A stretch of DNA of 64,000 bases, from positions 1-64,000 of the IMG/VR virus record IMGVR_UViG_3300028844_005393, one strand, 5' to 3'. Made by a program: the position numbers and the translations under genes. This DNA is from a virus. The notes below the pieces were generated by a model that was not told where the DNA came from, searched no databases, and saw nothing but the letters and a program-made list of their open reading frames with translations. Below are positions 1-64,000 of the stretch, one piece after another. How positions within the stretch are numbered: position 1 is the stretch's first letter; each line of letters begins with the position of its first letter.

Positions 1-1229
1 GCAAGTGGATCAGGCCAGCAAAATCTTTTGACGTCTCCGTAACTAGCAAATATTTCATCTGCTCCTTCTCCACCAAATACAACTTTGTATCCTTTGTCAC
101 GGATTTCCCAAGATAAAAATAATTGAGCAACTGCCGGAGATACTTGTGTCCATTTGTGGGTTTCTGATGCCCATATGCTTTCTTTTAAATTATTCTGAAT
201 ATCTTCTTTGCTTACATTAACTTCGTGCAATCTAACACCCAATTCTTTTGATGCTATTTTAGCATAATACAAATCATCTTTCAAAGTTTGCTTACGATTA
301 GATGTCACATTCACAACAAATGCTTCAATGTTTGGATTTTTCTTTTTAAGTAGGTATGTGATTATGGTGCTATCTATACCACCACTTAAAATTGTACAAA
401 TTGGAGTATCACTTATTAGTTCATCATCAACTGCTTTTTCCAACCGTTTTCTAAACTCGGATGCGTAGTAATCAATTCCTTTATCTTCTTTCTCAAATAA
501 TTTTAAGTCTGTGTCTGATCGTGTATATAAAGTTGGATTCTCTGGATTAAACTCGGGTTTGAAATCATTCCATCGTTTAATCTCACAGTTTGTTACTCCG
601 ATTAAATTTTCGGAAACCGTTACAATTGTTCCAGGTTCTACTACTTTTATTTTTTCTTCTTCACCCTTTGGTGCTTTGCGATTTCTATCTACATTAAAAA
701 ACTTTAATTCTTTGTTTGCTGATTGTAAACCTTTGACTTCACTGGAAAACATTATTTTGTCATTCTCAAAAACATAATACAAAGGAAGTCTTCCGATGAA
801 ATCTCTTCCTAATGTAAGTTCATTTCTTTCAACATCATAAAACGCAAAACAAAACATTCCTTCAAGTTTTTTCATAGACTCTAATATATTGTCACGATTA
901 TCAATTAAATAATAAAGCAATAATTCCGAGTCACTTCGTTCTGTCTTAAAGTTGTACTTTTTTCTTAATTTTTTGTCGTACTTTTTGAAAAATGGTTTCC
1001 ACATTTCTCCGTTGAATGCTAATACAAACTTTTCGTCTTCTGATATAAGTGGTTGGTTTGCTGACTCGCTTAAATCTTGGATTGATAAACGATTATGGCA
1101 CAAAAAGAAATTGTTTTTCTTGAAGTGGAATATTACATTACCATCTGTTCCACGATGCATCAACGATGCAAGACCAGTTTTTACCTCTTGTATGTTGTTA
1201 AATGAATTACCTCCTAATATTCCGCACAT
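1..1229 (-). CDS. asnB: Asparagine synthase (glutamine-hydrolysing) family amidotransferase, truncated by the window start; absent from the ORF track
   Basis: Hand translation from ATG at 1229: MCGILGG...LMHRGTDG (Ntn Cys nucleophile, HRG motif), HNRLSIQD, FNGEMW, ILSGGIDS (PP-loop), FGGEGADEIFASY. Confidence 0.9.
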   Translation of the reverse strand, partial: MCGILGGNSFNNIQEVKTGLASLMHRGTDGNVIFHFKKNNFFLCHNRLSIQDLSESANQPLISEDEKFVLAFNGEMWKPFFKKYDKKLRKKYNFKTERSDSELLLYYLIDNRDNILESMKKLEGMFCFAFYDVERNELTLGRDFIGRLPLYYVFENDKIMFSSEVKGLQSANKELKFFNVDRNRKAPKGEEEKIKVVEPGTIVTVSENLIGVTNCEIKRWNDFKPEFNPENPTLYTRSDTDLKLFEKEDKGIDYYASEFRKRLEKAVDDELISDTPICTILSGGIDSTIITYLLKKKNPNIEAFVVNVTSNRKQTLKDDLYYAKIASKELGVRLHEVNVSKEDIQNNLKESIWASETHKWTQVSPAVAQLFLSWEIRDKGYKVVFGGEGADEIFASYGDVKRFCWPDPL

Positions 1230-1263
1230 AATATAAAAATTATATTATATACTATGAGAATAT

Positions 1264-2175
1264 TCAAGACTTATTTTTTTTAACGATGTCGGCAATGTAA
1301 TCTTCTAGTTTGATATTTGCTTGCCAACCGAGGTGTTGATAAGTAAGTGATGGAATTGCTTTTCCGTAGAATCTTTCTCCACGTCTTTCTGGTATCATTA
1401 CATATTCTGTGTTAAACATCTTGGCAACATCAACTATTTTATGTGGAATTCCTGTTCCGAGTGGGTATTCATTCTGCTGACCCTTTTCTGAGGCTAAAAT
1501 AACACCACTAACAATATCGTCAATATGTGTAAAATCTCTTGACTGAATTCCAGGTTCTACAACTGTAAGTGGTTCTCCTTTTGAGTATTGCTCTTCAAAA
1601 ATTCCAATTACGGTTGCGTAGTCACCTGTTCTTACTTGACCCGGACCATAAGCATTATAGAAATATGTAATTTCAAATTTAAGATTAAACCAATCTGCAT
1701 AGTTGTTGATGAGTTCAACCATTTTTGCTTTCATCCACGCATACGGGGATAGATTTTCGTCTTTGCCATCATTACCAAACTTACTTGAACTTGCGGAATA
1801 AATTAACTTTGCGTTTTTTGCGACACAATAATCAAGAACCATTTTTGTTCCTTGCATATTATAGTCCCAACAATTATCAAATGAATCAAAACTCGTTACA
1901 ATTCGTGAGAACTCTCCGAAGTGAAACACAACATCAGGTTCAAATGTATCTGCAATATCTGGCTTGGTGTTATTGGTATCAAATTTTTGTGGAATCAATG
2001 TCTGGGTATCTTTATTCAAATAAGTAACTCGTTTGCTTTTAACATGATTACTTTCATAACCACTACTATAATTGTCAATGCTAACAATCTGTACATTTTT
2101 ATACTTTCTTAAAAGTTTTTTAATAAGTGCAGTTCCTACAAAACCCGCACCACCTGTTATTAGCACCCTTTCCAT
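1264..2175 (-). CDS. NAD-dependent nucleotide-sugar epimerase/dehydratase (extended SDR)
   Basis: ITGGAGFVG Rossmann motif, YSASSS, SPYAWMK (YxxxK), YFYNAYGP, RDFTHIDD. Confidence 0.92.
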   Translation of the reverse strand: MERVLITGGAGFVGTALIKKLLRKYKNVQIVSIDNYSSGYESNHVKSKRVTYLNKDTQTLIPQKFDTNNTKPDIADTFEPDVVFHFGEFSRIVTSFDSFDNCWDYNMQGTKMVLDYCVAKNAKLIYSASSSKFGNDGKDENLSPYAWMKAKMVELINNYADWFNLKFEITYFYNAYGPGQVRTGDYATVIGIFEEQYSKGEPLTVVEPGIQSRDFTHIDDIVSGVILASEKGQQNEYPLGTGIPHKIVDVAKMFNTEYVMIPERRGERFYGKAIPSLTYQHLGWQANIKLEDYIADIVKKNKS

Positions 2176-2583
2176 TTACTTTTTTTCTTTAAGTCCAGTT
2201 AGATCACTTGAACTTCTAATTTTGTCTCCAAGTCCATCAATCATTTGTATATTATGTTTTTTGCATATTACACTTTCTGGAACTTCACCCGTACTTCTGT
2301 CTCCACCATTTGCAAAGATGTCGGGTTTAATTGCGTCTAAAGAAGCACATACACTTTTGTCTTGATCAATGCTGAGAAAAACCTCGTCAACGATTCCAAG
2401 TGCATCTACGATTTTTACTCTGTCTGCTTCATCCATAAATGGTTTGCCCTTTTTAAGAACACATTGATGATTGTTGTTTACAATAACAACAAGACGATCA
2501 CCAAGTTTTTTTGCCATTTCTAAATATTCTAAATGTCCTACGTGAATAGGATCAAAGTATCCACTAACTGCTACTGTTTTCAT
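2176..2583 (-). CDS. Cytidylyltransferase-like nucleotidyltransferase (TagD/RfaE-C family)
   Basis: MKTVAVSGYFDPIHVGH (HxGH), FANGGDR, C-terminal KIRSSS; start moved to 2583 because the longer ORF overlaps the upstream gene. Confidence 0.88.
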   Translation of the reverse strand: MKTVAVSGYFDPIHVGHLEYLEMAKKLGDRLVVIVNNNHQCVLKKGKPFMDEADRVKIVDALGIVDEVFLSIDQDKSVCASLDAIKPDIFANGGDRSTGEVPESVICKKHNIQMIDGLGDKIRSSSDLTGLKEKK

Positions 2584-2587
2584 AATG

Positions 2588-2959
2588 TTACTCTGATTTG
2601 TGTTTTTCTGGACGATCATAATCATCTTGAACTCGGACAATGTCATCTTCACCAAAATAAGTTCCAGTTTGAACTTCCACTAAAATCATATCTTCTGAAT
2701 CACTTGGATTTGCCATTCTATGCTTTGCTCCAAGTGGAATCAATACGGTTTCACCTGCTTTGTAATCTTCTGTGACATCATCTAAAGTTATTCTTGCCAC
2801 ACCACTAACAACCGTCCATGCTTCTTGTCGTTTGTGATGATATTGATAACTTAGTCTTTGTCCCGGTTTTACATATATGCGTTTAACTTTGCAGTATTCT
2901 GCGTCTAGTAGAATTTCGTAGTTTCCCCAAGGTCGTATACTATCATCTTTATTACTCAT
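2588..2959 (-). CDS. Mannose-6-phosphate isomerase type II-like cupin
   Basis: RPWGNY, VKRIYVKPGQRLSYQYHHKRQEAW, HRMANP, EVQTGTYFGEDDIVR match the ManC C-terminal cupin. Confidence 0.9.
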   Translation of the reverse strand: MSNKDDSIRPWGNYEILLDAEYCKVKRIYVKPGQRLSYQYHHKRQEAWTVVSGVARITLDDVTEDYKAGETVLIPLGAKHRMANPSDSEDMILVEVQTGTYFGEDDIVRVQDDYDRPEKHKSE

Positions 2960-2963
2960 AATT

Positions 2964-3095
2964 TTATCCCCACCTATCTGCTAAATCTTGTTCAGATATA
3001 TTAGATTTTTTTGGTTGTATATATTTTATTGGTTTATTTAAAATAATTATACTATGTTTTTTTAATTTAATAAATACTTTTTTTGATGTATCCAT
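2964..3095 (-). CDS. Small basic hypothetical protein (43 aa)
   Basis: ATG at 3095 fills the gap between two operon genes; no motif. Confidence 0.35.
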   Translation of the reverse strand: MDTSKKVFIKLKKHSIIILNKPIKYIQPKKSNISEQDLADRWG

Positions 3096-3096
3096 T

Positions 3097-3711
3097 TTAT
3101 TTGTTTCCACATTTATATTTAAACATCTCAATAATTTTTTTGTGACGCTGTGCAACAACTGCTCCCGATTCATAATTGTAATATTCCCAATATTTTCTAT
3201 TTTTCTTCTTAAATGGAAATTTCCCAATTTGTTTCAAAGGTGTGTACGGAAGTTTTAATTTATTGCAAACTTTTTTATAGTCAGTTGCAAGACGTTCAAA
3301 TTGCATATAACAATCCATCGTTGCAGTTCCATCTTCGTCAAAATAAAAAGGTTCATTAAAATGAGTGTAGTTTCCTATCCACTTTGCAAATTGTTCTTTA
3401 AACTCATATCCATTAAATTTTAATTTAACAAGTTTTTCAATGTTTTCACGGTGATTTTCTCCAACTAAACCACCATCTTGCCACCAAAAATAAGAAACCA
3501 TTCTATCCCACGGATTTCTTGCAATTGTAAATTTGAAATATTCATTGAATATTTTCTCTCCAACGATGTCAAGAGTGTCTTTTGGGTTTCTATGTGTATT
3601 GTCTATGATGTCATCATCACCACACTGTGTAATTAAATTGTGTTCTACACTATTTCCACCCACCTTCCAAGGTTTAAAAAATATAAATTTATGTTTGTGT
3701 GAAACTATCAT
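3097..3711 (-). CDS. Sulfotransferase family 2 (carbohydrate sulfotransferase-like)
   Basis: HKFIFFKPWKVGGNS (5'-PSB-like), FTIARNPWDRMVSYF (3'-PB), FERL..D, C-terminal YWEYY...FKY. Confidence 0.8.
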   Translation of the reverse strand: MIVSHKHKFIFFKPWKVGGNSVEHNLITQCGDDDIIDNTHRNPKDTLDIVGEKIFNEYFKFTIARNPWDRMVSYFWWQDGGLVGENHRENIEKLVKLKFNGYEFKEQFAKWIGNYTHFNEPFYFDEDGTATMDCYMQFERLATDYKKVCNKLKLPYTPLKQIGKFPFKKKNRKYWEYYNYESGAVVAQRHKKIIEMFKYKCGNK

Positions 3712-4658
3712 CCATAAACCTCTTCAAATTTTTCAATAAAGTTTTTAAGTTCAATTTTAGGAAGTTCATTTATGCCAGCTGCTTTCTCACGACCTCCTCC
3801 TGATGGAAATTGTAATGCAAGTTTACTTGCCCCTACTGGATTATCTTTTGGTGAACGAATACTTACACGATAATTGAATTGATTTATATTTGTTAAAATA
3901 GCAAATGCTTTACTTGGATTATTTGTTGTTTGTTTGTTGCTATAAATTCCTGAATATCTTATAGATGCTTTTGTGTTCGGTAGTAATATTACATCACCAA
4001 TGCTTGATGTATGTAAAACTTCCGATGAGTTTAACTCAAGTTCGTCTGATTTCATTTGTTGATTTATTTTTGCGTAAATCTTAGAATTTTTTCTGTATTG
4101 AAACGGAGAACGAAATCTTTCAAGGTCTAAATAAACATCTTTAGGGTGCACTACGAGATCAGATTCTTCGTTTCCATAACCATTGTAGTTTAAAGTTTCA
4201 CCGATTTCTCTTAAAATCAACATAGCATACTCGTTGAAACATGGATTTAATTTTTCTGCTTGTTCGTGTAAATTGTCTCCGTATGCTCCACATATTGTCC
4301 AAGGACGATGCAATCCGTCAGTTGCCTTGTCAACTATTATATTAGTACAACAATTAGGGTCGGTATCTACTTTGATTGAAAAGTTGTTACCAAATTCGGT
4401 GTCACCTGTTTCATGGTGATCAAACCATTTTATTTTATTTCCGTTTTTTAATATCGGTTCTACATATTCAGAATTTGATAATAAAGATATATCAAACACC
4501 GACAACGATGCATCGGTTATATCAACTAAGTGTCTTAGTAACTTTACATCACGCTTTACTCCTGTGATTAACTCACTTTTTCTAGGAAAGTGTAAACGAT
4601 ACTGGTGTAAACTTATTAGTCCGTCTGCGTCTCCGTTAAAGATGTCATAATTTTTCAT
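3708..4658 (-). CDS. DHH/DHHA1-family phosphoesterase
   Basis: FNGDADG (DxD), FDIS, WFDHH, C-terminal GGGREKAAG (DHHA1-like); start at 4658, two nt past the upstream stop. Confidence 0.8.
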   Translation of the reverse strand: MKNYDIFNGDADGLISLHQYRLHFPRKSELITGVKRDVKLLRHLVDITDASLSVFDISLLSNSEYVEPILKNGNKIKWFDHHETGDTEFGNNFSIKVDTDPNCCTNIIVDKATDGLHRPWTICGAYGDNLHEQAEKLNPCFNEYAMLILREIGETLNYNGYGNEESDLVVHPKDVYLDLERFRSPFQYRKNSKIYAKINQQMKSDELELNSSEVLHTSSIGDVILLPNTKASIRYSGIYSNKQTTNNPSKAFAILTNINQFNYRVSIRSPKDNPVGASKLALQFPSGGGREKAAGINELPKIELKNFIEKFEEVYG

Positions 4659-4659
4659 A

Positions 4660-5502
4660 TTATTCTTCTGCCACAGCCCGTCCTTTATCTGATTTCCAGT
4701 CTTGTTCGGGTCTGTCAATTTCTTCATTTCTTTTAATTACCGCATCAAGTATCGGTGTTTCTATATCATTGTTTTTTGCGTAACTTGCAAGTGCATTGGT
4801 GTCTTTTGGAAAACAAGTTCCTCCAAATCCTCTGCGACCATCGTGTCCTGGTACTTTGGTGTGACCAATTCCGATTCTTTTATCTTGTGTTGCAATACAA
4901 CGAACATTTTCATAATCAATGTCAAGTTCTGTACAAATGCTTTCAAGTTCATTGAAGAATCCAACTTTTACACTTAGAAATACATTCTTTAAGTACTTTA
5001 TCATTTCTGCTTCTGCTGGTTTGCATTGAATTACATTTTTATTTACAACTGATCCGTTTCCGTTGTTATATGCAAGTTCAAACATTCTTTTCATTTTTTC
5101 ATATAAAAATAAATCACCAGAACCTAGAATCCATTGGTCGCAGTTTTTAAAGTCTTCTTTCCAGTTTTTCTCTGTAAGAAACTCTGGCATAAAGTTAACA
5201 TCAAGTTCTTCACAAGTTCCAGGTGGAACAGTTGAACGAAGAACTATATACTTTGTGTCGTCTATTTCTTGAATTTCTTCGCATACTGCACGAACAATGT
5301 CAAGGTTTGCGCTTCCATCTTTGTTCATTGGTGTAGGAACTGCAACGAAAATAATTTCGGACTCTTCTACAAATGTCTCTATATCCAGTTCTTTGGGTTC
5401 TCTTTTATCTTCTAGTACATCCCACACCAATACATCTACATATGGTCTTAACAAGGTCATCGCATGACCCACAAATCCGTTTCCAACAACTCCAACTTTC
5501 AT
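4660..5502 (-). CDS. ugd: UDP-glucose/GDP-mannose 6-dehydrogenase, NAD-binding and central domains only
   Basis: GVVGNGFVG, VAVPTP, RSTVPPG, PEFL, AEMIKY..N, GFGGTCFPKD with catalytic Cys; GGAG upstream of ATG 5502. Confidence 0.88.
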   Translation of the reverse strand: MKVGVVGNGFVGHAMTLLRPYVDVLVWDVLEDKREPKELDIETFVEESEIIFVAVPTPMNKDGSANLDIVRAVCEEIQEIDDTKYIVLRSTVPPGTCEELDVNFMPEFLTEKNWKEDFKNCDQWILGSGDLFLYEKMKRMFELAYNNGNGSVVNKNVIQCKPAEAEMIKYLKNVFLSVKVGFFNELESICTELDIDYENVRCIATQDKRIGIGHTKVPGHDGRRGFGGTCFPKDTNALASYAKNNDIETPILDAVIKRNEEIDRPEQDWKSDKGRAVAEE

Positions 5503-5570
5503 ATAACGCAATCTCCAGTTTTTTTTTTTGTGCTATATAACCCTTTTTATTATAAGTATTTCCTTTTGTG

Positions 5571-6182
5571 TTATTTAACTTGAAATCTTCTTAGTTTCCA
5601 GAATAACCAAACAAATAATCTTGGAACTTTAAGAATAATACCATTTCCTCTGACAATTGGTGTTTCTGCGTATAGTCGTCTTGATATTATTTTTTTGTAC
5701 CAACTTACATTTTCAAACTTACAATCAACGATGTATATATCTTTTGTTTTAGGTAAATCATCTATATCGTAGTCCGACCAATTTCCGAGGTCTACAAATG
5801 CTCCGTCTATAATTGTGCGGAAATCATTGACGAATGTACAATTCTTGATGGTGATGTTAGATGCCTGACATTTTATTGTAAAGTGTTGCTTGGTGTTTTT
5901 TGAAATGAATCTGCAATTTTCAAACAACATAAAACCACCACGAACAATATCAACTACATCTTCAAACCCACCGATTATAGTAGTATTGGTTACTACAACA
6001 TCACTACAATAAGATAATTTTAATCCTTCTGCAACTTCTCCTGCTTCAATGTGACAATTATCAATTCTTATTTTTTTGCTTGGCATACCAGGTCTCCACA
6101 TAAAACCCAAAGCATTGCTTTGTATGCCATTTTCAATATTACCTATAAACCTTTTATTTTTTATCGTGATTACATCAATCAC
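5571..6182 (-). CDS. Right-handed parallel beta-helix (pectin lyase-like fold) protein
   Basis: Repeated I.NC.F/I rungs (IDNCHI, FENCRF, IKNCTF, VDCKF), GFEDVVDI; basic-aromatic C-terminus. Confidence 0.6.
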   Translation of the reverse strand: MIDVITIKNKRFIGNIENGIQSNALGFMWRPGMPSKKIRIDNCHIEAGEVAEGLKLSYCSDVVVTNTTIIGGFEDVVDIVRGGFMLFENCRFISKNTKQHFTIKCQASNITIKNCTFVNDFRTIIDGAFVDLGNWSDYDIDDLPKTKDIYIVDCKFENVSWYKKIISRRLYAETPIVRGNGIILKVPRLFVWLFWKLRRFQVK

Positions 6183-6988
6183 TTAAACTTTCTCTTTATG
6201 CGGTCAATTGCATTTTTGTCTGTTACGTTTGTGGAGTTTCCCAAAGACGACCCGAATATATTTAATACCTCATTCTTGCTTAATTTTTTATCGTCATCAA
6301 GAGCACGGACTTTTTCTTTTGCGTCGTGTACACCTTTTATTATGTTGCTTGTCATTTGACTACTTGTAATTCCAAACCAGGTAATAAGTCCTGGTATTCT
6401 TGCCACCAACCAACCTATTAGTTGCGTAATTATAGGAAGAAGTGCAGGTCCTGCAACTATTAAAACTGCTACTGCCCCTATTAGTCCAAATGTTCCAGTT
6501 AACCATGCCCACATAGAACTGAAAAAACCATCCTTTTGTTCTTTTGCTTTAAGTTCACCTAAACTAATAAGTTTTTCCTCTGTATCTTTAAGGTCGTGTC
6601 CTAGAATTTGTTTGCGTCTGCTAAGTTCAATTACATCTTGTTCTCTGTCTGTTAGATTTTCTATTGCAACTTCGTTTTGTGCAATAAGGTCTTCTACATG
6701 AATTTTGTCACCAGGTTGTGGAAGGCCTACTATGGTTTGTGCTTCTTTTGCTAGTTGAAGTGCCACTAAGTCTTCTGATGATTTATTCTCTGATAAAGAT
6801 AGTGCTTCAACCGTACCCGTTACATAAGAACGTGTATGTCTTTCAAGTTCACTTTCTTTTCTTGTTATTTCTCCTGCAATTTCTTGTCTGTCTTGTTTTA
6901 GTCCCCAATTTGGTATTGTTATACATCCTGTAAAAAGGAAAGATACCAATAGAACTACTGATATATTCATAATTTTTTTAACTTTCAT
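6179..6988 (-). CDS. Lipoprotein with coiled coil and C-proximal transmembrane region (candidate unimolecular spanin)
   Basis: Signal peptide ending in lipobox FLFTG-C, heptad-rich middle, long hydrophobic segment at about aa 155-208. Confidence 0.6.
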   Translation of the reverse strand: MKVKKIMNISVVLLVSFLFTGCITIPNWGLKQDRQEIAGEITRKESELERHTRSYVTGTVEALSLSENKSSEDLVALQLAKEAQTIVGLPQPGDKIHVEDLIAQNEVAIENLTDREQDVIELSRRKQILGHDLKDTEEKLISLGELKAKEQKDGFFSSMWAWLTGTFGLIGAVAVLIVAGPALLPIITQLIGWLVARIPGLITWFGITSSQMTSNIIKGVHDAKEKVRALDDDKKLSKNEVLNIFGSSLGNSTNVTDKNAIDRIKRKFK

Positions 6989-7850
6989 TGTTTTTATATA
7001 TATCCTGATTTATTCTTTTTTTAAAATTATTATATTCCGAGGTTAAAAGCATTTCTGATTTTTTTCTAAAATTATTTATCTTAAAATTCTTTTTATTGTG
7101 TTTTATTAGTGTACGATCCTCGCACACAATATTGTTTTCAAGAATATACTGTTGAACAGGTATTCCGTTTTCTTTCATGTAGTCACAACAATACATCATA
7201 AATGTGTCATCTGGTCCATATCCTACAAATGATTTTGGAATTCCTATATATTTTGCAAGTCTAGCAGAAATACAAGTAAACCACCCACCTGCCCATTTGA
7301 ATTTAGGGCATTTTGTTATCCGTGAATCTCCGTGATTTGTTTTTAGTATTTTTTGAATATCTACATTTTCACACATACCAGTTGGGTTTTTTAAATATAA
7401 TTGATTCACCAAGCAATCCCAAGTTGTGTCCCACAATCTTACAAGTTGAGGAGTAATAATGTAATTGAAGTTATCTCTTTTTATGGTTTCACTTGCACCG
7501 AGCATATTTGTGATTGTGTTGTCGTTGAAATGTAAATCCACATCCAAGAAAATCAAAGAATCATGTGGGGATGCTCTTTCTATACACTCTCTGCGGTGCT
7601 CGTTAACTCCAAAGTATTCATTTGTGATAGAAGATGTAATACCTACACTCCTATTGTTTGTTTTGTTGTATTCTTTCATTACATTGATAATATTATCATT
7701 GTTTTTTATTACACCATCGTTGATGTTTAAAATACTATCAATTTTAATATCACGGATGTTATTTAAATCGCACACATTAAGAATTTGATTTACCACTCGT
7801 CTGTAGTTATCAATTTCATGTGGGAATATGTGAATTATTATCGTATTCAT
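6978..7850 (-). CDS. GT-A fold glycosyltransferase (GT2-like)
   Basis: IFLDVD (DxD), WAGGWFTCIS, GYGPDDTF. Confidence 0.7.
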   Translation of the reverse strand: MNTIIIHIFPHEIDNYRRVVNQILNVCDLNNIRDIKIDSILNINDGVIKNNDNIINVMKEYNKTNNRSVGITSSITNEYFGVNEHRRECIERASPHDSLIFLDVDLHFNDNTITNMLGASETIKRDNFNYIITPQLVRLWDTTWDCLVNQLYLKNPTGMCENVDIQKILKTNHGDSRITKCPKFKWAGGWFTCISARLAKYIGIPKSFVGYGPDDTFMMYCCDYMKENGIPVQQYILENNIVCEDRTLIKHNKKNFKINNFRKKSEMLLTSEYNNFKKRINQDIYKNNES

Positions 7851-10096
7851 TTGAATAAATTGTAAAACGCAAGTCTTAGAAAGTGCTCTTCTTTATCTGG
7901 ATTTTTTTCATATTGCTTTAGTATTTTTGAGTAAAACATTTTAGGTTTTCGGTATACGCATTTACGTGGAACTGAAAAGCACGTTCCTGTATATTTGGTT
8001 GTATCTTCTGTATATATTTGATTTAGTGTTTGCTTATAATAGTTTCTTATTGTGTTATGATTTTTAATTTTAAGATGGGGGCTTATGTTCGTTTTTGATA
8101 AAACTCCATCGATAACACAAAAACTATTTGAATTTAAAATTGAAGACTTAGAAATCTTGCTTGCTATATTTTTTTGTTTCTCGTTGTTGGCAAATACTAA
8201 ATAATTTGGTAGGGAATTGTAGTGTGTAACAATAAATGATAAAAAAATACCAAATGAACTATATGTTGGTTTGTGTGTGAATGAGTTTAAGCAAACATCA
8301 ACACCACCGTCCACCAGTACGTTGCAAGAAATTCCAAAATTTTTGAGTGAGAACAATTCATTTTTGGTTCGTGCACCAACGAGTACAATATCACTATCTG
8401 TTATTTTGAATTTAGATAGACATTGCTTTGTTGTAAATTTTTCTAATGTTGTTATTTCTTTATTTATACTGAAGTTACAATTTACGTAGGAACTGTCTTT
8501 GTATATTTTTGTAACCTCTTCGTTATTTTTCTTTGAAAGTTTTTCGTCTTCTTTTCGGTTTATAAAATACTCTTTTAATTTTTGCTCTAGTGATTTATTT
8601 TTTATTAAATAAATTCCGTTATTAAGTTCAATATCTGTCGTTGGGGTGAACTCACATTGTTTTAATATTTTTTCTCGGTTGATGTATCTTCTGTTTACTT
8701 CGTTTCCGTGAAACATGACGTCTATGTCTAGATTTGCATAACCAACACCATTTTTAATTTTCTTGTTCCTCTTGCACCAGTTTATGAATTCTAGTTTAAA
8801 ATCATAAGTGGTATTTTTAAAAAACCTATCACGTAATATTATGTCATGGGTTTCTTTGTAATAATAAAAACCAATTAGATTTAGTAAATCACCACCACCA
8901 ACAACTGCTAAATCGAATAGCAGATTTTTTTCAAGAAAACTTCTGTGGTAACAACATCCATATCCAGGTTCTCCCTTTCTGTCTAGTAGTATTTGTGTAT
9001 CATTCTTTTTATTACAATGTGTTAGTTTATATGCAGATGAGTTTTTTTCTTTATTTTCACTTTTTACATTTTCTTTTTTTGAATTGGAAAATATTTGAGC
9101 AACCCCATAAAATTCAGTTGCAAGTATTATATCCTTCCACCAATCTATTTTGTTAAACTTAATATCAGCATCAATCCACATTATATATTTGTAATTCTTC
9201 ACCAATAATCTTTTTATTCCTACATTAAGAAGTTGCTCCTTCATCCAAAACACGGACTCGGTTTTAATTGATATGCAATTTTTTGTTAATTTGTTAACTC
9301 TGTATTTTGAGTTTTCGGTATACGACTCAACTACAAGTGGTTCTATATTTGTTGATCTTATTTCCGACAGAAATTTACTAAAATTTAAAAACTTACTTTT
9401 ATAGTCACATGGATTAAAATAGCAACAAACTACTCCTATATCAGATTGCGGTGGGTTGTAATTTGTTAATTCTTTATATAACCTATTGCTATTTGTTTGG
9501 TCGTCTATGCTTTTTATGTGTCTTAAATAATAATCATCGGTATATTTTAACTGAATCCGTGATGTTGCTCCTACTATCTGTTCGTGTAGTTTTTTGTTCC
9601 ATCTAAGTTTATTATTATTTTTATATATACGACCTTGATAATCTGGAAAGTTAATTGCATTGTTTTTATCTTTGTCAATTGACCACCCATAGTGTTTTGC
9701 CGTTTTTTCATCAATTCCGTCAAAATAGTTTAATCTAGGTATCCAAAATAAATCAGAATTATTTTTTAATATAATTGAGTGAACTTCTTTGATTAAGGTT
9801 TCTGATGGAAGTTCATCTGAATCTAAGTTGAATATATAATCTCCGTTGCATATAGAAAAGAAAATATTTTTATGAGAAGCAAAGTCATAAAGTAGTTTTC
9901 TGTAAATATATTTATCTACTTTAGTTTCAAGATACTCTTTAATTCGTTCACATTTACTGAAATCTGAAATTACTATTATTTCGTCTTTTTCTTTTTTGTG
10001 TATGTTGATGTAGTCTACTAATCCTATAAATGACTCGGTTTCCTCACTTACACATATAGCATAACTGATGCTAGGATTTGCTTGCGTCAAACTCAT
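7847..10096 (-). CDS. Multidomain glycosyltransferase: GT2 + second GT-A domain + DUF3431-like C-terminus
   Basis: FNLDSDE/PRLN/FPDYQGRIY; CCYFNP..WMKEQLLN..WIDADI..GGGD; FIVTHYNSLPNYLVF...FSVPRKCV. Confidence 0.75.
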   Translation of the reverse strand: MSLTQANPSISYAICVSEETESFIGLVDYINIHKKEKDEIIVISDFSKCERIKEYLETKVDKYIYRKLLYDFASHKNIFFSICNGDYIFNLDSDELPSETLIKEVHSIILKNNSDLFWIPRLNYFDGIDEKTAKHYGWSIDKDKNNAINFPDYQGRIYKNNNKLRWNKKLHEQIVGATSRIQLKYTDDYYLRHIKSIDDQTNSNRLYKELTNYNPPQSDIGVVCCYFNPCDYKSKFLNFSKFLSEIRSTNIEPLVVESYTENSKYRVNKLTKNCISIKTESVFWMKEQLLNVGIKRLLVKNYKYIMWIDADIKFNKIDWWKDIILATEFYGVAQIFSNSKKENVKSENKEKNSSAYKLTHCNKKNDTQILLDRKGEPGYGCCYHRSFLEKNLLFDLAVVGGGDLLNLIGFYYYKETHDIILRDRFFKNTTYDFKLEFINWCKRNKKIKNGVGYANLDIDVMFHGNEVNRRYINREKILKQCEFTPTTDIELNNGIYLIKNKSLEQKLKEYFINRKEDEKLSKKNNEEVTKIYKDSSYVNCNFSINKEITTLEKFTTKQCLSKFKITDSDIVLVGARTKNELFSLKNFGISCNVLVDGGVDVCLNSFTHKPTYSSFGIFLSFIVTHYNSLPNYLVFANNEKQKNIASKISKSSILNSNSFCVIDGVLSKTNISPHLKIKNHNTIRNYYKQTLNQIYTEDTTKYTGTCFSVPRKCVYRKPKMFYSKILKQYEKNPDKEEHFLRLAFYNLFK

Positions 10097-10766
10097 TTTC
10101 CGAATCCGCCCCCGGTTTGTCTACAAAGTTGCGTAGATCGTCTAACATTTCATAAAACGAATCTAAACTACCGAATCTATCTGTTATGAGTGTTTTAAAT
10201 CTACTGTTATTTAAATTGTCAATATCAGACTTCAATATTTTATTTAGTAACATTTTGCTTTGTTTTATTTCAGTCAAACTTTCGGTTTTATTAATAATGG
10301 CAGATGGGTGTGTGTTGTTATCAAATAATTTTAACTTCTTCCAATCCAACATATATAATTTTGGTCTTCTGATTTCACTCATTTTATATGTCCGATAGCA
10401 ATCATAACGAATTAAATTCTTTTTTACATAGTTCTGATAAAAAGAACGTGGTCTATCTATGAGTTCCGAAAACGGCCCTTTTAATTCAAGTTTTCTTTTT
10501 ATTTGTGAAATTGTATCTTTTAGTATTACTCGTTTTAAAAAAGCATATAACTTACTCTCGGGAATAAATTCAAGTGAAACTCCGTGTAAAAGAGGAGTTC
10601 CACCTTTATTAAATTTCCCCAGCACCAAGACGAGTCTATTTACACGTCTTCTAGTTACTTCTGTTCGGTAACGAAATGATATAATATGACCAGGTTGTAT
10701 TCTTGGTTTTGTTACTGAAACATCACCACCGATAAGTCTTTTTATATATTGGGCATAGAAACTCAT
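10071..10766 (-). CDS. Possible T4 gp2-like DNA end protector
   Basis: PGHIISFRY...LVLVL...LHGVSLEFIP...CYRTYKMSEI resembles the gp2 pattern G..Y.F.Y..PL...GLNLHYLP..C.K.Y. Confidence 0.45.
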   Translation of the reverse strand: MSFYAQYIKRLIGGDVSVTKPRIQPGHIISFRYRTEVTRRRVNRLVLVLGKFNKGGTPLLHGVSLEFIPESKLYAFLKRVILKDTISQIKRKLELKGPFSELIDRPRSFYQNYVKKNLIRYDCYRTYKMSEIRRPKLYMLDWKKLKLFDNNTHPSAIINKTESLTEIKQSKMLLNKILKSDIDNLNNSRFKTLITDRFGSLDSFYEMLDDLRNFVDKPGADSENEFDASKS

Positions 10767-10785
10767 ATTAATATACTAATGTATA

Positions 10786-11937
10786 TTATATATATGAATT
10801 TATTAACTCTTTATACCTATCTCCGATTGTTTTCTTGTTATGAGTAGTCTTGATTGAGTTTACTATACTTTCAACTTCAACTCTATACGATTCGTAGTTA
10901 GTCTGTACATCTTTCAACTTTTCTGAGAATTGTTCTATATCTACTTCAAATTTAGAATATTCTCCAACAGAATTATCACTTTCTGTTTTTTCTGTCTTAC
11001 CCGAGACTTTAAATTTATCTGATGTTAGAAACTCATTTGCGGATGAAGTCTCAGACACGATAACAGGTTTATTGTTTATCAATGACTCGAATATACTCCT
11101 TTCAAAAAACTTTCCACGTGACATACTGATTGTGGTTTTTATCTTTGAGTGACGATATAACTCACGAACTTCGTGTGATGTAAAATGGCCATGTAACACA
11201 TAAATACTTGGATTCTCTATATGTGAGTCTTTTAAAATCTCGGTAATATGTGATTGTATTTTATCGTAGTCGGTGCGACTATAATTAAGGTAGTTTGTAC
11301 GCAACAACAATGCTGGTTTATTTTTAATGTTTTGTGTTGAATGTATAAAAGAACGTATTAGTGCGTTGATATTATTAACCTCATTGCTTGGACTTACCTT
11401 TAAGTTCCAATTACCATCAAATAAAAAACAATATTCTTCTTTGATACTCTCAATGTATTTTACCAATTCACCTGACTTATCATACGATGTAGGTTTGTGG
11501 GTATGAATACACCTTTCAATGACTTGTAGATCAGTTTCTGTTTTATCTGAAAGATAATCACTTGCATATTTTGATGGAACTATTATTTTATCCATCTTAC
11601 TACACAACTCTGCTTCTGTTTTGGTAAAGAGTGTAGTTGATTGAGTAATAATTCCTATATTGTTTTTTCCTATTGTTTTAAAGTCTGATGGATTTCCCAT
11701 TTTTACATAAAGATCAACATACTCAACTCGTGATGTGTGTAGTTTGCGCTTTAATATCTTTGTTATGCTTTCGTTTTCAAATACAAAGGAACATTGATTA
11801 CCAGGTGTCGGTGTATCTATAAAAAATATATCATACTTTGAATCTAAGTTACAAATATAATCAGCAACTTCTCGTGCATAGTCACCATTTTCTGTTAAAG
11901 AAGTGATTGGTGAATCGTATATTAGTATTGGTTTCAT
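10786..11937 (-). CDS. GT4-like (GT-B) glycosyltransferase, degenerate
   Basis: MDKIIVPSKY, IYVLHG, ELYRH, ES..NKPVIVS; the Ex7E motif reads GKFFERSIFE. Confidence 0.65.
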   Translation of the reverse strand: MKPILIYDSPITSLTENGDYAREVADYICNLDSKYDIFFIDTPTPGNQCSFVFENESITKILKRKLHTSRVEYVDLYVKMGNPSDFKTIGKNNIGIITQSTTLFTKTEAELCSKMDKIIVPSKYASDYLSDKTETDLQVIERCIHTHKPTSYDKSGELVKYIESIKEEYCFLFDGNWNLKVSPSNEVNNINALIRSFIHSTQNIKNKPALLLRTNYLNYSRTDYDKIQSHITEILKDSHIENPSIYVLHGHFTSHEVRELYRHSKIKTTISMSRGKFFERSIFESLINNKPVIVSETSSANEFLTSDKFKVSGKTEKTESDNSVGEYSKFEVDIEQFSEKLKDVQTNYESYRVEVESIVNSIKTTHNKKTIGDRYKELINSYI

Positions 11938-13175
11938 GTTATTTTGCTAAATCTAAATCGTTCGGGTTGTTTATAGTTGTATATTAGTTCGTCAATTTGA
12001 CTTGATATATTAGAACACATAGATTCTTCTGTAAAATTATTATCTCTCAAGAAGTCCAAATAAGAATCCATTTTAATATTTTTTCTTCTTTTATATAAAG
12101 TGTTTATAGATTTTCCAACCGACTTTGGGTCTACATAATCTGCATGAATATATGGAGTTTGTTGTGTTCCCCGTATACAAGTCACACTTGGTTCTACAAC
12201 TTCTGTCCAATCTTCATTAATTTGATCCTTTAGACCACCTGTGTTATTTACGATGATTGGAGTTTTGGTAGCAACTGCTTCAAGTGTACTAAGTCCAAAC
12301 CCCTCGTTGGATGCTATATTAATAACGCAACTTGATAGGTTGTACATATTATTTAAAATTGGTTCAAGTACCATTTCATCGGAAATCAATACAGGTAAAT
12401 CTGAATATAAATCATCCAGGATTGAATTGATGTTTACTCCGTTAGGTGCAGTTGGGTTGGTGTGAATCAATAAAACAACATCTTCTTTATTCTTTTTACT
12501 TAATTTATTATAGAATTCATTGAATCCTGACATTAATATTGAAAGTTCTTTTCTTTGAATATTTGTTGCATTGCAAAACAAAACAAATTCGTAATCTTTA
12601 CCTAAAAAGTCTTTTCTGTTTTGTGAAATCATTTTATCATCTTGTGGATAAAACTTTTTTGTATTGATTCCATGTGGTGTGTATTTTACACATGGGTGAT
12701 CTGTAACTACATTAGTAACGCACTCATGTGTTAATTTACTAATACAACCTATTGCATCACAACTATTATATATACTTGATAAAAATTTAGGATATGGGGT
12801 GTTGTCCCACACATGGTAGTAATATATTGGACATAAACTTCGTACCTCGTGCTCTGCTTCAAATAACCAATTAAATCTATGAGGATCGGTCATTATCAAG
12901 ATAGCAGATGCAGATTCTGTTCTAATTACACTTCGCAATAAGTCTAACGAACCATACTCGGATGTGCCATATAATTTAAAATATGCTTTAGGATTTTTTG
13001 TTGCTTTTGATACAGATTCTGAAATATCTATTACTTCACTTGAGTCTAGACCAGCTGCAATTTGAACAATGTCATACTTTTGTGAAAGTTCTAAGGATAT
13101 AGCACGTAGAATATTACCGACACCTGTTGGTTGTCGTATATCATCTCCTATTATTACTATTTTTTTATTTTGCAC
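11934..13175 (-). CDS. GT4 family glycosyltransferase
   Basis: TGVG, YHVWDN, PHGIN, NIQRKE, ASNEGFGLSTLEA, NNTGGLKDQ. Confidence 0.9.
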   Translation of the reverse strand: MQNKKIVIIGDDIRQPTGVGNILRAISLELSQKYDIVQIAAGLDSSEVIDISESVSKATKNPKAYFKLYGTSEYGSLDLLRSVIRTESASAILIMTDPHRFNWLFEAEHEVRSLCPIYYYHVWDNTPYPKFLSSIYNSCDAIGCISKLTHECVTNVVTDHPCVKYTPHGINTKKFYPQDDKMISQNRKDFLGKDYEFVLFCNATNIQRKELSILMSGFNEFYNKLSKKNKEDVVLLIHTNPTAPNGVNINSILDDLYSDLPVLISDEMVLEPILNNMYNLSSCVINIASNEGFGLSTLEAVATKTPIIVNNTGGLKDQINEDWTEVVEPSVTCIRGTQQTPYIHADYVDPKSVGKSINTLYKRRKNIKMDSYLDFLRDNNFTEESMCSNISSQIDELIYNYKQPERFRFSKIT

Positions 13176-13181
13176 ACTTAT

Positions 13182-13209
13182 ATAGTATGCTTTTTATCAC
13201 CAATGTCAA
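13182..13209 (-). promoter_or_regulatory. Sigma70-type promoter heading the glycosyltransferase operon
   Basis: Minus strand TTGACA-16 nt-TACTAT; GTG start 6 nt downstream of the -10 box. Confidence 0.6.
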
Positions 13210-13212
13210 TAA

Positions 13213-13410
13213 TTAATACTTATTGTCATTATCAAAGATTTTTGCTTCGTCGAGTTTTTTTTCAAAGTCTCCATCTTTCAAATATTGCTCGATTGCACGA
13301 TTAACCAATTTTTGTAAAGTCATAGGTGAGTCAATCGTCTTCAATTTAAATTTTGAGTAATTGTCGGACAAAACCTTAACGGTTGTTAACTTGTAATTTG
13401 CATCATTCAT
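13213..13410 (-). CDS. Small ribbon-helix-helix-like DNA-binding protein
   Basis: Beta strand KLTTVKV followed by two helices (YSKFKLK; TLQKLVNRAIEQYL). Confidence 0.55.
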   Translation of the reverse strand: MNDANYKLTTVKVLSDNYSKFKLKTIDSPMTLQKLVNRAIEQYLKDGDFEKKLDEAKIFDNDNKY

Positions 13411-13460
13411 TTATCATAAATATTAGGGTAATTAAAAAAAAATCATATTTATTATAAAAA

Positions 13461-13826
13461 TTAAAGTTCACTTCCCCACTTTGGTGGGTCTAGTGGACAT
13501 TTGCTGGTAGATAATAATAATTTACCACTACTACACCCACATTTTAAACATCGTGCAATTTTTGTCTGTTTAATTTCTTGCCAGTGCTGACAACCTCTAC
13601 ATATGTTTAACCTTTTATTCCATTGCTCACTACTAACAACTGGTCGACCTGCTCGTTGCCACTCTACTAATGCTTTAGATAAATTATTTGCTAGATCAAA
13701 AAAACCAACTTTACCTTCTGATTGTGATGAACTTACATTATCTGTATTTGCATTATTACTTTCCGATGAAGTGTTTGATTCTTCGTCTTCGAGTTTTTTG
13801 TATCGTTTAAAAAATCTTCTGCCCAT
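13461..13826 (-). CDS. Cys-rich putative Zn-binding protein (DUF6171-like)
   Basis: RLNICRGC...CLKCGC...KCP....KW. Confidence 0.65.
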   Translation of the reverse strand: MGRRFFKRYKKLEDEESNTSSESNNANTDNVSSSQSEGKVGFFDLANNLSKALVEWQRAGRPVVSSEQWNKRLNICRGCQHWQEIKQTKIARCLKCGCSSGKLLLSTSKCPLDPPKWGSEL

Positions 13827-13866
13827 AATTCTTAATAATATTATTTAATCAAATATACTTATAGAT

Positions 13867-14181
13867 ATGGATAATAAAATTTTTAAAATTCCAAAAGACA
13901 ATAATTCTCTTAAAAAAGATATTAAAAAACGAAAAGACGAATACATGAGACACGTTTATGAATGTTTTAAACAATTAAACGAAGAACAAATTCCCGAAAG
14001 ACTTAATGTATTTTCTTTTAACGATACGAAACTTGAAGTAGTAATTAAAAAAGAAAGTTATGAAATTAACTTGAAAAATTTAATTAAATACTTTAGTGAT
14101 ATTGAAGAATATGAAATTTGTACTGTTTTAAATAGTAAGCTATATACATTAAATAAAAATAGTAATAATAAAGACTTATAA
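13867..14181 (+). CDS. Hypothetical protein with UVR-like C-terminal helical hairpin
   Basis: YFSDIEEYEICTVL; first gene of the plus-strand block. Confidence 0.6.
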   Translation: MDNKIFKIPKDNNSLKKDIKKRKDEYMRHVYECFKQLNEEQIPERLNVFSFNDTKLEVVIKKESYEINLKNLIKYFSDIEEYEICTVLNSKLYTLNKNSNNKDL

Positions 14182-14221
14182 GTAATAAAGACAATAACTG
14201 TCATAACGTGGAGAAATAACG

Positions 14222-14977
14222 ATGTCAAGGAAAAAAACCAAAACTGTAAACAAAAACCTATTAGCAAATGCCCATATAGAAGAGGAGATGCAAGATAATC
14301 AACTTACTCCACTTAGAAAGCTTAAAATTAAATTAAATAAAAAATTTACTGAAAAGCAAACTTTGTTAAATAAAATAGCATTAGATAATGATACAAAACT
14401 AATTTTCATAGATGGACCCGCCGGAACTGCAAAAACTTGGTTAAGTGTTTATTGTGGTCTCCAATTATTTCAGGAGCAGAAAATAGAAGAGATGATATAT
14501 GTTAGAAGTGCTGTAGAAAGTTCTGATCAAAAACTTGGGTTTCTACCGGGAGCTCAAGATGATAAAATGGCTCCCTACTTAGAACCATTTAAAGATAAAC
14601 TAGAGGAACTACTTAACCCAATTGACATAAAATATTTACAAGAAGAAGAACGAATATATGGTATACCTGTTGGATTTCTCCGAGGGGCAAGTTGGGAAAA
14701 CAAATTTATCTTAGTAGATGAAGCACAAAATTTATCAGAAAAAGAGATGATTACCATAATGACACGTATAGGTGAAAACTGTAAAGTTTTTATCTGTGGA
14801 GACGCAATGCAGAGTGACATAGGCAACAGAAGTGGGTTTAATAACATACTCAACTTATTTGAAGATGAGGCCTCAAAAAATCACGGAATTCACACTTTTA
14901 AATTCACAGAAGAGGACATTGTTAGAAGTCAATTAGTAAAATTTATAATTACTAAGTTAAAAAGTTTATCAAAATAA
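14222..14977 (+). CDS. phoH: PhoH-family ATPase
   Basis: GPAGTAKT, LGFLPG, FLRG, DEAQN, TRIG, GD..QSD, DIVRS. Confidence 0.95.
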   Translation: MSRKKTKTVNKNLLANAHIEEEMQDNQLTPLRKLKIKLNKKFTEKQTLLNKIALDNDTKLIFIDGPAGTAKTWLSVYCGLQLFQEQKIEEMIYVRSAVESSDQKLGFLPGAQDDKMAPYLEPFKDKLEELLNPIDIKYLQEEERIYGIPVGFLRGASWENKFILVDEAQNLSEKEMITIMTRIGENCKVFICGDAMQSDIGNRSGFNNILNLFEDEASKNHGIHTFKFTEEDIVRSQLVKFIITKLKSLSK

Positions 14978-15039
14978 TATTTATATATCATAAAACAATA
15001 TATGTATATGTATAGATTCACGGAATTTTAGTATTTCAC

Positions 15040-16935
15040 ATGGCCAACCAAAAGATAACAGACCTAAATAGATTAAATAATCTTGACTCAGATGACTTGT
15101 TTATAGTCGTCGACGCGGATTCCAAATCTAACTCAGCATCCCCAACGGGTGAAACGAAAGGTATATCAGCGGGATCACTTGCAGCTGAGTTGAATAAAAT
15201 AGCAAACGGTGAAGTTGGTATTGATTTCAAAAACCTCAGAGATGTACCCGACTCATATTCAGAAAACAGGGGTGGTTACATTAAAATCAACAACGATGGA
15301 ACTGGTATAGAATTCACCGATTCACCTGGTGCGTCTGAACAAGTGTTTCCTGGGTCGTTTTTAGAAAGTCATGTAAACGGAGAATTGCAATCATATAAAA
15401 TAGGTGATATATTATATGTCAGTAGCAACAACAAATTTTCTAAAGCAGGATGTACAAGTTTAGATACTGCGGAAGCAATCGGTGTAATTAGAAAAATTAA
15501 ATACACCAAAGATTCTACTAATAGTAATAAAATAATTGAAAAAATTAGTGTAGTATTCAACGGATACATTGAGTTCGAATGGGATACCTCAGTCATAGGT
15601 GGTCCTGTTTCAATAGAAAAAAGACCTATTGATCCAGATGACAACGCAATCACTCGTGTATATGACAATCAATTATTAATACCAGGTAAAACATATTTTC
15701 TAGGTACAGGTGGATCACTTATGGATATTGATCCTGCGGAAATTGTTAGTTTAGATACAACAATATCCAAACCAATGGTAGTTGCTACATCAAAAACCAC
15801 AGGTATTTTAATGAACTATCGTGGCTTAGTATGTTCTTCTGATGAGCAGTCTAATAAGTTTGTTATATATGAACCATCTGCGTGTAATAGTATTAAAACA
15901 GGGGATGTTCTAAGAATTAAAAGAAGTAGTGTAAGAACATCGGTTGATAACTTTTTAATAAGATCAGAATATGATAAAGATGAATTATCTGAAGACGTAC
16001 TTCCTAGTTTTCTAGGTCGTGAAAGTGGAACAACAAATTATGCTTTATGTAACTCAGCATCGCAGAATAAAACTACAACAACCCAAAATAATAATAATCC
16101 ACCCGTTGAAGATGATAACTACGGGTGTGATATGTTGGGTGTTGTAATTAATTCAACGAGTGACTTTTTTGAAATACAAACAAGTGGAATGGTTCAGTTT
16201 GATCCACCCGAGTTTCAGTCTTCCGAAATTATTACTTTACCAAGTGGTGACACACAGGCCGTGAACAAAGATATCACATCAGGATTATTCAAAACAGGAT
16301 ACACTTATTATGTTGAATCGTTTCCAATCAACAATGATCAACTGGCTGCAACAAATCAAACAACGGAACTTAGAAATTGTATATACGATTATGCTCCTGA
16401 AGAATTAAGTGAATTTTATAATCTCAAAGAAGACGAAAAGTTATCAGTTCTTGGTGAAAAACTTAAATCTGTGTGCGATGGAACTTCTCCATTTAGAAAT
16501 ACAACAATAATTGATCCATTTGTGCGAGATCATACATCCGGTAAAGTATTATCATATTCAAAACCTGCATTTTATGCAGTTTCTCCTAATAAAATTTTAA
16601 TATTAAATCAACCACCGTATCCAAATCCAAAAGACAGGTGTAATGCAGTTGATCCCACGACATGGACTCCTTGTGCATACGAAAGTCGTGAAACTCAAAA
16701 TTACACCATCAACAGGACACGTGAGTTCACAGGACAAACTGAACTTGAAAAGTTTTCAAGTGATTTTCTGAAAGTAGCATGGCCTGATGCAGGAACTAAT
16801 GATAGAAGTGTAATTACATTTATTATAGAATACACACAGGATAACAAAGCAGTTACTAAATTTGAATCACACGAACTTGTGCGACTTGATTCGGTTGATG
16901 GATCAAACTGGAACTATGTAAGGAAATTATCATAA
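15040..16935 (+). CDS. Virion fibre/decoration-like protein with two related beta domains
   Basis: N-terminal KITDL..DDLFIVVD and F.NL.DVP.SY..N.DGTGIEF fibre motifs; two GD.LY..A.GV..G.(I/V).F..G.TY..SKP units. Confidence 0.6.
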   Translation: MANQKITDLNRLNNLDSDDLFIVVDADSKSNSASPTGETKGISAGSLAAELNKIANGEVGIDFKNLRDVPDSYSENRGGYIKINNDGTGIEFTDSPGASEQVFPGSFLESHVNGELQSYKIGDILYVSSNNKFSKAGCTSLDTAEAIGVIRKIKYTKDSTNSNKIIEKISVVFNGYIEFEWDTSVIGGPVSIEKRPIDPDDNAITRVYDNQLLIPGKTYFLGTGGSLMDIDPAEIVSLDTTISKPMVVATSKTTGILMNYRGLVCSSDEQSNKFVIYEPSACNSIKTGDVLRIKRSSVRTSVDNFLIRSEYDKDELSEDVLPSFLGRESGTTNYALCNSASQNKTTTTQNNNNPPVEDDNYGCDMLGVVINSTSDFFEIQTSGMVQFDPPEFQSSEIITLPSGDTQAVNKDITSGLFKTGYTYYVESFPINNDQLAATNQTTELRNCIYDYAPEELSEFYNLKEDEKLSVLGEKLKSVCDGTSPFRNTTIIDPFVRDHTSGKVLSYSKPAFYAVSPNKILILNQPPYPNPKDRCNAVDPTTWTPCAYESRETQNYTINRTREFTGQTELEKFSSDFLKVAWPDAGTNDRSVITFIIEYTQDNKAVTKFESHELVRLDSVDGSNWNYVRKLS

Positions 16936-17330
16936 TGGGATCATTATACGATATCGGAAACTTTAGATATAAGCACTTTACATTCTTTTCATGTAAAACA
17001 AGTGAAGACGATAAAACGTGTGACGCCGCACCACCCAACTCAGTAGATAAAAACGGAGACACCATTGATGAGGTTATAGAATTTCTTGATCGTGTATGGC
17101 CACACAAAGGTATTTTTATTGGGGACAGCTCTGAAGGTGATTATAGTTTCGTAACATATGTGCATCAAAATACACAGAAAATTGAAGTAAAACAAATTTA
17201 TGTATACAAACGTGTTCGTGCAATAAATGTATCTGAAAGTACCGCATCAGCAACTAAGTATGTATTAGTATGGGAACGTGTAATGGACCCAGTTAAGTCA
17301 CTTAAACCAGGAATTACACAGAATATTTAA
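16935..17330 (+). CDS. Hypothetical protein related to the C-terminal module of the upstream gene
   Basis: TAATG coupling; FLDRVWP..D.S.VTY versus FLKVAWP..D.S.ITF upstream. Confidence 0.65.
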   Translation: MGSLYDIGNFRYKHFTFFSCKTSEDDKTCDAAPPNSVDKNGDTIDEVIEFLDRVWPHKGIFIGDSSEGDYSFVTYVHQNTQKIEVKQIYVYKRVRAINVSESTASATKYVLVWERVMDPVKSLKPGITQNI

Positions 17331-17344
17331 GGAAAGAAAAGGTT

Positions 17345-19579
17345 ATGTCAAACTCAGCATTCAATATGTCAAAGTGTGGTTCAAGTGGAGGACGAGGTGG
17401 TGCTTGTAATCCAAGTGGTTGGGCCAAAATACAAGACAAAGGTGGAAACGATTTAACAATCGTATCAGATGATAAATTACGATCAGCACTTAGAGAAATC
17501 CACACCGAATATTATGGAGATAATAAAGAAGTAGGCGGTTTGAGTGCGGTTAAAGATCACGTTGACCTTGTGTACGATTGCCCCAAAGTAGGTGATGCGA
17601 TCTTTTACAATCCTGATAAAAAGGGGTGGGACTTGGCATCGGCAGAACTAGATAACTCAAACTACTTTGACACAGAAAGATTAATTGAATCACTTGCAGT
17701 TGTAGAGAAAGTGTTAGTTGAATGTAAGCAAGGGGACACAAGTTCCACAAACCAAAGACATCCAGCACGCGTTGTGTTTTTTGGAAAAATAACATTTTCA
17801 AGCGAAACCACCAAACTACAACCTGGGATCGTATATTACCTGGCAGATACAATTGCTTTATTAAACGAAGCACAAGAAACAAGCAAACAATCCGCAACGG
17901 GTGGTTTAGTTGACACAGGAACCTGGAAACGAGTTGGGTCAAACGTAGTACATTCTAATTATGAACCAACTATAAGTAAACCTGTTTTCGTTGCAACAGG
18001 TGAGCACACCGCAATTGTAACAAATTACAGACCCCTAACAGGATCACCAACGGGAGGTCGTGAACTTTCCGAAGAATATAAAATCAAAGTTGACCCACAT
18101 CTATATACAGAATCGGGTACCGGTAAGATATTGTACACAGGATGGAAAATCAAGGTGGAAAACACAGGTACCGTTACAAGTAGAAATAATCTTGTTGTGG
18201 AAATTGCATACAATAAACTTGAAGGTACTCAAGAAAGAAGAGAGTATTCTGATAAAAATGTTCAACTTCCAACACTCATGGGTTCTGAAATTTATGTTTA
18301 TCATGTGGATATTGGTGTATTGCACAATGAAGCAGAAGCAAATGTAAAAGATGATGATACAATTGTCTCTCACAAAACCGTTGATTTCATTCCAAATCAA
18401 TTTCTCGAAAACACGGGTATCGGTGAAGTTACTGTAAAACTGAAAGTGATGACACAATCAACTGCAAATATTGACTTCAACGATAGATACAATTCACCCG
18501 AAGTTCTGCTTGCTAATCAAGATGAAATGAAAAAGAGTAGAATTGTACCAACCCTTTCGTGGACAGGTAGTTGTGCTGACAATCTTCAAAACGAAAACGA
18601 CATATACGTAAAAGGAAGTACTGTCCTTCCTGCTAACAATGTTAAATACGAAGAAGGTTCTGTATTTGAAATTAAATTGGCAGACTCCCAAATACCGGGA
18701 GTTGGAACAGATAATGTATATAAATTTAAAGTACCAATGCCATATAACATTGGATTTAAAATTGACGCACTCGTTGAAAGTAATGATGGTCAATACACAA
18801 ATGATAGTGAATGGTCACCTGTAACTGGAACATTTAAACTCTCACTTCCAAGCAAGGAAATGATAGAAATAATTCCAGTTACATCGGGTGGACAAACCGT
18901 AGTGGAGAAAACACTAAGAATTTCAGCTGTAACCCTAGACGGAAAATCACTACCATCTACACACTGGGCAAATGAATACTCGGTTGAACTTTTAAAGAAC
19001 AACAGAGTTGCTTGTCTGTCTAATTCATGTTGTATAGATGAATATGAACAATTTATACCAGAAAATTCTGCAAGTATATCAAAGAACATCACCCCAATTC
19101 TTACAAACGGTGACTCAGCACTTATTAACAATAAGAACGGAGCAAGATTTTATAGTAAATCGGTTAATGCTCAGTCATGGCAAGGTTCAAAATCAAGACT
19201 TGCTATATCGTGGAAGAACTTCAGAGAAAACACTGTATTCTGTTACCCACCAGTTGACACCGGAGATGAGGCTGCGTTTATGACAATATATGCTGACGAG
19301 GCACGTGTAATTGAGTCTATTGAGAATCACGAGAAGACAGACAACGAGTCGGCATTCTACGACCCAAGATACACACTCATGGAAATTGGTGCACAAAATA
19401 CATTAAATGGACAACTTGTAAGAGTTACTGTAAATTCCGGATCGAAAGTAGCAAACGCACCTGAAACTTGTTATGTATTCAAGTTCAAAGGTAGTTTACT
19501 TGGTACACACTTTACAATCAAGGAACTTAAACACCTTGACACATCCTTTTCGGGACGAACAATAGTTAAAAAGTCGTAA
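17345..19579 (+). CDS. Virion protein with a decoration-like N-domain and one C-terminal copy of the SWKNFRE domain
   Basis: LQPGIVYYL..TISKPVFVAT..NYRPL is paralogous to 15040; AISWKNFRENTVFCYP...EIGA..LNG..GTHFTIKEL. Confidence 0.65.
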   Translation: MSNSAFNMSKCGSSGGRGGACNPSGWAKIQDKGGNDLTIVSDDKLRSALREIHTEYYGDNKEVGGLSAVKDHVDLVYDCPKVGDAIFYNPDKKGWDLASAELDNSNYFDTERLIESLAVVEKVLVECKQGDTSSTNQRHPARVVFFGKITFSSETTKLQPGIVYYLADTIALLNEAQETSKQSATGGLVDTGTWKRVGSNVVHSNYEPTISKPVFVATGEHTAIVTNYRPLTGSPTGGRELSEEYKIKVDPHLYTESGTGKILYTGWKIKVENTGTVTSRNNLVVEIAYNKLEGTQERREYSDKNVQLPTLMGSEIYVYHVDIGVLHNEAEANVKDDDTIVSHKTVDFIPNQFLENTGIGEVTVKLKVMTQSTANIDFNDRYNSPEVLLANQDEMKKSRIVPTLSWTGSCADNLQNENDIYVKGSTVLPANNVKYEEGSVFEIKLADSQIPGVGTDNVYKFKVPMPYNIGFKIDALVESNDGQYTNDSEWSPVTGTFKLSLPSKEMIEIIPVTSGGQTVVEKTLRISAVTLDGKSLPSTHWANEYSVELLKNNRVACLSNSCCIDEYEQFIPENSASISKNITPILTNGDSALINNKNGARFYSKSVNAQSWQGSKSRLAISWKNFRENTVFCYPPVDTGDEAAFMTIYADEARVIESIENHEKTDNESAFYDPRYTLMEIGAQNTLNGQLVRVTVNSGSKVANAPETCYVFKFKGSLLGTHFTIKELKHLDTSFSGRTIVKKS

Positions 19580-20305
19580 ATGGATATAGGGATTATAATT
19601 CCCATATATAACTTATGCGAATACAGACAACGAAGTCTCGCATTCAATTTACACCATTTGTCTAATTCTAAATTATACAGAAATGTAGTTATAGTTGAAC
19701 AACACAGTCCATCAACCAATTCCTACGACATAATCCAAAGATTTCCAGGTATAGAACACAAGATTTTTCATATAGAATCTGATGTATTTAATAAGTCTGT
19801 ATTATTAAATCGTTATATAAACGATTGTACCTTTTCATATATATGGATGTTAGATGTAGATGTTTATTTAGATGTAGATTATGTAACATCTCAAGTACCA
19901 AGTAATTCACATTTGATTAGACCTTATGAATTTATTCAAAATTTAAATGAAAAAGAATCCGATCATTTGCTAAAAACAACATACATAAAATTTGATGAAG
20001 TCCGAAGGGAAGTAAACAATGCGTTTGGTAAATATAGTTTCATAATCAACACAGATTTAATTAAAAGTATAGGTGGGTATGATGAAGCATACGAAGGGTG
20101 GGGATTTCAAGACCTAGACTTAATGAGCAGATTGCCCAAAGACATAGTGCACGGATACACTAAAAATATTGCATTTCATTTATACCACCCAACTGCTTCA
20201 AGAAAAAAATATAATAAAAACAAAGAATTATTTAACAAAAAAGGAAACTTTAAAAAACTTGTCCCTAGAAAAAAGAAAATACTTGATAAAAATAAAAATA
20301 TATAA
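19580..20305 (+). CDS. GT2/GT7-like (galactosyltransferase C-terminal domain) glycosyltransferase
   Basis: IIIPI, VEQ, FNKSVLLN, LDVD, GGYDEAYEGWGFQD, FHLYH. Confidence 0.85.
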   Translation: MDIGIIIPIYNLCEYRQRSLAFNLHHLSNSKLYRNVVIVEQHSPSTNSYDIIQRFPGIEHKIFHIESDVFNKSVLLNRYINDCTFSYIWMLDVDVYLDVDYVTSQVPSNSHLIRPYEFIQNLNEKESDHLLKTTYIKFDEVRREVNNAFGKYSFIINTDLIKSIGGYDEAYEGWGFQDLDLMSRLPKDIVHGYTKNIAFHLYHPTASRKKYNKNKELFNKKGNFKKLVPRKKKILDKNKNI

Positions 20306-20311
20306 TATAAT
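20283..20311 (+). promoter_or_regulatory. Sigma70-type promoter for the HD gene
   Basis: TTGATA-17 nt-TATAAT, with ATG 8 nt further on. Confidence 0.55.
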
Positions 20312-20319
20312 TTTATATT

Positions 20320-20991
20320 ATGAAAAAATATACCGAATCACAACTAGAAGACAACTACAAGCAATACTTAAAATTTATAGACGACACCTTTACTGGTGAA
20401 CGTAAAGAAAAAATGCTCCATATGTTTGGAACAGATGACGGATGTTTGGGACTACGTGCTTTAATATCTCCTGCGAGTAGCATTGATCGTTTTCACAATG
20501 CTTATGACGGAGGATACATTGACCATGTACTCGGTGTATGTAAAACCGTTCGTGGAGTTAAGGTACTCTTACAAAGCATTGGGGCAAATGTTGATTTTAC
20601 AGATGACGAAATGATGTTCTCTGCGTTTCACCACGATCTAGGAAAACTTGGTTCACTTGACGGAGAACAATATGTTCACAACGAAAGTGAGTGGCATAGA
20701 AAAAATCAAGGAAAACTATACAATATAAACCCAGATATACATTGGATGTCTGTTACGGATAGAAGTGTTTGGTTGCTACAACACTTTGATATTAAAATTA
20801 CCGAGAAAGAATTTTTAGCAATTAAACTTTCAGACGGAATGTACGATGAAGCAAACCCACAATACCTTAAAGCATTTTCAAAGGAGGTTGGACTTAAAAC
20901 AGAATTACCACGAGTGATTCATTGGGCTGACCACATGACCTGCCTTGCAGAAAAATCAAATATGGAAGACATAATGAAGTTTGATCCTTGA
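20320..20991 (+). CDS. HD-domain metal-dependent phosphohydrolase (YhaM-like)
   Basis: PAS...FHNAYDGGYIDHV, HHDLGKLG, IHWAD. Confidence 0.88.
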   Translation: MKKYTESQLEDNYKQYLKFIDDTFTGERKEKMLHMFGTDDGCLGLRALISPASSIDRFHNAYDGGYIDHVLGVCKTVRGVKVLLQSIGANVDFTDDEMMFSAFHHDLGKLGSLDGEQYVHNESEWHRKNQGKLYNINPDIHWMSVTDRSVWLLQHFDIKITEKEFLAIKLSDGMYDEANPQYLKAFSKEVGLKTELPRVIHWADHMTCLAEKSNMEDIMKFDP

Positions 20992-21021
20992 AAAATGAAA
21001 ATATAATAATATTTATCATTA

Positions 21022-21071
21022 GAATAATGCTCATCTGAGGTTATTCAACAAATGCTCAAAACGAGATTTGT
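21022..21071 (+). promoter_or_regulatory. Two tandem bulged-G hairpins in the hsp20 leader (candidate cis-regulatory RNA)
   Basis: GAATAAT-G-CTC-ATCT-GAG-GTTATTC and ACAAAT-G-CTC-AAAAC-GAG-ATTTGT share one architecture. Confidence 0.6.
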
Positions 21072-21092
21072 AACTCAAAAAAGAAAAGTAAA

Positions 21093-21587
21093 ATGAAAAA
21101 GTATCAATATAAGTCCAATGGAACAGGACTAAATAAACACGTTCCAAATATGCGAGACGAATTCTTAACTCCATTTGATTCTCTGTTTGACAAAATGGTA
21201 AATCAAGCATTTCCAAATTTTGGTCAAGAATTTGGAGTTAATTTTTTTGGGAATAGTTCTTACCCACGAGTAAATGTAGCAGACCTAAGAGACGAAGTCT
21301 TGATAGAAGCAGAAATCGCAGGTCTAGGAAAAGATGATGTGTCTGTTGAATACGAAGATGGAATGCTTACCATTTCTGGAGAAAAAAAACCAGAATTAGA
21401 AAATCCTGAAATTAGGTATGTATACAAGGAACTAAAACGTTCATCTTTCAAACGTTCATTTAAAGTAGACGAGTCTACATTGAATGTAGAAAAAATATCT
21501 GCTAAGTTTGATAACGGTATACTAAATGTTAGAATTCCTAAGAAAGAGGTAGTTGAAACTAAAGCAAAAAAAGTAAAAATTTTGTAA
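21093..21587 (+). CDS. hsp20: Small heat-shock protein (Hsp20/alpha-crystallin)
   Basis: YPRVNV, AEIAGL.K.DV, LTISGEK, SFKRSF, AKFDNGILNV.IPK, terminal VKI (IxI). Confidence 0.95.
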   Translation: MKKYQYKSNGTGLNKHVPNMRDEFLTPFDSLFDKMVNQAFPNFGQEFGVNFFGNSSYPRVNVADLRDEVLIEAEIAGLGKDDVSVEYEDGMLTISGEKKPELENPEIRYVYKELKRSSFKRSFKVDESTLNVEKISAKFDNGILNVRIPKKEVVETKAKKVKIL

Positions 21588-21615
21588 AAAAACATTAAAA
21601 ACCCATTATAATTTG

Positions 21616-21645
21616 AGGAGGTAAAGAAATTTACCTCCTTTTTTT
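21616..21645 (+). terminator. Rho-independent terminator after hsp20
   Basis: Perfect 10-bp stem AGGAGGTAAA/TTTACCTCCT, GAAA loop, T-tract. Confidence 0.9.
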
Positions 21646-21711
21646 ATAATTATATTATATTTATATTTGCTAGGGTTTGGAGAATATTTTAAAGAAAGCA
21701 TATATATTATT

Positions 21712-22806
21712 ATGAAGTTATTTACTGCTATAATCGGAGGACTTGCACTTGCAGTAGCAGGTACAGCTGCGTTCTTTTCCGTTAGAGGTATTGGGTTATT
21801 ATTTGCAGGTGCAGCCATTGCAGCCATGGTTATGGCAGGAGTCCTTGAGGCAGGGAAACTTGCAATGACTTCTTTTTTGTATCGTTATTGGGAAAGAATT
21901 CCAAGAATGTTAAAATGGTATTGCACACTTGCAGTTGTAGTTTTGATTGGAATTACCTCATTGGGTATTTATGGATTTTTAAGTGATGCATACGATGACA
22001 CACGATCAAGAGTTGAAATGCACGAAAATAACATAGAAACACTTAATAAAGAAATAGTAGTTATTGAAACCGAAATTGAAACACTTAAAAACACAGATGT
22101 AACGGTAGAAGATAAAAAGACTGAAACGATTGCAGGTTTTCAAAAAATTTATGATGATTTTGTAGCAGACGGAAGAAAAAGACAAGAAGCACTTGCCAAT
22201 AGAAACAAAACCGACACAGAATCAAGGGTACTGCGTAGACAACAACTAATGAATCGCCTTGCAGTATTAGATAAATCAAAAAGTGAATTGGAATCTAAAC
22301 CGGGTGGGTTGTTTAGTAACAACAAAAAGAAAATAGAAGAATTAAGGATAGCACAACAACCTGAAAGAGATTCTATTGCAAAATCACTATTAGCAATAAC
22401 AGAAGAAGAAACTTCCGCAACAAAATCATATAACGATGCTCTTACAAAGATTGATGATCAAATTTCAAGTGAATACGATAAATTTGTGGAAAAAGTAAAT
22501 GGTCTTCGTGATACAACAAACGATTTAGATAATGTAACTATCATAGAAGACAAGTATGATAAAATAAAAGAAAACCAAGCAGAGATATTAAAAGAAAAAG
22601 AAGGAATCCGTGCAACTGATATCGGTAGTTTTCGTTTTATTGCCGAATCATTTGGAATGCCAGTAGACCAAGTTGTAAAGTGGTTTATTATTGTAATTGT
22701 TTTGGTTTTTGATCCAGTTGCAGTTGCACTTGTACTTGCATATAATATCATGGTAGGTGGAAAACTGACTCGTAACGAAGAGTTACCGAAAAAAAAAATT
22801 GGGTAG
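21712..22806 (+). CDS. Membrane protein: three N-terminal TM helices, long coiled coil, C-terminal TM
   Basis: [36 protein letters not shown]; ATG 21712 preferred over TTG 21667. Confidence 0.8.
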
Positions 22807-23537
22807 ATAACCTACCATTTGCCGAAAATTTCCAAGAAGACGGAGATTTTATAGAAGATACCCCAACCCCAACACCAACTCCAAGTCCAGTTGTTTTAGT
22901 ACCAACTCCTACTCCAACACCAACTCCGACGCCGACTCCAACTCCGTATCCAACTCCTACTGAAACACCAAATCCGACTCCAACTCCGTCTCCAACTCCT
23001 ACTGAAACACCCACCCAAACACCAACACCGTCTCCAACTCCTACTCCTACTGAAACACCAACTCCTACTCCAACACCGTCTCCAACTCCTACTCCTACTG
23101 AAACACCAACTCAAACACCAACTCCTACTCCAACGCCGTCTCCAACTCCTACTCCAACGCCGTCTCCAACTCCTACTCCAACGCCGTCTCCCACTGAAAC
23201 ACCTGCCCCAACTCCATCCCCAAATAAACCTAAATTCGTAAGACCAACACCAGTACCAAATCGTCAAAATTTTAATGAAAATGTAATATCAACTCCAATG
23301 TACAATACAGAAGAACCTGAATCAAAAGGACCTTACTATGTTCCTTGGAAAAAAACATCTATGGATTTTTACAATAAAATAAAAGAATCAGACAACGATT
23401 CTCATTACGCAAACACACGATACAAGTCTTTAAACGGGTATATAACAGGAAGTACAATTGGAAATGTTCCTGTAAAAGACACGAAATCTGAGGAAAAGAA
23501 AGATGATAATAGTGCAAATACTGAAGATAATAAATAA
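22776..23537 (+). CDS. Start-less open frame (-1 relative to the upstream gene) encoding a Pro/Thr-rich extension; probable frameshift product
   Basis: Frame is open from 22776 to 23537 with no initiation codon before 23298; its overlap with the upstream ORF contains an A10 run (22789-22798). Confidence 0.75.
22860..23222 (+). repeat. Low-complexity (PT/PS/TE)n coding repeat, about 120 codons
   Basis: CCAACTCCTACT / CCGTCTCCAACT reiterations. Confidence 0.95.
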
Positions 23538-23578
23538 TTTAGTTGACAATTATACTATTAACTGAGATATTTAGTCGG

Positions 23579-23863
23579 ATGAATATTGTTCTAAGTCCTT
23601 TAATAGTAGCAACTATCGCACTGATTGGTTTTATAATTATACTATTGTATATAATATATAATTTATATAAAAAAAATACCATATATGAGAACTGGACAGA
23701 GAATACGGTTGACAAGATAAATAATCTACAATCTGATATTAAAAACATAGACGACCGTGGCATTTTTGAAAAAGATGATGAAGTTGGGTCTATATTCGAA
23801 GAAATATCTAATTTGATAAAAGATTTTGATCATGATGTAAAATCAAATAACAAGGAACTATGA
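23579..23863 (+). CDS. Small single-TM membrane protein
   Basis: Hydrophobic N-terminus, then IDDRGIFEKDDEVG; the ORF-track TTG start at 23543 coincides with a TTGACA -35-like box, so ATG 23579 is preferred. Confidence 0.7.
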   Translation: MNIVLSPLIVATIALIGFIIILLYIIYNLYKKNTIYENWTENTVDKINNLQSDIKNIDDRGIFEKDDEVGSIFEEISNLIKDFDHDVKSNNKEL

Positions 23864-24580
23864 GTGGAAACTGGTAAACGTAAACGAAAAAAGAAATCCA
23901 AAATATATTTTGGAAAAGATGCTGAAAACGCAATTATTAAATATAATCAAACTGAATGTGAGGTTGAACGGAATAAAATTTACAACGAGGGTATCTCGTA
24001 TCCATTCGATAAACTTGCAGAAAATATATTAAATACATTTAAATTTTCATATTTTCAATGCAGTCACATCGAAGTTCAACAAGAGGTAGTCAGCAATCTT
24101 GTCAGTAATATCCACAAATATAAACCTGATAACGGAAAGGCCTTTTCATATTTTAGTATAATTGCTAAAAACTTTTTGATTCTATATAACAACGGAAATT
24201 ACAGAAAATTCAAAAAACACGTAAGTGTAGATGATGACGAAACAACAAATGTTGACTTGGAATTGAGTTCTGTACCAACAAACCCCACCAATAAAAAAGA
24301 AATAACAGAGTTTTTTGGTCTAATGATTGATTTTTGGGATAATCATATAGAAAAGATATTTAAGAAAAAGAACGAACTCCAAATTGCGTATGCAGTTCTT
24401 GAGATATTCAGAAACTCAGATAGAATTGAAAACTTTAATAAAAAAGCACTGTATCTTTACATAAGAGAAATGACTAATTGTAAAACTCAAAATATTACAA
24501 AGGTTGTAAATAAAATGAAAGATATGCAAAAAAAGATACAAGTTGAATATAAAGAAACTGGATATGTAAAAAACGATTAG
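23864..24580 (+). CDS. Phage RNA polymerase sigma factor, gp55-like (candidate late sigma)
   Basis: Sigma region-2-like IHKYKPDNGKAFSYFSIIAKN resembles gp55 F.P..S.NPFAYFTQI; C-terminal HTH-like segment. Confidence 0.55.
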   Translation: METGKRKRKKKSKIYFGKDAENAIIKYNQTECEVERNKIYNEGISYPFDKLAENILNTFKFSYFQCSHIEVQQEVVSNLVSNIHKYKPDNGKAFSYFSIIAKNFLILYNNGNYRKFKKHVSVDDDETTNVDLELSSVPTNPTNKKEITEFFGLMIDFWDNHIEKIFKKKNELQIAYAVLEIFRNSDRIENFNKKALYLYIREMTNCKTQNITKVVNKMKDMQKKIQVEYKETGYVKND

Positions 24581-24622
24581 TAGGAAATAATATAAAAAAT
24601 ATGTATATTCATATTTATATTT

Positions 24623-25030
24623 ATGGATACTGATAAAGAAATTTTTGACGGAAAAACATTTGCATCACTTGCAAAGGACATTTATTTTAATTCAACTCGT
24701 AAATCCGCACAAATAGATCAGTTAATCAAGGATTTAAGAACCATGATTAAAGATGCAGGTAGTGCAACGGTAATTGCACCGATGATAAAAGACTATATTG
24801 ATGTATCTGTAAAGAATGACGATCAACTTGTTAAGTTGTCCGCAGTTTTACAAAGATTTCTAGGTGGTTCTTCGTCATCTGAAGATGAAGGAGTTGGTTC
24901 GGGACTTACTGATAGTGAGAAAGAAGAACTTTTGAAAAGTGTAAAAAAAGAGGTGGGTGAGATAACTAAGATTGATACATCCTTAGACACCGATATTACA
25001 AAAATCAAGAAAGAGTCCGATTCACTATAA
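24623..25030 (+). CDS. Hypothetical helical phage protein
   Basis: Clean ORF coupled (TAATG) to the baseplate genes, preceded by ATATTTATA. Confidence 0.7.
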   Translation: MDTDKEIFDGKTFASLAKDIYFNSTRKSAQIDQLIKDLRTMIKDAGSATVIAPMIKDYIDVSVKNDDQLVKLSAVLQRFLGGSSSSEDEGVGSGLTDSEKEELLKSVKKEVGEITKIDTSLDTDITKIKKESDSL

Positions 25031-26079
25031 TGGCACACACCCAAACAAAACTAAATTCAAAGATTCAGAATCTAGAGAAAAAACAAGTATCTACGGTTCG
25101 TGGAGCTGAGTTATCGGGATCAGATTCATCTTTTTTTTATGAACTGGAGGCCGCAATAGTAATTGATGTAATACGAGACGAAACACATCCAATATTTTCA
25201 TCATTAAATCCAGAAGTACCTGTTGTTGAACGTTCAACTTGGCCGGATACATACAACGACCCCAAGATAAAAGATTATTCATGGATAGGTCGTGTAAGAG
25301 TCAGACTTATTAATAGTCAACAAACCACACCTGTAAGCAAACTTGACTGGGTTACTCCACTTGAAAGTGGTGTTTATGAATATCCCCTTGTAAACGAAAT
25401 AGTAATTGTTTCAACATACATGGGCAGACAATATTACACACGACGATTGAACTCAAGAAATTTTATTAATAATTGTGCTGATTTTGCACACGAACATAGA
25501 TACGGTGGACCTGGTGGTATAAATGAAACAAAAAGTCCTGGATCATTAAAAGGTGCAAGAAATTTATCTGATTTATGGCCAGCAACAAATAGATATGCTG
25601 ATCCTGTTGGTAAAACATATTTGGGAAAATACTTTAAAGCAAACAATAAAATAAGACCACTTCGTCACTTCGAGGGTGATACCATAATACAAAGTAGATT
25701 TGGAAGTAGTGTAAGATTTGGTGCTTATGAAAACAATCCATCTGTTGATGTGGGAACTGCAAATGGATACGGAGAATCATATGCAGATAATTTAGGCAAC
25801 CCAATGATTCTAATAAGAAACCGACAAAAAGTCACAAAGAAAGACGAAAAGTGGTTTCAATATAATATTTTAGAAGATGTAAATGAAGACGGTAGTTCTA
25901 TACAAATAACTTCAGGACGAACTGTTTCAAAGTTTGTTCCAACACTTACACACAAATATGACAATGTTCCATACAGAAGACGTGGGTGTGTTCACAAAAC
26001 ATACAACGGTATGGACGGAATCGCAAATAGCAACATAGGAAAACGTAGAGATATAATAGATACACGTTTTAGAAACTAA
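25030..26079 (+). CDS. Baseplate hub/spike, gp5-like N-terminal OB-fold part
   Basis: IGRVRVRL..LDWVTPL..YPLVNEIVIV; EGDTIIQSRFGSSVRFG; upstream of gp25/gp6. Confidence 0.6.
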   Translation: MAHTQTKLNSKIQNLEKKQVSTVRGAELSGSDSSFFYELEAAIVIDVIRDETHPIFSSLNPEVPVVERSTWPDTYNDPKIKDYSWIGRVRVRLINSQQTTPVSKLDWVTPLESGVYEYPLVNEIVIVSTYMGRQYYTRRLNSRNFINNCADFAHEHRYGGPGGINETKSPGSLKGARNLSDLWPATNRYADPVGKTYLGKYFKANNKIRPLRHFEGDTIIQSRFGSSVRFGAYENNPSVDVGTANGYGESYADNLGNPMILIRNRQKVTKKDEKWFQYNILEDVNEDGSSIQITSGRTVSKFVPTLTHKYDNVPYRRRGCVHKTYNGMDGIANSNIGKRRDIIDTRFRN

Positions 26080-26080
26080 G

Positions 26081-28792
26081 ATGGCAAGTAAAGATTCAAA
26101 TTGTAAGGCCTGTGAAAAGAACTCCGGGAGTTCATCGCAATCTCAAATTGCTGGATTTGCATCAAACAATAACATGACAGGTGCACTTACCGCATCATTC
26201 GGAATGGCAGTTGACGGTGGAACTGCGGGAAAACTTGGTTCTCACTTTGGAGGAAAGTCTTCGGGTGACTTAATGAAGTTCATAGAAACACCTGGGAGCA
26301 ATAAACAAAAAAGAGGAATGTCATCTGGACAAAAAAGCAAACACCTCATAAACTCTGTGGGACTTGGTAACTTTGGATTAAACTCTACACTAGAAAAGGG
26401 TATAATCGGATCTGTGGGGTCTGCTCGTGGTAACTCTTCATCGTTTTTAAAAGGAGACGCAACGGGTGCCTCAATGATAGCTGCATCTGCATTGGGTGTG
26501 GATATACCAAACGCAGATATGTTAGGAATAGGACCAAACGACACCCCAATGTTTAAATTATTCAAACTTGCCGGTTTTGGACTAAAGATGTTGTGTGGTC
26601 AATTAAAGGGAAAACAAAAAGGGGGTCCTGGGGGTTACACATCCGACACAGAATCCGCACTGGGTTTACTTCTATCCATTGGAATTAATTTAGATTTATT
26701 ATTTAGACTAAAAGCAATCTTCGATAAATTGATGAACTTAAAACCAAACTTTGGAATGTTTGGAATTCAAGATTTAAACATTGCAGATGGATTATTTAAT
26801 TTATGTGATTGGGTTGAAAATATGGAATACGGTTCGGATACAGTTGATAGTTTCCGAAAAACTTTTTCTAATATGATGACCAACAAGGGTTTGACTGAAG
26901 CAGTAGGAAAAAATCTAATTTCAAACGGAACATACGACACATACGCCGCAAATGATTTTGGGTTTGATCAACAATTCAAATCAATTGCAGGTGATATTGA
27001 TATGTTAAAATGCGATGCTTGTAACTTTGGTAAAACCGACATACAACTATCTCAAGGAAATGAAGCAATTGCTCAATTAGAATTTGATCCAAGAACAGGA
27101 TTAAATAGAGACAAGGGATACAATATAACACCAACCGAGGAACTTGGAAAAACAATGAACACGGGTGGTGGTTCATCAAATGATGTAACGGGTTCCATAA
27201 GTGCCTCCGCATCAGGGGGGGTTCAGTCATCAATTAGTAAAACAGGTATAACAGGACCAACTGGAAGTGCGGGTGTTTCTGGATCAACAGGATCGTCTAT
27301 TAAAGGAAGAAGTACGACTAATATAACAGAAAAATCAGCAAGTCGTGGATACGATGGGTTTACGGGTTCTACTGAAAATCAATCTAACAACCAAGATGTA
27401 TCAAATTTAAATAAATCATTGGGTGGTGGTAACACCGCATCTCAAACAAAATCTGGTATAAGTTATACATCAATTAATCCTTCAATTGAATTTGTTGATG
27501 ATAAAAAAACGCAGAAAACTTTAAGTGATCAACAATCTCAACAAACTACGTCAACTGATAATATTAAAAAAGAAATTTCGGTTGAGGAAACTAAATACTC
27601 ACAAAAATCAATTTCAACCCAGATTGGTGAATCTAATCAAAAAACAAAACCAACACAATCTTCGGAAAATAAAACGGATTCAAACAAACCAAAATCAATC
27701 AAAGAACAACTCGGTGAAGATTCTGATGAAGATGAAGAGGAAAGAATATCCACTTCAATAGATGAAACAAAAGTAAAATCAGACTCAAGTAAAATTGATA
27801 AAAGTTCAAATAAAACTTCATCGCAAAATGAAGACGAACTGGAGAGGGAAATTAAACAAGATAAAACAAGGTCACACCAAGTCAGAAAAGAAGAAAAAGA
27901 AACAGATGCAAGTGACGAAGATAAAAGTGATCCAAAAAACGCAAAGAAAAATGCCGGAGTAACTTATGAATCAGAAAACAAAAGTGTAGTATATGATACA
28001 TACACAGATGATAGTGGTGACATCAAAGAAGATAAATATGAGAAAAAAGATGGAGATAAAAACTTTAAGAAAACTGAAAGCAAAACAATACAGAAAAAAC
28101 CAGCAGGTGGTCCTCCTGCCGATGCAGATGCCGATGAAGTAACCTCGTTTCACACGGGAGAAACAATTAAACGAGAAGAACTCAAAGGAACCGTTTTGGA
28201 AAATGCAGACATGAATGCGGTTGGTTTGATACACCCAAACGATTTAAAAAATCTAAAAGACACAGAGAAAGTGCAAAAAACTCTAGCAGATGCGGAAAAG
28301 GTGTATGATAAAACATTTGCAACTGAAATTGAAAAAACAGAAAATCTGGTTTTATCGGAACAATCTGACGGAATTATATTCGGTGCTCAACTTCCAACAC
28401 TAAACGGAAACCAAATAGTGATAAACTCAGAACGAGTTTTAATTTCCGCAAAAACACAAGAGTGTGGTATCTTTTCTAAAAGAAAGTTTTTTGTATCAAC
28501 GGATGATGAAATTACAATGAATGCAAAGCAACGAATTGTTTTGAAAACTGATATGCACACATCAATAGAATCACCAACAATTCACTTGGGTGTTTATACA
28601 ACAAGAAACCACCCGTCACTTAAAGGTGATTGCACAGTTTGGTGGTTGCAAGATTTGTGCGATTGGTTAGCAGGTCATACACATAGTGACCCGTGGGTGA
28701 CCACAGGAACACCAACTCAACAAGGTTCGCTGGCAGCTTTAAGAGCAAGAGCACCAACTTTATTGAGTGAACGAATATTTATATCTGGATAG
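26081..28792 (+). CDS. Spike-like C-terminal domain preceded by about 760 aa of Gly/Ser-rich and charged low-complexity sequence
   Basis: GNQIVINSERVLISAK beta rungs, IHLG, LKGD, HTH (HxH apex motif of phage spikes). Confidence 0.6.
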   Translation: MASKDSNCKACEKNSGSSSQSQIAGFASNNNMTGALTASFGMAVDGGTAGKLGSHFGGKSSGDLMKFIETPGSNKQKRGMSSGQKSKHLINSVGLGNFGLNSTLEKGIIGSVGSARGNSSSFLKGDATGASMIAASALGVDIPNADMLGIGPNDTPMFKLFKLAGFGLKMLCGQLKGKQKGGPGGYTSDTESALGLLLSIGINLDLLFRLKAIFDKLMNLKPNFGMFGIQDLNIADGLFNLCDWVENMEYGSDTVDSFRKTFSNMMTNKGLTEAVGKNLISNGTYDTYAANDFGFDQQFKSIAGDIDMLKCDACNFGKTDIQLSQGNEAIAQLEFDPRTGLNRDKGYNITPTEELGKTMNTGGGSSNDVTGSISASASGGVQSSISKTGITGPTGSAGVSGSTGSSIKGRSTTNITEKSASRGYDGFTGSTENQSNNQDVSNLNKSLGGGNTASQTKSGISYTSINPSIEFVDDKKTQKTLSDQQSQQTTSTDNIKKEISVEETKYSQKSISTQIGESNQKTKPTQSSENKTDSNKPKSIKEQLGEDSDEDEEERISTSIDETKVKSDSSKIDKSSNKTSSQNEDELEREIKQDKTRSHQVRKEEKETDASDEDKSDPKNAKKNAGVTYESENKSVVYDTYTDDSGDIKEDKYEKKDGDKNFKKTESKTIQKKPAGGPPADADADEVTSFHTGETIKREELKGTVLENADMNAVGLIHPNDLKNLKDTEKVQKTLADAEKVYDKTFATEIEKTENLVLSEQSDGIIFGAQLPTLNGNQIVINSERVLISAKTQECGIFSKRKFFVSTDDEITMNAKQRIVLKTDMHTSIESPTIHLGVYTTRNHPSLKGDCTVWWLQDLCDWLAGHTHSDPWVTTGTPTQQGSLAALRARAPTLLSERIFISG

Positions 28793-28805
28793 AAAGGTTA
28801 CAAAA

Positions 28806-29219
28806 ATGAAAAAAAACGATCTAATAAAATTAATAAGAAGTGCAGTAAGAGCAGAACTCAACGAGTGCTTACCAAAAATGTTATCTGAAATAGTAGGCAC
28901 ACAAGCACCTGCCAAGAAAACTAAAGATGACCCACTTGAACTCACAAAAAGTGTTTTAAAGAATGTACAAACTGAAGAAGTTAAAGCAACTAAACCACAA
29001 AAAATCTTCAGTAAAAACGAAGCACTAAATCGTGTTTTAAATGAAACGGTGGGTGGGATACCAGCAGAGGGTTCTAAGGTTGGAAACGGAAATGGCATGA
29101 CTGACCTGCAAGGAAACCAAGTAGATGTAAATGAACTACCTGATCATTTATCCAATGCATTAACTAGAAATTATAGTGATGTATTAAAACTGGTTGATAA
29201 AAAACGAGGTAAAGTTTAA
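28806..29219 (+). CDS. Hypothetical phage protein
   Basis: MKKNDLIKLIRSAVRAEL, LNRVLNET, ALTRNYSDVLK; coupled to gp25. Confidence 0.7.
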   Translation: MKKNDLIKLIRSAVRAELNECLPKMLSEIVGTQAPAKKTKDDPLELTKSVLKNVQTEEVKATKPQKIFSKNEALNRVLNETVGGIPAEGSKVGNGNGMTDLQGNQVDVNELPDHLSNALTRNYSDVLKLVDKKRGKV

Positions 29220-29605
29220 TGAATAGTGATGTTCCATTGGGTATTAAAATTCCTTATGCAAGAGGTCAACGGGGTTTCTTTGATCAAACTTATTCTGATA
29301 TAGAAAGAGCACACACTAATTTAAAAATGTTGCTAATGACTGCAAAGGGAGAAAGACCAATGATGCCAACATACGGAAGTGATTTAAGAAGTTTGTTGTT
29401 TAATCCTGCGGAAACTGAATATGATGAACTTTTAAAAGAAGCAGTATATGATGCAACCGAAAAGTGGATGCCAGAGGTAGTTATAAGAGATGTAGATGTG
29501 GAACGGGACTTATCCAGTGCACCAAACACCGCAATTCTTAAAATTAAATTTTCAATAAACTCAATACCAGACTCATACGAAATAATGGAACTAGAGGTAG
29601 CATAA
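29219..29605 (+). CDS. Baseplate wedge subunit, gp25/GPW family
   Basis: NLKMLLMTAKGERPMMPTYGSDLRSLLF, KWMPEV. Confidence 0.92.
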   Translation: MNSDVPLGIKIPYARGQRGFFDQTYSDIERAHTNLKMLLMTAKGERPMMPTYGSDLRSLLFNPAETEYDELLKEAVYDATEKWMPEVVIRDVDVERDLSSAPNTAILKIKFSINSIPDSYEIMELEVA

Positions 29606-31575
29606 TGGCAAGTGAACTATACAAATCAGCATCGGCTGGAAAAAAAGATATTAAGTATACAGGAAAGGATTTTAATTCTTTTAGAAAAAACTTAGTTGAA
29701 TATGCAAAATCATACTATTCTTCTAGTTATCGTGATTTTAGTGAAAATTCTACTGGTATGATGTTCATAGAACTTGCTAGTTATGTCGGTGATGTTTTAT
29801 CTTATTATATTGACCATCAATTCAAGGAAGGTTTTTTACAATATGCGTCCGAGAGAAAAAACATTATAAGTTTAGCAAATTATTTAGGATACAAAATAAG
29901 AACATCTGTATCAGCAACAACAGAATTAGAAGTGTTTCAACTCGTTCCTTCTAAAATAGGGTTTAGTGGAAAAATGGAACCTGATTTTAGATATGCTCTA
30001 AATATTCAAGAGGGAATGGAAATTTCCTCAAGTGATGGAACTTCCCCATCATTTAGAACATTAAGTCAAATAAACTTTAACGAAGATAAAAAAGACTCAA
30101 TGCGTGAGGTAAGTGTATATGAACGAGATTCAATTGGCCAACCGACCTTTTATTTATTAAAGAAACGATGCTTGGCAAGTGCTGGAACTCTGATGACAAA
30201 AACAATAAGTGTAGGTGAACCAACTGAGTTTTTTGAAGTATTACTATCCGAAACAAATGTAATAGAAATTCTTTCAGTGGAAGATTCTACCGGAAACAAA
30301 TATTATGAAGTTCCATATTTGGCACAAGATACAATTCCGATAGAAGAATCGAATGATTACAAAAATAACCCTTTGTATGCAAAATATTCCGACTCCATTC
30401 CTTATATCCTCAAATACATAAAAACTTCAAGAAGATTTACAACAATAGTAAATTCTGATAATACAACTACTTTAGAGTTTGGTGCTGGTAGTGATAAATT
30501 TGACGATGAAATTATAATTCCAAATTTAAATAATTTAGGTAAAACTGTGAATTCTGCAAAAAGTTTAGAACGTGGAATTGATCCTAGTAATTTCCTTAAA
30601 TCAAATAGTTATGGAACTGCACCTGCGAATACAAGATTGACTATTAAGTATTACATTGGTGGTGGGGTTTCCTCTAATGTAGGAGCAAATACTCTTAATA
30701 CAATTCAAAGTATAAAGTTTCAAGAAACAACAGAATATTTAGATCTATCTGAACAAGCATCGGTTGACACAATTAAATCAAGTGTACAAGTAAACAACCC
30801 ACTTCCTGCAACCGGAGGAAAGTCGGCCGAGACTGATGAAGAAATACGACAAAATGGTTTAGCATCATTTTCCTCACAGCATCGTGCGGTTACACGAGAT
30901 GATTATGTAATTCGTGCTATGTCCATGCCACCAAAGTTTGGAAGCATCGCAAAAGCATATGTTTCCAAAGACGGAATATTAGATACAAAGAGTCAAACAA
31001 ACATATTCAAGGACGCATTTAATGACGAAGTAAAGGTATCACCCAATGGAATGAACATTGTTTATGGAGAATTAAACAATCCACTTGCAATAAATCTTTA
31101 TGTTTTGTCATATAATAAAAACAATCATCTAATAAGACCCAACGAACTAATTTTAAAAAATTTAAAAACTTATTTAGGTAAATATAGAATATTGACAGAT
31201 GGAATTAATATAACAAATGCGTTTATAATAAATTTCGGAATAAACTTTGAAGTATCTGTTTTTGAGAATTTTAATAAAAAAGAAATTTTAATAAATTGTA
31301 TTAACGAATTATCAGATATGTTTACAACTGACAAAGTTTCAATAATGCAACCAATAGAAATGGGTGAGATAGAACTAAAACTATCTAAAGTGTCTGGAGT
31401 TAGATCGGTACTAGATGTACAAGTAAAAAACCTTACAACAGAAGATGGAGATTACTCCGAAAATGAATATGATATAGAAGCAGCCACCGTTGGTAAAACC
31501 ATATATCCATCAATGGACCCTTCTATATTTGAATTAAAATTTCCAGAAAAGGATATAGTTGGAAGGATAATGTAA
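29605..31575 (+). CDS. Baseplate wedge subunit, T4 gp6-like
   Basis: KDFNSFRKNL, DFSENSTGMMFIELASYVGDVLSYY, LEFGAG, GG..AET.EEIR, RAVTRDDY. Confidence 0.92.
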   Translation: MASELYKSASAGKKDIKYTGKDFNSFRKNLVEYAKSYYSSSYRDFSENSTGMMFIELASYVGDVLSYYIDHQFKEGFLQYASERKNIISLANYLGYKIRTSVSATTELEVFQLVPSKIGFSGKMEPDFRYALNIQEGMEISSSDGTSPSFRTLSQINFNEDKKDSMREVSVYERDSIGQPTFYLLKKRCLASAGTLMTKTISVGEPTEFFEVLLSETNVIEILSVEDSTGNKYYEVPYLAQDTIPIEESNDYKNNPLYAKYSDSIPYILKYIKTSRRFTTIVNSDNTTTLEFGAGSDKFDDEIIIPNLNNLGKTVNSAKSLERGIDPSNFLKSNSYGTAPANTRLTIKYYIGGGVSSNVGANTLNTIQSIKFQETTEYLDLSEQASVDTIKSSVQVNNPLPATGGKSAETDEEIRQNGLASFSSQHRAVTRDDYVIRAMSMPPKFGSIAKAYVSKDGILDTKSQTNIFKDAFNDEVKVSPNGMNIVYGELNNPLAINLYVLSYNKNNHLIRPNELILKNLKTYLGKYRILTDGINITNAFIINFGINFEVSVFENFNKKEILINCINELSDMFTTDKVSIMQPIEMGEIELKLSKVSGVRSVLDVQVKNLTTEDGDYSENEYDIEAATVGKTIYPSMDPSIFELKFPEKDIVGRIM

Positions 31576-32813
31576 TGATAAAATTTATTTACCCAGTCGC
31601 AAATTGCACAATGTATAGTAACTACGAAATATTAAATACAGGTGCAGACGAAATTATTGAAATTTCATCCGAGTTCACCCCGAGTTCAGGACCTATGGTA
31701 GCAAGAACTTTGATAAAATTTTCTGATGAAGATATTTTTACAAACTATAAAGAAACAAATTCATATATTCTTAATTTAAAGGTTGTAAAAAGTATAGAAC
31801 TATCAGAAACATCAGAACTAGAAATATTTCCTGTAACACAAGAATGGGATGCCGGTGTTGGTAGATTTGCTGACAAGGAAACAACTTATCCTGGTGCATC
31901 TTGGTTATACAGAAATGAAAAAAATGAACCTTGGGATGGTGGTCAAAATCAAGCCGAGTTTGATCAAGGTGGTGGTTCTTGGTTCTATAAATACTATGAC
32001 ACAGAACTTGAAATAGAGTCTGAATTAAACATGACATACTCTTTCAATAAAGTATCATCTGATGTAAAGGTTAATATCACTAAACTTGTAGATTTTTGGA
32101 ATGCAAATGCAATTGAAAATAATGGAATGTTATTAAAATTTAAAGATGACAAGAGTAAAAGAAACGGAAATGTTAAATTTTTCTCACAAAATACAAACAC
32201 AATATATCGTCCTTACATAGAGATTGGAGTTGATGACTATAAGTTTAGTCCTTTTGTATATAAAACAAAAAATGTGTCGGGTTCTTCGAACACAGGATCA
32301 CTAGAAACAGGATCACTAGAAACAGGATCACTAGAAACAGGATCACTAGAAACAGGATCACTAGAAACAGGATCACTAGAATCTAGTTCATTGGACTCTG
32401 GTTCTGTAAAAATAAAATCACTACCAACTGATATAGAAGAAGTGGAAACCAATGACATAAATGTATTTGTAGAAAATGTAAATGAAACTTATTCTAAATC
32501 TGATATACATAAAATAGTGGTGGGTGTCCGTGAAAAGTATCCAAAGAAAAAATTTACAAACAGAATGAGGTACACAAGTAAAAATATAACTACAAAAAAC
32601 ATTTCTTTTTCAGTATTAGATGCTGAAACGCAAGAAGTAATTATAGATCACTCTGAATATACAAAAATTTCATGCGACAAAAACGGACATTATTTTAAAT
32701 TTAATTTTGATTGCTTATCAAGAGGTCGTATGTATAAGTTTGTTTTACAACTAAATGATGAGGGATTTAGAGTAAAATATGATGACACTAGAACATTTAT
32801 GGTAATAAGTTAA
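31575..32813 (+). CDS. Virion structural protein (DNRLRE-like beta-sandwich plus Ig-like C-terminus)
   Basis: NTGADEIIEI, RTLIKF, W..G.G, VNITKLV..W..NNGMLLK, KFFS..T.TIY.PY. Confidence 0.6.
   Translation: MIKFIYPVANCTMYSNYEILNTGADEIIEISSEFTPSSGPMVARTLIKFSDEDIFTNYKETNSYILNLKVVKSIELSETSELEIFPVTQEWDAGVGRFADKETTYPGASWLYRNEKNEPWDGGQNQAEFDQGGGSWFYKYYDTELEIESELNMTYSFNKVSSDVKVNITKLVDFWNANAIENNGMLLKFKDDKSKRNGNVKFFSQNTNTIYRPYIEIGVDDYKFSPFVYKTKNVSGSSNTGSLETGSLETGSLETGSLETGSLETGSLESSSLDSGSVKIKSLPTDIEEVETNDINVFVENVNETYSKSDIHKIVVGVREKYPKKKFTNRMRYTSKNITTKNISFSVLDAETQEVIIDHSEYTKISCDKNGHYFKFNFDCLSRGRMYKFVLQLNDEGFRVKYDDTRTFMVIS
32292..32381 (+). repeat. Six exact tandem copies of 15-bp ACAGGATCACTAGAA, coding (TGSLE)6
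   Basis: Read directly; no spacers. Confidence 0.97.
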
Positions 32814-32814
32814 T

Positions 32815-33393
32815 ATGAGTGACGCAAGAAACATACCAGAGTATTTAAAAAACGAAGAATTTAATCAAGAAGAATTGATTAGAGTGTTTAAAGGTGACAT
32901 CCAAATAAACGAAAATACAGATGACACCGGAAATCAAATTATTGACATGAACACAGATGACCTGGTTAATAATGTTTCAATTATATCTCAAAGTAGAACC
33001 GAATACTCAAGTGATAAGATAGAACAATCATATGAAACAAATTTTAGTGAACTTTTAAACGAAAGTGAAATAAAAGAAAATATTATGATTGAGGATGACA
33101 TTAAGCAACTTAGTGAGGATCAACTAAAACGAGAAGCAGTTCTCGAAAATCAATTAGACGAACTTTCTAAGGTACTTGAAAGAGAGTCACAGAAAAACAT
33201 AAAGATGCAGGAAGACGCAGAACAAAACTATAAATCAATGAAGTCTGTAATCGTAGAACAACGAATAAAAAACGGAGAAGGAAAGTCCGAGTCAGACTTT
33301 AAAGACTCATTTCCGTTTCTTCCCAAAAATTCATCCAACGCAAAAGACGATACTTCGTTCAATCCATCACCGTATGCAATAGATACTACATAA
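32815..33393 (+). CDS. Acidic coiled-coil hypothetical protein in the baseplate module
   Basis: Clean ORF; FSELL, C-terminal FPFLP. Confidence 0.7.
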   Translation: MSDARNIPEYLKNEEFNQEELIRVFKGDIQINENTDDTGNQIIDMNTDDLVNNVSIISQSRTEYSSDKIEQSYETNFSELLNESEIKENIMIEDDIKQLSEDQLKREAVLENQLDELSKVLERESQKNIKMQEDAEQNYKSMKSVIVEQRIKNGEGKSESDFKDSFPFLPKNSSNAKDDTSFNPSPYAIDTT

Positions 33394-33410
33394 TATAAAA
33401 ACAAAGGGTT

Positions 33411-36400
33411 ATGACAAAGATTTTACAACATACATTTGCTTCATCGGCAGATAATGAAAATAATATACTAAGACATATTAGTTTAAGTTCGGATGACTTT
33501 AATAAAATTAAAGAATCCGAATCAAGTGGCGAGTTGTTTGGGGTAAACTCAAAAGATGTTATAGAGTTTTCTGCATTTACCCAATCAAATGAACTTGTTG
33601 GTTGGAAAACCATTGAACAGGCACCGAGTTATTCAACCAAAAATATTACGCATCTAAATACATCAGGTGAACTAGAAAATAAAACAATTTCTTACTTACA
33701 ATCTTTGTATCCAAAAACAAAAAACGGAGAAGTAATAATTTCTCCTAAACACGAACTCGGTCTGCTTGGAATAGAACAGGGTGAGTATAAAATACGAATT
33801 TCGTACAAAAATGATATAGTTGGTTCGTTTGATAATCCATATAAATTTGAAATAAAAGAAATATCCAGTTCAAGAACAGAGATAAAAGCAGTAGCACAAT
33901 CTTTTAAAAATTCAGTAAATCCGAACCAAGTTTCTTTGAATTTTGAATACTCAAACTTTATTAATAGACGAATTGTAGTAGCACATATACTTGAAAAAAC
34001 TAAAGATTTACTTTTAACAAAATCATTCAAAGACGAACTTGAAACAAAAGAATTTTCAGCAAAAACATCTGACTATGAATTGTATATTGAAAAAACCAAA
34101 AAAGCATTTTCTTTAAGTGAACTTGAGATTCTAACAGAGCTTGATTCAATTTATACAAATCTAAAAGATACATACACTAATTTTTTATACGGAAGTTATA
34201 ATGAGGTATTTACCGAAGGTAGATTTTATACCGAGTTCGTAAATTTAGTTGATTATACACTCAGCACCTTTTCTAGATTTGTACAAGAAGACAACAAAGA
34301 TATTCGTCTTTTTTACAAGTTTATGTTGTTACAAATGTACGATGAAAGTGTAATAACTAATGTATACAAAAAAAGATTTGATACATATCTCAACAATGGA
34401 ATGAACTTTGGAAATGGTTTATATATTCCATTTTTAAGATATACGAGTTACACAGATGATTCTCTTGCGGAAAATTCAAATGATGTATTACTAATAAAAT
34501 TATTAACGCCCTTGGAGGACAATATAGAAGAGGGTGTAAACTTTTATATATCACAAACTCCGTATTCTGATGATATAATAAAAAGTTTGGTATTAAGAAC
34601 AATAGCAGAAAAAAGTTCAAATACATTTAAACTAAGAGGACCGAATATATCCACAAAACTTACATCAAACTCAACAAAGAAATATTCACTCAGTGACGAA
34701 GAAAAAACCGAATCGTTAGGTAGAGATGAAACAAGTGCAGAAAACTTTTTTAAGACCACAAATACCGAAATAGAAAATCTTAATATTGATTATTCTGATT
34801 TTAAAAATTTTGTAAAATACTCATCTGCTCGTTCTAGGTTGGATAACTTTATATTAAAATTAACAAATATTTCTAAGTTAAAGTTTAAAATAAACGAAAC
34901 AATTAGAAATATAAATAAATTAGACAGAGATGTTGCCGAGGGGTTGGTGGGTGCAAATGAAGCAGAGCGTTCCAAAGAAGTATTAAAAAACGAAGACATT
35001 AAAAAATATAATGAATCTATAATAGAAATATTTAAGTCATTTACTCCATACGATAAGTTTTTATACTTTGATGATAATGAAGCAGCCTGGCCACGAGAAA
35101 CTTCATTTCAAATAAGTGGTTTTGTTGGTAAAAATAATTACTTAATTAAAAGTGCAAATGGTTTCTATAAACTTCATGCGTCAAGAAAATATGATATAGA
35201 CAAAGTGTTTATAAACGAAGACAACCATTCGTGGCAAATACGATGGGACGCAATTGTATCCAAATGGAGATTATTCAACGAGGATTCGGATGACTACATT
35301 TACTCAAATAACTCAAACTTAAATTCAGGATTCACGGCATCAGAAACAAATCAAAGTGGATTTGATTCAGAATCTTCATTGTTTAAACTTGGAACACTTG
35401 AAGATGACTACACACAAGGAAAGGCGGTGTTTCCACCCGAATTAATACCGACTACGGTAATTGATTTTCAAAAAACAGAAGGATACAACTGGTATCAAAT
35501 AAAAGCAAAAGAAGCAGATTTATACGATAGATATAACGATGATTCACTTAGAAATAGTATTCCTGAATTTTTGGTAAGAACAAATGAAAATGATGAATTT
35601 ACTTTGTTTTTAGATATGATAGGTGAGCAGTTTGATATATTGTCGGTGTATGCAGAAAATATGCGAGAAGTTTCATATGCAAGAAATTCATTAAACAAGG
35701 GAATTCCTAATCAGTTAGTATGGTTTGTTATGAACTCATTTGGAGTTCGTTTGTCGGGAAGAACCACCGACGACTCTACAATAGGAAAGCAATTTGAAGA
35801 AAATCGTGATATAGTATGGAGACGTATATTAAACAACCTTCCTTATATATTAAAAACAACAGGTACAGAAAACTCAATAAGAGCATTATTTAGATGCTAT
35901 GGTATACCCGATCACCTTTTCAAAATAAGAGAATATGGAGGAATAAACTATAATACAGACACAGAAGACTCAGATGCAAATTTTAAAATAAGTACATTTG
36001 ATTATTCACTCCAAGTTGACGAACCTGATCAGTATTTGCACATTCCAATTGACCTTGGTGAGACGAATACCAACTCGTGTGCATTTGAAATGAAACTAAC
36101 AACACACGCAGAGTTTTTTGAACAAATTCAGGATACAGAAACATTTGACGAACTAAACTCAGGTACATTACCTGCAAATACAGGAACATCAGTAAGTATT
36201 TCTAATTTAATAAACTCGGAAGATGATTACATAATAAACTCTACTTCACCTACATTTTATAGCAAACATAAAGATGAGGTTTCGTTTGTACCTGAAAAAT
36301 GGAAACATACAAAAAGCACAATGGCAATTTCTTGGAAAAACTTCCGAGAAGGTGTTTCGTTTTCATACCCACAAGTAACCGCAGGTAAAGAAGCATCTTT

Positions 36401-39400
36401 CGTAACAATTTATTCTGATAGTGCAAAGAAAATAAGAAAAAACAAAGATGGTAAGGACGAATATTATTATGATCCATTATATACTCTTGCTGAAATTGGA
36501 GCACATGATACTCTCAACGGAGAAATTGTACGACTTTCGTTTGGATTATCTCATCAATCGGTTATTGATGATAGTCAATCTGATAAATTTAGAAATGATT
36601 TACATTCTGTTGATTTTAGATATGAAGGAAGTGTTGAAGGAGAACACTATACAATAAGTGAACTTAGAACAAGGCGATTTAGTAAAAACAATGGATTCTA
36701 TCCAATTATACAATCAGACCGTTCGTGGGATTTTGGAATATATAAGAATGAAAATTTTCGTGATAACTATGGAAAGTTTTATATAAATTTTTACAACACA
36801 GATGGTGTAATTTTATGTCCAGAGAAAAACTCAAATCCTATATACTTTGATAAAGATATTGAGTATGACATCTTGATTAATTGTCGGACATCTAACATTG
36901 AAACGGACAGTAAAATATCAATTCATGTAAAAAGAGTATATGATTCTGAAGAAATATTTACAACAGAGATTGATATATTAGTATCAGAGTTTACTTCTTT
37001 ACGTGTTTTTAAAACCAAAAACTTATATTTCGGAAACTATGAATCAGTTAATAAGTTCCGTGGAACACTTGACAAACTTAGAATATATTCGGATGAAGTT
37101 TCCGAAAGGCGATTTTTAAGTCACATAAATAACAACCAAGGATACGACTTGGATGATTATTTAAAACTAGAAAATTCATTACACGTAAAGGTAAATTTTG
37201 ATCACCCATATTCATTGGTAAATGATACAAAACATACTACTTTCAAATCTGCATTAATTGGTTCGGGTGTAGATAAAACTGGTAAAGGAGAATATTCAGG
37301 ACAAATAGACTCCGAGGGTTTACGAGATTATACAGAAGGTTCTCGTGTAATAATAACATTTGAAAAAGACAATAAAGAAGAAGCAATAGAAACTGTAATA
37401 AACTCAAATACAGGAGTATTGCGTTTTAATTTACAAAAAGACTACAACATTGAGTTAATAAATAAACCAAGCATACGGTTATCATCAACCACTAATTCAA
37501 TAAAGAACTATGCACTTGCTGATAATGCCCAAGATATAACGGCATATAACTTTAACAAAACAGAGTATCCATATAACTTTGTTGGAAAAAATAGAACAGA
37601 AATAAGCAATTTACCCTCAATGGGGGCAAAGTCTTTTAACAACAATAAAATAAGAATTGAAACTCAAACAAAAGTGTCTCAATTAAGTCCTATTGCAAGG
37701 GCAACTAAAAAGTCTAAAGATAGGCATCCTGTTGATTCAAATAATTTAGGTGTGTACTTTAGTCCAACTGATATTGTAAATCAAGAAATAATAAGATTTT
37801 TTGGACAAATAAATATGGGTGATTTTATCGGAGACCCACAAGAAACATACTCACATTATTACAAAAAGTTTGAAGGTTTGCGGCGTGTATTTTTTAAACA
37901 CGGATTTGGAAAACTTGATATACAAAACTACTTTAATCTAATTAAGTCTTATATAGATCCTTCCTTGTTTGAAAACTTGGAAAAAATAGTTCCAGCAAGA
38001 GCAAATTTAATTTCTGGATTATTGGTAGAACCATCTTTACTTGAAAGAAACAAAATAATTCCACCACGGATACAGTCGGGAACATGGATTGATTTGGAAG
38101 AAAATGATGTTTCTGATAAAAAGAAAATACAAGAAATACTAAATATAGATTTTAAGATTGGCAACGGCCGAAACAACATATCTACATTTGGAAACGAACG
38201 GTTGTATATCAAAAACAAAAATACAGATTACAAACTCACACATGAATCTAAAATAAAAGTATTTGATAATGAATCGGATTCTACATACAACTACAACTAT
38301 AGTGGAAGTTTAATCGGAGAGGACATTAAAGATTATACTCGTGATTTATTTACAATAAATGGATTAACTGAGTATAAAGGAAAGTTGTGTCGTGTTGAAG
38401 AACTAAACGAAGAAAAAGAAATCGGAATTCAATACAGTGGCAAGTTAGTGAACTATGATATTTTCTTAAATGATGGAATTCAACTCATGGGACTCAAGTT
38501 TGGACTTGAATCAGCAAATGGGGTTTATGAATTTATATTTAAAGGAAACTCGGGTTTACCTGTATTTGCAAACCAAAACAGAAAGTGGTGGGTATTTTAT
38601 TCATCACATAAAAATAGATGGATACTTGCATCAGACAATACGGTGGATGGAGGAAAGTATTTAGCACTGAATCGTAATAAAAAGTTTGAAAACTATACTT
38701 GGTTGGGTGGTAACAGAATAATAGACAGTAATACAAACTCACCCGAGTGGTTTAGCACCGGGTTCAATAATTCAATAGAGTCGGATAATTTACCAAATGA
38801 AAAAGCAGATTATTTTGGAAGAGTAAACTTTGTATCAAAGTATAATAGATTTATAGATTGCGATGCTTATTTACAAGGTTGGGTAAACGCGGAATTGTAT
38901 GGAATATATGATGGAGAGTTAATAGAAAGAGTTTTTGTTGACTCCAATACATTTGAAAATATTAAGAAACCAAAACAAGAATATATATTCTCGGGTGAAA
39001 AGAAGTATGTCTATTTCAACGGAAACTTCAGAGGAAAACTTCAAAACGGATGGGTGGGAAGTAAACAAATACAACAAGAAAATTCAAATAAGATAATAAG
39101 AATAATAGGATTTTTTGATGGAAAAAATCACGACTCATGTGAAAAACCATATTATACATCGGGTGAAATCAACTCACTTGTCAGTTTTGATAACCGTGAC
39201 AAGTTGGTATTTGATTATAGAAATTTTGATAGCAATAATGTTAGGTATACTAAAAAGAATTTCAAGAACTTTAATTTAGTAAAAGTTCCCAATAAAATAA
39301 ACTTTGATAACAAATTTGATTTCAAATTCGTATCTGATTTTAATATTAAGAACCAAGGAATTTCAGATTTAGTTGATCTAGCAAGTGGTGAGTTAAATAA

Positions 39401-42400
39401 AGATTACACAATAGAAACAACTGATATTTTTTATTCACCTTCATTATACAAGATTTCCACAAAATATAATTTAAATCTGAGAACAAATTCTATATTAGAT
39501 GTAAAATTTATAGCAAAGAAAATAAGTTATAGAATCAAAAACTCTGATGTTATTTTAAAGTTAAAAAATTCTACCTTAAAATTTAATTTTACAAATAATG
39601 AATTTAACGGAAATGAAATAATAAGTCGTGGAGAAGACTTTCAAGTAGGATCAATCTACAACCAAGCAGGAGAAAAACTTAGAGGAAATGCAAAAGAACT
39701 TATTGCAGATGTAAAGAAAAGCATCAATTACAAAGTGCACACAGAAACCGCAACTCAGGCAGATAAAGTAATTGAAAATGAAAACGATTTTTGCTTGGTA
39801 GTTGCAGGTGATTCTCTTGACAATTTTAATTTCATATTCATGGTTGTGCTTGGAAAGAAAGTAGAATTCCAAACAAGCATGGATAATCAAAACTTTTTTA
39901 ATAACACTTATATCAAAAAAGTTGAAAAGCAAACGTCACATGAACCAACTCCAATGCACATAAATAAAATACCGCAGTTCGTTAGAAAAATAGAATTCAT
40001 AGAAAGTGGGTTGGGTTATATAGGTGATGAAATTGTAGAAGTATATGGTAAACGACCATTGAATTGGAAATCTTCATGGCCACAAAAGTTAAAAGCAGAT
40101 AGTTTATTTAATATAGACAGAGATACGGGAGAAATTAAAGGAGTTAAATTTGATAACTTCTTAATATCTGGACTTAACTGGATTACAGATGAAACTATAT
40201 CATATATTGATACACCTTTAATTAAAATAGAAAAACCAATTAAATCAGAACGTTTTACGAAAAGAGAACCTGCTGAACTTAGAATTGTGACAGGCGAACC
40301 AACACCACAAGTTTCTGCAAAAGTAACATTACAAAATTTTGTTAATTTAGAACTTGGTGATACAATAGGTAAGTCATTAAGATCAGCAAATATGTTCTTT
40401 GAAGGAAGTGAATTGATAAGATACGACACAGGACTAATTCATACTAAGAAAACAAACATCCAAACATCGGAGAAACGTTCTAGTAGAAGATTGAATTCCA
40501 CAGAAGTTATTGTATTTTCAAACGAATCAATTTTGAATTTTGAAATGTATTTAGATAGCAAGATACGAGATATTATGCGGATGGATATATGTGGAAATGA
40601 AACACCAATTACATCCGACACATATGATATTCAAATTAACAACTATATAAATGAAGATGATGACGAAGTAGATTATGATATTTCATATGTAAAAAATCGT
40701 GAGGTAGTAAATAATTTCTTTGTTATATTAAATGAGCTGGAAGCAAAAGACCACGAGAAACAAATTGATGATGAACAATATATCAACAAAATATCTAAAA
40801 TAAATGAAAATAGATTTTCAAGTGGCTACATAAGAATAAATGGTTTTAATACAAACCAATCAACTGCAAACGGAATTTATAGATTTAGAAATGATATATC
40901 GTATTGCGATAAGTTTGGTAGTAATAATGTACCAATTCCAACTTACACAAACGAAAATAAAGAGTGGATTATTACTTATGATGAAGATATTAAAAAGTGG
41001 AAATTAAGAAACATAAAAACATTTGACTTTATTGTATCTAAAACAAAATTTATTGAAGACGGATTTCTTGCAAGTGAAAGTAACAACCAAGGTTTTTATA
41101 CAGGTCGGGAAGTTATATTAAAACCAGAGTTTAAAGTTGATCGCAATGGAATAGTTTTTGATGAAGATGAAAATATCATTGGAAACACATTCCAAGAAGC
41201 AAATGTAAATGTAAGCAATAGGTTCAAGATAGTTCCAAACAAATTATTATTTAAACTCAATAAAGAAAACTTTAATAATTTTTTAATGTGGAAAGTTCAA
41301 ATTACATCCAAGACAAATAAAAAATTTGTGTTTGAGATGCCAATTGTGTACATAAACTCAGATTCAAACGATGAGTTATTTTTAACAAAGTATAATAATT
41401 TAGAGGATAAATTAAAACAACTCAGTGTTACACAATTTCAAGAAACGAGTGAGTGTAGTTTAAATTTTCAAAATGCTATATCATGGAAAATAAAGTTATA
41501 TAATGAAAATAAAGGTGAGTTCTCTGCTACAAAGAAAATAAAAACACAAGGAGTCACTTATTTAAACTCAACTTGCTTTTCAAAGATAATAGATACTGAT
41601 GCGGAAGGAAGGTATTCGTATGTTGCTGATAAAATTATTAATGACAAAAGTACATTACTGGAATATTCAGAGTATCACAAACAATGGAAACTAAAAACCA
41701 TAGACAGAAGTGTTACGTTGTCTATGAATAAAAAATACCCAAAATGTGGTGTTTACAAAACAACTACCAAAAACATATACGGAATTTGTGAATACGAAAA
41801 AGCAGATGATTCAGGAAACCTAGCAATAAGATTTAGAAACTTTGATGAAGAATATGAAAACGCAAATGGTTTATATTTTTCATATGGTTATCTTGAGACT
41901 GGTGAACATTTATTTAGAAATGAAAACTCAAATTGGTTATTTTATACAACAGATGGTGGAAATACTTGGGATGTTAGGGATGATAGAAACTATCCATCAT
42001 TTAAGATTGAAATGTATAGTGAAATTGAACAAGTGGGTGTGTACACAGATAGTACAGAAAATATTAAAGTATTTCTTAACTTTGAAGTTGATTTTGAGTT
42101 TGAAAATAAAAGAGATTTTCTAGATGTAGACAAAGATACATTGGCACTAAAAAGTAATTTAAATAAAATATTAGTGTACAATAAAACAGGATATGAAAAA
42201 GATGTTTCTAATGACATGAACCTTGATGTAAGAATTGATATAGTTAATGCAAAAAAGAAATCAGAATATTGGTCATCAATTCCGTGTAAAAATCAAAAAA
42301 ACATAAATGATCTTTATATGCACAATAATCTGTTTCTAAAAACTACAAATGAAATTTTTGTTGATGAAGATGGAAACGATAACTTCCAAATAGAATTAAA

Positions 42401-44768
42401 TGTAAATAAGACCAAGAATGTGTTAGATGAATATAAACATTTTAAAACTAATTTATCAAACATAGAAGAAACAAAAACAATAGATGTGGGTGAACTTTAT
42501 TCAAATAAATTCAGTACATCCATAAAATACAAAGTTGGTGATATAGTATTTTTAAATGAAATGATGTGGGAATGTAAAAAAGATATTCCTGAAAACAGAA
42601 GTGTAATTCCTGGAATAGATTTTGATACGGGTAATCATTGGAAAATTATTAGTAAAAATTTCACAGAGTTACACATCACCACTGAAATCCAAATAGAAAA
42701 GAAAAAGTATCGTGATATAACTAAAATTAACAACCATGATTTTCATTATACAAAAGAATTTGTTAAATTATTTAAATCAAAAAATCAGTTGGAAAGTGGT
42801 ATAGATGAAGATTTTGAATCAAGTATATTTAAAAGATACAAAACTGATAAGAAGTATATGCCTTTTGATTTGGGCAATATAGGAAAGCACAAAGATATAA
42901 TACCTCATGGTAGGGTAAAAACACACACATACAATACCTATACAAGAAATATGGGTGTGTCTGATAACACAACCGATACAACAATTGATAAAAGTGGATA
43001 TTTGTGTGGAAAACCAACTATTGTAAGAACATACAAAAAGAACGAAGATAGGAAAGAGGAATATAGAAAAGATTCTTTTTGGTTTAACCAAGACAAAAAA
43101 CACACACGAACAAGTGAACCTCAAAACTTGTACGAAAAACCAGAACAAGAACCAATTATTTCTTTTAGATTTGAGAAGTTTGATGTACTGAAAAATATAT
43201 CACTTGTGGTAAGTGGGTTTACAACCGACCAAACCAAAGATTCAAATGGAAAATACGAGCAAATAAATAGTTCGTACAATGATACAAATGTATATAAAAA
43301 CGATAAAGGATACATCATATACAAAACAAATCAATGTTGGATTTTGATAAAATCAAATAAACCAATGGAACTTTCTGAACTTATAGATTCAAATTCAGAT
43401 TACACTACAAGTGAATCAAAGAAAATAGACGGTGAGTTGAATGGAAATTTTGGAAGTAGTGCAAATTTCACAAATCAGGTTGGGTTTGTAGAAATCTTAA
43501 CGGATGAAATAATAGAAAAAACCCCAACTCCAACACCGGAAGTAACACCCACCCCAACTCAAACTCCGACTCCGAGTTTATTGGATGATGAATCACCCGA
43601 TGATCCAATTGCAAAGACAACACCTACACCCACACAAACAACCACACCTACACAAACTCCAAAAGAAAAAACACCGACACCTGTGAGTAAAGAAGAAGAA
43701 AAATTATTTTTATATGAATTTAATGACCTTGCAATAACTTCAAAAAAATATGATTTATCCAAAAATCCAGAAGAAGTGGAAAAAGAAATAAAAGAAGATT
43801 TAGATAATAACAAAATAATTGTATCTGGTATAATGACAGTTGAAGAACTGTCGGAACGGGAAAGTGTTCTTACAAAAATACCAACTTCAATAGAAAACTT
43901 TGGGGTAACGGTTGCGAGTTATTCAAAAATGATAGATAATGACTTAATAACAACAGATAATGTTACAAAGTATGGTTGGACATCAACTGGTACGGTTTTA
44001 AAAGGAAAATTTAGATCATTTTATGTTTCAAGGAATAAAGCAGGAAGAACCCATAAATACGATAATCAAAATATATTTGCAGAATATGGTTATTATATAA
44101 AAAGTTGGTTTGGCCCACGCCCTGTTGTGGTAAAGTTGTTAAACCAAACAGCCGCAGTAACTGACCTAGAAGCAACAAGTGGGTTATCTGAAGGTGTTAA
44201 GCTAACATGGAAACCATCCTATAATGCCGTATACATTAGAATAGAATATAAAAATAAAAGTTCAAGTGAATGGAAAGTGTTAGAGGATAAAATTTCTCAA
44301 ATCAGAGCAACGGGTGGATACGTTGACTCAGATATAAACTTAGATGAAGAACGAACATATCGTGTAATTTCCGTGGGGTTGTCCGGTAAAGAGACTATAT
44401 CAGAAGAAGTTACTGGTTGGAAATTGGGAATACCAGCTTCTCCTGAATACGTAAATGCTTCTTATGATAAATTCGCAGATAAAATTGAATTATCATGGGA
44501 TGCGTCTGGATTAAACTCTCAGTTTAATAAGACAGATAATTATACAATTTTAAGATCAGAAACAAATGAATTTGAAGACTTCTCTACATATCAAGTTATA
44601 GCAACAGAGGTAACCAACTCAAATTATGTAGATGTTTTTAGTTTTACACCAAATAAAATCTTTTGGTATGTAGTTGTAGCAAACAACGAAAAAACAAAAA
44701 TGATGACGTCAGAAGAATACAATAAAAAGAAGAACTGGTCAAAGTCAGCTGCCGGAAAAACAAAATAA
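33411..44768 (+). CDS. Giant (3785 aa) baseplate wedge/adhesin protein, gp7-like core with many inserted domains
   Basis: WRRILNNLPYILKTTGT..IRALF..YG wedge motif; LamG-like FRGTLDKLRIY; one SWKNFRE domain; NGxY modules; CBM5/12-like motif; PT linker; two FN3-like domains at the C-terminus. Confidence 0.7.
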   Translation: MTKILQHTFASSADNENNILRHISLSSDDFNKIKESESSGELFGVNSKDVIEFSAFTQSNELVGWKTIEQAPSYSTKNITHLNTSGELENKTISYLQSLYPKTKNGEVIISPKHELGLLGIEQGEYKIRISYKNDIVGSFDNPYKFEIKEISSSRTEIKAVAQSFKNSVNPNQVSLNFEYSNFINRRIVVAHILEKTKDLLLTKSFKDELETKEFSAKTSDYELYIEKTKKAFSLSELEILTELDSIYTNLKDTYTNFLYGSYNEVFTEGRFYTEFVNLVDYTLSTFSRFVQEDNKDIRLFYKFMLLQMYDESVITNVYKKRFDTYLNNGMNFGNGLYIPFLRYTSYTDDSLAENSNDVLLIKLLTPLEDNIEEGVNFYISQTPYSDDIIKSLVLRTIAEKSSNTFKLRGPNISTKLTSNSTKKYSLSDEEKTESLGRDETSAENFFKTTNTEIENLNIDYSDFKNFVKYSSARSRLDNFILKLTNISKLKFKINETIRNINKLDRDVAEGLVGANEAERSKEVLKNEDIKKYNESIIEIFKSFTPYDKFLYFDDNEAAWPRETSFQISGFVGKNNYLIKSANGFYKLHASRKYDIDKVFINEDNHSWQIRWDAIVSKWRLFNEDSDDYIYSNNSNLNSGFTASETNQSGFDSESSLFKLGTLEDDYTQGKAVFPPELIPTTVIDFQKTEGYNWYQIKAKEADLYDRYNDDSLRNSIPEFLVRTNENDEFTLFLDMIGEQFDILSVYAENMREVSYARNSLNKGIPNQLVWFVMNSFGVRLSGRTTDDSTIGKQFEENRDIVWRRILNNLPYILKTTGTENSIRALFRCYGIPDHLFKIREYGGINYNTDTEDSDANFKISTFDYSLQVDEPDQYLHIPIDLGETNTNSCAFEMKLTTHAEFFEQIQDTETFDELNSGTLPANTGTSVSISNLINSEDDYIINSTSPTFYSKHKDEVSFVPEKWKHTKSTMAISWKNFREGVSFSYPQVTAGKEASFVTIYSDSAKKIRKNKDGKDEYYYDPLYTLAEIGAHDTLNGEIVRLSFGLSHQSVIDDSQSDKFRNDLHSVDFRYEGSVEGEHYTISELRTRRFSKNNGFYPIIQSDRSWDFGIYKNENFRDNYGKFYINFYNTDGVILCPEKNSNPIYFDKDIEYDILINCRTSNIETDSKISIHVKRVYDSEEIFTTEIDILVSEFTSLRVFKTKNLYFGNYESVNKFRGTLDKLRIYSDEVSERRFLSHINNNQGYDLDDYLKLENSLHVKVNFDHPYSLVNDTKHTTFKSALIGSGVDKTGKGEYSGQIDSEGLRDYTEGSRVIITFEKDNKEEAIETVINSNTGVLRFNLQKDYNIELINKPSIRLSSTTNSIKNYALADNAQDITAYNFNKTEYPYNFVGKNRTEISNLPSMGAKSFNNNKIRIETQTKVSQLSPIARATKKSKDRHPVDSNNLGVYFSPTDIVNQEIIRFFGQINMGDFIGDPQETYSHYYKKFEGLRRVFFKHGFGKLDIQNYFNLIKSYIDPSLFENLEKIVPARANLISGLLVEPSLLERNKIIPPRIQSGTWIDLEENDVSDKKKIQEILNIDFKIGNGRNNISTFGNERLYIKNKNTDYKLTHESKIKVFDNESDSTYNYNYSGSLIGEDIKDYTRDLFTINGLTEYKGKLCRVEELNEEKEIGIQYSGKLVNYDIFLNDGIQLMGLKFGLESANGVYEFIFKGNSGLPVFANQNRKWWVFYSSHKNRWILASDNTVDGGKYLALNRNKKFENYTWLGGNRIIDSNTNSPEWFSTGFNNSIESDNLPNEKADYFGRVNFVSKYNRFIDCDAYLQGWVNAELYGIYDGELIERVFVDSNTFENIKKPKQEYIFSGEKKYVYFNGNFRGKLQNGWVGSKQIQQENSNKIIRIIGFFDGKNHDSCEKPYYTSGEINSLVSFDNRDKLVFDYRNFDSNNVRYTKKNFKNFNLVKVPNKINFDNKFDFKFVSDFNIKNQGISDLVDLASGELNKDYTIETTDIFYSPSLYKISTKYNLNLRTNSILDVKFIAKKISYRIKNSDVILKLKNSTLKFNFTNNEFNGNEIISRGEDFQVGSIYNQAGEKLRGNAKELIADVKKSINYKVHTETATQADKVIENENDFCLVVAGDSLDNFNFIFMVVLGKKVEFQTSMDNQNFFNNTYIKKVEKQTSHEPTPMHINKIPQFVRKIEFIESGLGYIGDEIVEVYGKRPLNWKSSWPQKLKADSLFNIDRDTGEIKGVKFDNFLISGLNWITDETISYIDTPLIKIEKPIKSERFTKREPAELRIVTGEPTPQVSAKVTLQNFVNLELGDTIGKSLRSANMFFEGSELIRYDTGLIHTKKTNIQTSEKRSSRRLNSTEVIVFSNESILNFEMYLDSKIRDIMRMDICGNETPITSDTYDIQINNYINEDDDEVDYDISYVKNREVVNNFFVILNELEAKDHEKQIDDEQYINKISKINENRFSSGYIRINGFNTNQSTANGIYRFRNDISYCDKFGSNNVPIPTYTNENKEWIITYDEDIKKWKLRNIKTFDFIVSKTKFIEDGFLASESNNQGFYTGREVILKPEFKVDRNGIVFDEDENIIGNTFQEANVNVSNRFKIVPNKLLFKLNKENFNNFLMWKVQITSKTNKKFVFEMPIVYINSDSNDELFLTKYNNLEDKLKQLSVTQFQETSECSLNFQNAISWKIKLYNENKGEFSATKKIKTQGVTYLNSTCFSKIIDTDAEGRYSYVADKIINDKSTLLEYSEYHKQWKLKTIDRSVTLSMNKKYPKCGVYKTTTKNIYGICEYEKADDSGNLAIRFRNFDEEYENANGLYFSYGYLETGEHLFRNENSNWLFYTTDGGNTWDVRDDRNYPSFKIEMYSEIEQVGVYTDSTENIKVFLNFEVDFEFENKRDFLDVDKDTLALKSNLNKILVYNKTGYEKDVSNDMNLDVRIDIVNAKKKSEYWSSIPCKNQKNINDLYMHNNLFLKTTNEIFVDEDGNDNFQIELNVNKTKNVLDEYKHFKTNLSNIEETKTIDVGELYSNKFSTSIKYKVGDIVFLNEMMWECKKDIPENRSVIPGIDFDTGNHWKIISKNFTELHITTEIQIEKKKYRDITKINNHDFHYTKEFVKLFKSKNQLESGIDEDFESSIFKRYKTDKKYMPFDLGNIGKHKDIIPHGRVKTHTYNTYTRNMGVSDNTTDTTIDKSGYLCGKPTIVRTYKKNEDRKEEYRKDSFWFNQDKKHTRTSEPQNLYEKPEQEPIISFRFEKFDVLKNISLVVSGFTTDQTKDSNGKYEQINSSYNDTNVYKNDKGYIIYKTNQCWILIKSNKPMELSELIDSNSDYTTSESKKIDGELNGNFGSSANFTNQVGFVEILTDEIIEKTPTPTPEVTPTPTQTPTPSLLDDESPDDPIAKTTPTPTQTTTPTQTPKEKTPTPVSKEEEKLFLYEFNDLAITSKKYDLSKNPEEVEKEIKEDLDNNKIIVSGIMTVEELSERESVLTKIPTSIENFGVTVASYSKMIDNDLITTDNVTKYGWTSTGTVLKGKFRSFYVSRNKAGRTHKYDNQNIFAEYGYYIKSWFGPRPVVVKLLNQTAAVTDLEATSGLSEGVKLTWKPSYNAVYIRIEYKNKSSSEWKVLEDKISQIRATGGYVDSDINLDEERTYRVISVGLSGKETISEEVTGWKLGIPASPEYVNASYDKFADKIELSWDASGLNSQFNKTDNYTILRSETNEFEDFSTYQVIATEVTNSNYVDVFSFTPNKIFWYVVVANNEKTKMMTSEEYNKKKNWSKSAAGKTK

Positions 44769-45665
44769 ATGAATTCATTACACAAATTATATTCAGAAGA
44801 TACAACTAAAGTAAATGCAGTTTTGTATAATGGCAAGTTGATAAGTGCGGGTCCTGGTCGTGGATTCAAAACTGCAATTGAATTTAGTAACGATTCCTAT
44901 TCATCTGATAGTTCAAAATCATTTGCTGATATTAATTGTGACTCATTCACAACAAACGAATTATCAATTGCATTTTGGATACACCCCAAAAATGAAAGTT
45001 ATCGTGATGCACCCATTTTTATGAATGAGCATAACGATAAAACAACTGGAATATTTTACAATTGCGGATCAACCTCCGAAGGTCATCTTGGAATATGTTG
45101 GGATGACGATAAAAACACCACTCCACAGAAATTAGGAATAAATATAACCGATGTGGGGTGGGTTCATTTTGCTTTTATATTTGAAAAAACTGGTATGGTA
45201 AAAGTATTCGGAAATGGTAAATATCTGCAAAAAGTTGATATGGGTCGTGGTTTTGAAAAAGTAAATTTTTCTAATATGAGAATTGGTGGATTTACGGGGT
45301 GGTTAGATGACTTTAAAGTATATCATTATCCACTAAAATACGGAAATGTTAATTTGAATGAAAATGCAACTCAAAACATTGCTTATATTTTTAATACAAG
45401 CAGAAAAACAGGAGAATTTTCTATTCCGGTTGACATTGATGCAAAAGAAAAAAATGAACCTTTTTATTATCTACAAGACGAAGAATATGTAAAATCACAT
45501 CAAAGTTACAATCTAGAAACTCAAAATAATCAAGATTACTATAACGATGAATCACGGCATCCAATCATAGGTGGAGTAAATGATGGTAAGTTACAACTTG
45601 CTGATGGTGATTTTAGAACTTTTTTGGGAAAGATTTATGCCGAACCACTTGAAGAAGATAAATAA
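44769..45665 (+). CDS. LamG/concanavalin A-like lectin-fold virion protein
   Basis: SIAFWIHP, WVHFAFIF, VFGNG, IGG.F.GWLDDFKVY. Confidence 0.8.
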   Translation: MNSLHKLYSEDTTKVNAVLYNGKLISAGPGRGFKTAIEFSNDSYSSDSSKSFADINCDSFTTNELSIAFWIHPKNESYRDAPIFMNEHNDKTTGIFYNCGSTSEGHLGICWDDDKNTTPQKLGINITDVGWVHFAFIFEKTGMVKVFGNGKYLQKVDMGRGFEKVNFSNMRIGGFTGWLDDFKVYHYPLKYGNVNLNENATQNIAYIFNTSRKTGEFSIPVDIDAKEKNEPFYYLQDEEYVKSHQSYNLETQNNQDYYNDESRHPIIGGVNDGKLQLADGDFRTFLGKIYAEPLEEDK

Positions 45666-45721
45666 AAAATCTTATATATAAATATTTATATGAAATAATT
45701 TTAAATTAAATATATATTAGT

Positions 45722-46393
45722 ATGGGTTATTTAAATAATGAGACTATTACCGTTCATGCGGTACTCACTCGCAAAGGAAGAGAACTTCTTGCGTCGGAGA
45801 ATGGATTGAATATAACAAGTTTTGCACTGGCAGATGATGAAGTTGATTATACATTGTATGATCCAAACCATCCCGAGGGATCACAATACTATGATTCTGC
45901 ATTAAGAAACATACCAGTTTTTGAACCACTTACAGACGAAACCCAATGTTTGAAATATAAATTAGTAACACTTCCACCTGGAACCGAGTACATTCCAACT
46001 ATAAAACTTGGTCAGCAAAATATAATTGTTGATAAAACATACAATGGTGTTATTAACATCACACCTACCACAGAACCTGTGTATAATACAACACTTGGTT
46101 ATACCGCAGTGTTATCAAATAGAAATGTTGGAACATTGACCGGAACTGGATTAGATGTAGAGTCATCACAAACTGCTTCTATATTTTTAGGTGACACTTC
46201 AAGTGAAATGGCAACTACTGAAGTTGGATTTTCATTTACATTTAAACCAAACAAAAGCATCACCGCAGATCAAAGAGCAACACTTACAATCATTGGAAAT
46301 GAAAGTGGTGGTTCTACATCAATACCTGTGGTAGTCACCGTGGTTTCGTCAACAGAAACTTCGGAACAGGGAACTATTAATACTTTCTTATGA
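45722..46393 (+). CDS. Tail/baseplate-associated structural protein
   Basis: AVLTRKGRELLA..ITSFALADDEVDY resembles tail-fibre/collar attachment N-domains; Ig-like C-terminus. Confidence 0.6.
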   Translation: MGYLNNETITVHAVLTRKGRELLASENGLNITSFALADDEVDYTLYDPNHPEGSQYYDSALRNIPVFEPLTDETQCLKYKLVTLPPGTEYIPTIKLGQQNIIVDKTYNGVINITPTTEPVYNTTLGYTAVLSNRNVGTLTGTGLDVESSQTASIFLGDTSSEMATTEVGFSFTFKPNKSITADQRATLTIIGNESGGSTSIPVVVTVVSSTETSEQGTINTFL

Positions 46394-47790
46394 GCATATA
46401 CAGAGAAATAGAACAAACTGATAAAGTGTTTGGTCGTGTAAGAAAAGTATCTTCTGGATTGTTTTCTTCCGGATTCGAGTGTACTGAATTTTTTATAGAC
46501 CACTCTGAATTAAAAAGTAATATAAGTGGGTGGAAGCAACTAAACGCAGAAACTAAAAATTACGATTTAACAGAAACAAATTTTGACGACTTTGGTAACT
46601 TAACAAATAAACCAATTGAAGAAGAATCGGGTGATGAATTTACTACAAACACTTTGAGTGAAAATAAAAAAAAATGGAATGAAGTTGTTTTTGGTGACTA
46701 CTATGTAAATATATATAATGAACCAACTTACATTGACGGAATTCCAAACGATAACTCAATTGCACAATTCTCAATTTCATACGGAAACAAACACGGATAC
46801 GGATCACTAAATTCTGATTTGTCAACTTCTGTAACAAAAGCAGTATATAATCAATACAAAAATATTTTATTAGGACCCGGAGATTCTAGTTGGACATTTT
46901 CACTGGATTCAAATACAACTGCATTTAAAGATAGAGATTCTATTTATGTAATAAACTTTTCTTCATCTCAATTAAAAGAAAAATTTGATCCTGGTAATTT
47001 AGAATTTAGATTGACCGTTCAACACGAAGATATAACCGTGACCGAAACATTTCGTGATGATAGTCGTTTTGTTTCAAGTGCAAATAAAAACTCATCTACT
47101 GGTAAAGTATATCAAATTGTTACTGGTGCTATTGTTGATGAAATGACTGACGAAAAACGATATGCAAGTGGTTCAGGTGAGGGGTCTGGGGAAAGTTTTG
47201 GATTTGCTTATCCTGACTTGGGAATTCTTGTATTAAATCCGTATGCTTTATCTTGTCACTTTGGAAGTAAAATCGAAGAGGAATTGATAAGTCGTGGGGA
47301 TTCCGAACAAGCATCGAGAAAAGACAATAAAGGAAGACAATTAAGTTGGTATGGATTTAGTGATCCAAATGAACTCAATGAATCAAACGATCAGTTATTT
47401 GGTACAGAAAGAAACCATCAAAACTTTATGAAAATATTCAACGCAATAAAGTTGGGTGGGTCTTTCAAAGCAAGAAGTACCGAATTTGTTCCATCTAAAC
47501 ACTATTTTATACGAGTAAAAAATACCGACTTTAATTATAGTAACAACCCATCGTTTGTTTATTCCGGAAAAGAAGCAACCCAAATACATGAAGAAGGATC
47601 AGGACCAAACAGAGATTATTGGGTGGGTAGACTGCGACATGAAGATTTCATAGATGATCCAAAGTCTTATATAACAACTATAGGTTTATATAATGAAAAC
47701 AATGAATTGGTCGCAGTTGCAAAGTGTAGTGTACCTATACTAAAAAGTTTTGATACAGAGACATTGATAAAAGTAAAATTAGACTTCTAA
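46390..47790 (+). CDS. Virion structural protein, short paralogue of the 3147-aa protein
   Basis: EKFDPGN, DFNYSNNPS, YITTIGLYN..ELVAVAK..P....IKVKLDF. Confidence 0.65.
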   Translation: MSIYREIEQTDKVFGRVRKVSSGLFSSGFECTEFFIDHSELKSNISGWKQLNAETKNYDLTETNFDDFGNLTNKPIEEESGDEFTTNTLSENKKKWNEVVFGDYYVNIYNEPTYIDGIPNDNSIAQFSISYGNKHGYGSLNSDLSTSVTKAVYNQYKNILLGPGDSSWTFSLDSNTTAFKDRDSIYVINFSSSQLKEKFDPGNLEFRLTVQHEDITVTETFRDDSRFVSSANKNSSTGKVYQIVTGAIVDEMTDEKRYASGSGEGSGESFGFAYPDLGILVLNPYALSCHFGSKIEEELISRGDSEQASRKDNKGRQLSWYGFSDPNELNESNDQLFGTERNHQNFMKIFNAIKLGGSFKARSTEFVPSKHYFIRVKNTDFNYSNNPSFVYSGKEATQIHEEGSGPNRDYWVGRLRHEDFIDDPKSYITTIGLYNENNELVAVAKCSVPILKSFDTETLIKVKLDF

Positions 47791-47832
47791 AGAATACGTA
47801 TAAATATTTTAAAATAAATATATTTATATATT

Positions 47833-50800
47833 GTGATAAAAGTATTGAAATTATCAAATAAGTCGGTCACACGATTTAGCACAAATAAAAAATGGAATTA
47901 TAGTACACTTGATTCGGGAAGTAATATAATACTAGAACAGGGTGATAATGTTCCTTTATTCTCTTCGTCTGTAAATAAATTATCAACCGAACAAAATTCT
48001 TCTGAATTTCAATTAAACATGAGATTTGGAAAAAAGATTTCTGGTACATTTTTTAGCAAAAATAGTAAACACTTTGATGAAACCAAAGAACCATTAAATT
48101 ACGATGGCTCTTATCAAAGAGTTGTGTTTAATAGTATAAAGCATTTATTTTACAACGATTATGGTACCGTGGGTGGTAATGATGAATTAAACAGTTTTTA
48201 CAAAAACCCATTAAATTTATTTGGAAGTGAAACTGGAATTTACTCATCATCAAGTTTTAACTCCAAAACACTTGAAGAAGACCCACGAAGTGAAAGAAGA
48301 GTTTTAAAAGACGAAGTAACTGTCCTTGAAGTACCGTCTAATGTATTTGGTGAAAAAATAAAACCAGGTACATTAAAAATAACAGATAATAGTTCGGATT
48401 ATGATTCTATTGAAATTGTTGACGATGGAAACACTAACTTAATAATAGGTAGTGGTAACTTTAATAATGTAAATGAAATGAACTTGAATAATAATTTATT
48501 TAGTTCAATTTCAGAAACATCATCTTCGGATAACAAGATAAATATAGATTATACAGATTTAAGTTATGGATATACAATAGATACTCATGGAGATTTTTTA
48601 TTATCAGGAGCACCTATTTTATCAGACTCGGTTTCTGAAAATCAATCTGGTCGTGCGTGTTTACACAAATATAATCCAAAAACTAAAAAGCACGAAATAA
48701 TCAAAAACTTTTATTGTCCATTTACACAAAATGGAATTGCACACGAAAATAGAAATGATAATTGTGAATTCATCTTAACTGAACTCGGTGGTATTGTATC
48801 AAGTGAAGATTTTTTGGTAAATGACGACTTCGGAAAATCGGTTTCAATTAATGATACCATATGTGCGATTGGTTCTCCTGGTTCTCATATAAACGGAAGA
48901 CATACTGAGCAAGCAACGGGTCATATTTTTGTTTATCACAAAGATAAGGGTGGTAAAGAAAATTGGGGAATTGTAAATGTATTTGAGGGTACACCCAATT
49001 CTGAATTTGGTCATTCGGTATCAATAAACGAAGAGTTTATAGCAGTTGGTTCTCCAAACTTTGAAGATGGAATTGGTTGTGTTTACTTGTTCAAGAAAAC
49101 AAAACGAACAAAAGAACATCCTTGGATAAAAACATCATCTGTATATGATTCGTATAAGTGGAACGATCTACTGGAAAAGTATGAAGGAATTCCTAAACAG
49201 GATGATACAAAATACAAAGAGTATATTAAAATACGAGATAGTATTGTATCTCGCAGAATAGAAAAAATCAGAACAGAACTTAAAAAAATAAAAGAATCAG
49301 GGGTCATTTCCGAACTCGAATATTTAGATAGACTACCAACCAAGGATGATTTTAGTGAGATTTTTCCATTTGAGTATTTATACACAACATCAAACGAATG
49401 TAATGATTCCGACACTCCTTGGTTTAAAGAAAAAATCTGGAATAAAAATACTCATCCTGCAACAAGATGTAATTCTAAAAATTCTGACAAACATTTTAAT
49501 AAATCAATGTGGCCTGGATACATGACCGATGAAAAAACTGATTTGTACATCCCCAACCCAGAACATGAACAAAACAAGGATAACAAATGGGCATATAGAT
49601 GGAAACTGCAAAATGTAGAGGGTGGTTCTGAGTCTATACATTTGTTCGGAGAGGATATAGAGTGTGAGTTAGATATATTTACTACATTTGAAGACTCAAC
49701 TCTGGGGTCGTTCGGAGACTCAAAACTACCATTAGTAGAATACTCAGAATCTCCAAAATATGCAATTGGTGATGTAACATTTGATTTAGTTGGAGTAATA
49801 AAATCTCCTGATAAAGAAATCAGAAGATTTGGTGAAAAGGTAGTTTTAAATAAAAATAAATTATACATTTCATCTCATTCCACAACTAACCCAAAATGCT
49901 TTATGTTTCAAAAAACAACAAATGAGTTTGGTTGTGAAGTGTGGAACTTAAAAAATACAATTTCAGAAACTCAGTTATTGGGTCACGCTTCAAACTCTAA
50001 AATTGACGATTCATTGAATTATGCTCAAATCAATCATTATGATTCTTTTTTTGAAATTGAAATATGCCCAAAACACGACAACTACGATAAGTGGATATAT
50101 AGTTTTGATAAACCAATATTAAATTCAGAAAAGGTTGTAGTAAGTGGAACTCGGATTGATAAGTGTGATTCAAAATGCATAGACACGGGATCATATAATT
50201 ATTATTCAAGATTTAGGCATATAGGATTAAAAGAAGCAGGACACCTAAAACACAATTATGGAGAATCCACAGAAGTGATTTCAGGAGAAACTGGTAAGTT
50301 CTATAAACGTCCGAGTAATTATGATCCATATACACAACCATTGTTAATGTCCCAAAACGAAACAATGGAGTTATCCTGGAAACGTTTTCGTGAAAATGTT
50401 TCATTTGCTTATACAAATGTTCCACCTGGGAAGCATAAGTCAAAAATGACAATATACTCAAATAAAGCAAAATTAAAAGATGGAACTTATGATGAAAAAG
50501 AAACACTTGCTGAAATTGAAGCAAATGAAACATTAAATAATAAAAAAGTTAGATTGATTTTAAATAGTGGGTTGGGAGAGTCTGAATACTTTTACGAGTT
50601 TTTATTTCGTGGATCGCTAGACGGAACACATTATACACTAAATGAACTTGTAGATAAAATTGATTATGCGTGTACACTACCACCCAACATTGGTTCGTTT
50701 GTAGATATAAGTGACAAATTAGATGATACTTTACATAATCATGGAAATTGTAAATTTTTCTCAAAAGAAAAATCAGCAAGTTCGTATATTGAACCTTGGA

Positions 50801-53800
50801 GTGCAGACGATACAATTGCTATTTCATGGAAGAACTTTCGTGAGAATGTATCTTTTTCATATCCAGCAGTAAAAAGTGGAAGTCAACCATCGTTTATGAC
50901 AATTTATGCAAACGAAGCAAAACTAAAAGATGGAACATATGATCCAATTCACACACTTGCTGAAATTGGAGCACACGAAACATTAAATGGAGAAATTGTG
51001 CGTTTGACATTTAATAGTGGTTTTGTGAACGGAGATGAATATTATTATGAATTTCTATATTGTGGGTCAATAGAAGGAACTCATTTTACATTAAACGAAT
51101 TAAAACAATCATTAGATTACGAATGTACATTGCCACCAAATCAAGGTGAGTCTATATCAATCGCAGAAGAACACTTTGACGATCCTTTAAAAAATAAGCA
51201 ATATGCAAGATTCTTTTCTAAAGGATTGGATTCATTGTCATATGTAGAGCCGTGGAGTGCAGATGATACAATTGCATTGTCATGGAAAAATGTTCGTGAG
51301 AATGTATCTTTTTCATATCCAGCAGTTAAAAGTGGAAAGCAACCATCATTTATGACGATTTATGCTAACGAGGCAAAACAAGACGATGGAACATACAACC
51401 CACTTTATACAATTGCCGAGATAGGAGCACATGAAACTTTAAATGGTAAAAAAGTAAGACTCACATTTAATACCGGATTTGCGGGTGGAGACGAATACTA
51501 TTACGAATTTATATATCGTGGGTCAATAGAAGGAACACATTTTACACTAAATGAACTTAGAACTAAATTAGATGACGGTTATGCAGAAACGCAGATAAAC
51601 TCGGGTGATATTCGTTATATCAAAAATTATGATAAGTTAAATATCCACAAACGTTGTAGGTTACCAAAGTTTTATACCAAGTTTGAAAGTCAATTATCAT
51701 ATGTTGAACCTTATTCAAGTGATGATCACATAGCAATATCTTGGAAAAACTTCCGTGAAAATATTTCATTTTCATATCCAAACATAAAGACCGGTTCTGA
51801 ACCAAGTTTCATGACGATTTATTCTAACGAAGCAAAACAAGTTGACGGAACATACGATCCGATTTACACTCTTGCAGAGATTGGTGCAGATAACGCATTG
51901 AATGGTCAAAACGTAAAATTATATATAAATGCCGATAATTGTGAACATGATAACACATATTATTATGAATTTATTTATAATGGTTCGGTAAATGGAACTC
52001 ACTATACACTAAACGAATTAAAACCAAAATTTGATTATGAGTGCAATTTTCCACCAAATTTAGGAAAGTCAGTTGAATTAAAAACACTGGATGGTAGATT
52101 TAAGGAAAACAACGGTGCTAGGTTTTTTAGTAAATCCGAAGATTCGTTGTCATTTCTAGGCACACACTCCACCGAAGATACAATGGGTTTATCTTGGAAG
52201 AATTTCCGAGAGAATGTATCTTTTTCTTACCCAAGAGTAAAACAGGGAACTAAACCTTCGTTTATGGCAATTTATTCCAACGATGCAAAGAGGTCAGACG
52301 GAACATACGACCCAATGTATATGTTAGCAGAAATTGGTGCACATGAAACCCTTAACAATAAAATGGTTAGATTAACACTAAATAGTGGGTTTGTAAATGG
52401 AGACGAGCACTACTATGAATTTCTATATCGTGGGTCAGTACAAGGAACTCACTTTACTTTAAATGAACTAAAAACATCACACGAATATGATTGTACACTT
52501 CCACCAAACCAAGGTGGGTATGTGTCAATCTCAGATAAAAACTTCAAAGACGCACTTAACAATAAATCTAGGGCAAAATTCTACTCAAAGAGTGAAGATG
52601 GATTATCATATGTTGAACCTTGGAGTGATGATAAAACAATTGCAATATCTTGGAAGAACTTTCGTGAGAATGTATCTTTTTCATATCCAGCAGTTAAAAG
52701 TGGAAGTCAACCATCGTTTATGACAATTTATTCAAACGAAGCAAAGAGTGTAGATGGAACATATGACCCAATCCATACACTTGCTGAGATTGGAGCACAT
52801 GATACTTTAAATGGCAAGAAAGTAAGACTCACATTCAACACAGGATTTGTTGGTGGGTCCGAGTATTATTATGAATTTATATATACAGGCAGTGTACACG
52901 GAACTCACTATACATTAAATGAACTAAAAGAATCTTTTGATTACGAATGCACACTACCACCTAATATGGGAAAGTATGTATCTTTGTCAAAAATAGAATT
53001 TGATGATTATTTAGATAATAACGACAAAGCAAAGTTTTATACAAAGAGTGTTGAACAATCCGCATACATACAGAACCCAACATCTAAAGATGAAATTGCT
53101 ATTAGTTGGAAAAATTTCAGAGAAAATGTTTCTTTTTCATATCCTAACGTAAAATCTGGAAACGAACCAAGTTTTATGTCAATTTATTCAAATGACGCAA
53201 AGGATAAAAAGGGAAGATATGATCCCATCAAAGCACTTGCGGAGATAGGTGCAGATGTGGGTTTAAATGGCAAAATAGTTAGATTAACATTTAATACAGG
53301 TTCAACTAATGATGACGAGTTTTATTATGAATTTAAATATGACGGATCGTTGACTGGTAAAAATTATACATTAAATGAATTAGCTGAAAACGATTTACTA
53401 CATAAAGTTGAGTCTGGAAATCACATACAAAGAAAAAACAATTCTGTAATTGAATTTAAGGTGTCGGAAAAAATACATAGAATAAAAGTTGAGAAGGTAC
53501 AAAAAGAAAAATCAAATAAAATAACTACAACAAAAAATAAAAAGTTAAATACAATTAAGTCGTTTGGTTTGTTAGAAAAAAACAAGGGAAAATTAGAAGT
53601 AATTGATATTAAATTACGAGATGATATATTACAGTCATCCGAATCATTAAACTTTTATAGTCGTGATGATGATGATGAATTATATACAGAGAATACCAAA
53701 TTAAAAAACGAAGTTCAAATTGATTGGAGGAATTTTAGAGACGGTGTTAGTTTTTATTATCCTATTGTTTTAAAAGAAGATAACAATACACCTGTAAAAA

Positions 53801-56800
53801 TGACAATTTATAGTGACCACGAGAATGTAGATGGGTATGATAAACATAGAAAACTTGCAGAGATTATTACAAATTCTGGATTAAACGGTGAGGTTGTTCG
53901 TCTTAGTTTAGAACCAAAGGAGACGAATTCTATATTCTATGAGTTTATGTTCGATGGTCAACCCGAAGAAGGTTCGCATTATACATTAGCAGAATTAAGT
54001 ACAAAAATACCAAATAATCGTTTATTCAAAAGTAATGATACAACACCAACGACAGAGGGTGGGACTATAAAAAATCAAGCAAGAGAAAGCTTTATTCCAC
54101 CGATTGTATACTCAAGTGACTTAGAAAGTTGTAAGGTAAAACTTGATAAAAGTAAAATTACAAGTGGACGACATAATTTATATATTTTATTGGTTGATTC
54201 TAAATTAAAACCACTTGGAGAAGAAACGAAAATAGAAATGTACAACAATCCAAGTTTTTACAATTTAGAAGATAGAAGAAATTTGGTAAAAAAATCATAC
54301 GGTTACTCTGATAATATAAAATCTGAGTTTGGACGGGGTATTGATGCTTCCGACAAATATGTGGTAATAGGAAATCCTTCGGATAGAGTATATTACCTAA
54401 ATTCAACAAAGTCATGTGTTGCTGGAAGTGCTTTTGTATATAGAGTAAATGATGATGATTTGAATTTCATTGAAAAGATATATGGTGAAGATGACTACGA
54501 AAACAATTTTAGTTCTGGATTTGGAAATGATGTTTCTATTTTAGGAAGTAACTTTTTAGTGGGAAGTTATTCACATGAAATATCAGATATGACTCTTACG
54601 GAAACTAATTCTGCAAAACGACTAGATATTGAAGACTTAGAGTTTGGTGTATCCAAGTTTACAGATGAAGTATATACTACAACCGATGCACTTATTACCG
54701 ACTATGAAGTGGATTTAAGCAGTGAGTTTGGTGACGCATTAATAAAAGTAAAACTGGATGGTTTAAATATAGACAAATCATTAATTTCAGAGTCCACATT
54801 AAGAGCAAATTTTATAGATACAGGAAACGAGACGATTCGTATTACACAGGTAGAAGGAGAAAGTACAGAGTCAATAAACGGAACATATCGTTTAGTTAAA
54901 TCTCCTATACAAATAAAATCTGGATGTGAAATTGATTTTAATGAAAATTATCGTGTTTACATTAACAAAAACAATTGGTCAATATTTTTTGACAAACTAA
55001 GAGGTGCGTGGATTCTCACCGATACTCCAAATGTCTCTGTTGAATATGAAATTCCAAGTGAATGGACCGATGTATTAAAACACTTTGAAAGAATAAACTT
55101 ACTAGATAAGTTTAATATATTGACAGAAGAAATGATAAATACTGCATTAAGTTTATATAATATAATAGATGAAGATATAACAACAACTTGGAGATCACGA
55201 AAGCAAAAACAAATTCCAAAAAATAACATAAGATACGCAGATTTATTTAGAGAGTTGGAATCTGTAACTAAACTAAAATTAAATCCTACTATAATTGAAA
55301 GATTATTTTATTTGTATAGTTCTAATTCACGAAAAAAAATTGATATATCTATTTTAAACAGATGGAAAAACTCAAACCAAAATATAGGGGTTCTTCCTTT
55401 TATATATGAACTAGATTCTGTCAATCCTATATCTCTTAATTTTGATTTATTGATAAAGACACTTGAGGTATATAATTTAAAAGATTATGAAATCGCAAAA
55501 ACATGGTCAGTTAAATTGGGATATGAATATTTGCTCGGTGACTTGATAGATGATATTCGTCCTAAATACCATGATAATTTATCATTATACAACCTAAGAC
55601 TTATTAGCAAAATTGCATTTGATTTTATTAATGACCGAAACTATTCTGATTCTGATATTAGTAAAAATTATTTTAGAAATTTAGTAAAACAAGACATTGC
55701 AATATATCTTGATAAATGGAAATCCCAGGTGGAAAACGGATTTTTATTAAGTGATGCGTTTAAGGATATAAATGAAAATATAAATATAAACTTTTCAATA
55801 TCAGACGAAGCATCAGAAGATGACCTACCAACAAAATTTAGCTATGGGGTTGGTACATTAAGCAATATGGAAATAAAAGTATTTTCAAATAACGACACAT
55901 CTGGTAACAATTCATCACTTACATGGGGAGTTTATCGTGATGCCACAAAGATAGTTGGTAATCAAATATATTTTTATGTAAATTTACTACCAGATACACA
56001 GTTAGATGACACCGTTGTGTTCGTTTACAACTCTGTAAAATCAGCAATAAATGGATATACCTATTATTACTCAATTGAGAATGAAACTGGTAAGTGTAAG
56101 CAAATGAAGAGAATGAAAACAAATAAAAAGAAATACTCTTGCAAAAAGCAATATGGATTTGCAGTAAGTTTGAGTAACAATTTTATATGTGTGGGTTCTC
56201 CTGTTCTTGGTAATTTTAATATAGACGAACTAATTACATTCGGAGGAAGTTCGGTAGTATCATTCGGAACATCCGAGAAAATGTACATTGAGTATAATGC
56301 AATACATCCCTCTTATATAAATGAACTTGGTAAAAATATTGTAGGAACAATTATAACATACGATCACTCTGCGATAAAAGATAACAAAAAACATTATATA
56401 GGAAATGTATTTTACAAAAATGGTGTCATTACACTTACAGACAGAGCAGGATATTTTACAAATGTATTAAGCAACAGTGGAGTTTCTGGATTTGAATTAG
56501 AATTTAAATCAATGCACACTTTATATGAAAATGAAATTTTATGCAAAATTGAACCACATGAATTTAATTTTAGTACCAACCCAACCGCAGTCGTAGCTGG
56601 TGGAATCAACTATGATATAAACAACGATGGAAGATTTGATATAATAGATGCTTCCTACATTTACAAATATATAATGGGAGAAATTGGTCCAATTGAAAAA
56701 TCCGATGAAGAAATAATAGAAGAACACAACGCAATTAAATTAGGTTCTAATGATAATTGGCCAAAACAAGATTTATTAATGACCGAGTCAGAAGATGCTT

Positions 56801-57276
56801 TATTAATGGATTTATTCGTAAACTCAGAAATACTAGAAAAACGACCTGATTATGAAAAGGTTCTTATTAATTTAAAAGAAAAGTACGATAATGGAGATTT
56901 TGACATAAACGGAGATGGTAAAACAGATGAAGTTGATGCGAATTTACTGCTAAGATACTTCTTGGGAAGACGGGGAAACTATCTTACACGAAATTTAATA
57001 AGTAAATATGATGACTCAACAAGAAAAGATTCTAGTAGTATAATTAAATACCTAGACGAACAAACTGGAAAAAATCTAGGAAAAAAAATATTAAAAGATT
57101 TCCAAGATTTTTCTGAGAATGATAAAAAAGATTCGGTGGGAAGTTATTTAGCACCATATGCCACAACCATAGGTCTTTATAGTGGTTTAGATTTAGTAAT
57201 GGTTGCAAAATTAGGCAAACCCGTAAAGATATTACCCAACTACCCAATAAACTTTTTAATAAAATTTGATAATTAA
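47833..57276 (+). CDS. Giant (3147 aa) virion adhesin: FG-GAP propeller blades, 8 SWKNFRE domains, dockerin-like motifs
   Basis: FGKSVSI..AIGSP, FGHSVSI..AVGSP, FGRGID..IGNP, YGFAVSL..VGSP; DINNDG/DINGDG loops; C-terminal YATTIGLY..VAKL. Confidence 0.75.
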   Translation: MIKVLKLSNKSVTRFSTNKKWNYSTLDSGSNIILEQGDNVPLFSSSVNKLSTEQNSSEFQLNMRFGKKISGTFFSKNSKHFDETKEPLNYDGSYQRVVFNSIKHLFYNDYGTVGGNDELNSFYKNPLNLFGSETGIYSSSSFNSKTLEEDPRSERRVLKDEVTVLEVPSNVFGEKIKPGTLKITDNSSDYDSIEIVDDGNTNLIIGSGNFNNVNEMNLNNNLFSSISETSSSDNKINIDYTDLSYGYTIDTHGDFLLSGAPILSDSVSENQSGRACLHKYNPKTKKHEIIKNFYCPFTQNGIAHENRNDNCEFILTELGGIVSSEDFLVNDDFGKSVSINDTICAIGSPGSHINGRHTEQATGHIFVYHKDKGGKENWGIVNVFEGTPNSEFGHSVSINEEFIAVGSPNFEDGIGCVYLFKKTKRTKEHPWIKTSSVYDSYKWNDLLEKYEGIPKQDDTKYKEYIKIRDSIVSRRIEKIRTELKKIKESGVISELEYLDRLPTKDDFSEIFPFEYLYTTSNECNDSDTPWFKEKIWNKNTHPATRCNSKNSDKHFNKSMWPGYMTDEKTDLYIPNPEHEQNKDNKWAYRWKLQNVEGGSESIHLFGEDIECELDIFTTFEDSTLGSFGDSKLPLVEYSESPKYAIGDVTFDLVGVIKSPDKEIRRFGEKVVLNKNKLYISSHSTTNPKCFMFQKTTNEFGCEVWNLKNTISETQLLGHASNSKIDDSLNYAQINHYDSFFEIEICPKHDNYDKWIYSFDKPILNSEKVVVSGTRIDKCDSKCIDTGSYNYYSRFRHIGLKEAGHLKHNYGESTEVISGETGKFYKRPSNYDPYTQPLLMSQNETMELSWKRFRENVSFAYTNVPPGKHKSKMTIYSNKAKLKDGTYDEKETLAEIEANETLNNKKVRLILNSGLGESEYFYEFLFRGSLDGTHYTLNELVDKIDYACTLPPNIGSFVDISDKLDDTLHNHGNCKFFSKEKSASSYIEPWSADDTIAISWKNFRENVSFSYPAVKSGSQPSFMTIYANEAKLKDGTYDPIHTLAEIGAHETLNGEIVRLTFNSGFVNGDEYYYEFLYCGSIEGTHFTLNELKQSLDYECTLPPNQGESISIAEEHFDDPLKNKQYARFFSKGLDSLSYVEPWSADDTIALSWKNVRENVSFSYPAVKSGKQPSFMTIYANEAKQDDGTYNPLYTIAEIGAHETLNGKKVRLTFNTGFAGGDEYYYEFIYRGSIEGTHFTLNELRTKLDDGYAETQINSGDIRYIKNYDKLNIHKRCRLPKFYTKFESQLSYVEPYSSDDHIAISWKNFRENISFSYPNIKTGSEPSFMTIYSNEAKQVDGTYDPIYTLAEIGADNALNGQNVKLYINADNCEHDNTYYYEFIYNGSVNGTHYTLNELKPKFDYECNFPPNLGKSVELKTLDGRFKENNGARFFSKSEDSLSFLGTHSTEDTMGLSWKNFRENVSFSYPRVKQGTKPSFMAIYSNDAKRSDGTYDPMYMLAEIGAHETLNNKMVRLTLNSGFVNGDEHYYEFLYRGSVQGTHFTLNELKTSHEYDCTLPPNQGGYVSISDKNFKDALNNKSRAKFYSKSEDGLSYVEPWSDDKTIAISWKNFRENVSFSYPAVKSGSQPSFMTIYSNEAKSVDGTYDPIHTLAEIGAHDTLNGKKVRLTFNTGFVGGSEYYYEFIYTGSVHGTHYTLNELKESFDYECTLPPNMGKYVSLSKIEFDDYLDNNDKAKFYTKSVEQSAYIQNPTSKDEIAISWKNFRENVSFSYPNVKSGNEPSFMSIYSNDAKDKKGRYDPIKALAEIGADVGLNGKIVRLTFNTGSTNDDEFYYEFKYDGSLTGKNYTLNELAENDLLHKVESGNHIQRKNNSVIEFKVSEKIHRIKVEKVQKEKSNKITTTKNKKLNTIKSFGLLEKNKGKLEVIDIKLRDDILQSSESLNFYSRDDDDELYTENTKLKNEVQIDWRNFRDGVSFYYPIVLKEDNNTPVKMTIYSDHENVDGYDKHRKLAEIITNSGLNGEVVRLSLEPKETNSIFYEFMFDGQPEEGSHYTLAELSTKIPNNRLFKSNDTTPTTEGGTIKNQARESFIPPIVYSSDLESCKVKLDKSKITSGRHNLYILLVDSKLKPLGEETKIEMYNNPSFYNLEDRRNLVKKSYGYSDNIKSEFGRGIDASDKYVVIGNPSDRVYYLNSTKSCVAGSAFVYRVNDDDLNFIEKIYGEDDYENNFSSGFGNDVSILGSNFLVGSYSHEISDMTLTETNSAKRLDIEDLEFGVSKFTDEVYTTTDALITDYEVDLSSEFGDALIKVKLDGLNIDKSLISESTLRANFIDTGNETIRITQVEGESTESINGTYRLVKSPIQIKSGCEIDFNENYRVYINKNNWSIFFDKLRGAWILTDTPNVSVEYEIPSEWTDVLKHFERINLLDKFNILTEEMINTALSLYNIIDEDITTTWRSRKQKQIPKNNIRYADLFRELESVTKLKLNPTIIERLFYLYSSNSRKKIDISILNRWKNSNQNIGVLPFIYELDSVNPISLNFDLLIKTLEVYNLKDYEIAKTWSVKLGYEYLLGDLIDDIRPKYHDNLSLYNLRLISKIAFDFINDRNYSDSDISKNYFRNLVKQDIAIYLDKWKSQVENGFLLSDAFKDINENININFSISDEASEDDLPTKFSYGVGTLSNMEIKVFSNNDTSGNNSSLTWGVYRDATKIVGNQIYFYVNLLPDTQLDDTVVFVYNSVKSAINGYTYYYSIENETGKCKQMKRMKTNKKKYSCKKQYGFAVSLSNNFICVGSPVLGNFNIDELITFGGSSVVSFGTSEKMYIEYNAIHPSYINELGKNIVGTIITYDHSAIKDNKKHYIGNVFYKNGVITLTDRAGYFTNVLSNSGVSGFELEFKSMHTLYENEILCKIEPHEFNFSTNPTAVVAGGINYDINNDGRFDIIDASYIYKYIMGEIGPIEKSDEEIIEEHNAIKLGSNDNWPKQDLLMTESEDALLMDLFVNSEILEKRPDYEKVLINLKEKYDNGDFDINGDGKTDEVDANLLLRYFLGRRGNYLTRNLISKYDDSTRKDSSSIIKYLDEQTGKNLGKKILKDFQDFSENDKKDSVGSYLAPYATTIGLYSGLDLVMVAKLGKPVKILPNYPINFLIKFDN
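50230..54000 (+). repeat. Tandem array of eight ~150-aa (450-456 bp) domains
   Basis: Conserved Trp codons at about 50378, 50827, 51283, 51742, 52195, 52651, 53107 and 53725. Confidence 0.92.
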
Positions 57277-57329
57277 GGAAAACTACTTAATATTTATGAA
57301 TAACAACCAAATAACTGGAGAAACTTAAA

Positions 57330-57875
57330 ATGGATATAGATCAAGCAAGAACAGCATCACAACAAACAGGAGCTCATAGATGGACTCTCACGACAAATTT
57401 AAACAAATTGTATAAAAACGGCGAAGGAAGTGTTTATACAGGTAGAAAAGCTCCAAACGTTCCCACATCATCCAAAGCACCACCTTTGAACAAGCAGATT
57501 TCTGAAGGTGTTAAGTTTTTTGGTTATGGTCGTGGTAATGTATCAAAGCGTCTTGGGGAAATGGGCAAAGATAAAGATTTAGGTACAATGGCCGTAGGAG
57601 GTGGAGCAGAAGGTGCATTCAGACAGGGTGATACATCATTCCTCGGTGGATTTAATACTTTCAGAGCACCACGTTCAGGTGAAAGTGATTTCGGTACAAA
57701 CTTAATCACGTCTCGTGACGCAAGTTGGTACACCCAAGGTCTCACGGGTATCAAGAAGTACGGAAATGAGATTGCCGGAATGGTAGGCAAGAACTTTGGA
57801 GCACGTGGTGGGGCATCTGAATCCCGTGGTGCTGATGGTTCTGGTGCAGGTGGTGTCGCTGGCAATCGCGCATAA
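57330..57875 (+). CDS. Gly-rich basic, probably disordered protein (possible internal virion protein)
   Basis: GGAG Shine-Dalgarno, upstream AATATTTAT motif, visibly higher GC than neighbours. Confidence 0.65.
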   Translation: MDIDQARTASQQTGAHRWTLTTNLNKLYKNGEGSVYTGRKAPNVPTSSKAPPLNKQISEGVKFFGYGRGNVSKRLGEMGKDKDLGTMAVGGGAEGAFRQGDTSFLGGFNTFRAPRSGESDFGTNLITSRDASWYTQGLTGIKKYGNEIAGMVGKNFGARGGASESRGADGSGAGGVAGNRA

Positions 57876-57925
57876 CTCCCATTAAATACTTGCTTTTTTT
57901 CTTTAGAACGCATAACATATAGGTT

Positions 57926-58456
57926 ATGCAAAATAAATCCTATTGTTTGGGGTTGGATATTAGTTCTACGGTGGTTGGTTATTGTGTATCTACTTCTAAA
58001 GAAAAAGTAACCAATGCCGGTTATATAGATGTTCGCAAAGAAACGAGCATCAAAGAAAAAGCACATAAAGTTGCGAACGAACTTGATAAATTAAATCTAG
58101 AACCCTCTGAGATTATCGTAGAAGATACATTAAGTGGGTTCGGTGGTGGACGAACAAGTCAACAGACCATTGTAAAGCTATCAAAGTGCAATGCGGTAAT
58201 TAGTTATGTCATCGAAGCACTGTATGAACTAGACGTGGAACACGTTAATGTGTCGTCTCTGCGTAAAGTAGTATTCGGTAAAAGTCGTGAACAAGGAGTT
58301 GATAGTAAAACTTTTGTACGTGAACAACTTGAGAAAAAGATTGATTTAAATCAATTTATTGTCTATAATAGTAGAAAAAATTATGATAAAAGGAACTATG
58401 ATATGTTAGACGCAACCGTGGCATCCTTGTATCATTGGTATACTATTGACAATTAA
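57926..58456 (+). CDS. RuvC-like Holliday junction resolvase
   Basis: LGLDISS..GY, IIVED, RK..FG, D..DA acidic set. Confidence 0.85.
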   Translation: MQNKSYCLGLDISSTVVGYCVSTSKEKVTNAGYIDVRKETSIKEKAHKVANELDKLNLEPSEIIVEDTLSGFGGGRTSQQTIVKLSKCNAVISYVIEALYELDVEHVNVSSLRKVVFGKSREQGVDSKTFVREQLEKKIDLNQFIVYNSRKNYDKRNYDMLDATVASLYHWYTIDN

Positions 58457-59382
58457 TGGGGATTTCGGAGCAAAAACTACTTGCCTTGTTGCAGAAGGTA
58501 TTAGGTGAAGGTAAAATCGTCTCTAAAGACGAAGCTATGTTTGTGTGTCCGTTTTCTCATCACAGAAAACCAAAGTTAGCAGTAAATCTATCTACACAAC
58601 GATGGCAAAGTTGGATTGACACAAATGCTAAAGGTCGTAGTATCTTTTCGTTATTCAAAAGATTACAAGTTCCAAGCAACTATTTTGATGAATTATCTCG
58701 TATTGTAAAACTTCCCAAAAGTTCACAAACACAAGAAACAAAAGAAGAATATGTTTCATTGCCTTATGAGTATAAAAAATTAACCGAAACGCATACGGAT
58801 TTTTCATATTCAAAAGCAATGAAGTATTTAAAAAATCGTGGAATTGAATCTTATGATATAGAACGATACGATATTGGATATTGTGACAAAGGAGATTATG
58901 TTGGAAGAATTATTGTTCCATCGTATGATGCAGATAATAAATTAAATTATTTTCTAGCAAGAGATTTTACAGGTAATGCTTATTTGAAATACAAAAATCC
59001 TCCTGTTAGTAAAGATGTGGTTGTATTTGAAAATCAAATTGATTTCTCTGAACCACTTATTTTATGTGAGGGTGTATTTGATGCGATTGCAATTCGTAGA
59101 AATGCTATTGCTTTACTTGGAAAGAATATTCCAAACAAATTAAAAATGCGACTTGTTCAACATGGTGTAAAAGAAGTCAGTATTGTTTTGGATAATGATG
59201 CGTTTAAAAATGCGTTGTATTTATCAGAATCACTTATGAATGATAACATCAAAGTGAGATTAGTCAGAATGGGATCAGAAGATGCCGCTGACTTGGGTTT
59301 TAAAAAGGTTATAGAAAGAATCAACTCAACCGACATTTTAGATTTTGGTCAGTTGATGCAACAGAAGTTATGCTTGAATTAA
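58456..59382 (+). CDS. DNA primase (DnaG/TOPRIM type)
   Basis: YLKNRGI, RIIVPSYD, KYKNP, CEGVFDA, LDNDA, DAAD. Confidence 0.9.
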   Translation: MGISEQKLLALLQKVLGEGKIVSKDEAMFVCPFSHHRKPKLAVNLSTQRWQSWIDTNAKGRSIFSLFKRLQVPSNYFDELSRIVKLPKSSQTQETKEEYVSLPYEYKKLTETHTDFSYSKAMKYLKNRGIESYDIERYDIGYCDKGDYVGRIIVPSYDADNKLNYFLARDFTGNAYLKYKNPPVSKDVVVFENQIDFSEPLILCEGVFDAIAIRRNAIALLGKNIPNKLKMRLVQHGVKEVSIVLDNDAFKNALYLSESLMNDNIKVRLVRMGSEDAADLGFKKVIERINSTDILDFGQLMQQKLCLN

Positions 59383-60074
59383 AAAATAAGTTAAAGAATG
59401 TAGAAAAAATATATCATCTAGCAGACATTCATATTCGCAATGTAAAACGTCACACCGAATATACAACCGTGTTTGACAATTTCTATGAACAAGTAAAATC
59501 TGACAACTACGAAAATGCTATTATTTTCATTGGTGGGGATATTGCTCATGCAAAAACAGAAATGTCTCCTGAACTTATTAAGCAAATATCAAACTTTCTA
59601 CGAAAGTGTGCCACGTTACACCCTACGGTTGTAATTGCAGGTAATCACGATTGTAATTTAAATAACCCTGACCGACTTGATGTATTATCTCCTATTATGG
59701 ATATGATGGACGATGATAATTTATATTATTTAAAAGATACAGGTGTATATAAAATCGGTGATGTTGCAATAAGTGTATTTGGTATATTTGAAGAACCAAC
59801 CGAATATATACATGGAAATAAAATTGATGATCCGTCAATTAACACAAAGATTGCAGTTTATCACGGAGCAATACGAAGAAGCACAACCGATATTGGGTAT
59901 ATTGTGGTTGGAGGTGATTTAACTCTTCCTCAGTTTGATGGATATGATATTGTTATGCTTGGTGATATTCACAAGTACCAAGTGTTACAAGAATATAAAA
60001 CTGAACATAGATTTATACCGGAAAGTAAACTTGATAAGTATAAACTTGATGGGTGGGACATTTGCAATGACTAA
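59370..60074 (+). CDS. sbcD: SbcD/Mre11 (gp47-like) nuclease, N-terminal part
   Basis: ADIH, GGD, GNHD, YHG, LGDIH; stops before the YxGS motif. Confidence 0.85.
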   Translation: MLELKNKLKNVEKIYHLADIHIRNVKRHTEYTTVFDNFYEQVKSDNYENAIIFIGGDIAHAKTEMSPELIKQISNFLRKCATLHPTVVIAGNHDCNLNNPDRLDVLSPIMDMMDDDNLYYLKDTGVYKIGDVAISVFGIFEEPTEYIHGNKIDDPSINTKIAVYHGAIRRSTTDIGYIVVGGDLTLPQFDGYDIVMLGDIHKYQVLQEYKTEHRFIPESKLDKYKLDGWDICND

Positions 60075-60966
60075 GTTTTTAATAAGATGTAGAGATATTG
60101 ACATCGGAGATGTTTTGTTTGCAAGTAGTATTGCAAAAAAACTTAAAGATGAAACTCCGTGGGAAACACCATGTCATATTGATTTTGATTCTAATTATTT
60201 ACAAACTCTTGAACTATTAGATAACAATCCTTACATTGACAATGTTTTCTACAAAGATAGTGATGATGATTATACCAAAATTTTTGATATAAATAAAAGT
60301 AGTCATGTCTTGGATGTATCTACTTCTGTTGTATCACAATATCAACAAATGTGTGGAATAAAAAGTTTCGACGATACCTTTGAAGTTTTTACAAATTCAA
60401 TAAGTGACTACTCAATTAAATCTAGTATGAAAGAATTAATTGAGATAGATTATTGGACTAATGATTTAATAAAAATTTGTTATGTAATGGATTGGGACAG
60501 AAAAGGTTATCTATTAGACGAGCACGATTCAATTGTTATTGGAAATGAAATAAACAAAAGAGATACGCATTCAATAGTTGATCCACTAAAAGAAACTAAT
60601 AATATAATGTTATTTGCCATTGGAATTGAATCCCGTGAATCAAAAAACTTTCCTAGTATAAACTCGGCAAGTAAATTTAGTTTTACTGCTAGTTTAATTA
60701 AAAACTCTGATTATGTAATAGGTCCCGAGGGGTGTCTTACTAATATATCATCTGCACTGGGAACTCCTACAATAATCACCACTGATTATATTCACCACAC
60801 TTATGGTCCAAACGGAGTTAGAACAGATAAATCTAAAAAATACACTCCTCCGTTTTTAGGTCCTTGTAAGTATTTTCCAAATGGAAATCATACACATTTA
60901 GATCCATATCTTAGTGATCGTGAAGTTGGAAACGAAATTTTAAAAATTGTGACAAATGGAAGATAA
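60067..60966 (+). CDS. GT9 (heptosyltransferase-like, GT-B) glycosyltransferase inserted in the sbcD locus
   Basis: IGDVLFASSIAKKLK, ELLDNNPYID, LIKNSDYVIGPEGCLTNISSALGTPTI; start at ATG 60067. Confidence 0.72.
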   Translation: MTKFLIRCRDIDIGDVLFASSIAKKLKDETPWETPCHIDFDSNYLQTLELLDNNPYIDNVFYKDSDDDYTKIFDINKSSHVLDVSTSVVSQYQQMCGIKSFDDTFEVFTNSISDYSIKSSMKELIEIDYWTNDLIKICYVMDWDRKGYLLDEHDSIVIGNEINKRDTHSIVDPLKETNNIMLFAIGIESRESKNFPSINSASKFSFTASLIKNSDYVIGPEGCLTNISSALGTPTIITTDYIHHTYGPNGVRTDKSKKYTPPFLGPCKYFPNGNHTHLDPYLSDREVGNEILKIVTNGR

Positions 60967-63556
60967 CGAAAAGTACATAAAAGTAAAAAGACACAATACC
61001 AATAAACCTGTCGTGGTTTATTCCGGTAGCATGATTCAACAAAACCACGGAGAAAAACCACATGGACATGGGTATGTATTATGGGATGTGGCAAATCGTA
61101 CACACGTGCACCACGAAGTTGTAAATGATTACGGATATTATACAATAGAAGTACGTGACGGAACGTGTGTTAGTGATTTAAGTAAACTTCCAAAAAAAGC
61201 AAGACTTCGTGTAAAGGTGTTTAACACAACTGCAACAGAAACAAAAGAAATTATTGCGGAAATCCGAAAACAAACAAGTATAACAGATTTAAATGTAACA
61301 CGATGTGATGCTATATCTGAAGCAAAAAAGTTTGATCGTGATAATAAATTTGATTTTGGTGATATATCTTCTATACAAATACAAAATGATTTAATAGAAG
61401 ATTATCTTCGTAGGAATTTTGTTGTTGATGATGAACAAGTAAAAACTGCTCTTGATATTAACAAAGAAACAAACGACAAACTTATTGTAAAAGAAGTTCT
61501 TCGTAATTGTATTTGGAAACCAAAGAAGTTTGAGTTTGGAAATATGTTCAGTTACGGAGATGGAAATGTAATAGACTTTTCAAATATGAAAAGTGTTATG
61601 GGATTATTTGCATCTAACGCAAGTGGTAAAAGCAGTGTTATGAGTGCATTAAGTTTTTGTTTGTTTGATAAATGTGATCGTGCGTTTAAGGCTGCTCATG
61701 TACTGAATACACAAACAGAATCTTTTTATTGTAAATTAAACTTTGAAATATCGGGAGTAAACTATTTCATAGACAGAACTGCAACTACCAAAAAGAATGG
61801 TGATGTAACTGTTGTAGTTGACTTTTGGAAGTTAGATGAAGATGGTCAACAACTATCATTAAACGGAGAACAACGAGCAGGAACTAATGCAATTATCCGT
61901 GACCATGTTGGTTCTTATGATGACTTTGTTTTAACAACATTAAGTTTACAAAACAACAATGCTATTTTTATTGATAAAAGTCAAAGTGAACGAAAAGACT
62001 TACTTGCTCAATTTATGGGCATTGATACATTTGATCAATTGCATACAACTGCATCTGAAGATGTTAAAGAAATTAATGCTTTATTAAAACGATTTAATCG
62101 TGAAGATTTTGATGAAACATTAGCAGATGTAAAAGAAAAACTTGAAAAAATAAATGAACAATATAATAAGCAAGATAGTAAAACAAATATAGCACTACTT
62201 GAGCAAAAAAGATTAAACAAAGAACTTGCTGATAAAAATTCTTTATTTAAAACTTGTTCATTTGATGAAACTGCGGTTGATATAGATAAACTTGAATTTA
62301 CAAAAAATAATTTAAAAGAACGACTGAATACCGCCGAGGAAAACAGAGAATCTGAATCTGAACGAAAAAAACAACTTGCAAACGAAAAGAAAATGTGTGT
62401 ACGCAAAATGTCTGATCTTGAGGGGGTCAGTGATAGTTATGTTTATGTTTTAAAAGTTCGTGAAGAAATAACAAAAGTAGATAAAGACCTTGCGGTTTTA
62501 CGCACTTCTGTAAATGCAAAGTTAGATAAATTAAAGCAATATGATAGTCACGAATATGATCCAAAATGTAAGTTTTGCGTAAACAATTCAAAGAACTTAA
62601 TTGAAAGTGCAGAGCAAACAAAAACTGAATTGGATAAAGACAAAGCAGCTGCAGATGATCTTGTTGATCAAAAAACTGATTTAGCAAATATACTCGATGA
62701 TAATAAAGATGTAGAAAAAAACTACGAATTATTAAATGAATTAAAAAACAAATCAAGTCAACTTGTATACGAAATAAACGAAGCAGATTCCAAAGTTTTG
62801 GCACTATCTAGCATGATTCAATCACTTGGAAAAGATATAGTAATAAATGATAAAAATATAAAAGAATTTTACGAGTGTAAAGATATAATTGAATACAATC
62901 AAAAACTTCAAATAGAAGTAGATGAATTACAAGCAAAATTATTAAAAGTAAACTCAATAGCAAATACAGAAAGTACTAAATTACAAACTTTGTTTGGTGA
63001 AGTAAAAATTATAGAAAAAGAACACGAAGATGTTCTTGTGTCAATTGAAGAAGCAAAAAATTATGAAAGAAAGAAACGAGGATACGAATTATACCTTGAT
63101 GCAGTAAAACGGGATGGTATTTCATATGAATTAATTTCCAAAACAATTCCGAGTATTGAAAGTGAAGTTAATAACATTCTTTCTCAAATTGTTGACTTTG
63201 GTATGAATCTTGAAATGGATGGAAAGCACATTTACTCAAAGATTACATACGAAGATCGTCATTGGCCACTTGAAATGTGTAGTGGTATGGAACGGTTCAT
63301 AAGTAGTATTGCTATGCGTGTAGCACTTATCAATGTAAGCAGTCTTCCTCGTTCTAATTTCCTCGTTATTGACGAGGGTTGGGGTTCACTTGACGGTGAT
63401 AATATCAGTAGTGTATTTAATCTCTTTACATACCTCAAAGGTCAGTTTGAGTTTATATTAGTTATCAGTCATTTGGATGTTATGCGTGATATGGTAGATG
63501 AAATTATAGAAATTCAAAAGGACGGATCATTTAGTAAGATAAAATACGGAGCATAA
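60956..63556 (+). CDS. sbcC: Fusion of the SbcD C-terminal part with SbcC/Rad50 (gp46-like) ATPase
   Basis: N-terminal VVYSGSMIQQNHGE..GYVLWD; NMFSY, Walker A NASGKSS, Q-loop, CKFC zinc hook, SGME signature, IDEG Walker B, ISH. Confidence 0.9.
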   Translation: MEDNEKYIKVKRHNTNKPVVVYSGSMIQQNHGEKPHGHGYVLWDVANRTHVHHEVVNDYGYYTIEVRDGTCVSDLSKLPKKARLRVKVFNTTATETKEIIAEIRKQTSITDLNVTRCDAISEAKKFDRDNKFDFGDISSIQIQNDLIEDYLRRNFVVDDEQVKTALDINKETNDKLIVKEVLRNCIWKPKKFEFGNMFSYGDGNVIDFSNMKSVMGLFASNASGKSSVMSALSFCLFDKCDRAFKAAHVLNTQTESFYCKLNFEISGVNYFIDRTATTKKNGDVTVVVDFWKLDEDGQQLSLNGEQRAGTNAIIRDHVGSYDDFVLTTLSLQNNNAIFIDKSQSERKDLLAQFMGIDTFDQLHTTASEDVKEINALLKRFNREDFDETLADVKEKLEKINEQYNKQDSKTNIALLEQKRLNKELADKNSLFKTCSFDETAVDIDKLEFTKNNLKERLNTAEENRESESERKKQLANEKKMCVRKMSDLEGVSDSYVYVLKVREEITKVDKDLAVLRTSVNAKLDKLKQYDSHEYDPKCKFCVNNSKNLIESAEQTKTELDKDKAAADDLVDQKTDLANILDDNKDVEKNYELLNELKNKSSQLVYEINEADSKVLALSSMIQSLGKDIVINDKNIKEFYECKDIIEYNQKLQIEVDELQAKLLKVNSIANTESTKLQTLFGEVKIIEKEHEDVLVSIEEAKNYERKKRGYELYLDAVKRDGISYELISKTIPSIESEVNNILSQIVDFGMNLEMDGKHIYSKITYEDRHWPLEMCSGMERFISSIAMRVALINVSSLPRSNFLVIDEGWGSLDGDNISSVFNLFTYLKGQFEFILVISHLDVMRDMVDEIIEIQKDGSFSKIKYGA

Positions 63557-63599
63557 AACATATTTAGATATATATTTATTATATACCTGAAATGTATTT

Positions 63600-64000
63600 A
63601 TGAAAAATTCCGAAGAAAGACAAACACAAGAAGAAACCCTTATTAAAGCAGGATTGCGTAAAGGGTATTTTACACTCGTAGAAGGAGTATACGATCCTGG
63701 TATTTTAAAAGCAGTATTTTTAGCAGGTGGTCCGGGTTCTGGTAAATCTGCTACGGTTGATACAATATTTGATTTTCCACCCGAGACAACCAATTTGTCT
63801 CCAAGTGGATTAAAAATAGTTAATAGTGATCCTGCGTTTGAAATACTCCTAAAGAAAGCAGGACACGATTTAAATTTATCTAAAATGGATGATGAAACTT
63901 TTAGTAAAGTAACGAGTGATGATCCAAATAGTATTCGTTCTCGTGCAAAGAAAATTATGTTAAAGCAATTTGAGATGTTTAAATACAATCGTCTTGGTGT
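63600..64000 (+). CDS. P-loop nucleotide kinase/ATPase (zeta-toxin/AAA_33-like), truncated by the window end; absent from the ORF track
   Basis: Hand translation: MKNSEE...LVEGVYDPGILKAVFLAGGPGSGKS...KIVNSDPAFE. Confidence 0.8.
   Translation, partial: MKNSEERQTQEETLIKAGLRKGYFTLVEGVYDPGILKAVFLAGGPGSGKSATVDTIFDFPPETTNLSPSGLKIVNSDPAFEILLKKAGHDLNLSKMDDETFSKVTSDDPNSIRSRAKKIMLKQFEMFKYNRLG

Follow-up and report, generated by a model that had tools for sequence, protein, structure and literature searches.

The window analyzed here, a stretch of 64,000 nt from a viral record of 80,180 bp, encodes ten copies of a unit of about 150 aa that are distributed over three proteins. According to the sequence comparisons, this unit is a new family that is limited to a single clade of marine myoviruses known without cultivation. 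Rather than a cassette that is mobile at present, it is a long-established component of this clade and probably serves adhesion to the host surface.

Ten copies of the unit and their host proteins

An HMM was made from the copies of the unit, and all six frames of the window were scanned with the filters off. Exactly 10 significant matches of 141 to 174 aa each were obtained, with domain E-values between about 1e-54 and 1e-75, and the next best match in the window had an E-value of 0.04. A search of the whole record yielded the same total of 10 units. Eight units were located in the 3147-aa ORF, one inside the 3785-aa ORF, and one at the C terminus of the 744-aa ORF (Table 1). The preliminary description, which had reported this domain ten times in three proteins, was thus correct in number and distribution, and all three ORFs are present. 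It had also placed eight copies in tandem; the 3147-aa ORF does contain eight copies, but about 46 aa of spacer lie between the last two of them, copies 7 and 8. The linkers between the units of the array are very short in the translation.

Table 1. Features of the window that are relevant for the unit. E-values without further indication are those of the HMM match in the window.
Feature	Position	Strand	Evidence or remark
Further glycosyltransferases	1-13175	-	
744-aa protein	17345..19579	+	ORF; solo unit at C terminus
Solo copy at C terminus of 744-aa protein, 172 aa	19022..19537	+	E 1e-54; whole record 5.9e-56; orthologous copies form one clade
GT2 glycosyltransferase gene	19580-20305		Starts at the base directly after the 744-aa stop codon
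gp6-like baseplate wedge gene, tail-module marker	29605..31575	+	PHROG 219, 10646, 6 "baseplate wedge subunit," E 8.6e-18 to 2e-15
Giant protein of 3785 aa, encoded behind the gp6-like gene	33411..44768	+	ORF; tblastn and BLASTP blocks; lengths of distant orthologue ORFs
ConA/LamG-like jelly-roll domain split by nested copy	35958..37235	+	
Solo copy nested in 3785-aa protein, 174 aa, two internal insertions	36153..36674	+	E 7.8e-57
3147-aa giant protein, GTG start, 8-copy array	47833..57276	+	ORF, translation; Pfam FG-GAP_2 48.6 bits, Dockerin_1 31.4 bits
FG-GAP repeats upstream of array (aa 201-466)	48433..49230	+	FG-GAP_2 E 8.6e-12, 45.5 bits, 2 stretches
Array copy 1, diverged	50200..50658 (HMM match 50236-50658)	+	E 3.8e-56; whole record 3.3e-58; own position-specific clade across phages
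Array copy 2	50662..51111	+	E 3e-74; whole record 2.5e-76
Array copy 3	51115..51567	+	E 6.7e-74
Array copy 4	51571..52029	+	E 4e-67; position-specific clade
Array copy 5	52027..52479	+	E 1.5e-69
Array copy 6, unit chosen for modelling	52483..52935	+	E 1.2e-75; AlphaFold2 pLDDT 93.5, pTM 0.87
Array copy 7	52939..53391	+	E 2.4e-70; position-specific clade
Lys-rich spacer between copies 7 and 8	53392..53529	+	Translation; no HMM match here
Array copy 8, most diverged	53530..54006	+	E 1.3e-53; position-specific clade
Weak FG-GAP-like repeats downstream of array	54007..54732	+	FG-GAP_2 E 2e-4, 21.9 bits; motif matches at aa 2166, 2230
Region at C terminus, two dockerin-like calcium loops of type D-x-N-x-D-G (aa 2928, 3024)	56533..57273	+	Dockerin_1 E 4.6e-09, 36.8 bits, 2 stretches; motif scan

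Pairwise identity among the 10 copies ranges from 27% to 75%. Copies 2 to 7 of the array are mutually 48 to 75% identical, and copies 1 and 8 plus the two solo copies share 27 to 51% identity with the other copies. Internal insertions make the solo copies longer, 172 to 174 aa versus about 151 aa. Twenty alignment columns, including those of the W-K-N-x-R-E / S-F-x-Y-P core, are invariant in 10 of 10 copies. When 71 copies were compared, conservation was at least 90% for K58, N59, R61, E62, E102, N110, and E147; some paralogues among these copies are less than 40% identical overall despite their conserved polar and charged residues. The residues S56, S65, and T144 are also highly conserved. 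A recent amplification of the array was rejected because Tandem Repeats Finder detected no tandem repeat in the array DNA, which is too diverged at this level.

In the array protein of 3,147 residues, about 1,200 belong to copies of the unit. As had been described before, the array is flanked by FG-GAP repeats, clearly in front of the array (45.5 to 48.6 bits, above the Pfam gathering score of 23 bits for FG-GAP_2) and weakly behind it (21.9 bits, just below this cut-off). Altogether, seven candidate blades can be discerned, four of them preceding and three following the array. The C-terminal region scores above the gathering score of Dockerin_1, 22.9 bits, with its two calcium loops about 96 aa apart; the loops of canonical dockerins are much closer together than this. 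Orthologues of the array protein in related contigs comprise 2576 to 3280 aa.

In the 3785-aa protein, the predicted model shows a ConA/LamG-like fold in two halves, with the nested copy between them. By Foldseek, the domain around the nested copy resembles the PilC lectin module and laminin LG4-5 (E-values of 7e-5 to 1e-3), and a two-sheet jelly roll superimposing on LamG, pentraxin, or CBM40 was found for this surrounding domain and not for the unit itself. Pfam Laminin_G gave no match in the 3785-aa protein at the sequence level. The earlier placement of a copy between LamG-like segments is thus upheld by the fold model together with Foldseek. The distant orthologues in the Flavobacterium phage immuto, the Microcystis phage Mel-JY01, and the uncultured phage LR756508 comprise 1265 to 1404 aa, which is about one-third of the size, and do not contain the unit; the gp6-like protein of the window is 38 to 43% identical to those of the same three phages. 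Since these nearest distant orthologues lack the unit, it was inserted at some point. Evaluation of this insertion needs to consider that it is based on BLAST blocks and the fold model, the global alignment to Mel-JY01 being too weak (z of about 3) to place the insert by a gap.

The 744-aa protein had no match in Pfam, PHROG, or the PDB. Its N-terminal 555 aa have 21 relatives of 709 to 814 aa, none of them named, and a search of the ESM Atlas with this N terminus returned only sub-threshold viral hypothetical proteins (score of 0.77). The gene is surrounded by genes for PhoH, a glycosyltransferase, an HD phosphohydrolase, and Hsp20. All three proteins had been called virion proteins in the preliminary description. 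The 3147-aa and 3785-aa proteins are putative virion proteins, but with respect to this neighborhood of auxiliary genes, the 744-aa protein may not be a component of the virion.

Family searches and predicted fold

The unit had been called unrecognised, and this holds true for all collections searched. Five units matched zero Pfam families at E-values up to 1, and when the 43 members of alignment A2 were compared with Pfam-A at E-values up to 10, no family was common to more than 3 members (best E-value of 0.0024). None of the Pfam models for fn3, BACON, BACON_2, Big_x, and Ig matched the unit. There was no match in PHROGs v4 (best E-value of 0.038), and the best one in NCBIfam 20 (E-value of 0.009) concerned a single member only. 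PDB sequences gave no match below an E-value of 0.04, and the ESM Atlas contained no usable match. In 50,697 phage records, tblastn with the unit, tblastn with the 3147-aa and 744-aa N-terminal parts, and megablast with 14.6 kb found nothing. The unit was also absent from a pattern-seeded scan of 185,579 prokaryote species with one genome each, and a scan of viral contigs seeded with P0074, which is among the most distant matches, had no result. Only 63 unit matches were present among 1.84 billion representative proteins, and 18 of these were compared, each of which proved to be a relative or a fragment of one of the three proteins described here. Literature searches led to a description of neither the domain nor the clade.

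Two leads were dropped. In an FN3-repeat protein, a single motif match of 30 aa recurred 11 times, and the E-value of 4e-6 of a BACON_2-repeat protein resulted from summed repeat matches over 6 short stretches. The individual matches in both leads covered 30 to 60 aa with less than 10 bits each, in highly repetitive proteins.

The AlphaFold2 model of array copy 6 is all-beta and confident (pLDDT of 93.5, pTM of 0.87), consisting of 10 strands plus a short helix at the C terminus, in agreement with the beta-rich character that had been attributed to the unit. In a second, independent model, the nested copy at residues 66 to 238 or so repeats the strand pattern of the single unit. On the basis of these models, the unit is predicted to be an autonomously folding, mostly beta-stranded domain of about 150 aa. 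When the unit was paired with itself in a complex prediction, the outcome was "no answer" (score of 0.00), which is evidence neither way.

No structural neighbor was found when the model was compared by Foldseek with 350,542 PDB chains (best E-value of 0.048, TM of 0.16) or in a fold search of the BFVD (best E-value of 0.068), and VIA-align of the top 1000 chains gave no match. Ig-like folds were ranked first by Foldseek, with E-values of 0.05 or higher, probabilities up to 0.21, and TM values up to 0.24; a missing match at this level does not prove a different fold. It is possible, but should be considered as tentative, that the modelled unit represents a fold absent from solved structures, which was gained in one lineage of marine myoviruses and deployed as an array, a nested insert, and a C-terminal tip, as a new type of module for recognizing the host surface, probably a glycan.

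Age of the three placements

The three positions of the unit are shared by about 20 related marine contigs, which also agree in gene order. The gp6-like proteins of the sampled relatives are 72 to 97% identical to that of the window, and the unit occurs at the same places even in more distant relatives at the protein level, with 26 to 41% identity. In a tree, the copies of the unit cluster by position and not by genome. Because the relatives share the three positions and the copies group by position, the spread of the unit is ancient, and the three placements are older than the divergence of all sampled relatives. The inner array copies alone still turn over, with arrays of 5, 6, or 8 copies of the unit. 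The phage itself is known from metagenomes alone.

These results do not agree with the portable cassette proposed in the preliminary description, which had named the occurrence at the same positions in all relatives as the sign of an ancestral rather than a mobile unit; exactly this occurrence was found within the clade. Of the proposed spread of the unit, insertion as such remains, indicated by the nearest distant orthologues without the unit, but ongoing mobility is not supported, with the positions being fixed in all sampled relatives.

Possible function of the unit

The partner domains of the unit, which are FG-GAP repeats, dockerin-like loops, and the ConA/LamG fold, are of the adhesion or lectin type. 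This is a hint that the unit binds a ligand and does not simply act as a spacer. The conservation of the charged and polar residues K58, N59, R61, E62, E102, N110, and E147 is another, although the conserved polar residues could instead be structural, as parts of salt bridges or calcium sites. By analogy with other phages, the explanation considered best, with about an even chance of being correct, is that a clade-specific beta domain in three fixed contexts serves as an accessory surface module that contacts a polymer of the host envelope. Located on tail and baseplate appendages, the unit would make weak, multivalent contacts with this polymer, most likely a glycan, as has been proposed for decorations of the Ig-like, BACON, and CBM types in other phages. 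The contact would be made by W-K-N-x-R-E...S-F-x-Y-P, a polar and aromatic hairpin that is strictly conserved, and the length of the array would determine reach and avidity.

Alternatively, the unit may be a purely structural spacer, a rigid block without a ligand that only lengthens or stiffens the appendages, the geometry being set by the length of the array. The very short linkers, the variation between 5, 6, and 8 copies without loss of the protein, and the missing likeness of the unit model to a known binding fold in the PDB and BFVD searches are consistent with such a role. It would not explain, however, why a single copy is nested in a lectin-like domain and another one forms the tip of the 744-aa protein. 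Moreover, spacer domains usually preserve only their core hydrophobic residues, whereas a polar and charged motif is conserved here to at least 90% in 71 copies, so that a mere spacer is rather unlikely.

An assembly or docking function is improbable. Here, the three proteins would bind each other or a common partner in the virion, with the single copies anchoring their proteins either on the array of eight or at one common site of the baseplate. The clade-specific unit indeed occurs on exactly three proteins, always together and in the same order, and the array protein carries dockerin-like loops, a motif that serves protein-protein docking elsewhere. Nevertheless, there is no positive sign of self-association, and a platform of eight tandem copies would be unusual if only two partners with one copy each had to dock. 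In addition, the copies have diverged by position (solo versus array copies, 27 to 51% identity), which is more easily reconciled with separate constraints than with a single partner common to all. Even less probable is a function as glycosylation acceptor or non-adhesive decoration, with the unit as a scaffold for the phage glycosyltransferases on a glycan-coated particle: the GT2 gene abutting the 744-aa stop codon, the further glycosyltransferase genes on the minus strand, and the conserved S56, S65, and T144 are in line with it, but the support is adjacency only, these enzymes have no known acceptor motif, the genes for the 3147-aa and 3785-aa proteins are not adjacent to glycosyltransferase genes, and the glycan genes could equally modify the host envelope.

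Weak contacts of the unit with the host envelope would resemble several known systems. Ig-like domains (I-set, FN3, Big_2) reportedly decorate phage structural proteins such as Hoc of T4. Like these, the unit would be an accessory beta domain on several different structural proteins, in a terminal or inserted position. The Ig-like decorations are thought to bind weakly to cell-surface carbohydrates, and the same idea may apply to the unit, which differs from these domains of 80 to 100 aa by its size of about 150 aa and its lack of a Pfam Ig, FN3, or Big match.

In crAss-like phages, tail-associated tandem arrays of BACON domains were generated via serial duplication (de Jonge et al. 2019, PMC6949934). 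The array described here is similar to these (PMC6949934) as a head-to-tail arrangement of a beta-rich domain of about 80 to 150 aa in a large protein of the tail module, built by serial duplication, with a copy number varying between lineages, extra single copies elsewhere, and a proposed host or glycan binding. In contrast to BACON, which is widespread in bacteria, the unit was seen in one phage clade only and in none of the scanned prokaryote genomes. It has no sequence match to BACON or BACON_2, and its model did not superimpose on Ig-like sandwiches, which again does not prove a different fold.

The CBMs of "evolved" Dit and Tal proteins in siphophages, for instance CBM2 in Dit of phage J-1 (PDB 5ly8), are likewise whole inserted domains that render a baseplate protein larger than its orthologues. 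In the phage analyzed here, however, it is the lectin-like fold that received the insertion, with the new domain lying inside it, and this phage, which has a gp6-like wedge, belongs to the myoviruses.

The 3785-aa protein illustrates domain accretion: a baseplate protein that measures about 1,300 aa in distant relatives has reached about 3,800 aa in this phage, including the insertion of a domain within a domain. Little has been charted of the giant proteins in the tails and baseplates of uncultured marine phages, and the unit provides a clean clade-specific marker. It is also a candidate for a new fold, with a confident model, no neighbor in PDB or BFVD, and a size suitable for expression and structure solving. 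If the unit binds a host glycan, it could help to trace the host and to understand how an abundant group of marine viruses adsorbs.

The unit family and its copies

The three ORFs carrying the approximately 150-aa unit were as the preliminary description had them. Ten candidate units were excised and aligned into an HMM, and an unfiltered scan of all stop-to-stop frames in the window recovered all ten copies in three proteins within a few codons of the positions initially assigned (E values from 1e-54 to 1e-75; next best match, 0.04). The whole 80-kb record contained the identical ten copies. Pairwise identity ranged from 27% to 75%, array copies 2 to 7 being most alike and copies 1 and 8 plus the two solo copies most diverged. 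Twenty columns were invariant in the alignment of the ten window copies; among 71 copies from the window phage and related phages, 28 positions were conserved in at least 90%, including N9, G11, W57-K58-N59, R61-E62, S65-F66, Y68-P69, E102, N110, and E147. A tandem repeat search at the DNA level detected none in the array, which is therefore old.

No known family accounted for the unit. Pfam-A yielded nothing for five units (E values up to 1) and nothing consistent for 43 family members (E values up to 10), PHROGs and NCBIfam gave isolated noise-level matches only, and the best match of the profile to any PDB sequence had an E value of 0.04. There was no match by tblastn in 50,697 phage genomes, nor did a pattern-seeded scan of 185,579 prokaryotic species, each represented by one genome, find any. 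Among 1.84 billion representative proteins, a full HMMER profile search returned only 63 matches. A set of 18, ranging from near to remote extremes, was compared with the window proteins carrying the unit; 17 of the 18 aligned past the unit, each being related to, or a fragment of, one of these three proteins. Matches P0072 and P0074 are 744-like proteins (26 to 32% identity) and P0050 is a 3785-like protein (32 to 41%), while P0058, a 345-aa piece, resembles a window protein via the unit alone. Two matches, to an FN3-repeat protein and a BACON_2-repeat protein, were artefacts of one short motif match of less than 10 bits, summed over 6 to 11 repeats.

The AlphaFold2 model of array unit 6, built from the 43-sequence alignment A2, had a mean pLDDT of 93.5 and a pTM of 0.87, with ten short strands and, at the C terminus, a helix. 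Foldseek found no neighbour of it among 350,542 PDB chains (best E value 0.048 with a TM score of 0.16; highest TM score among the matches listed, 0.23) or in BFVD (best E value 0.068, TM score at most 0.24). This is compatible with a new fold, which the unit may possibly have, but is short of proof. It strengthens the initial view of an unrecognised domain, and the unit is a new domain family.

Surroundings of the unit in the two giant proteins

Two small genes separate the 3785-aa gene from the gp6-like gene upstream of it, an order shared with Flavobacterium phage immuto and Microcystis phage Mel-JY01. The 3785-aa product has blocks within the first 1,550 aa in common with a 1,265-aa immuto protein. 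Two of these adjoin at immuto residue 600 and are therefore about 550 aa apart in the 3785-aa protein; the unit (aa 915 to 1088) is within this extra stretch. A second, independent model (aa 850 to 1275) showed the strand order of the unit in the nested copy, plus one extra hairpin specific to that copy. Model residues 7 to 49 before and 247 to 377 after the unit belong to a ConA/LamG-type jelly roll, whose structural matches each aligned 160 to 180 residues over the model range 1 to 395; Foldseek agreed, with laminin LG and legume lectin matches. Because the flanking strands jointly build one jelly roll, the nested copy is predicted to sit as one domain inside another.

In the baseplate regions of immuto, Mel-JY01, and the uncultured phage LR756508, an HMM scan run without filters did not detect the unit (best E value about 1). 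Compared with these orthologues of 1,265 to 1,404 aa, the protein of the window clade gained about 2,400 aa. A Pro/Thr-rich linker at about aa 3370 to 3420 is part of the added sequence. The absence of the unit from the distant orthologues means that the domain was once added, and the nested unit is an ancient insertion.

FG-GAP repeats precede the array in the 3147-aa protein (aa 201 to 466, 45.5 bits, over the Pfam threshold) and directly follow it (21.9 bits, just under the cut-off of 23). Candidate blades by motif number four upstream and three downstream, and together they could possibly be a single propeller interrupted by the array. The two dockerin-like loops (D-I-N-x-D-G) at the C terminus are about 96 aa apart; the loops of canonical type I dockerins are far closer. 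Both giant proteins also share a second, smaller module of about 40 to 48 aa (x-N-G-x-Y ... N/D-x-x-W-x-hydrophobic ... W-x-L), with an additional weaker copy, probably the fifth in the 3785-aa protein, near aa 3290. No relative of the 3147-aa protein was present among deposited phages.

Features of the window and of related phages (window positions unless indicated otherwise)
Feature	Position	Strand	Remark
Further glycosyltransferase	7847-10096	-	
PhoH-like gene	14222-14977	+	
GT2-type glycosyltransferase	19580-20305	+	Pfam Glyco_tranf_2_2, Glyco_transf_7C, Glycos_transf_2
HD-phosphohydrolase-like gene	20320-20991	+	
Hsp20-like gene	21093-21587	+	
gp6-like baseplate wedge protein	29605-31575		PHROG 219, 10646 and 6
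Smaller module, 3785-aa protein	35154-35273, 38514-38627, 40866-41006, 41862-41975		Four copies
Smaller module, 3147-aa protein	54874-55017		One copy
Two dockerin-like calcium-binding loops	56533-57273	+	C terminus of 3147-aa protein
3785-aa protein/immuto blocks	aa 446-562/275-378, 694-864/398-600, 1412-1548/600-742		
3785-aa protein/Mel-JY01 blocks	aa 694-844/416-591, 1205-1267/778-843, 1401-1549/891-1038		Mel-JY01 protein of ~1336 aa
immuto orthologue without unit	L038:23279-27076		1265 aa
Mel-JY01 orthologue without unit	L039:11338-15348		~1336-1337 aa
LR756508 orthologue without unit	L040:14536-18747		1404 aa

Age of the placements

Scanning IMG/VR for the unit gave 29 loci on about 20 contigs, and the architecture was identical in kind in every full-length relative. 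Those of about 3,150 aa have eight copies, the first near aa 820; those of about 3,700 aa have a single copy at aa 906 to 1099, and those of about 745 aa have a single one at the C terminus. One 67-kb contig carries all three genes, 17 and 15 kb apart, like the window. Array variants had six copies in 2,576 aa (contig L017, IMGVR_UViG_3300017743_000097) or five in 2,627 aa (L018, IMGVR_UViG_3300048504_000538); both kept copies of the first, the fourth, and the final type and lost inner ones. The gp6-like proteins of unit-bearing contigs were 72 to 97% identical to that of the window.

A maximum-likelihood tree built on 71 copies gave one clade across phages for each of array positions 1, 4, 7, and 8, one for the 3785-type copy, and one for the 744-type copy; positions 2, 3, 5, and 6 intermingled by lineage. 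All three placements, like the general layout of the array, are thus older than the clade, because the copies group by position and the architecture is fixed in relatives. Duplication, loss, or conversion is ongoing inside the array only. Of the portable, shuffled cassette proposed at first, the addition of the domain stands, given its absence from distant orthologues; present mobility does not, since all sampled clade relatives carry the unit at the same positions.

Phage, gene neighbourhood, and function

The full IMG/VR virus record, whose first 64 kb make up the window, comprises 80,180 bp (completeness 41%, CheckV), and the G+C content of the window is about 30 to 36%. An SbcC/gp46-like nuclease subunit is also encoded. 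The gp6-like protein was 43% identical to that of LR756508, 43% to that of Mel-JY01, and 38% to that of immuto, the closest deposited phages; a DNA-level search of phage records gave no match, and protein relatives came from TARA and other marine metagenomes. The gp6-like wedge gene, the low identity to deposited phages, and the marine relatives identify the source as an uncultured marine myovirus, distant from every cultured phage.

The N-terminal 555 aa of the 744-aa protein had no named match. Its gene has PhoH and an unknown gene as neighbours in one direction and the GT2 glycosyltransferase, HD phosphohydrolase, and Hsp20 genes in the other, the glycosyltransferase starting at the base directly after the stop codon of the 744-aa gene. 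This is an auxiliary-gene and not a structural neighbourhood, and the label of a virion protein is unsupported here. The two glycosyltransferases suggest that the phage makes or modifies a glycan.

An accessory adhesion module is the favoured reading of the unit, with about an even chance of being right. It is favoured because the partner folds are of adhesion or lectin types, the giant proteins of the tail module display the unit both as a single copy and as a variable array, and the conservation of the polar/aromatic hairpin far exceeds the needs of the fold. The unit may instead, with lower probability, be a pure spacer, a module docking proteins to each other, or a scaffold for glycosylation. 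In behaviour, the closest precedent comes from crAss-like phages, whose tail-associated BACON array arose by serial duplication (PMC6949934). The family is new, but its kind is familiar, that of the accessory repeat modules carried by phage tail proteins.

Follow-up and report, generated by a model that had tools for sequence, protein, structure and literature searches.

A viral SbcD-SbcC fusion gene, probably fractured by a homing endonuclease, with a GT9-like glycosyltransferase gene in the break

Genes broken into pieces by free-standing homing endonucleases are known from several phages, including Aeh1 nrdA with mobE, T4 gene 39/60 with mobA, and gene 43 of phage 25, in which an essential DNA-metabolism gene is cut at a functionally critical region and the separately translated pieces must reassemble (Edgell, Gibb and Belfort 2010, Virol J 7:290, PMC2988022). 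An intein-less SbcD-like fractured gene was described from the Lake Gatun GOS metagenome, where a Vsr-like endonuclease fractures the gene between consecutive conserved motifs, with 25 extra residues ending the first piece, nine extra residues starting the second, and an inserted ORF that overlaps the downstream piece (Dassa et al. 2009, Nucleic Acids Res 37:2560; PMC2677866). Fusions of an N-terminal Mre11-like nuclease and a C-terminal Rad50-like ATPase were reported for Mimivirus R555 and homologues in aquatic metagenomes, with aquatic viral fractions rich in these proteins, on scaffolds that also carry phage primase genes (Yoshida, Claverie and Ogata 2011, Virol J 8:427; PMC3175470). The split at one locus (2009, PMC2677866) and the Mre11/Rad50 fusions (2011, PMC3175470) are therefore already known; the presence of a non-endonuclease cargo in the break is new.

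The locus described here lies in a 64,000-nucleotide stretch of viral DNA (the window; positions 1 to 64,000 of IMG/VR record IMGVR_UViG_3300028844_005393), with the two pieces of the SbcD-SbcC gene referred to as the N-part and the C-part:

58456..59382, + strand: DnaG/Toprim-type primase gene (PHROG 47 DNA primase, E 1e-43; Pfam Toprim_3 and DNAG_N)
59370..60074, + strand: N-part, SbcD/Mre11 catalytic core, 234 aa (Pfam PF00149, PHROG 100, motif positions)
59997..60071, + strand: N-part tail at the C-terminus (residues 210-234, KTEHRFIPESKLDKYKLDGWDICND), with homologous tails in other split forms
60067..60966, + strand: cargo gene, predicted GT-B fold protein, GT9-like (heptosyltransferase-like), 299 aa (AF2 and Foldseek)
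60956..61006, + strand: C-part head at the N-terminus (residues 1-17, MEDNEKYIKVKRHNTNK), with homologous heads in other split forms
61007..61540, + strand: rest of SbcD in the C-part, comprising the last nuclease-fold strand and loop (PVVVYSGSMIQQNHGE), capping domain, and helical linker (alignment to fused relatives)
61541..63556, + strand: Rad50/SbcC ABC ATPase (PHROG 77, E 2e-43; motifs in the translation)

The primase gene lies directly 5' of the N-part, overlapping its start by 13 nt, and is also the neighbour in L001, L002, L323, and L396, a synteny common to relatives. From the ORF coordinates, both overlaps of the original prediction were recovered, 8 nt between the N-part stop (60072-60074) and the middle ORF ATG at 60067, and 11 nt between the middle ORF stop (60964-60966) and the C-part ATG at 60956. 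Such start/stop overlaps are likewise a feature of the described genes in pieces, and the three genes here probably share one transcript and may be co-translated. The same layout of N-part, glycosyltransferase (GT), and C-part, with identical overlaps, recurred in 26 distinct sequences from independent metagenomes and is thus due neither to chance nor to misassembly, the latter having been named in advance as grounds for abandoning the prediction.

The N-part aligned end to end with Pfam Metallophos (PF00149; profile positions 2-191 of 191, E 2e-8) and matched PHROG 100 SbcD (E 2e-12). Calcineurin-like phosphoesterase motifs I-V were all located (residues: LADIH 17-21, GGDIAH 55-60, GNHD 91-94, VYHG 163-166, GDIH 198-201) along with their metal ligands (D19/H21, D57, N92/H93, H165, D199/H201), in agreement with the claim that this ORF carries the phosphoesterase motifs and ends after GDIH. 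Motif V is GDIH, not GHxH, throughout the SbcD family of the window and its relatives.

The C-part starts with the next SbcD strand, VVVYSGS..QQNHGE, and continues into a complete Rad50/SbcC. KPVVVY.GS..QQNHGE comes 5-12 residues after GDIHKYQVLQEY in the fused relatives, and the C-part therefore begins with the next SbcD element, as had been proposed for its YSGS segment. The region homologous to the SbcD remainder, as modelled in the fused relative L243, matched the Mre11/SbcD structures 3tho, 7dog, and 1ii7, and a profile alignment placed the remainder on T. maritima Mre11 (..GHIHSFREIQKQP-LTIYPGSLIRIDFGEE). The second gene (C-part residues 18-195) encodes the capping domain and Rad50-binding helices, which in Mre11/SbcD belong to the nuclease chain. 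The expectation of a complete Rad50 ATPase held, with a match to PHROG 77 SbcC (E 2e-43) and a full set of motifs in the C-part, including Walker A (residues 219-227, 61610-61636), the signature CSGMERF (775-781, 63278-63298), Walker B (802-810, 63359-63385), the H-loop (836-840, 63461-63475), and a long coiled coil with a CxxC zinc hook (CKFC, 538-541, 62567-62578).

T4 gp47/gp46 and bacterial SbcD/SbcC possess the same enzymatic parts (a calcineurin-like nuclease, a capping domain, and a coiled-coil zinc-hook ABC ATPase), but these divide after the whole SbcD, whereas the window divides between motif V and the next beta-strand. Every metal ligand is located in chain 1, with the last core beta-strand, the capping domain, and Rad50 in chain 2. 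The nuclease fold is thus divided as predicted, while the predicted rebuilding from two chains is most likely, through non-covalent association of the N-part and C-part into a working Mre11-Rad50. The accompanying claim of a second half fused to Rad50 stands as a description and not as a new event, since the ancestral gene was a single-chain SbcD-SbcC fusion. For annotation, the approximately 230-aa 'SbcD' and 860-aa 'SbcC' of these marine phages are two pieces of a fused Mre11-Rad50.

Approximately 345 relatives carry one fused SbcD-SbcC chain of ~1,060 aa. The fused loci, 271 of 345 in one survey and 74 of 80 in another, are single ORFs of ~1,050-1,100 aa with a GDIH-to-GS loop of 17-24 residues; the fused state was also found in Microcystis phage Mel-JY01 and LR756501. 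These unsplit relatives share their architecture and primase neighbour with the fusions of Yoshida and colleagues, from which the two-chain window differs in being broken again, within the Mre11 part. As in other fractured genes, close relatives have the gene in one piece, and the break separates conserved motifs. In other split relatives the identical break held a Zn-ribbon and TnsA-like endonuclease (L001; PF08722, E 6e-6), a Vsr/DUF559-like ORF with NUMOD3, a homing endonuclease (L396 and L323), a DNA methyltransferase (L392; PF01555, E 2e-31), or no insert, the pieces meeting by an ATGA overlap (L076, a single contig in which the junction lies in an A4 run and a sequencing indel is possible). 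An atypically split intein interrupts the Rad50 part of L392. A homing-endonuclease gene therefore separates the pieces in L001, L323, and L396, while the window and the 26 clade loci have the GT9-like gene. By published description, the locus of Dassa and colleagues, whose type L396 and L323 represent, has the same split point and extra terminal residues as the window, which differs in its gap content, in a C-part that runs into a full Rad50/SbcC, and in an arrangement fixed in a clade compared to a single locus. From the earlier described genes in pieces, the window differs in host gene, in its conserved complementary end peptides, and in the replacement of the endonuclease by a non-nuclease gene.

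Split and fused forms were found on nearly identical N-domains, for P0219 (split) and L212 (fused) at 95.9% identity and for the split/fused pair P0180 and L249 at 96.9%, with divergence in both pairs beginning directly after GDIHKRQ. The N-domain tree required at least 14 changes of split/insert state, seven forced by starred branches, though the tree is blind to gain versus loss and repeated precise loss could explain part of the scatter. A single clade for the split/insert state was rejected (delta lnL 552, p-AU 1e-57). Given split and fused forms on 96-97% identical N-domains and the rejection of one origin, the cassette is mobile.

The break, at the hairpin after GDIH, is accompanied by a conserved acidic tail (..EIDE.EL..YL..GW..) and basic head (..KY.VKR.. 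or ..IKIKK..), patterns common to the split forms, with net charges of -2 to -13 for tails and +1 to +5 for heads. In the alignment, both were absent from the short-loop fused relatives. Three contigs (L243/L321, L246, L451) carried a re-fused gene with an in-frame tail and head scar. In the AF2 model of one of these, the fused-with-insert L243 (pLDDT 88), the scar is predicted as a strand (208-215), a helix (216-224), a loop at the break position (230-237), and a strand (238-245) that runs into the conserved core strand. The window tail matches the first strand and helix and the window head matches the second strand, and tail and head may constitute one small beta-alpha-beta clasp, a pairing read from the secondary structure of the single-chain L243.

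The middle ORF was modelled as a confident GT-B fold (pLDDT 90.7), for which the best Foldseek matches in the PDB were GT9 enzymes (3tov, 1psw, WaaC; E 1e-8 to 1e-6), with a probability of 1.0 for 3tov, 1psw, 2gt1, and 2h1f. The two-domain GT-B fold is shared with the GT9 heptosyltransferases (WaaC, WaaF, 3tov, and TibC-type protein heptosyltransferases), a likeness in fold with no significant sequence match; the Pfam GT9 profile did not match the middle ORF, for which only a weak DUF354 was returned, and the best match of its own profile to PDB GT9 chains was 3tov (E 0.16). Invariant motifs were a GD at the N-terminus, within an h-G-D-h-h motif that aligns with its 3tov counterpart, and a C-terminal G.EG. 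The model is consistent with a GT9-like glycosyltransferase, and a sugar-transfer role would fit the genomic context of its homologues. Homologues (29-39%) occurred in approximately 45 other viral contigs, where SbcD/SbcC were absent within 5 kb and the adjoining genes were GT7-like, epimerase, and methyltransferase genes of phage glycan clusters. The original prediction that an accessory gene is kept inside a core recombination locus was upheld, with the GT version fixed in the marine clade of the window (26 distinct loci, no copy disrupted), although the split itself is not due to the GT. The same break, the homologous tail and head, and the other gap contents indicate that a mobile endonuclease cassette opened the slot and that the GT occupies it as secondary cargo.

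Purifying selection acts on every piece, with pN/pS over the 26 distinct clade sequences ranging from 0.13 to 0.35 (N-part, 0.18; tail, 0.29 with pS 0.64; GT, 0.35; head, 0.30; SbcD remainder in the C-part, 0.13; Rad50/SbcC, 0.20). Values of pS were similar across pieces at ~0.6 (0.59-0.64); this is close to saturation, which makes dN/dS approximate. The GT diverges faster than its neighbours (50-96% identity compared to 71-95%).

The best explanation, with a probability of roughly 0.8, is a fractured SbcD-SbcC fusion in which an endonuclease made the split, the GT became cargo, and the enzyme works as two chains. Ancestrally, the phage lineage would have made Mre11 and Rad50 as a single polypeptide. 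A free-standing homing-endonuclease cassette, with the conserved GDIH...Y.GS..QQNHGE coding stretch as its target, may have inserted in the beta-hairpin turn after phosphoesterase motif V, supplying a stop codon, an endonuclease gene, and a new start codon, and adding ~25 codons of acidic tail upstream and ~10-17 codons of basic head downstream. In the marine-clade ancestor the endonuclease gene would have been swapped for a GT9-like gene from a phage glycan-synthesis cluster, which then became fixed. Neither an endonuclease gene nor a recognisable remnant of one was found in the window or any GT-clade locus, so that a former endonuclease in this lineage is suggested solely by the homology of tail and head. 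With metal ligands from the N-part, and the last core strand, capping domain, and Rad50 from the C-part, the pieces would pair via the tail/head clasp as a working Mre11-Rad50 end-processing enzyme. Purifying selection on the pieces, together with the single fold predicted for tail plus head in the re-fused relatives, lends this reassembly indirect support.

It is unlikely that the split gene is instead decaying, with halves that no longer cooperate or an N-part acting as a lone generic phosphoesterase. Although the N-part holds all of the metal ligands and the two-chain assembly is one we infer, both halves, tail and head included, are under purifying selection with none of the 26 diverged sequences disrupted, the split arrangement is fixed across the whole clade, no second SbcD or SbcC was found in the 80-kb record (~41% complete), and split NrdA and split gp43 are functional in other phages (Edgell et al. 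2010, PMC2988022). A GT that works together with the nuclease, perhaps by modifying DNA or the enzyme, and whose position was selected for that role, is about equally improbable. The T4 alpha- and beta-glucosyltransferases are phage GT-B enzymes that glucosylate DNA, so such activities exist, and position and stop/start overlaps are strictly conserved within the clade; however, homologues in other phages sit in glycan-synthesis clusters away from recombination genes, other lineages fill the slot with endonucleases, a methyltransferase, or nothing, and the GT evolves faster than the adjoining genes.

There is very little chance that the middle ORF resides in a self-splicing group I or II intron, with a mature mRNA encoding a continuous SbcD-SbcC, even though Vsr-like endonucleases are also known from recA group I introns (Dassa 2009, PMC2677866) and the break falls in a highly conserved coding stretch, as is typical of intron homing sites. 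No structured catalytic RNA core was detected in Rfam searches, with no intron family match even at E up to 10 in 59300-61400 of the window or, at gathering scores, in L396, L001, L392, and L076; because the three ORFs overlap, no non-coding RNA core fits. Further, the peptide sequences of tail and head are conserved (pN/pS ~0.3) while their synonymous sites have diverged no less than those of the other pieces (pS 0.59-0.64), and L076 is without any intervening sequence. Equally remote is a degenerate or miniature split intein joining the halves by protein trans-splicing, for although the order of N-piece, free-standing endonuclease, and C-piece and the acidic-to-basic polarity mirror split-intein fractured genes (PMC2677866), and the L392 intein is genuine, the tail and head total ~40 residues where a HINT fold needs ~130, HINT blocks were not found, the tail start lacks Cys/Ser, no HN with a following Cys/Ser/Thr is conserved at the head end (RHN-T is confined to the window clade, with no counterpart in L001, L076, L392, and L396), the segment remains in the protein as a folded insert in re-fused relatives, and Dassa et al. 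classed their own locus as intein-less (PMC2677866).

Within the preferred account of a fractured fusion, a more tentative reading, to which we attach slightly less than an even chance, is that the cassette carries a non-covalent clasp as a functional alternative to a split intein, flanking a reusable slot in an essential gene that protects and co-expresses unrelated cargo. The acidic strand-helix tail and basic strand head would fold into one mini-domain, keeping the broken enzyme functional with no need for protein splicing, and cargo such as the GT of the window or the DNA methyltransferase of L392 would be safe from loss and expressed with replication genes. Should tail and head clasp the halves in this way, they would represent a natural small heterodimerising module of ~40 residues, by which a selfish insertion in an active-site region can be made harmless without intron or intein. 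A glycan-pathway gene would here be expressed from inside a replication/recombination module. Together, the locus and its relatives cover most of a homing-endonuclease cycle within one essential gene: intact, invaded and fractured, decaying endonuclease, empty split, re-fused with scar, and slot re-used by cargo. The decaying endonuclease is seen in P0177, where the tail ends with the C-terminal 15 residues of the endonuclease (11 of 15 identical).

The original prediction had described a nuclease gene parted around a glycosyltransferase (GT) gene, and the three open reading frames (ORFs) and both overlaps (8 nt between the first and middle ORFs, 11 nt between the middle and last) were borne out, such that the observation itself is real:

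59370–60074, co-oriented with the other two ORFs: N-part (P0001; 234 aa), the Mre11/SbcD catalytic core
ATG at 60067, end at 60966, co-oriented: middle ORF (299 aa), the GT
60956–63556, co-oriented: C-part (P0002; 866 aa), the rest of SbcD followed by Rad50/SbcC

The N-part covered the whole of the Pfam calcineurin-like phosphoesterase profile (2–191 of 191) and also matched the PHROG for SbcD, with motifs I–V at residues 17–21, 55–60, 91–94, 163–166, and 198–201. The C-part, whose residues 1–33 terminate in PVVVYSGSMIQQNHGE, matched the SbcC PHROG (E = 2e-43) and carries the Walker A, CxxC hook, signature, Walker B, and H-loop motifs. Genes for a RuvC-like resolvase and a DnaG-type primase occur upstream of the N-part (Pfam, PHROG). 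The two genes searched for additional copies, the N-part and the GT, are each single-copy in the 80-kb IMG/VR record, which is judged ~41% complete.

The ancestral gene is a single-chain SbcD–SbcC fusion. Amongst 345 fetched IMG/VR loci, 271 possessed a single ORF of ~1,050–1,100 aa and 70 were split, and the fused state was found in 74 of 80 further metagenome loci. In a tblastn search of phage records, the N-part and C-part matches abutted in one frame both in Microcystis phage Mel-JY01 (a 1,066-aa protein annotated ‘AAA domain containing protein’) and in LR756501, a 735-kb phage, and were ~970 nt apart in LR756508, a 484-kb phage. In the fused forms, the element Y.GS..QQNHGE follows the GDIH of motif V by 17–24 residues (for example, GDIHKHQVLQEYDHQNDKPIIAFCGS), and the C-part of the window therefore starts exactly where had been proposed, at the next SbcD element. 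When aligned to T. maritima Mre11, the family profile (..GHIHSFREIQKQP-LTIYPGSLIRIDFGEE..) places the break in the hairpin turn between the post-motif-V strand and the Y-P-G-S strand. For the SbcD part of the fused relative L243 (424 aa), an AlphaFold model (pLDDT 88) had its best structural matches amongst Mre11/SbcD (3tho, 3qg5, 7dog, and 1ii7; E = 1e-12 to 1e-10). Together, the alignment and the model put the break inside the nuclease fold, as predicted, so that all of the metal ligands lie in chain 1, leaving the last core strand, the capping domain, the linker helices, and Rad50 to chain 2.

Split forms possess an acidic extension on the first piece (the tail; residues 210–234 of the window N-part) and a basic extension on the second (the head; residues 1–17 of the C-part), neither of which is present in the short-loop fused forms. 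A profile query built from split N-parts returned only fused forms, its conserved stretches being common to both states. Amongst the stand-alone N-parts, which include P0175–P0231, gap contents were examined in six loci (L001, L076, L323, L392, L395, and L396). Five of these loci and the re-fused loci were as follows:

L001 (LR756508), gap: 305-aa ORF with Zn-ribbons and a TnsA-like PD-(D/E)xK domain (PF08722, E = 6e-6)
L396 and L323, gap: Vsr/DUF559-like ORF with a NUMOD3 motif, ending ..LRFWEHEI.. and overlapping the C-part by 16 nt
L392, gap, 5693–6484: DNA methyltransferase (N6/N4; PF01555, E = 2e-31)
L076, gap: empty, with the stop and start overlapping as ATGA
L243/L321, L246, and L451: re-fused single ORFs with tail and head in frame (..GDWELYKSKGWKQVNEYLDTLNMIVYKKQPAVAY..)

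The L001 gap ORF additionally matched the DNA-binding part of the PHROG ‘HNH endonuclease’ (E = 4e-15). In L392, a 119-aa TnsA-like endonuclease ORF (4645–5004; PF08722, E = 7e-11) directly precedes the N-part. The re-fused forms resemble an L076-type junction repaired by an indel. L076 was the sole split locus with an empty gap, and its ATGA overlap (255–275) falls within an A4 run on a single contig, where a sequencing error is possible; a 1-nt indel at this site yields the fused-with-insert state of L243, L246, and L451. Frameshifting or ribosomal bypass at this ATGA was rejected, as there is no slippery heptamer, and would have no bearing on the window, whose two pieces are separated by a 0.9-kb gene. 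The tail of the stand-alone N-part P0177 (residues 228–242) ends in EIHQNEFEEILLNNI, corresponding to the C-terminus of the L396 Vsr-like endonuclease (11 of 15 residues identical), and reads as the remnant that would be left if the endonuclease gene had lost its interior. At L395 (4195–5973), the first 60 residues of a Vsr-like ORF run into an unrelated 592-aa reading frame, with no C-part downstream on the 6.2-kb ENA contig, and either chimeric assembly or rearrangement of the locus may account for this.

Across the 107 N-domains placed on a tree, 14 changes in the split/insert state were required, at least seven of them forced by well-supported branches, and a tree uniting all insert-bearing rows was rejected (ΔlnL = 552, p-AU = 1e-57). 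Split and fused sisters shared N-domain identities of 95.9% (P0219/L212) and 96.9% (P0180/L249) and diverged completely directly after GDIHKRQ. Such scatter would be expected either from homing with co-conversion or from frequent, precise loss via recombination with an intact allele; the tree does not separate gain from loss. The split most likely predates the GT and belongs to a mobile cassette. The original prediction was right on anatomy but wrong on cause, as other contents occupy the gap elsewhere.

The GT model was a confident two-domain GT-B fold (pLDDT 90.7) with GT9 enzymes as the best structural matches (3tov, WaaF 1psw, and WaaC; TibC more weakly). Sequence evidence was marginal (DUF354, E = 0.002; profile match to 3tov, E = 0.16) and GT9 membership by sequence (Pfam, profile match) was rejected as not significant; no PHROG family was found for the GT. 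The 115 homologues share an invariant N-terminal G-D and a C-terminal G.EG..N motif. Homologues with 29–39% identity occur in ~45 other viral contigs, with SbcD/SbcC absent within 5 kb and with GT7-like transferases, an NAD-dependent epimerase/dehydratase, a methyltransferase, and DUF6165 as neighbors. This context points to an ordinary phage glycan cluster gene moved into the slot. Together with the variation in slot contents between lineages, it makes it unlikely that the GT is a functional partner of the nuclease. Loci L115, L120, and L146 (~4200–8200 each) carry GT homologues in compact phage glycan clusters with these same neighbors. A transposon-like insertion of the GT was rejected, as the sequence on either side of it shows no notable direct or inverted repeats. 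Separate transcription units were likewise rejected, as promoter and terminator signal between the three genes did not exceed the shuffled expectation. Given also that their stops and starts overlap, the genes are probably co-transcribed and translationally coupled.

The same three-gene layout, frames, and overlaps were present in all 34-plus close relatives (identity: C-part, 79–95%; N-part, 71–95%; GT, 50–96%), and on the N-domain tree the members of the window clade grouped together with strong support (12 rows, SH-aLRT 98). Based on 26 distinct clade sequences, pN/pS was 0.18 for the N core, 0.29 for the tail, 0.30 for the head, 0.13 for the SbcD part of the C-piece, 0.20 for SbcC, and 0.35 for the GT, though with pS near saturation these ratios are rough. 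With pS at ~0.6 in every piece, all of the pieces, including the tail and head, are, judging from the ratios, constrained as proteins, and the same 26 sequences had no extra synonymous-site constraint of the kind that RNA structure would impose. Both this selection and the fixed state of the arrangement in the clade contradict decay of a split gene, and misassembly, raised beforehand as grounds for refutation, is contradicted by the recurrence of the layout in 26 independent, diverged copies.

The window tail is KTEHRFIPESKLDKYKLDGWDICND, compared to a usual tail elsewhere of ..SEE.hEIDE.EL..YL..GWEI.., and the window head is MEDNEKYIKVKRHNTNK, with MFMSDDKYRVKR, MKNYIIRKKNP, MINKIKIKRLKP, and MGKTIKIKKILPR as heads elsewhere. 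Net charge ranged from −2 to −13 for tails and from +1 to +5 for heads. Tails and heads were homologous between lineages with N-domains only ~50% identical, and the protein database held dozens of stand-alone N-parts (~220–250 aa) with the same tail. In the L243 model, the insert forms a strand (208–215), a helix (216–224), a loop (230–237), and a second strand (238–245) leading directly into the conserved core strand (247–250); the loop, the least confident part of the model, coincides with the break position of the split forms. From this single-chain model, we infer that the tail and head may pair as a short ribbon with the helix packed on top, extending the core hairpin as a clasp that would hold both chains together without splicing.

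Ligation of the halves by a split intein was rejected. The RHN-T in the window head does look like an intein C-terminus, but it is not conserved outside of the window clade, and the tail and head are too small and lack the catalytic residues. A contrast exists within the same gene in L392 (Ga0306898_1000021; 6491–10672), where Rad50 is cut again directly after Walker A (..NASGK/CVDPNTEIEIEY..stop), followed by a 392-aa ORF and a further ORF that runs for ~125 residues to ..GIVSHN/SSLFDTLSF.. before the Rad50 sequence continues. The arrangement resembles an atypically split intein, with a short N-piece and a free-standing ORF between the halves, though the putative intein had no Hint match in Pfam. 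Joining by an intron was dismissed, as an Rfam search of the locus returned no intron match, the locus has no non-coding room, and conservation is at the peptide level.

Both the split and the fusion are already in the literature, the split for one locus, and on novelty, too, the original prediction was wrong. Mre11/Rad50 fusion proteins are abundant in aquatic viral metagenomes, adjoining phage primase genes (Yoshida et al. 2011, PMC3175470). The Lake Gatun locus, likened here to the family of the window by its published description, is an SbcD-like fractured gene without an intein, with 25 residues added to the C-terminus of the upstream piece, 9 to the N-terminus of the downstream piece, and an endonuclease ORF that overlaps the downstream ORF (Dassa et al. 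2009, PMC2677866). Genes in pieces arising from free-standing endonucleases are a general class (reviewed in Edgell et al. 2010, PMC2988022). Four features appear to be undescribed in the literature searched: non-nuclease cargo that re-uses an endonuclease slot and is fixed in a marine clade, the scars retained on re-fusion, the evidence for clasp peptides travelling with the cassette, and the methyltransferase variant of the slot.

Elsewhere in the window, a GC-rich patch (57330–58066; 0.43–0.45 compared to ~0.30 around it) has ORFs on both strands: one of 181 aa on the + strand, Gly-rich and without a match in a Pfam search, and one of 180 aa on the − strand. At motif V, the window (59961–59972) and all relatives have GDIH rather than the usual G-H-x-H, the first histidine ligand being replaced by an aspartate that is nearly invariant across this SbcD family.
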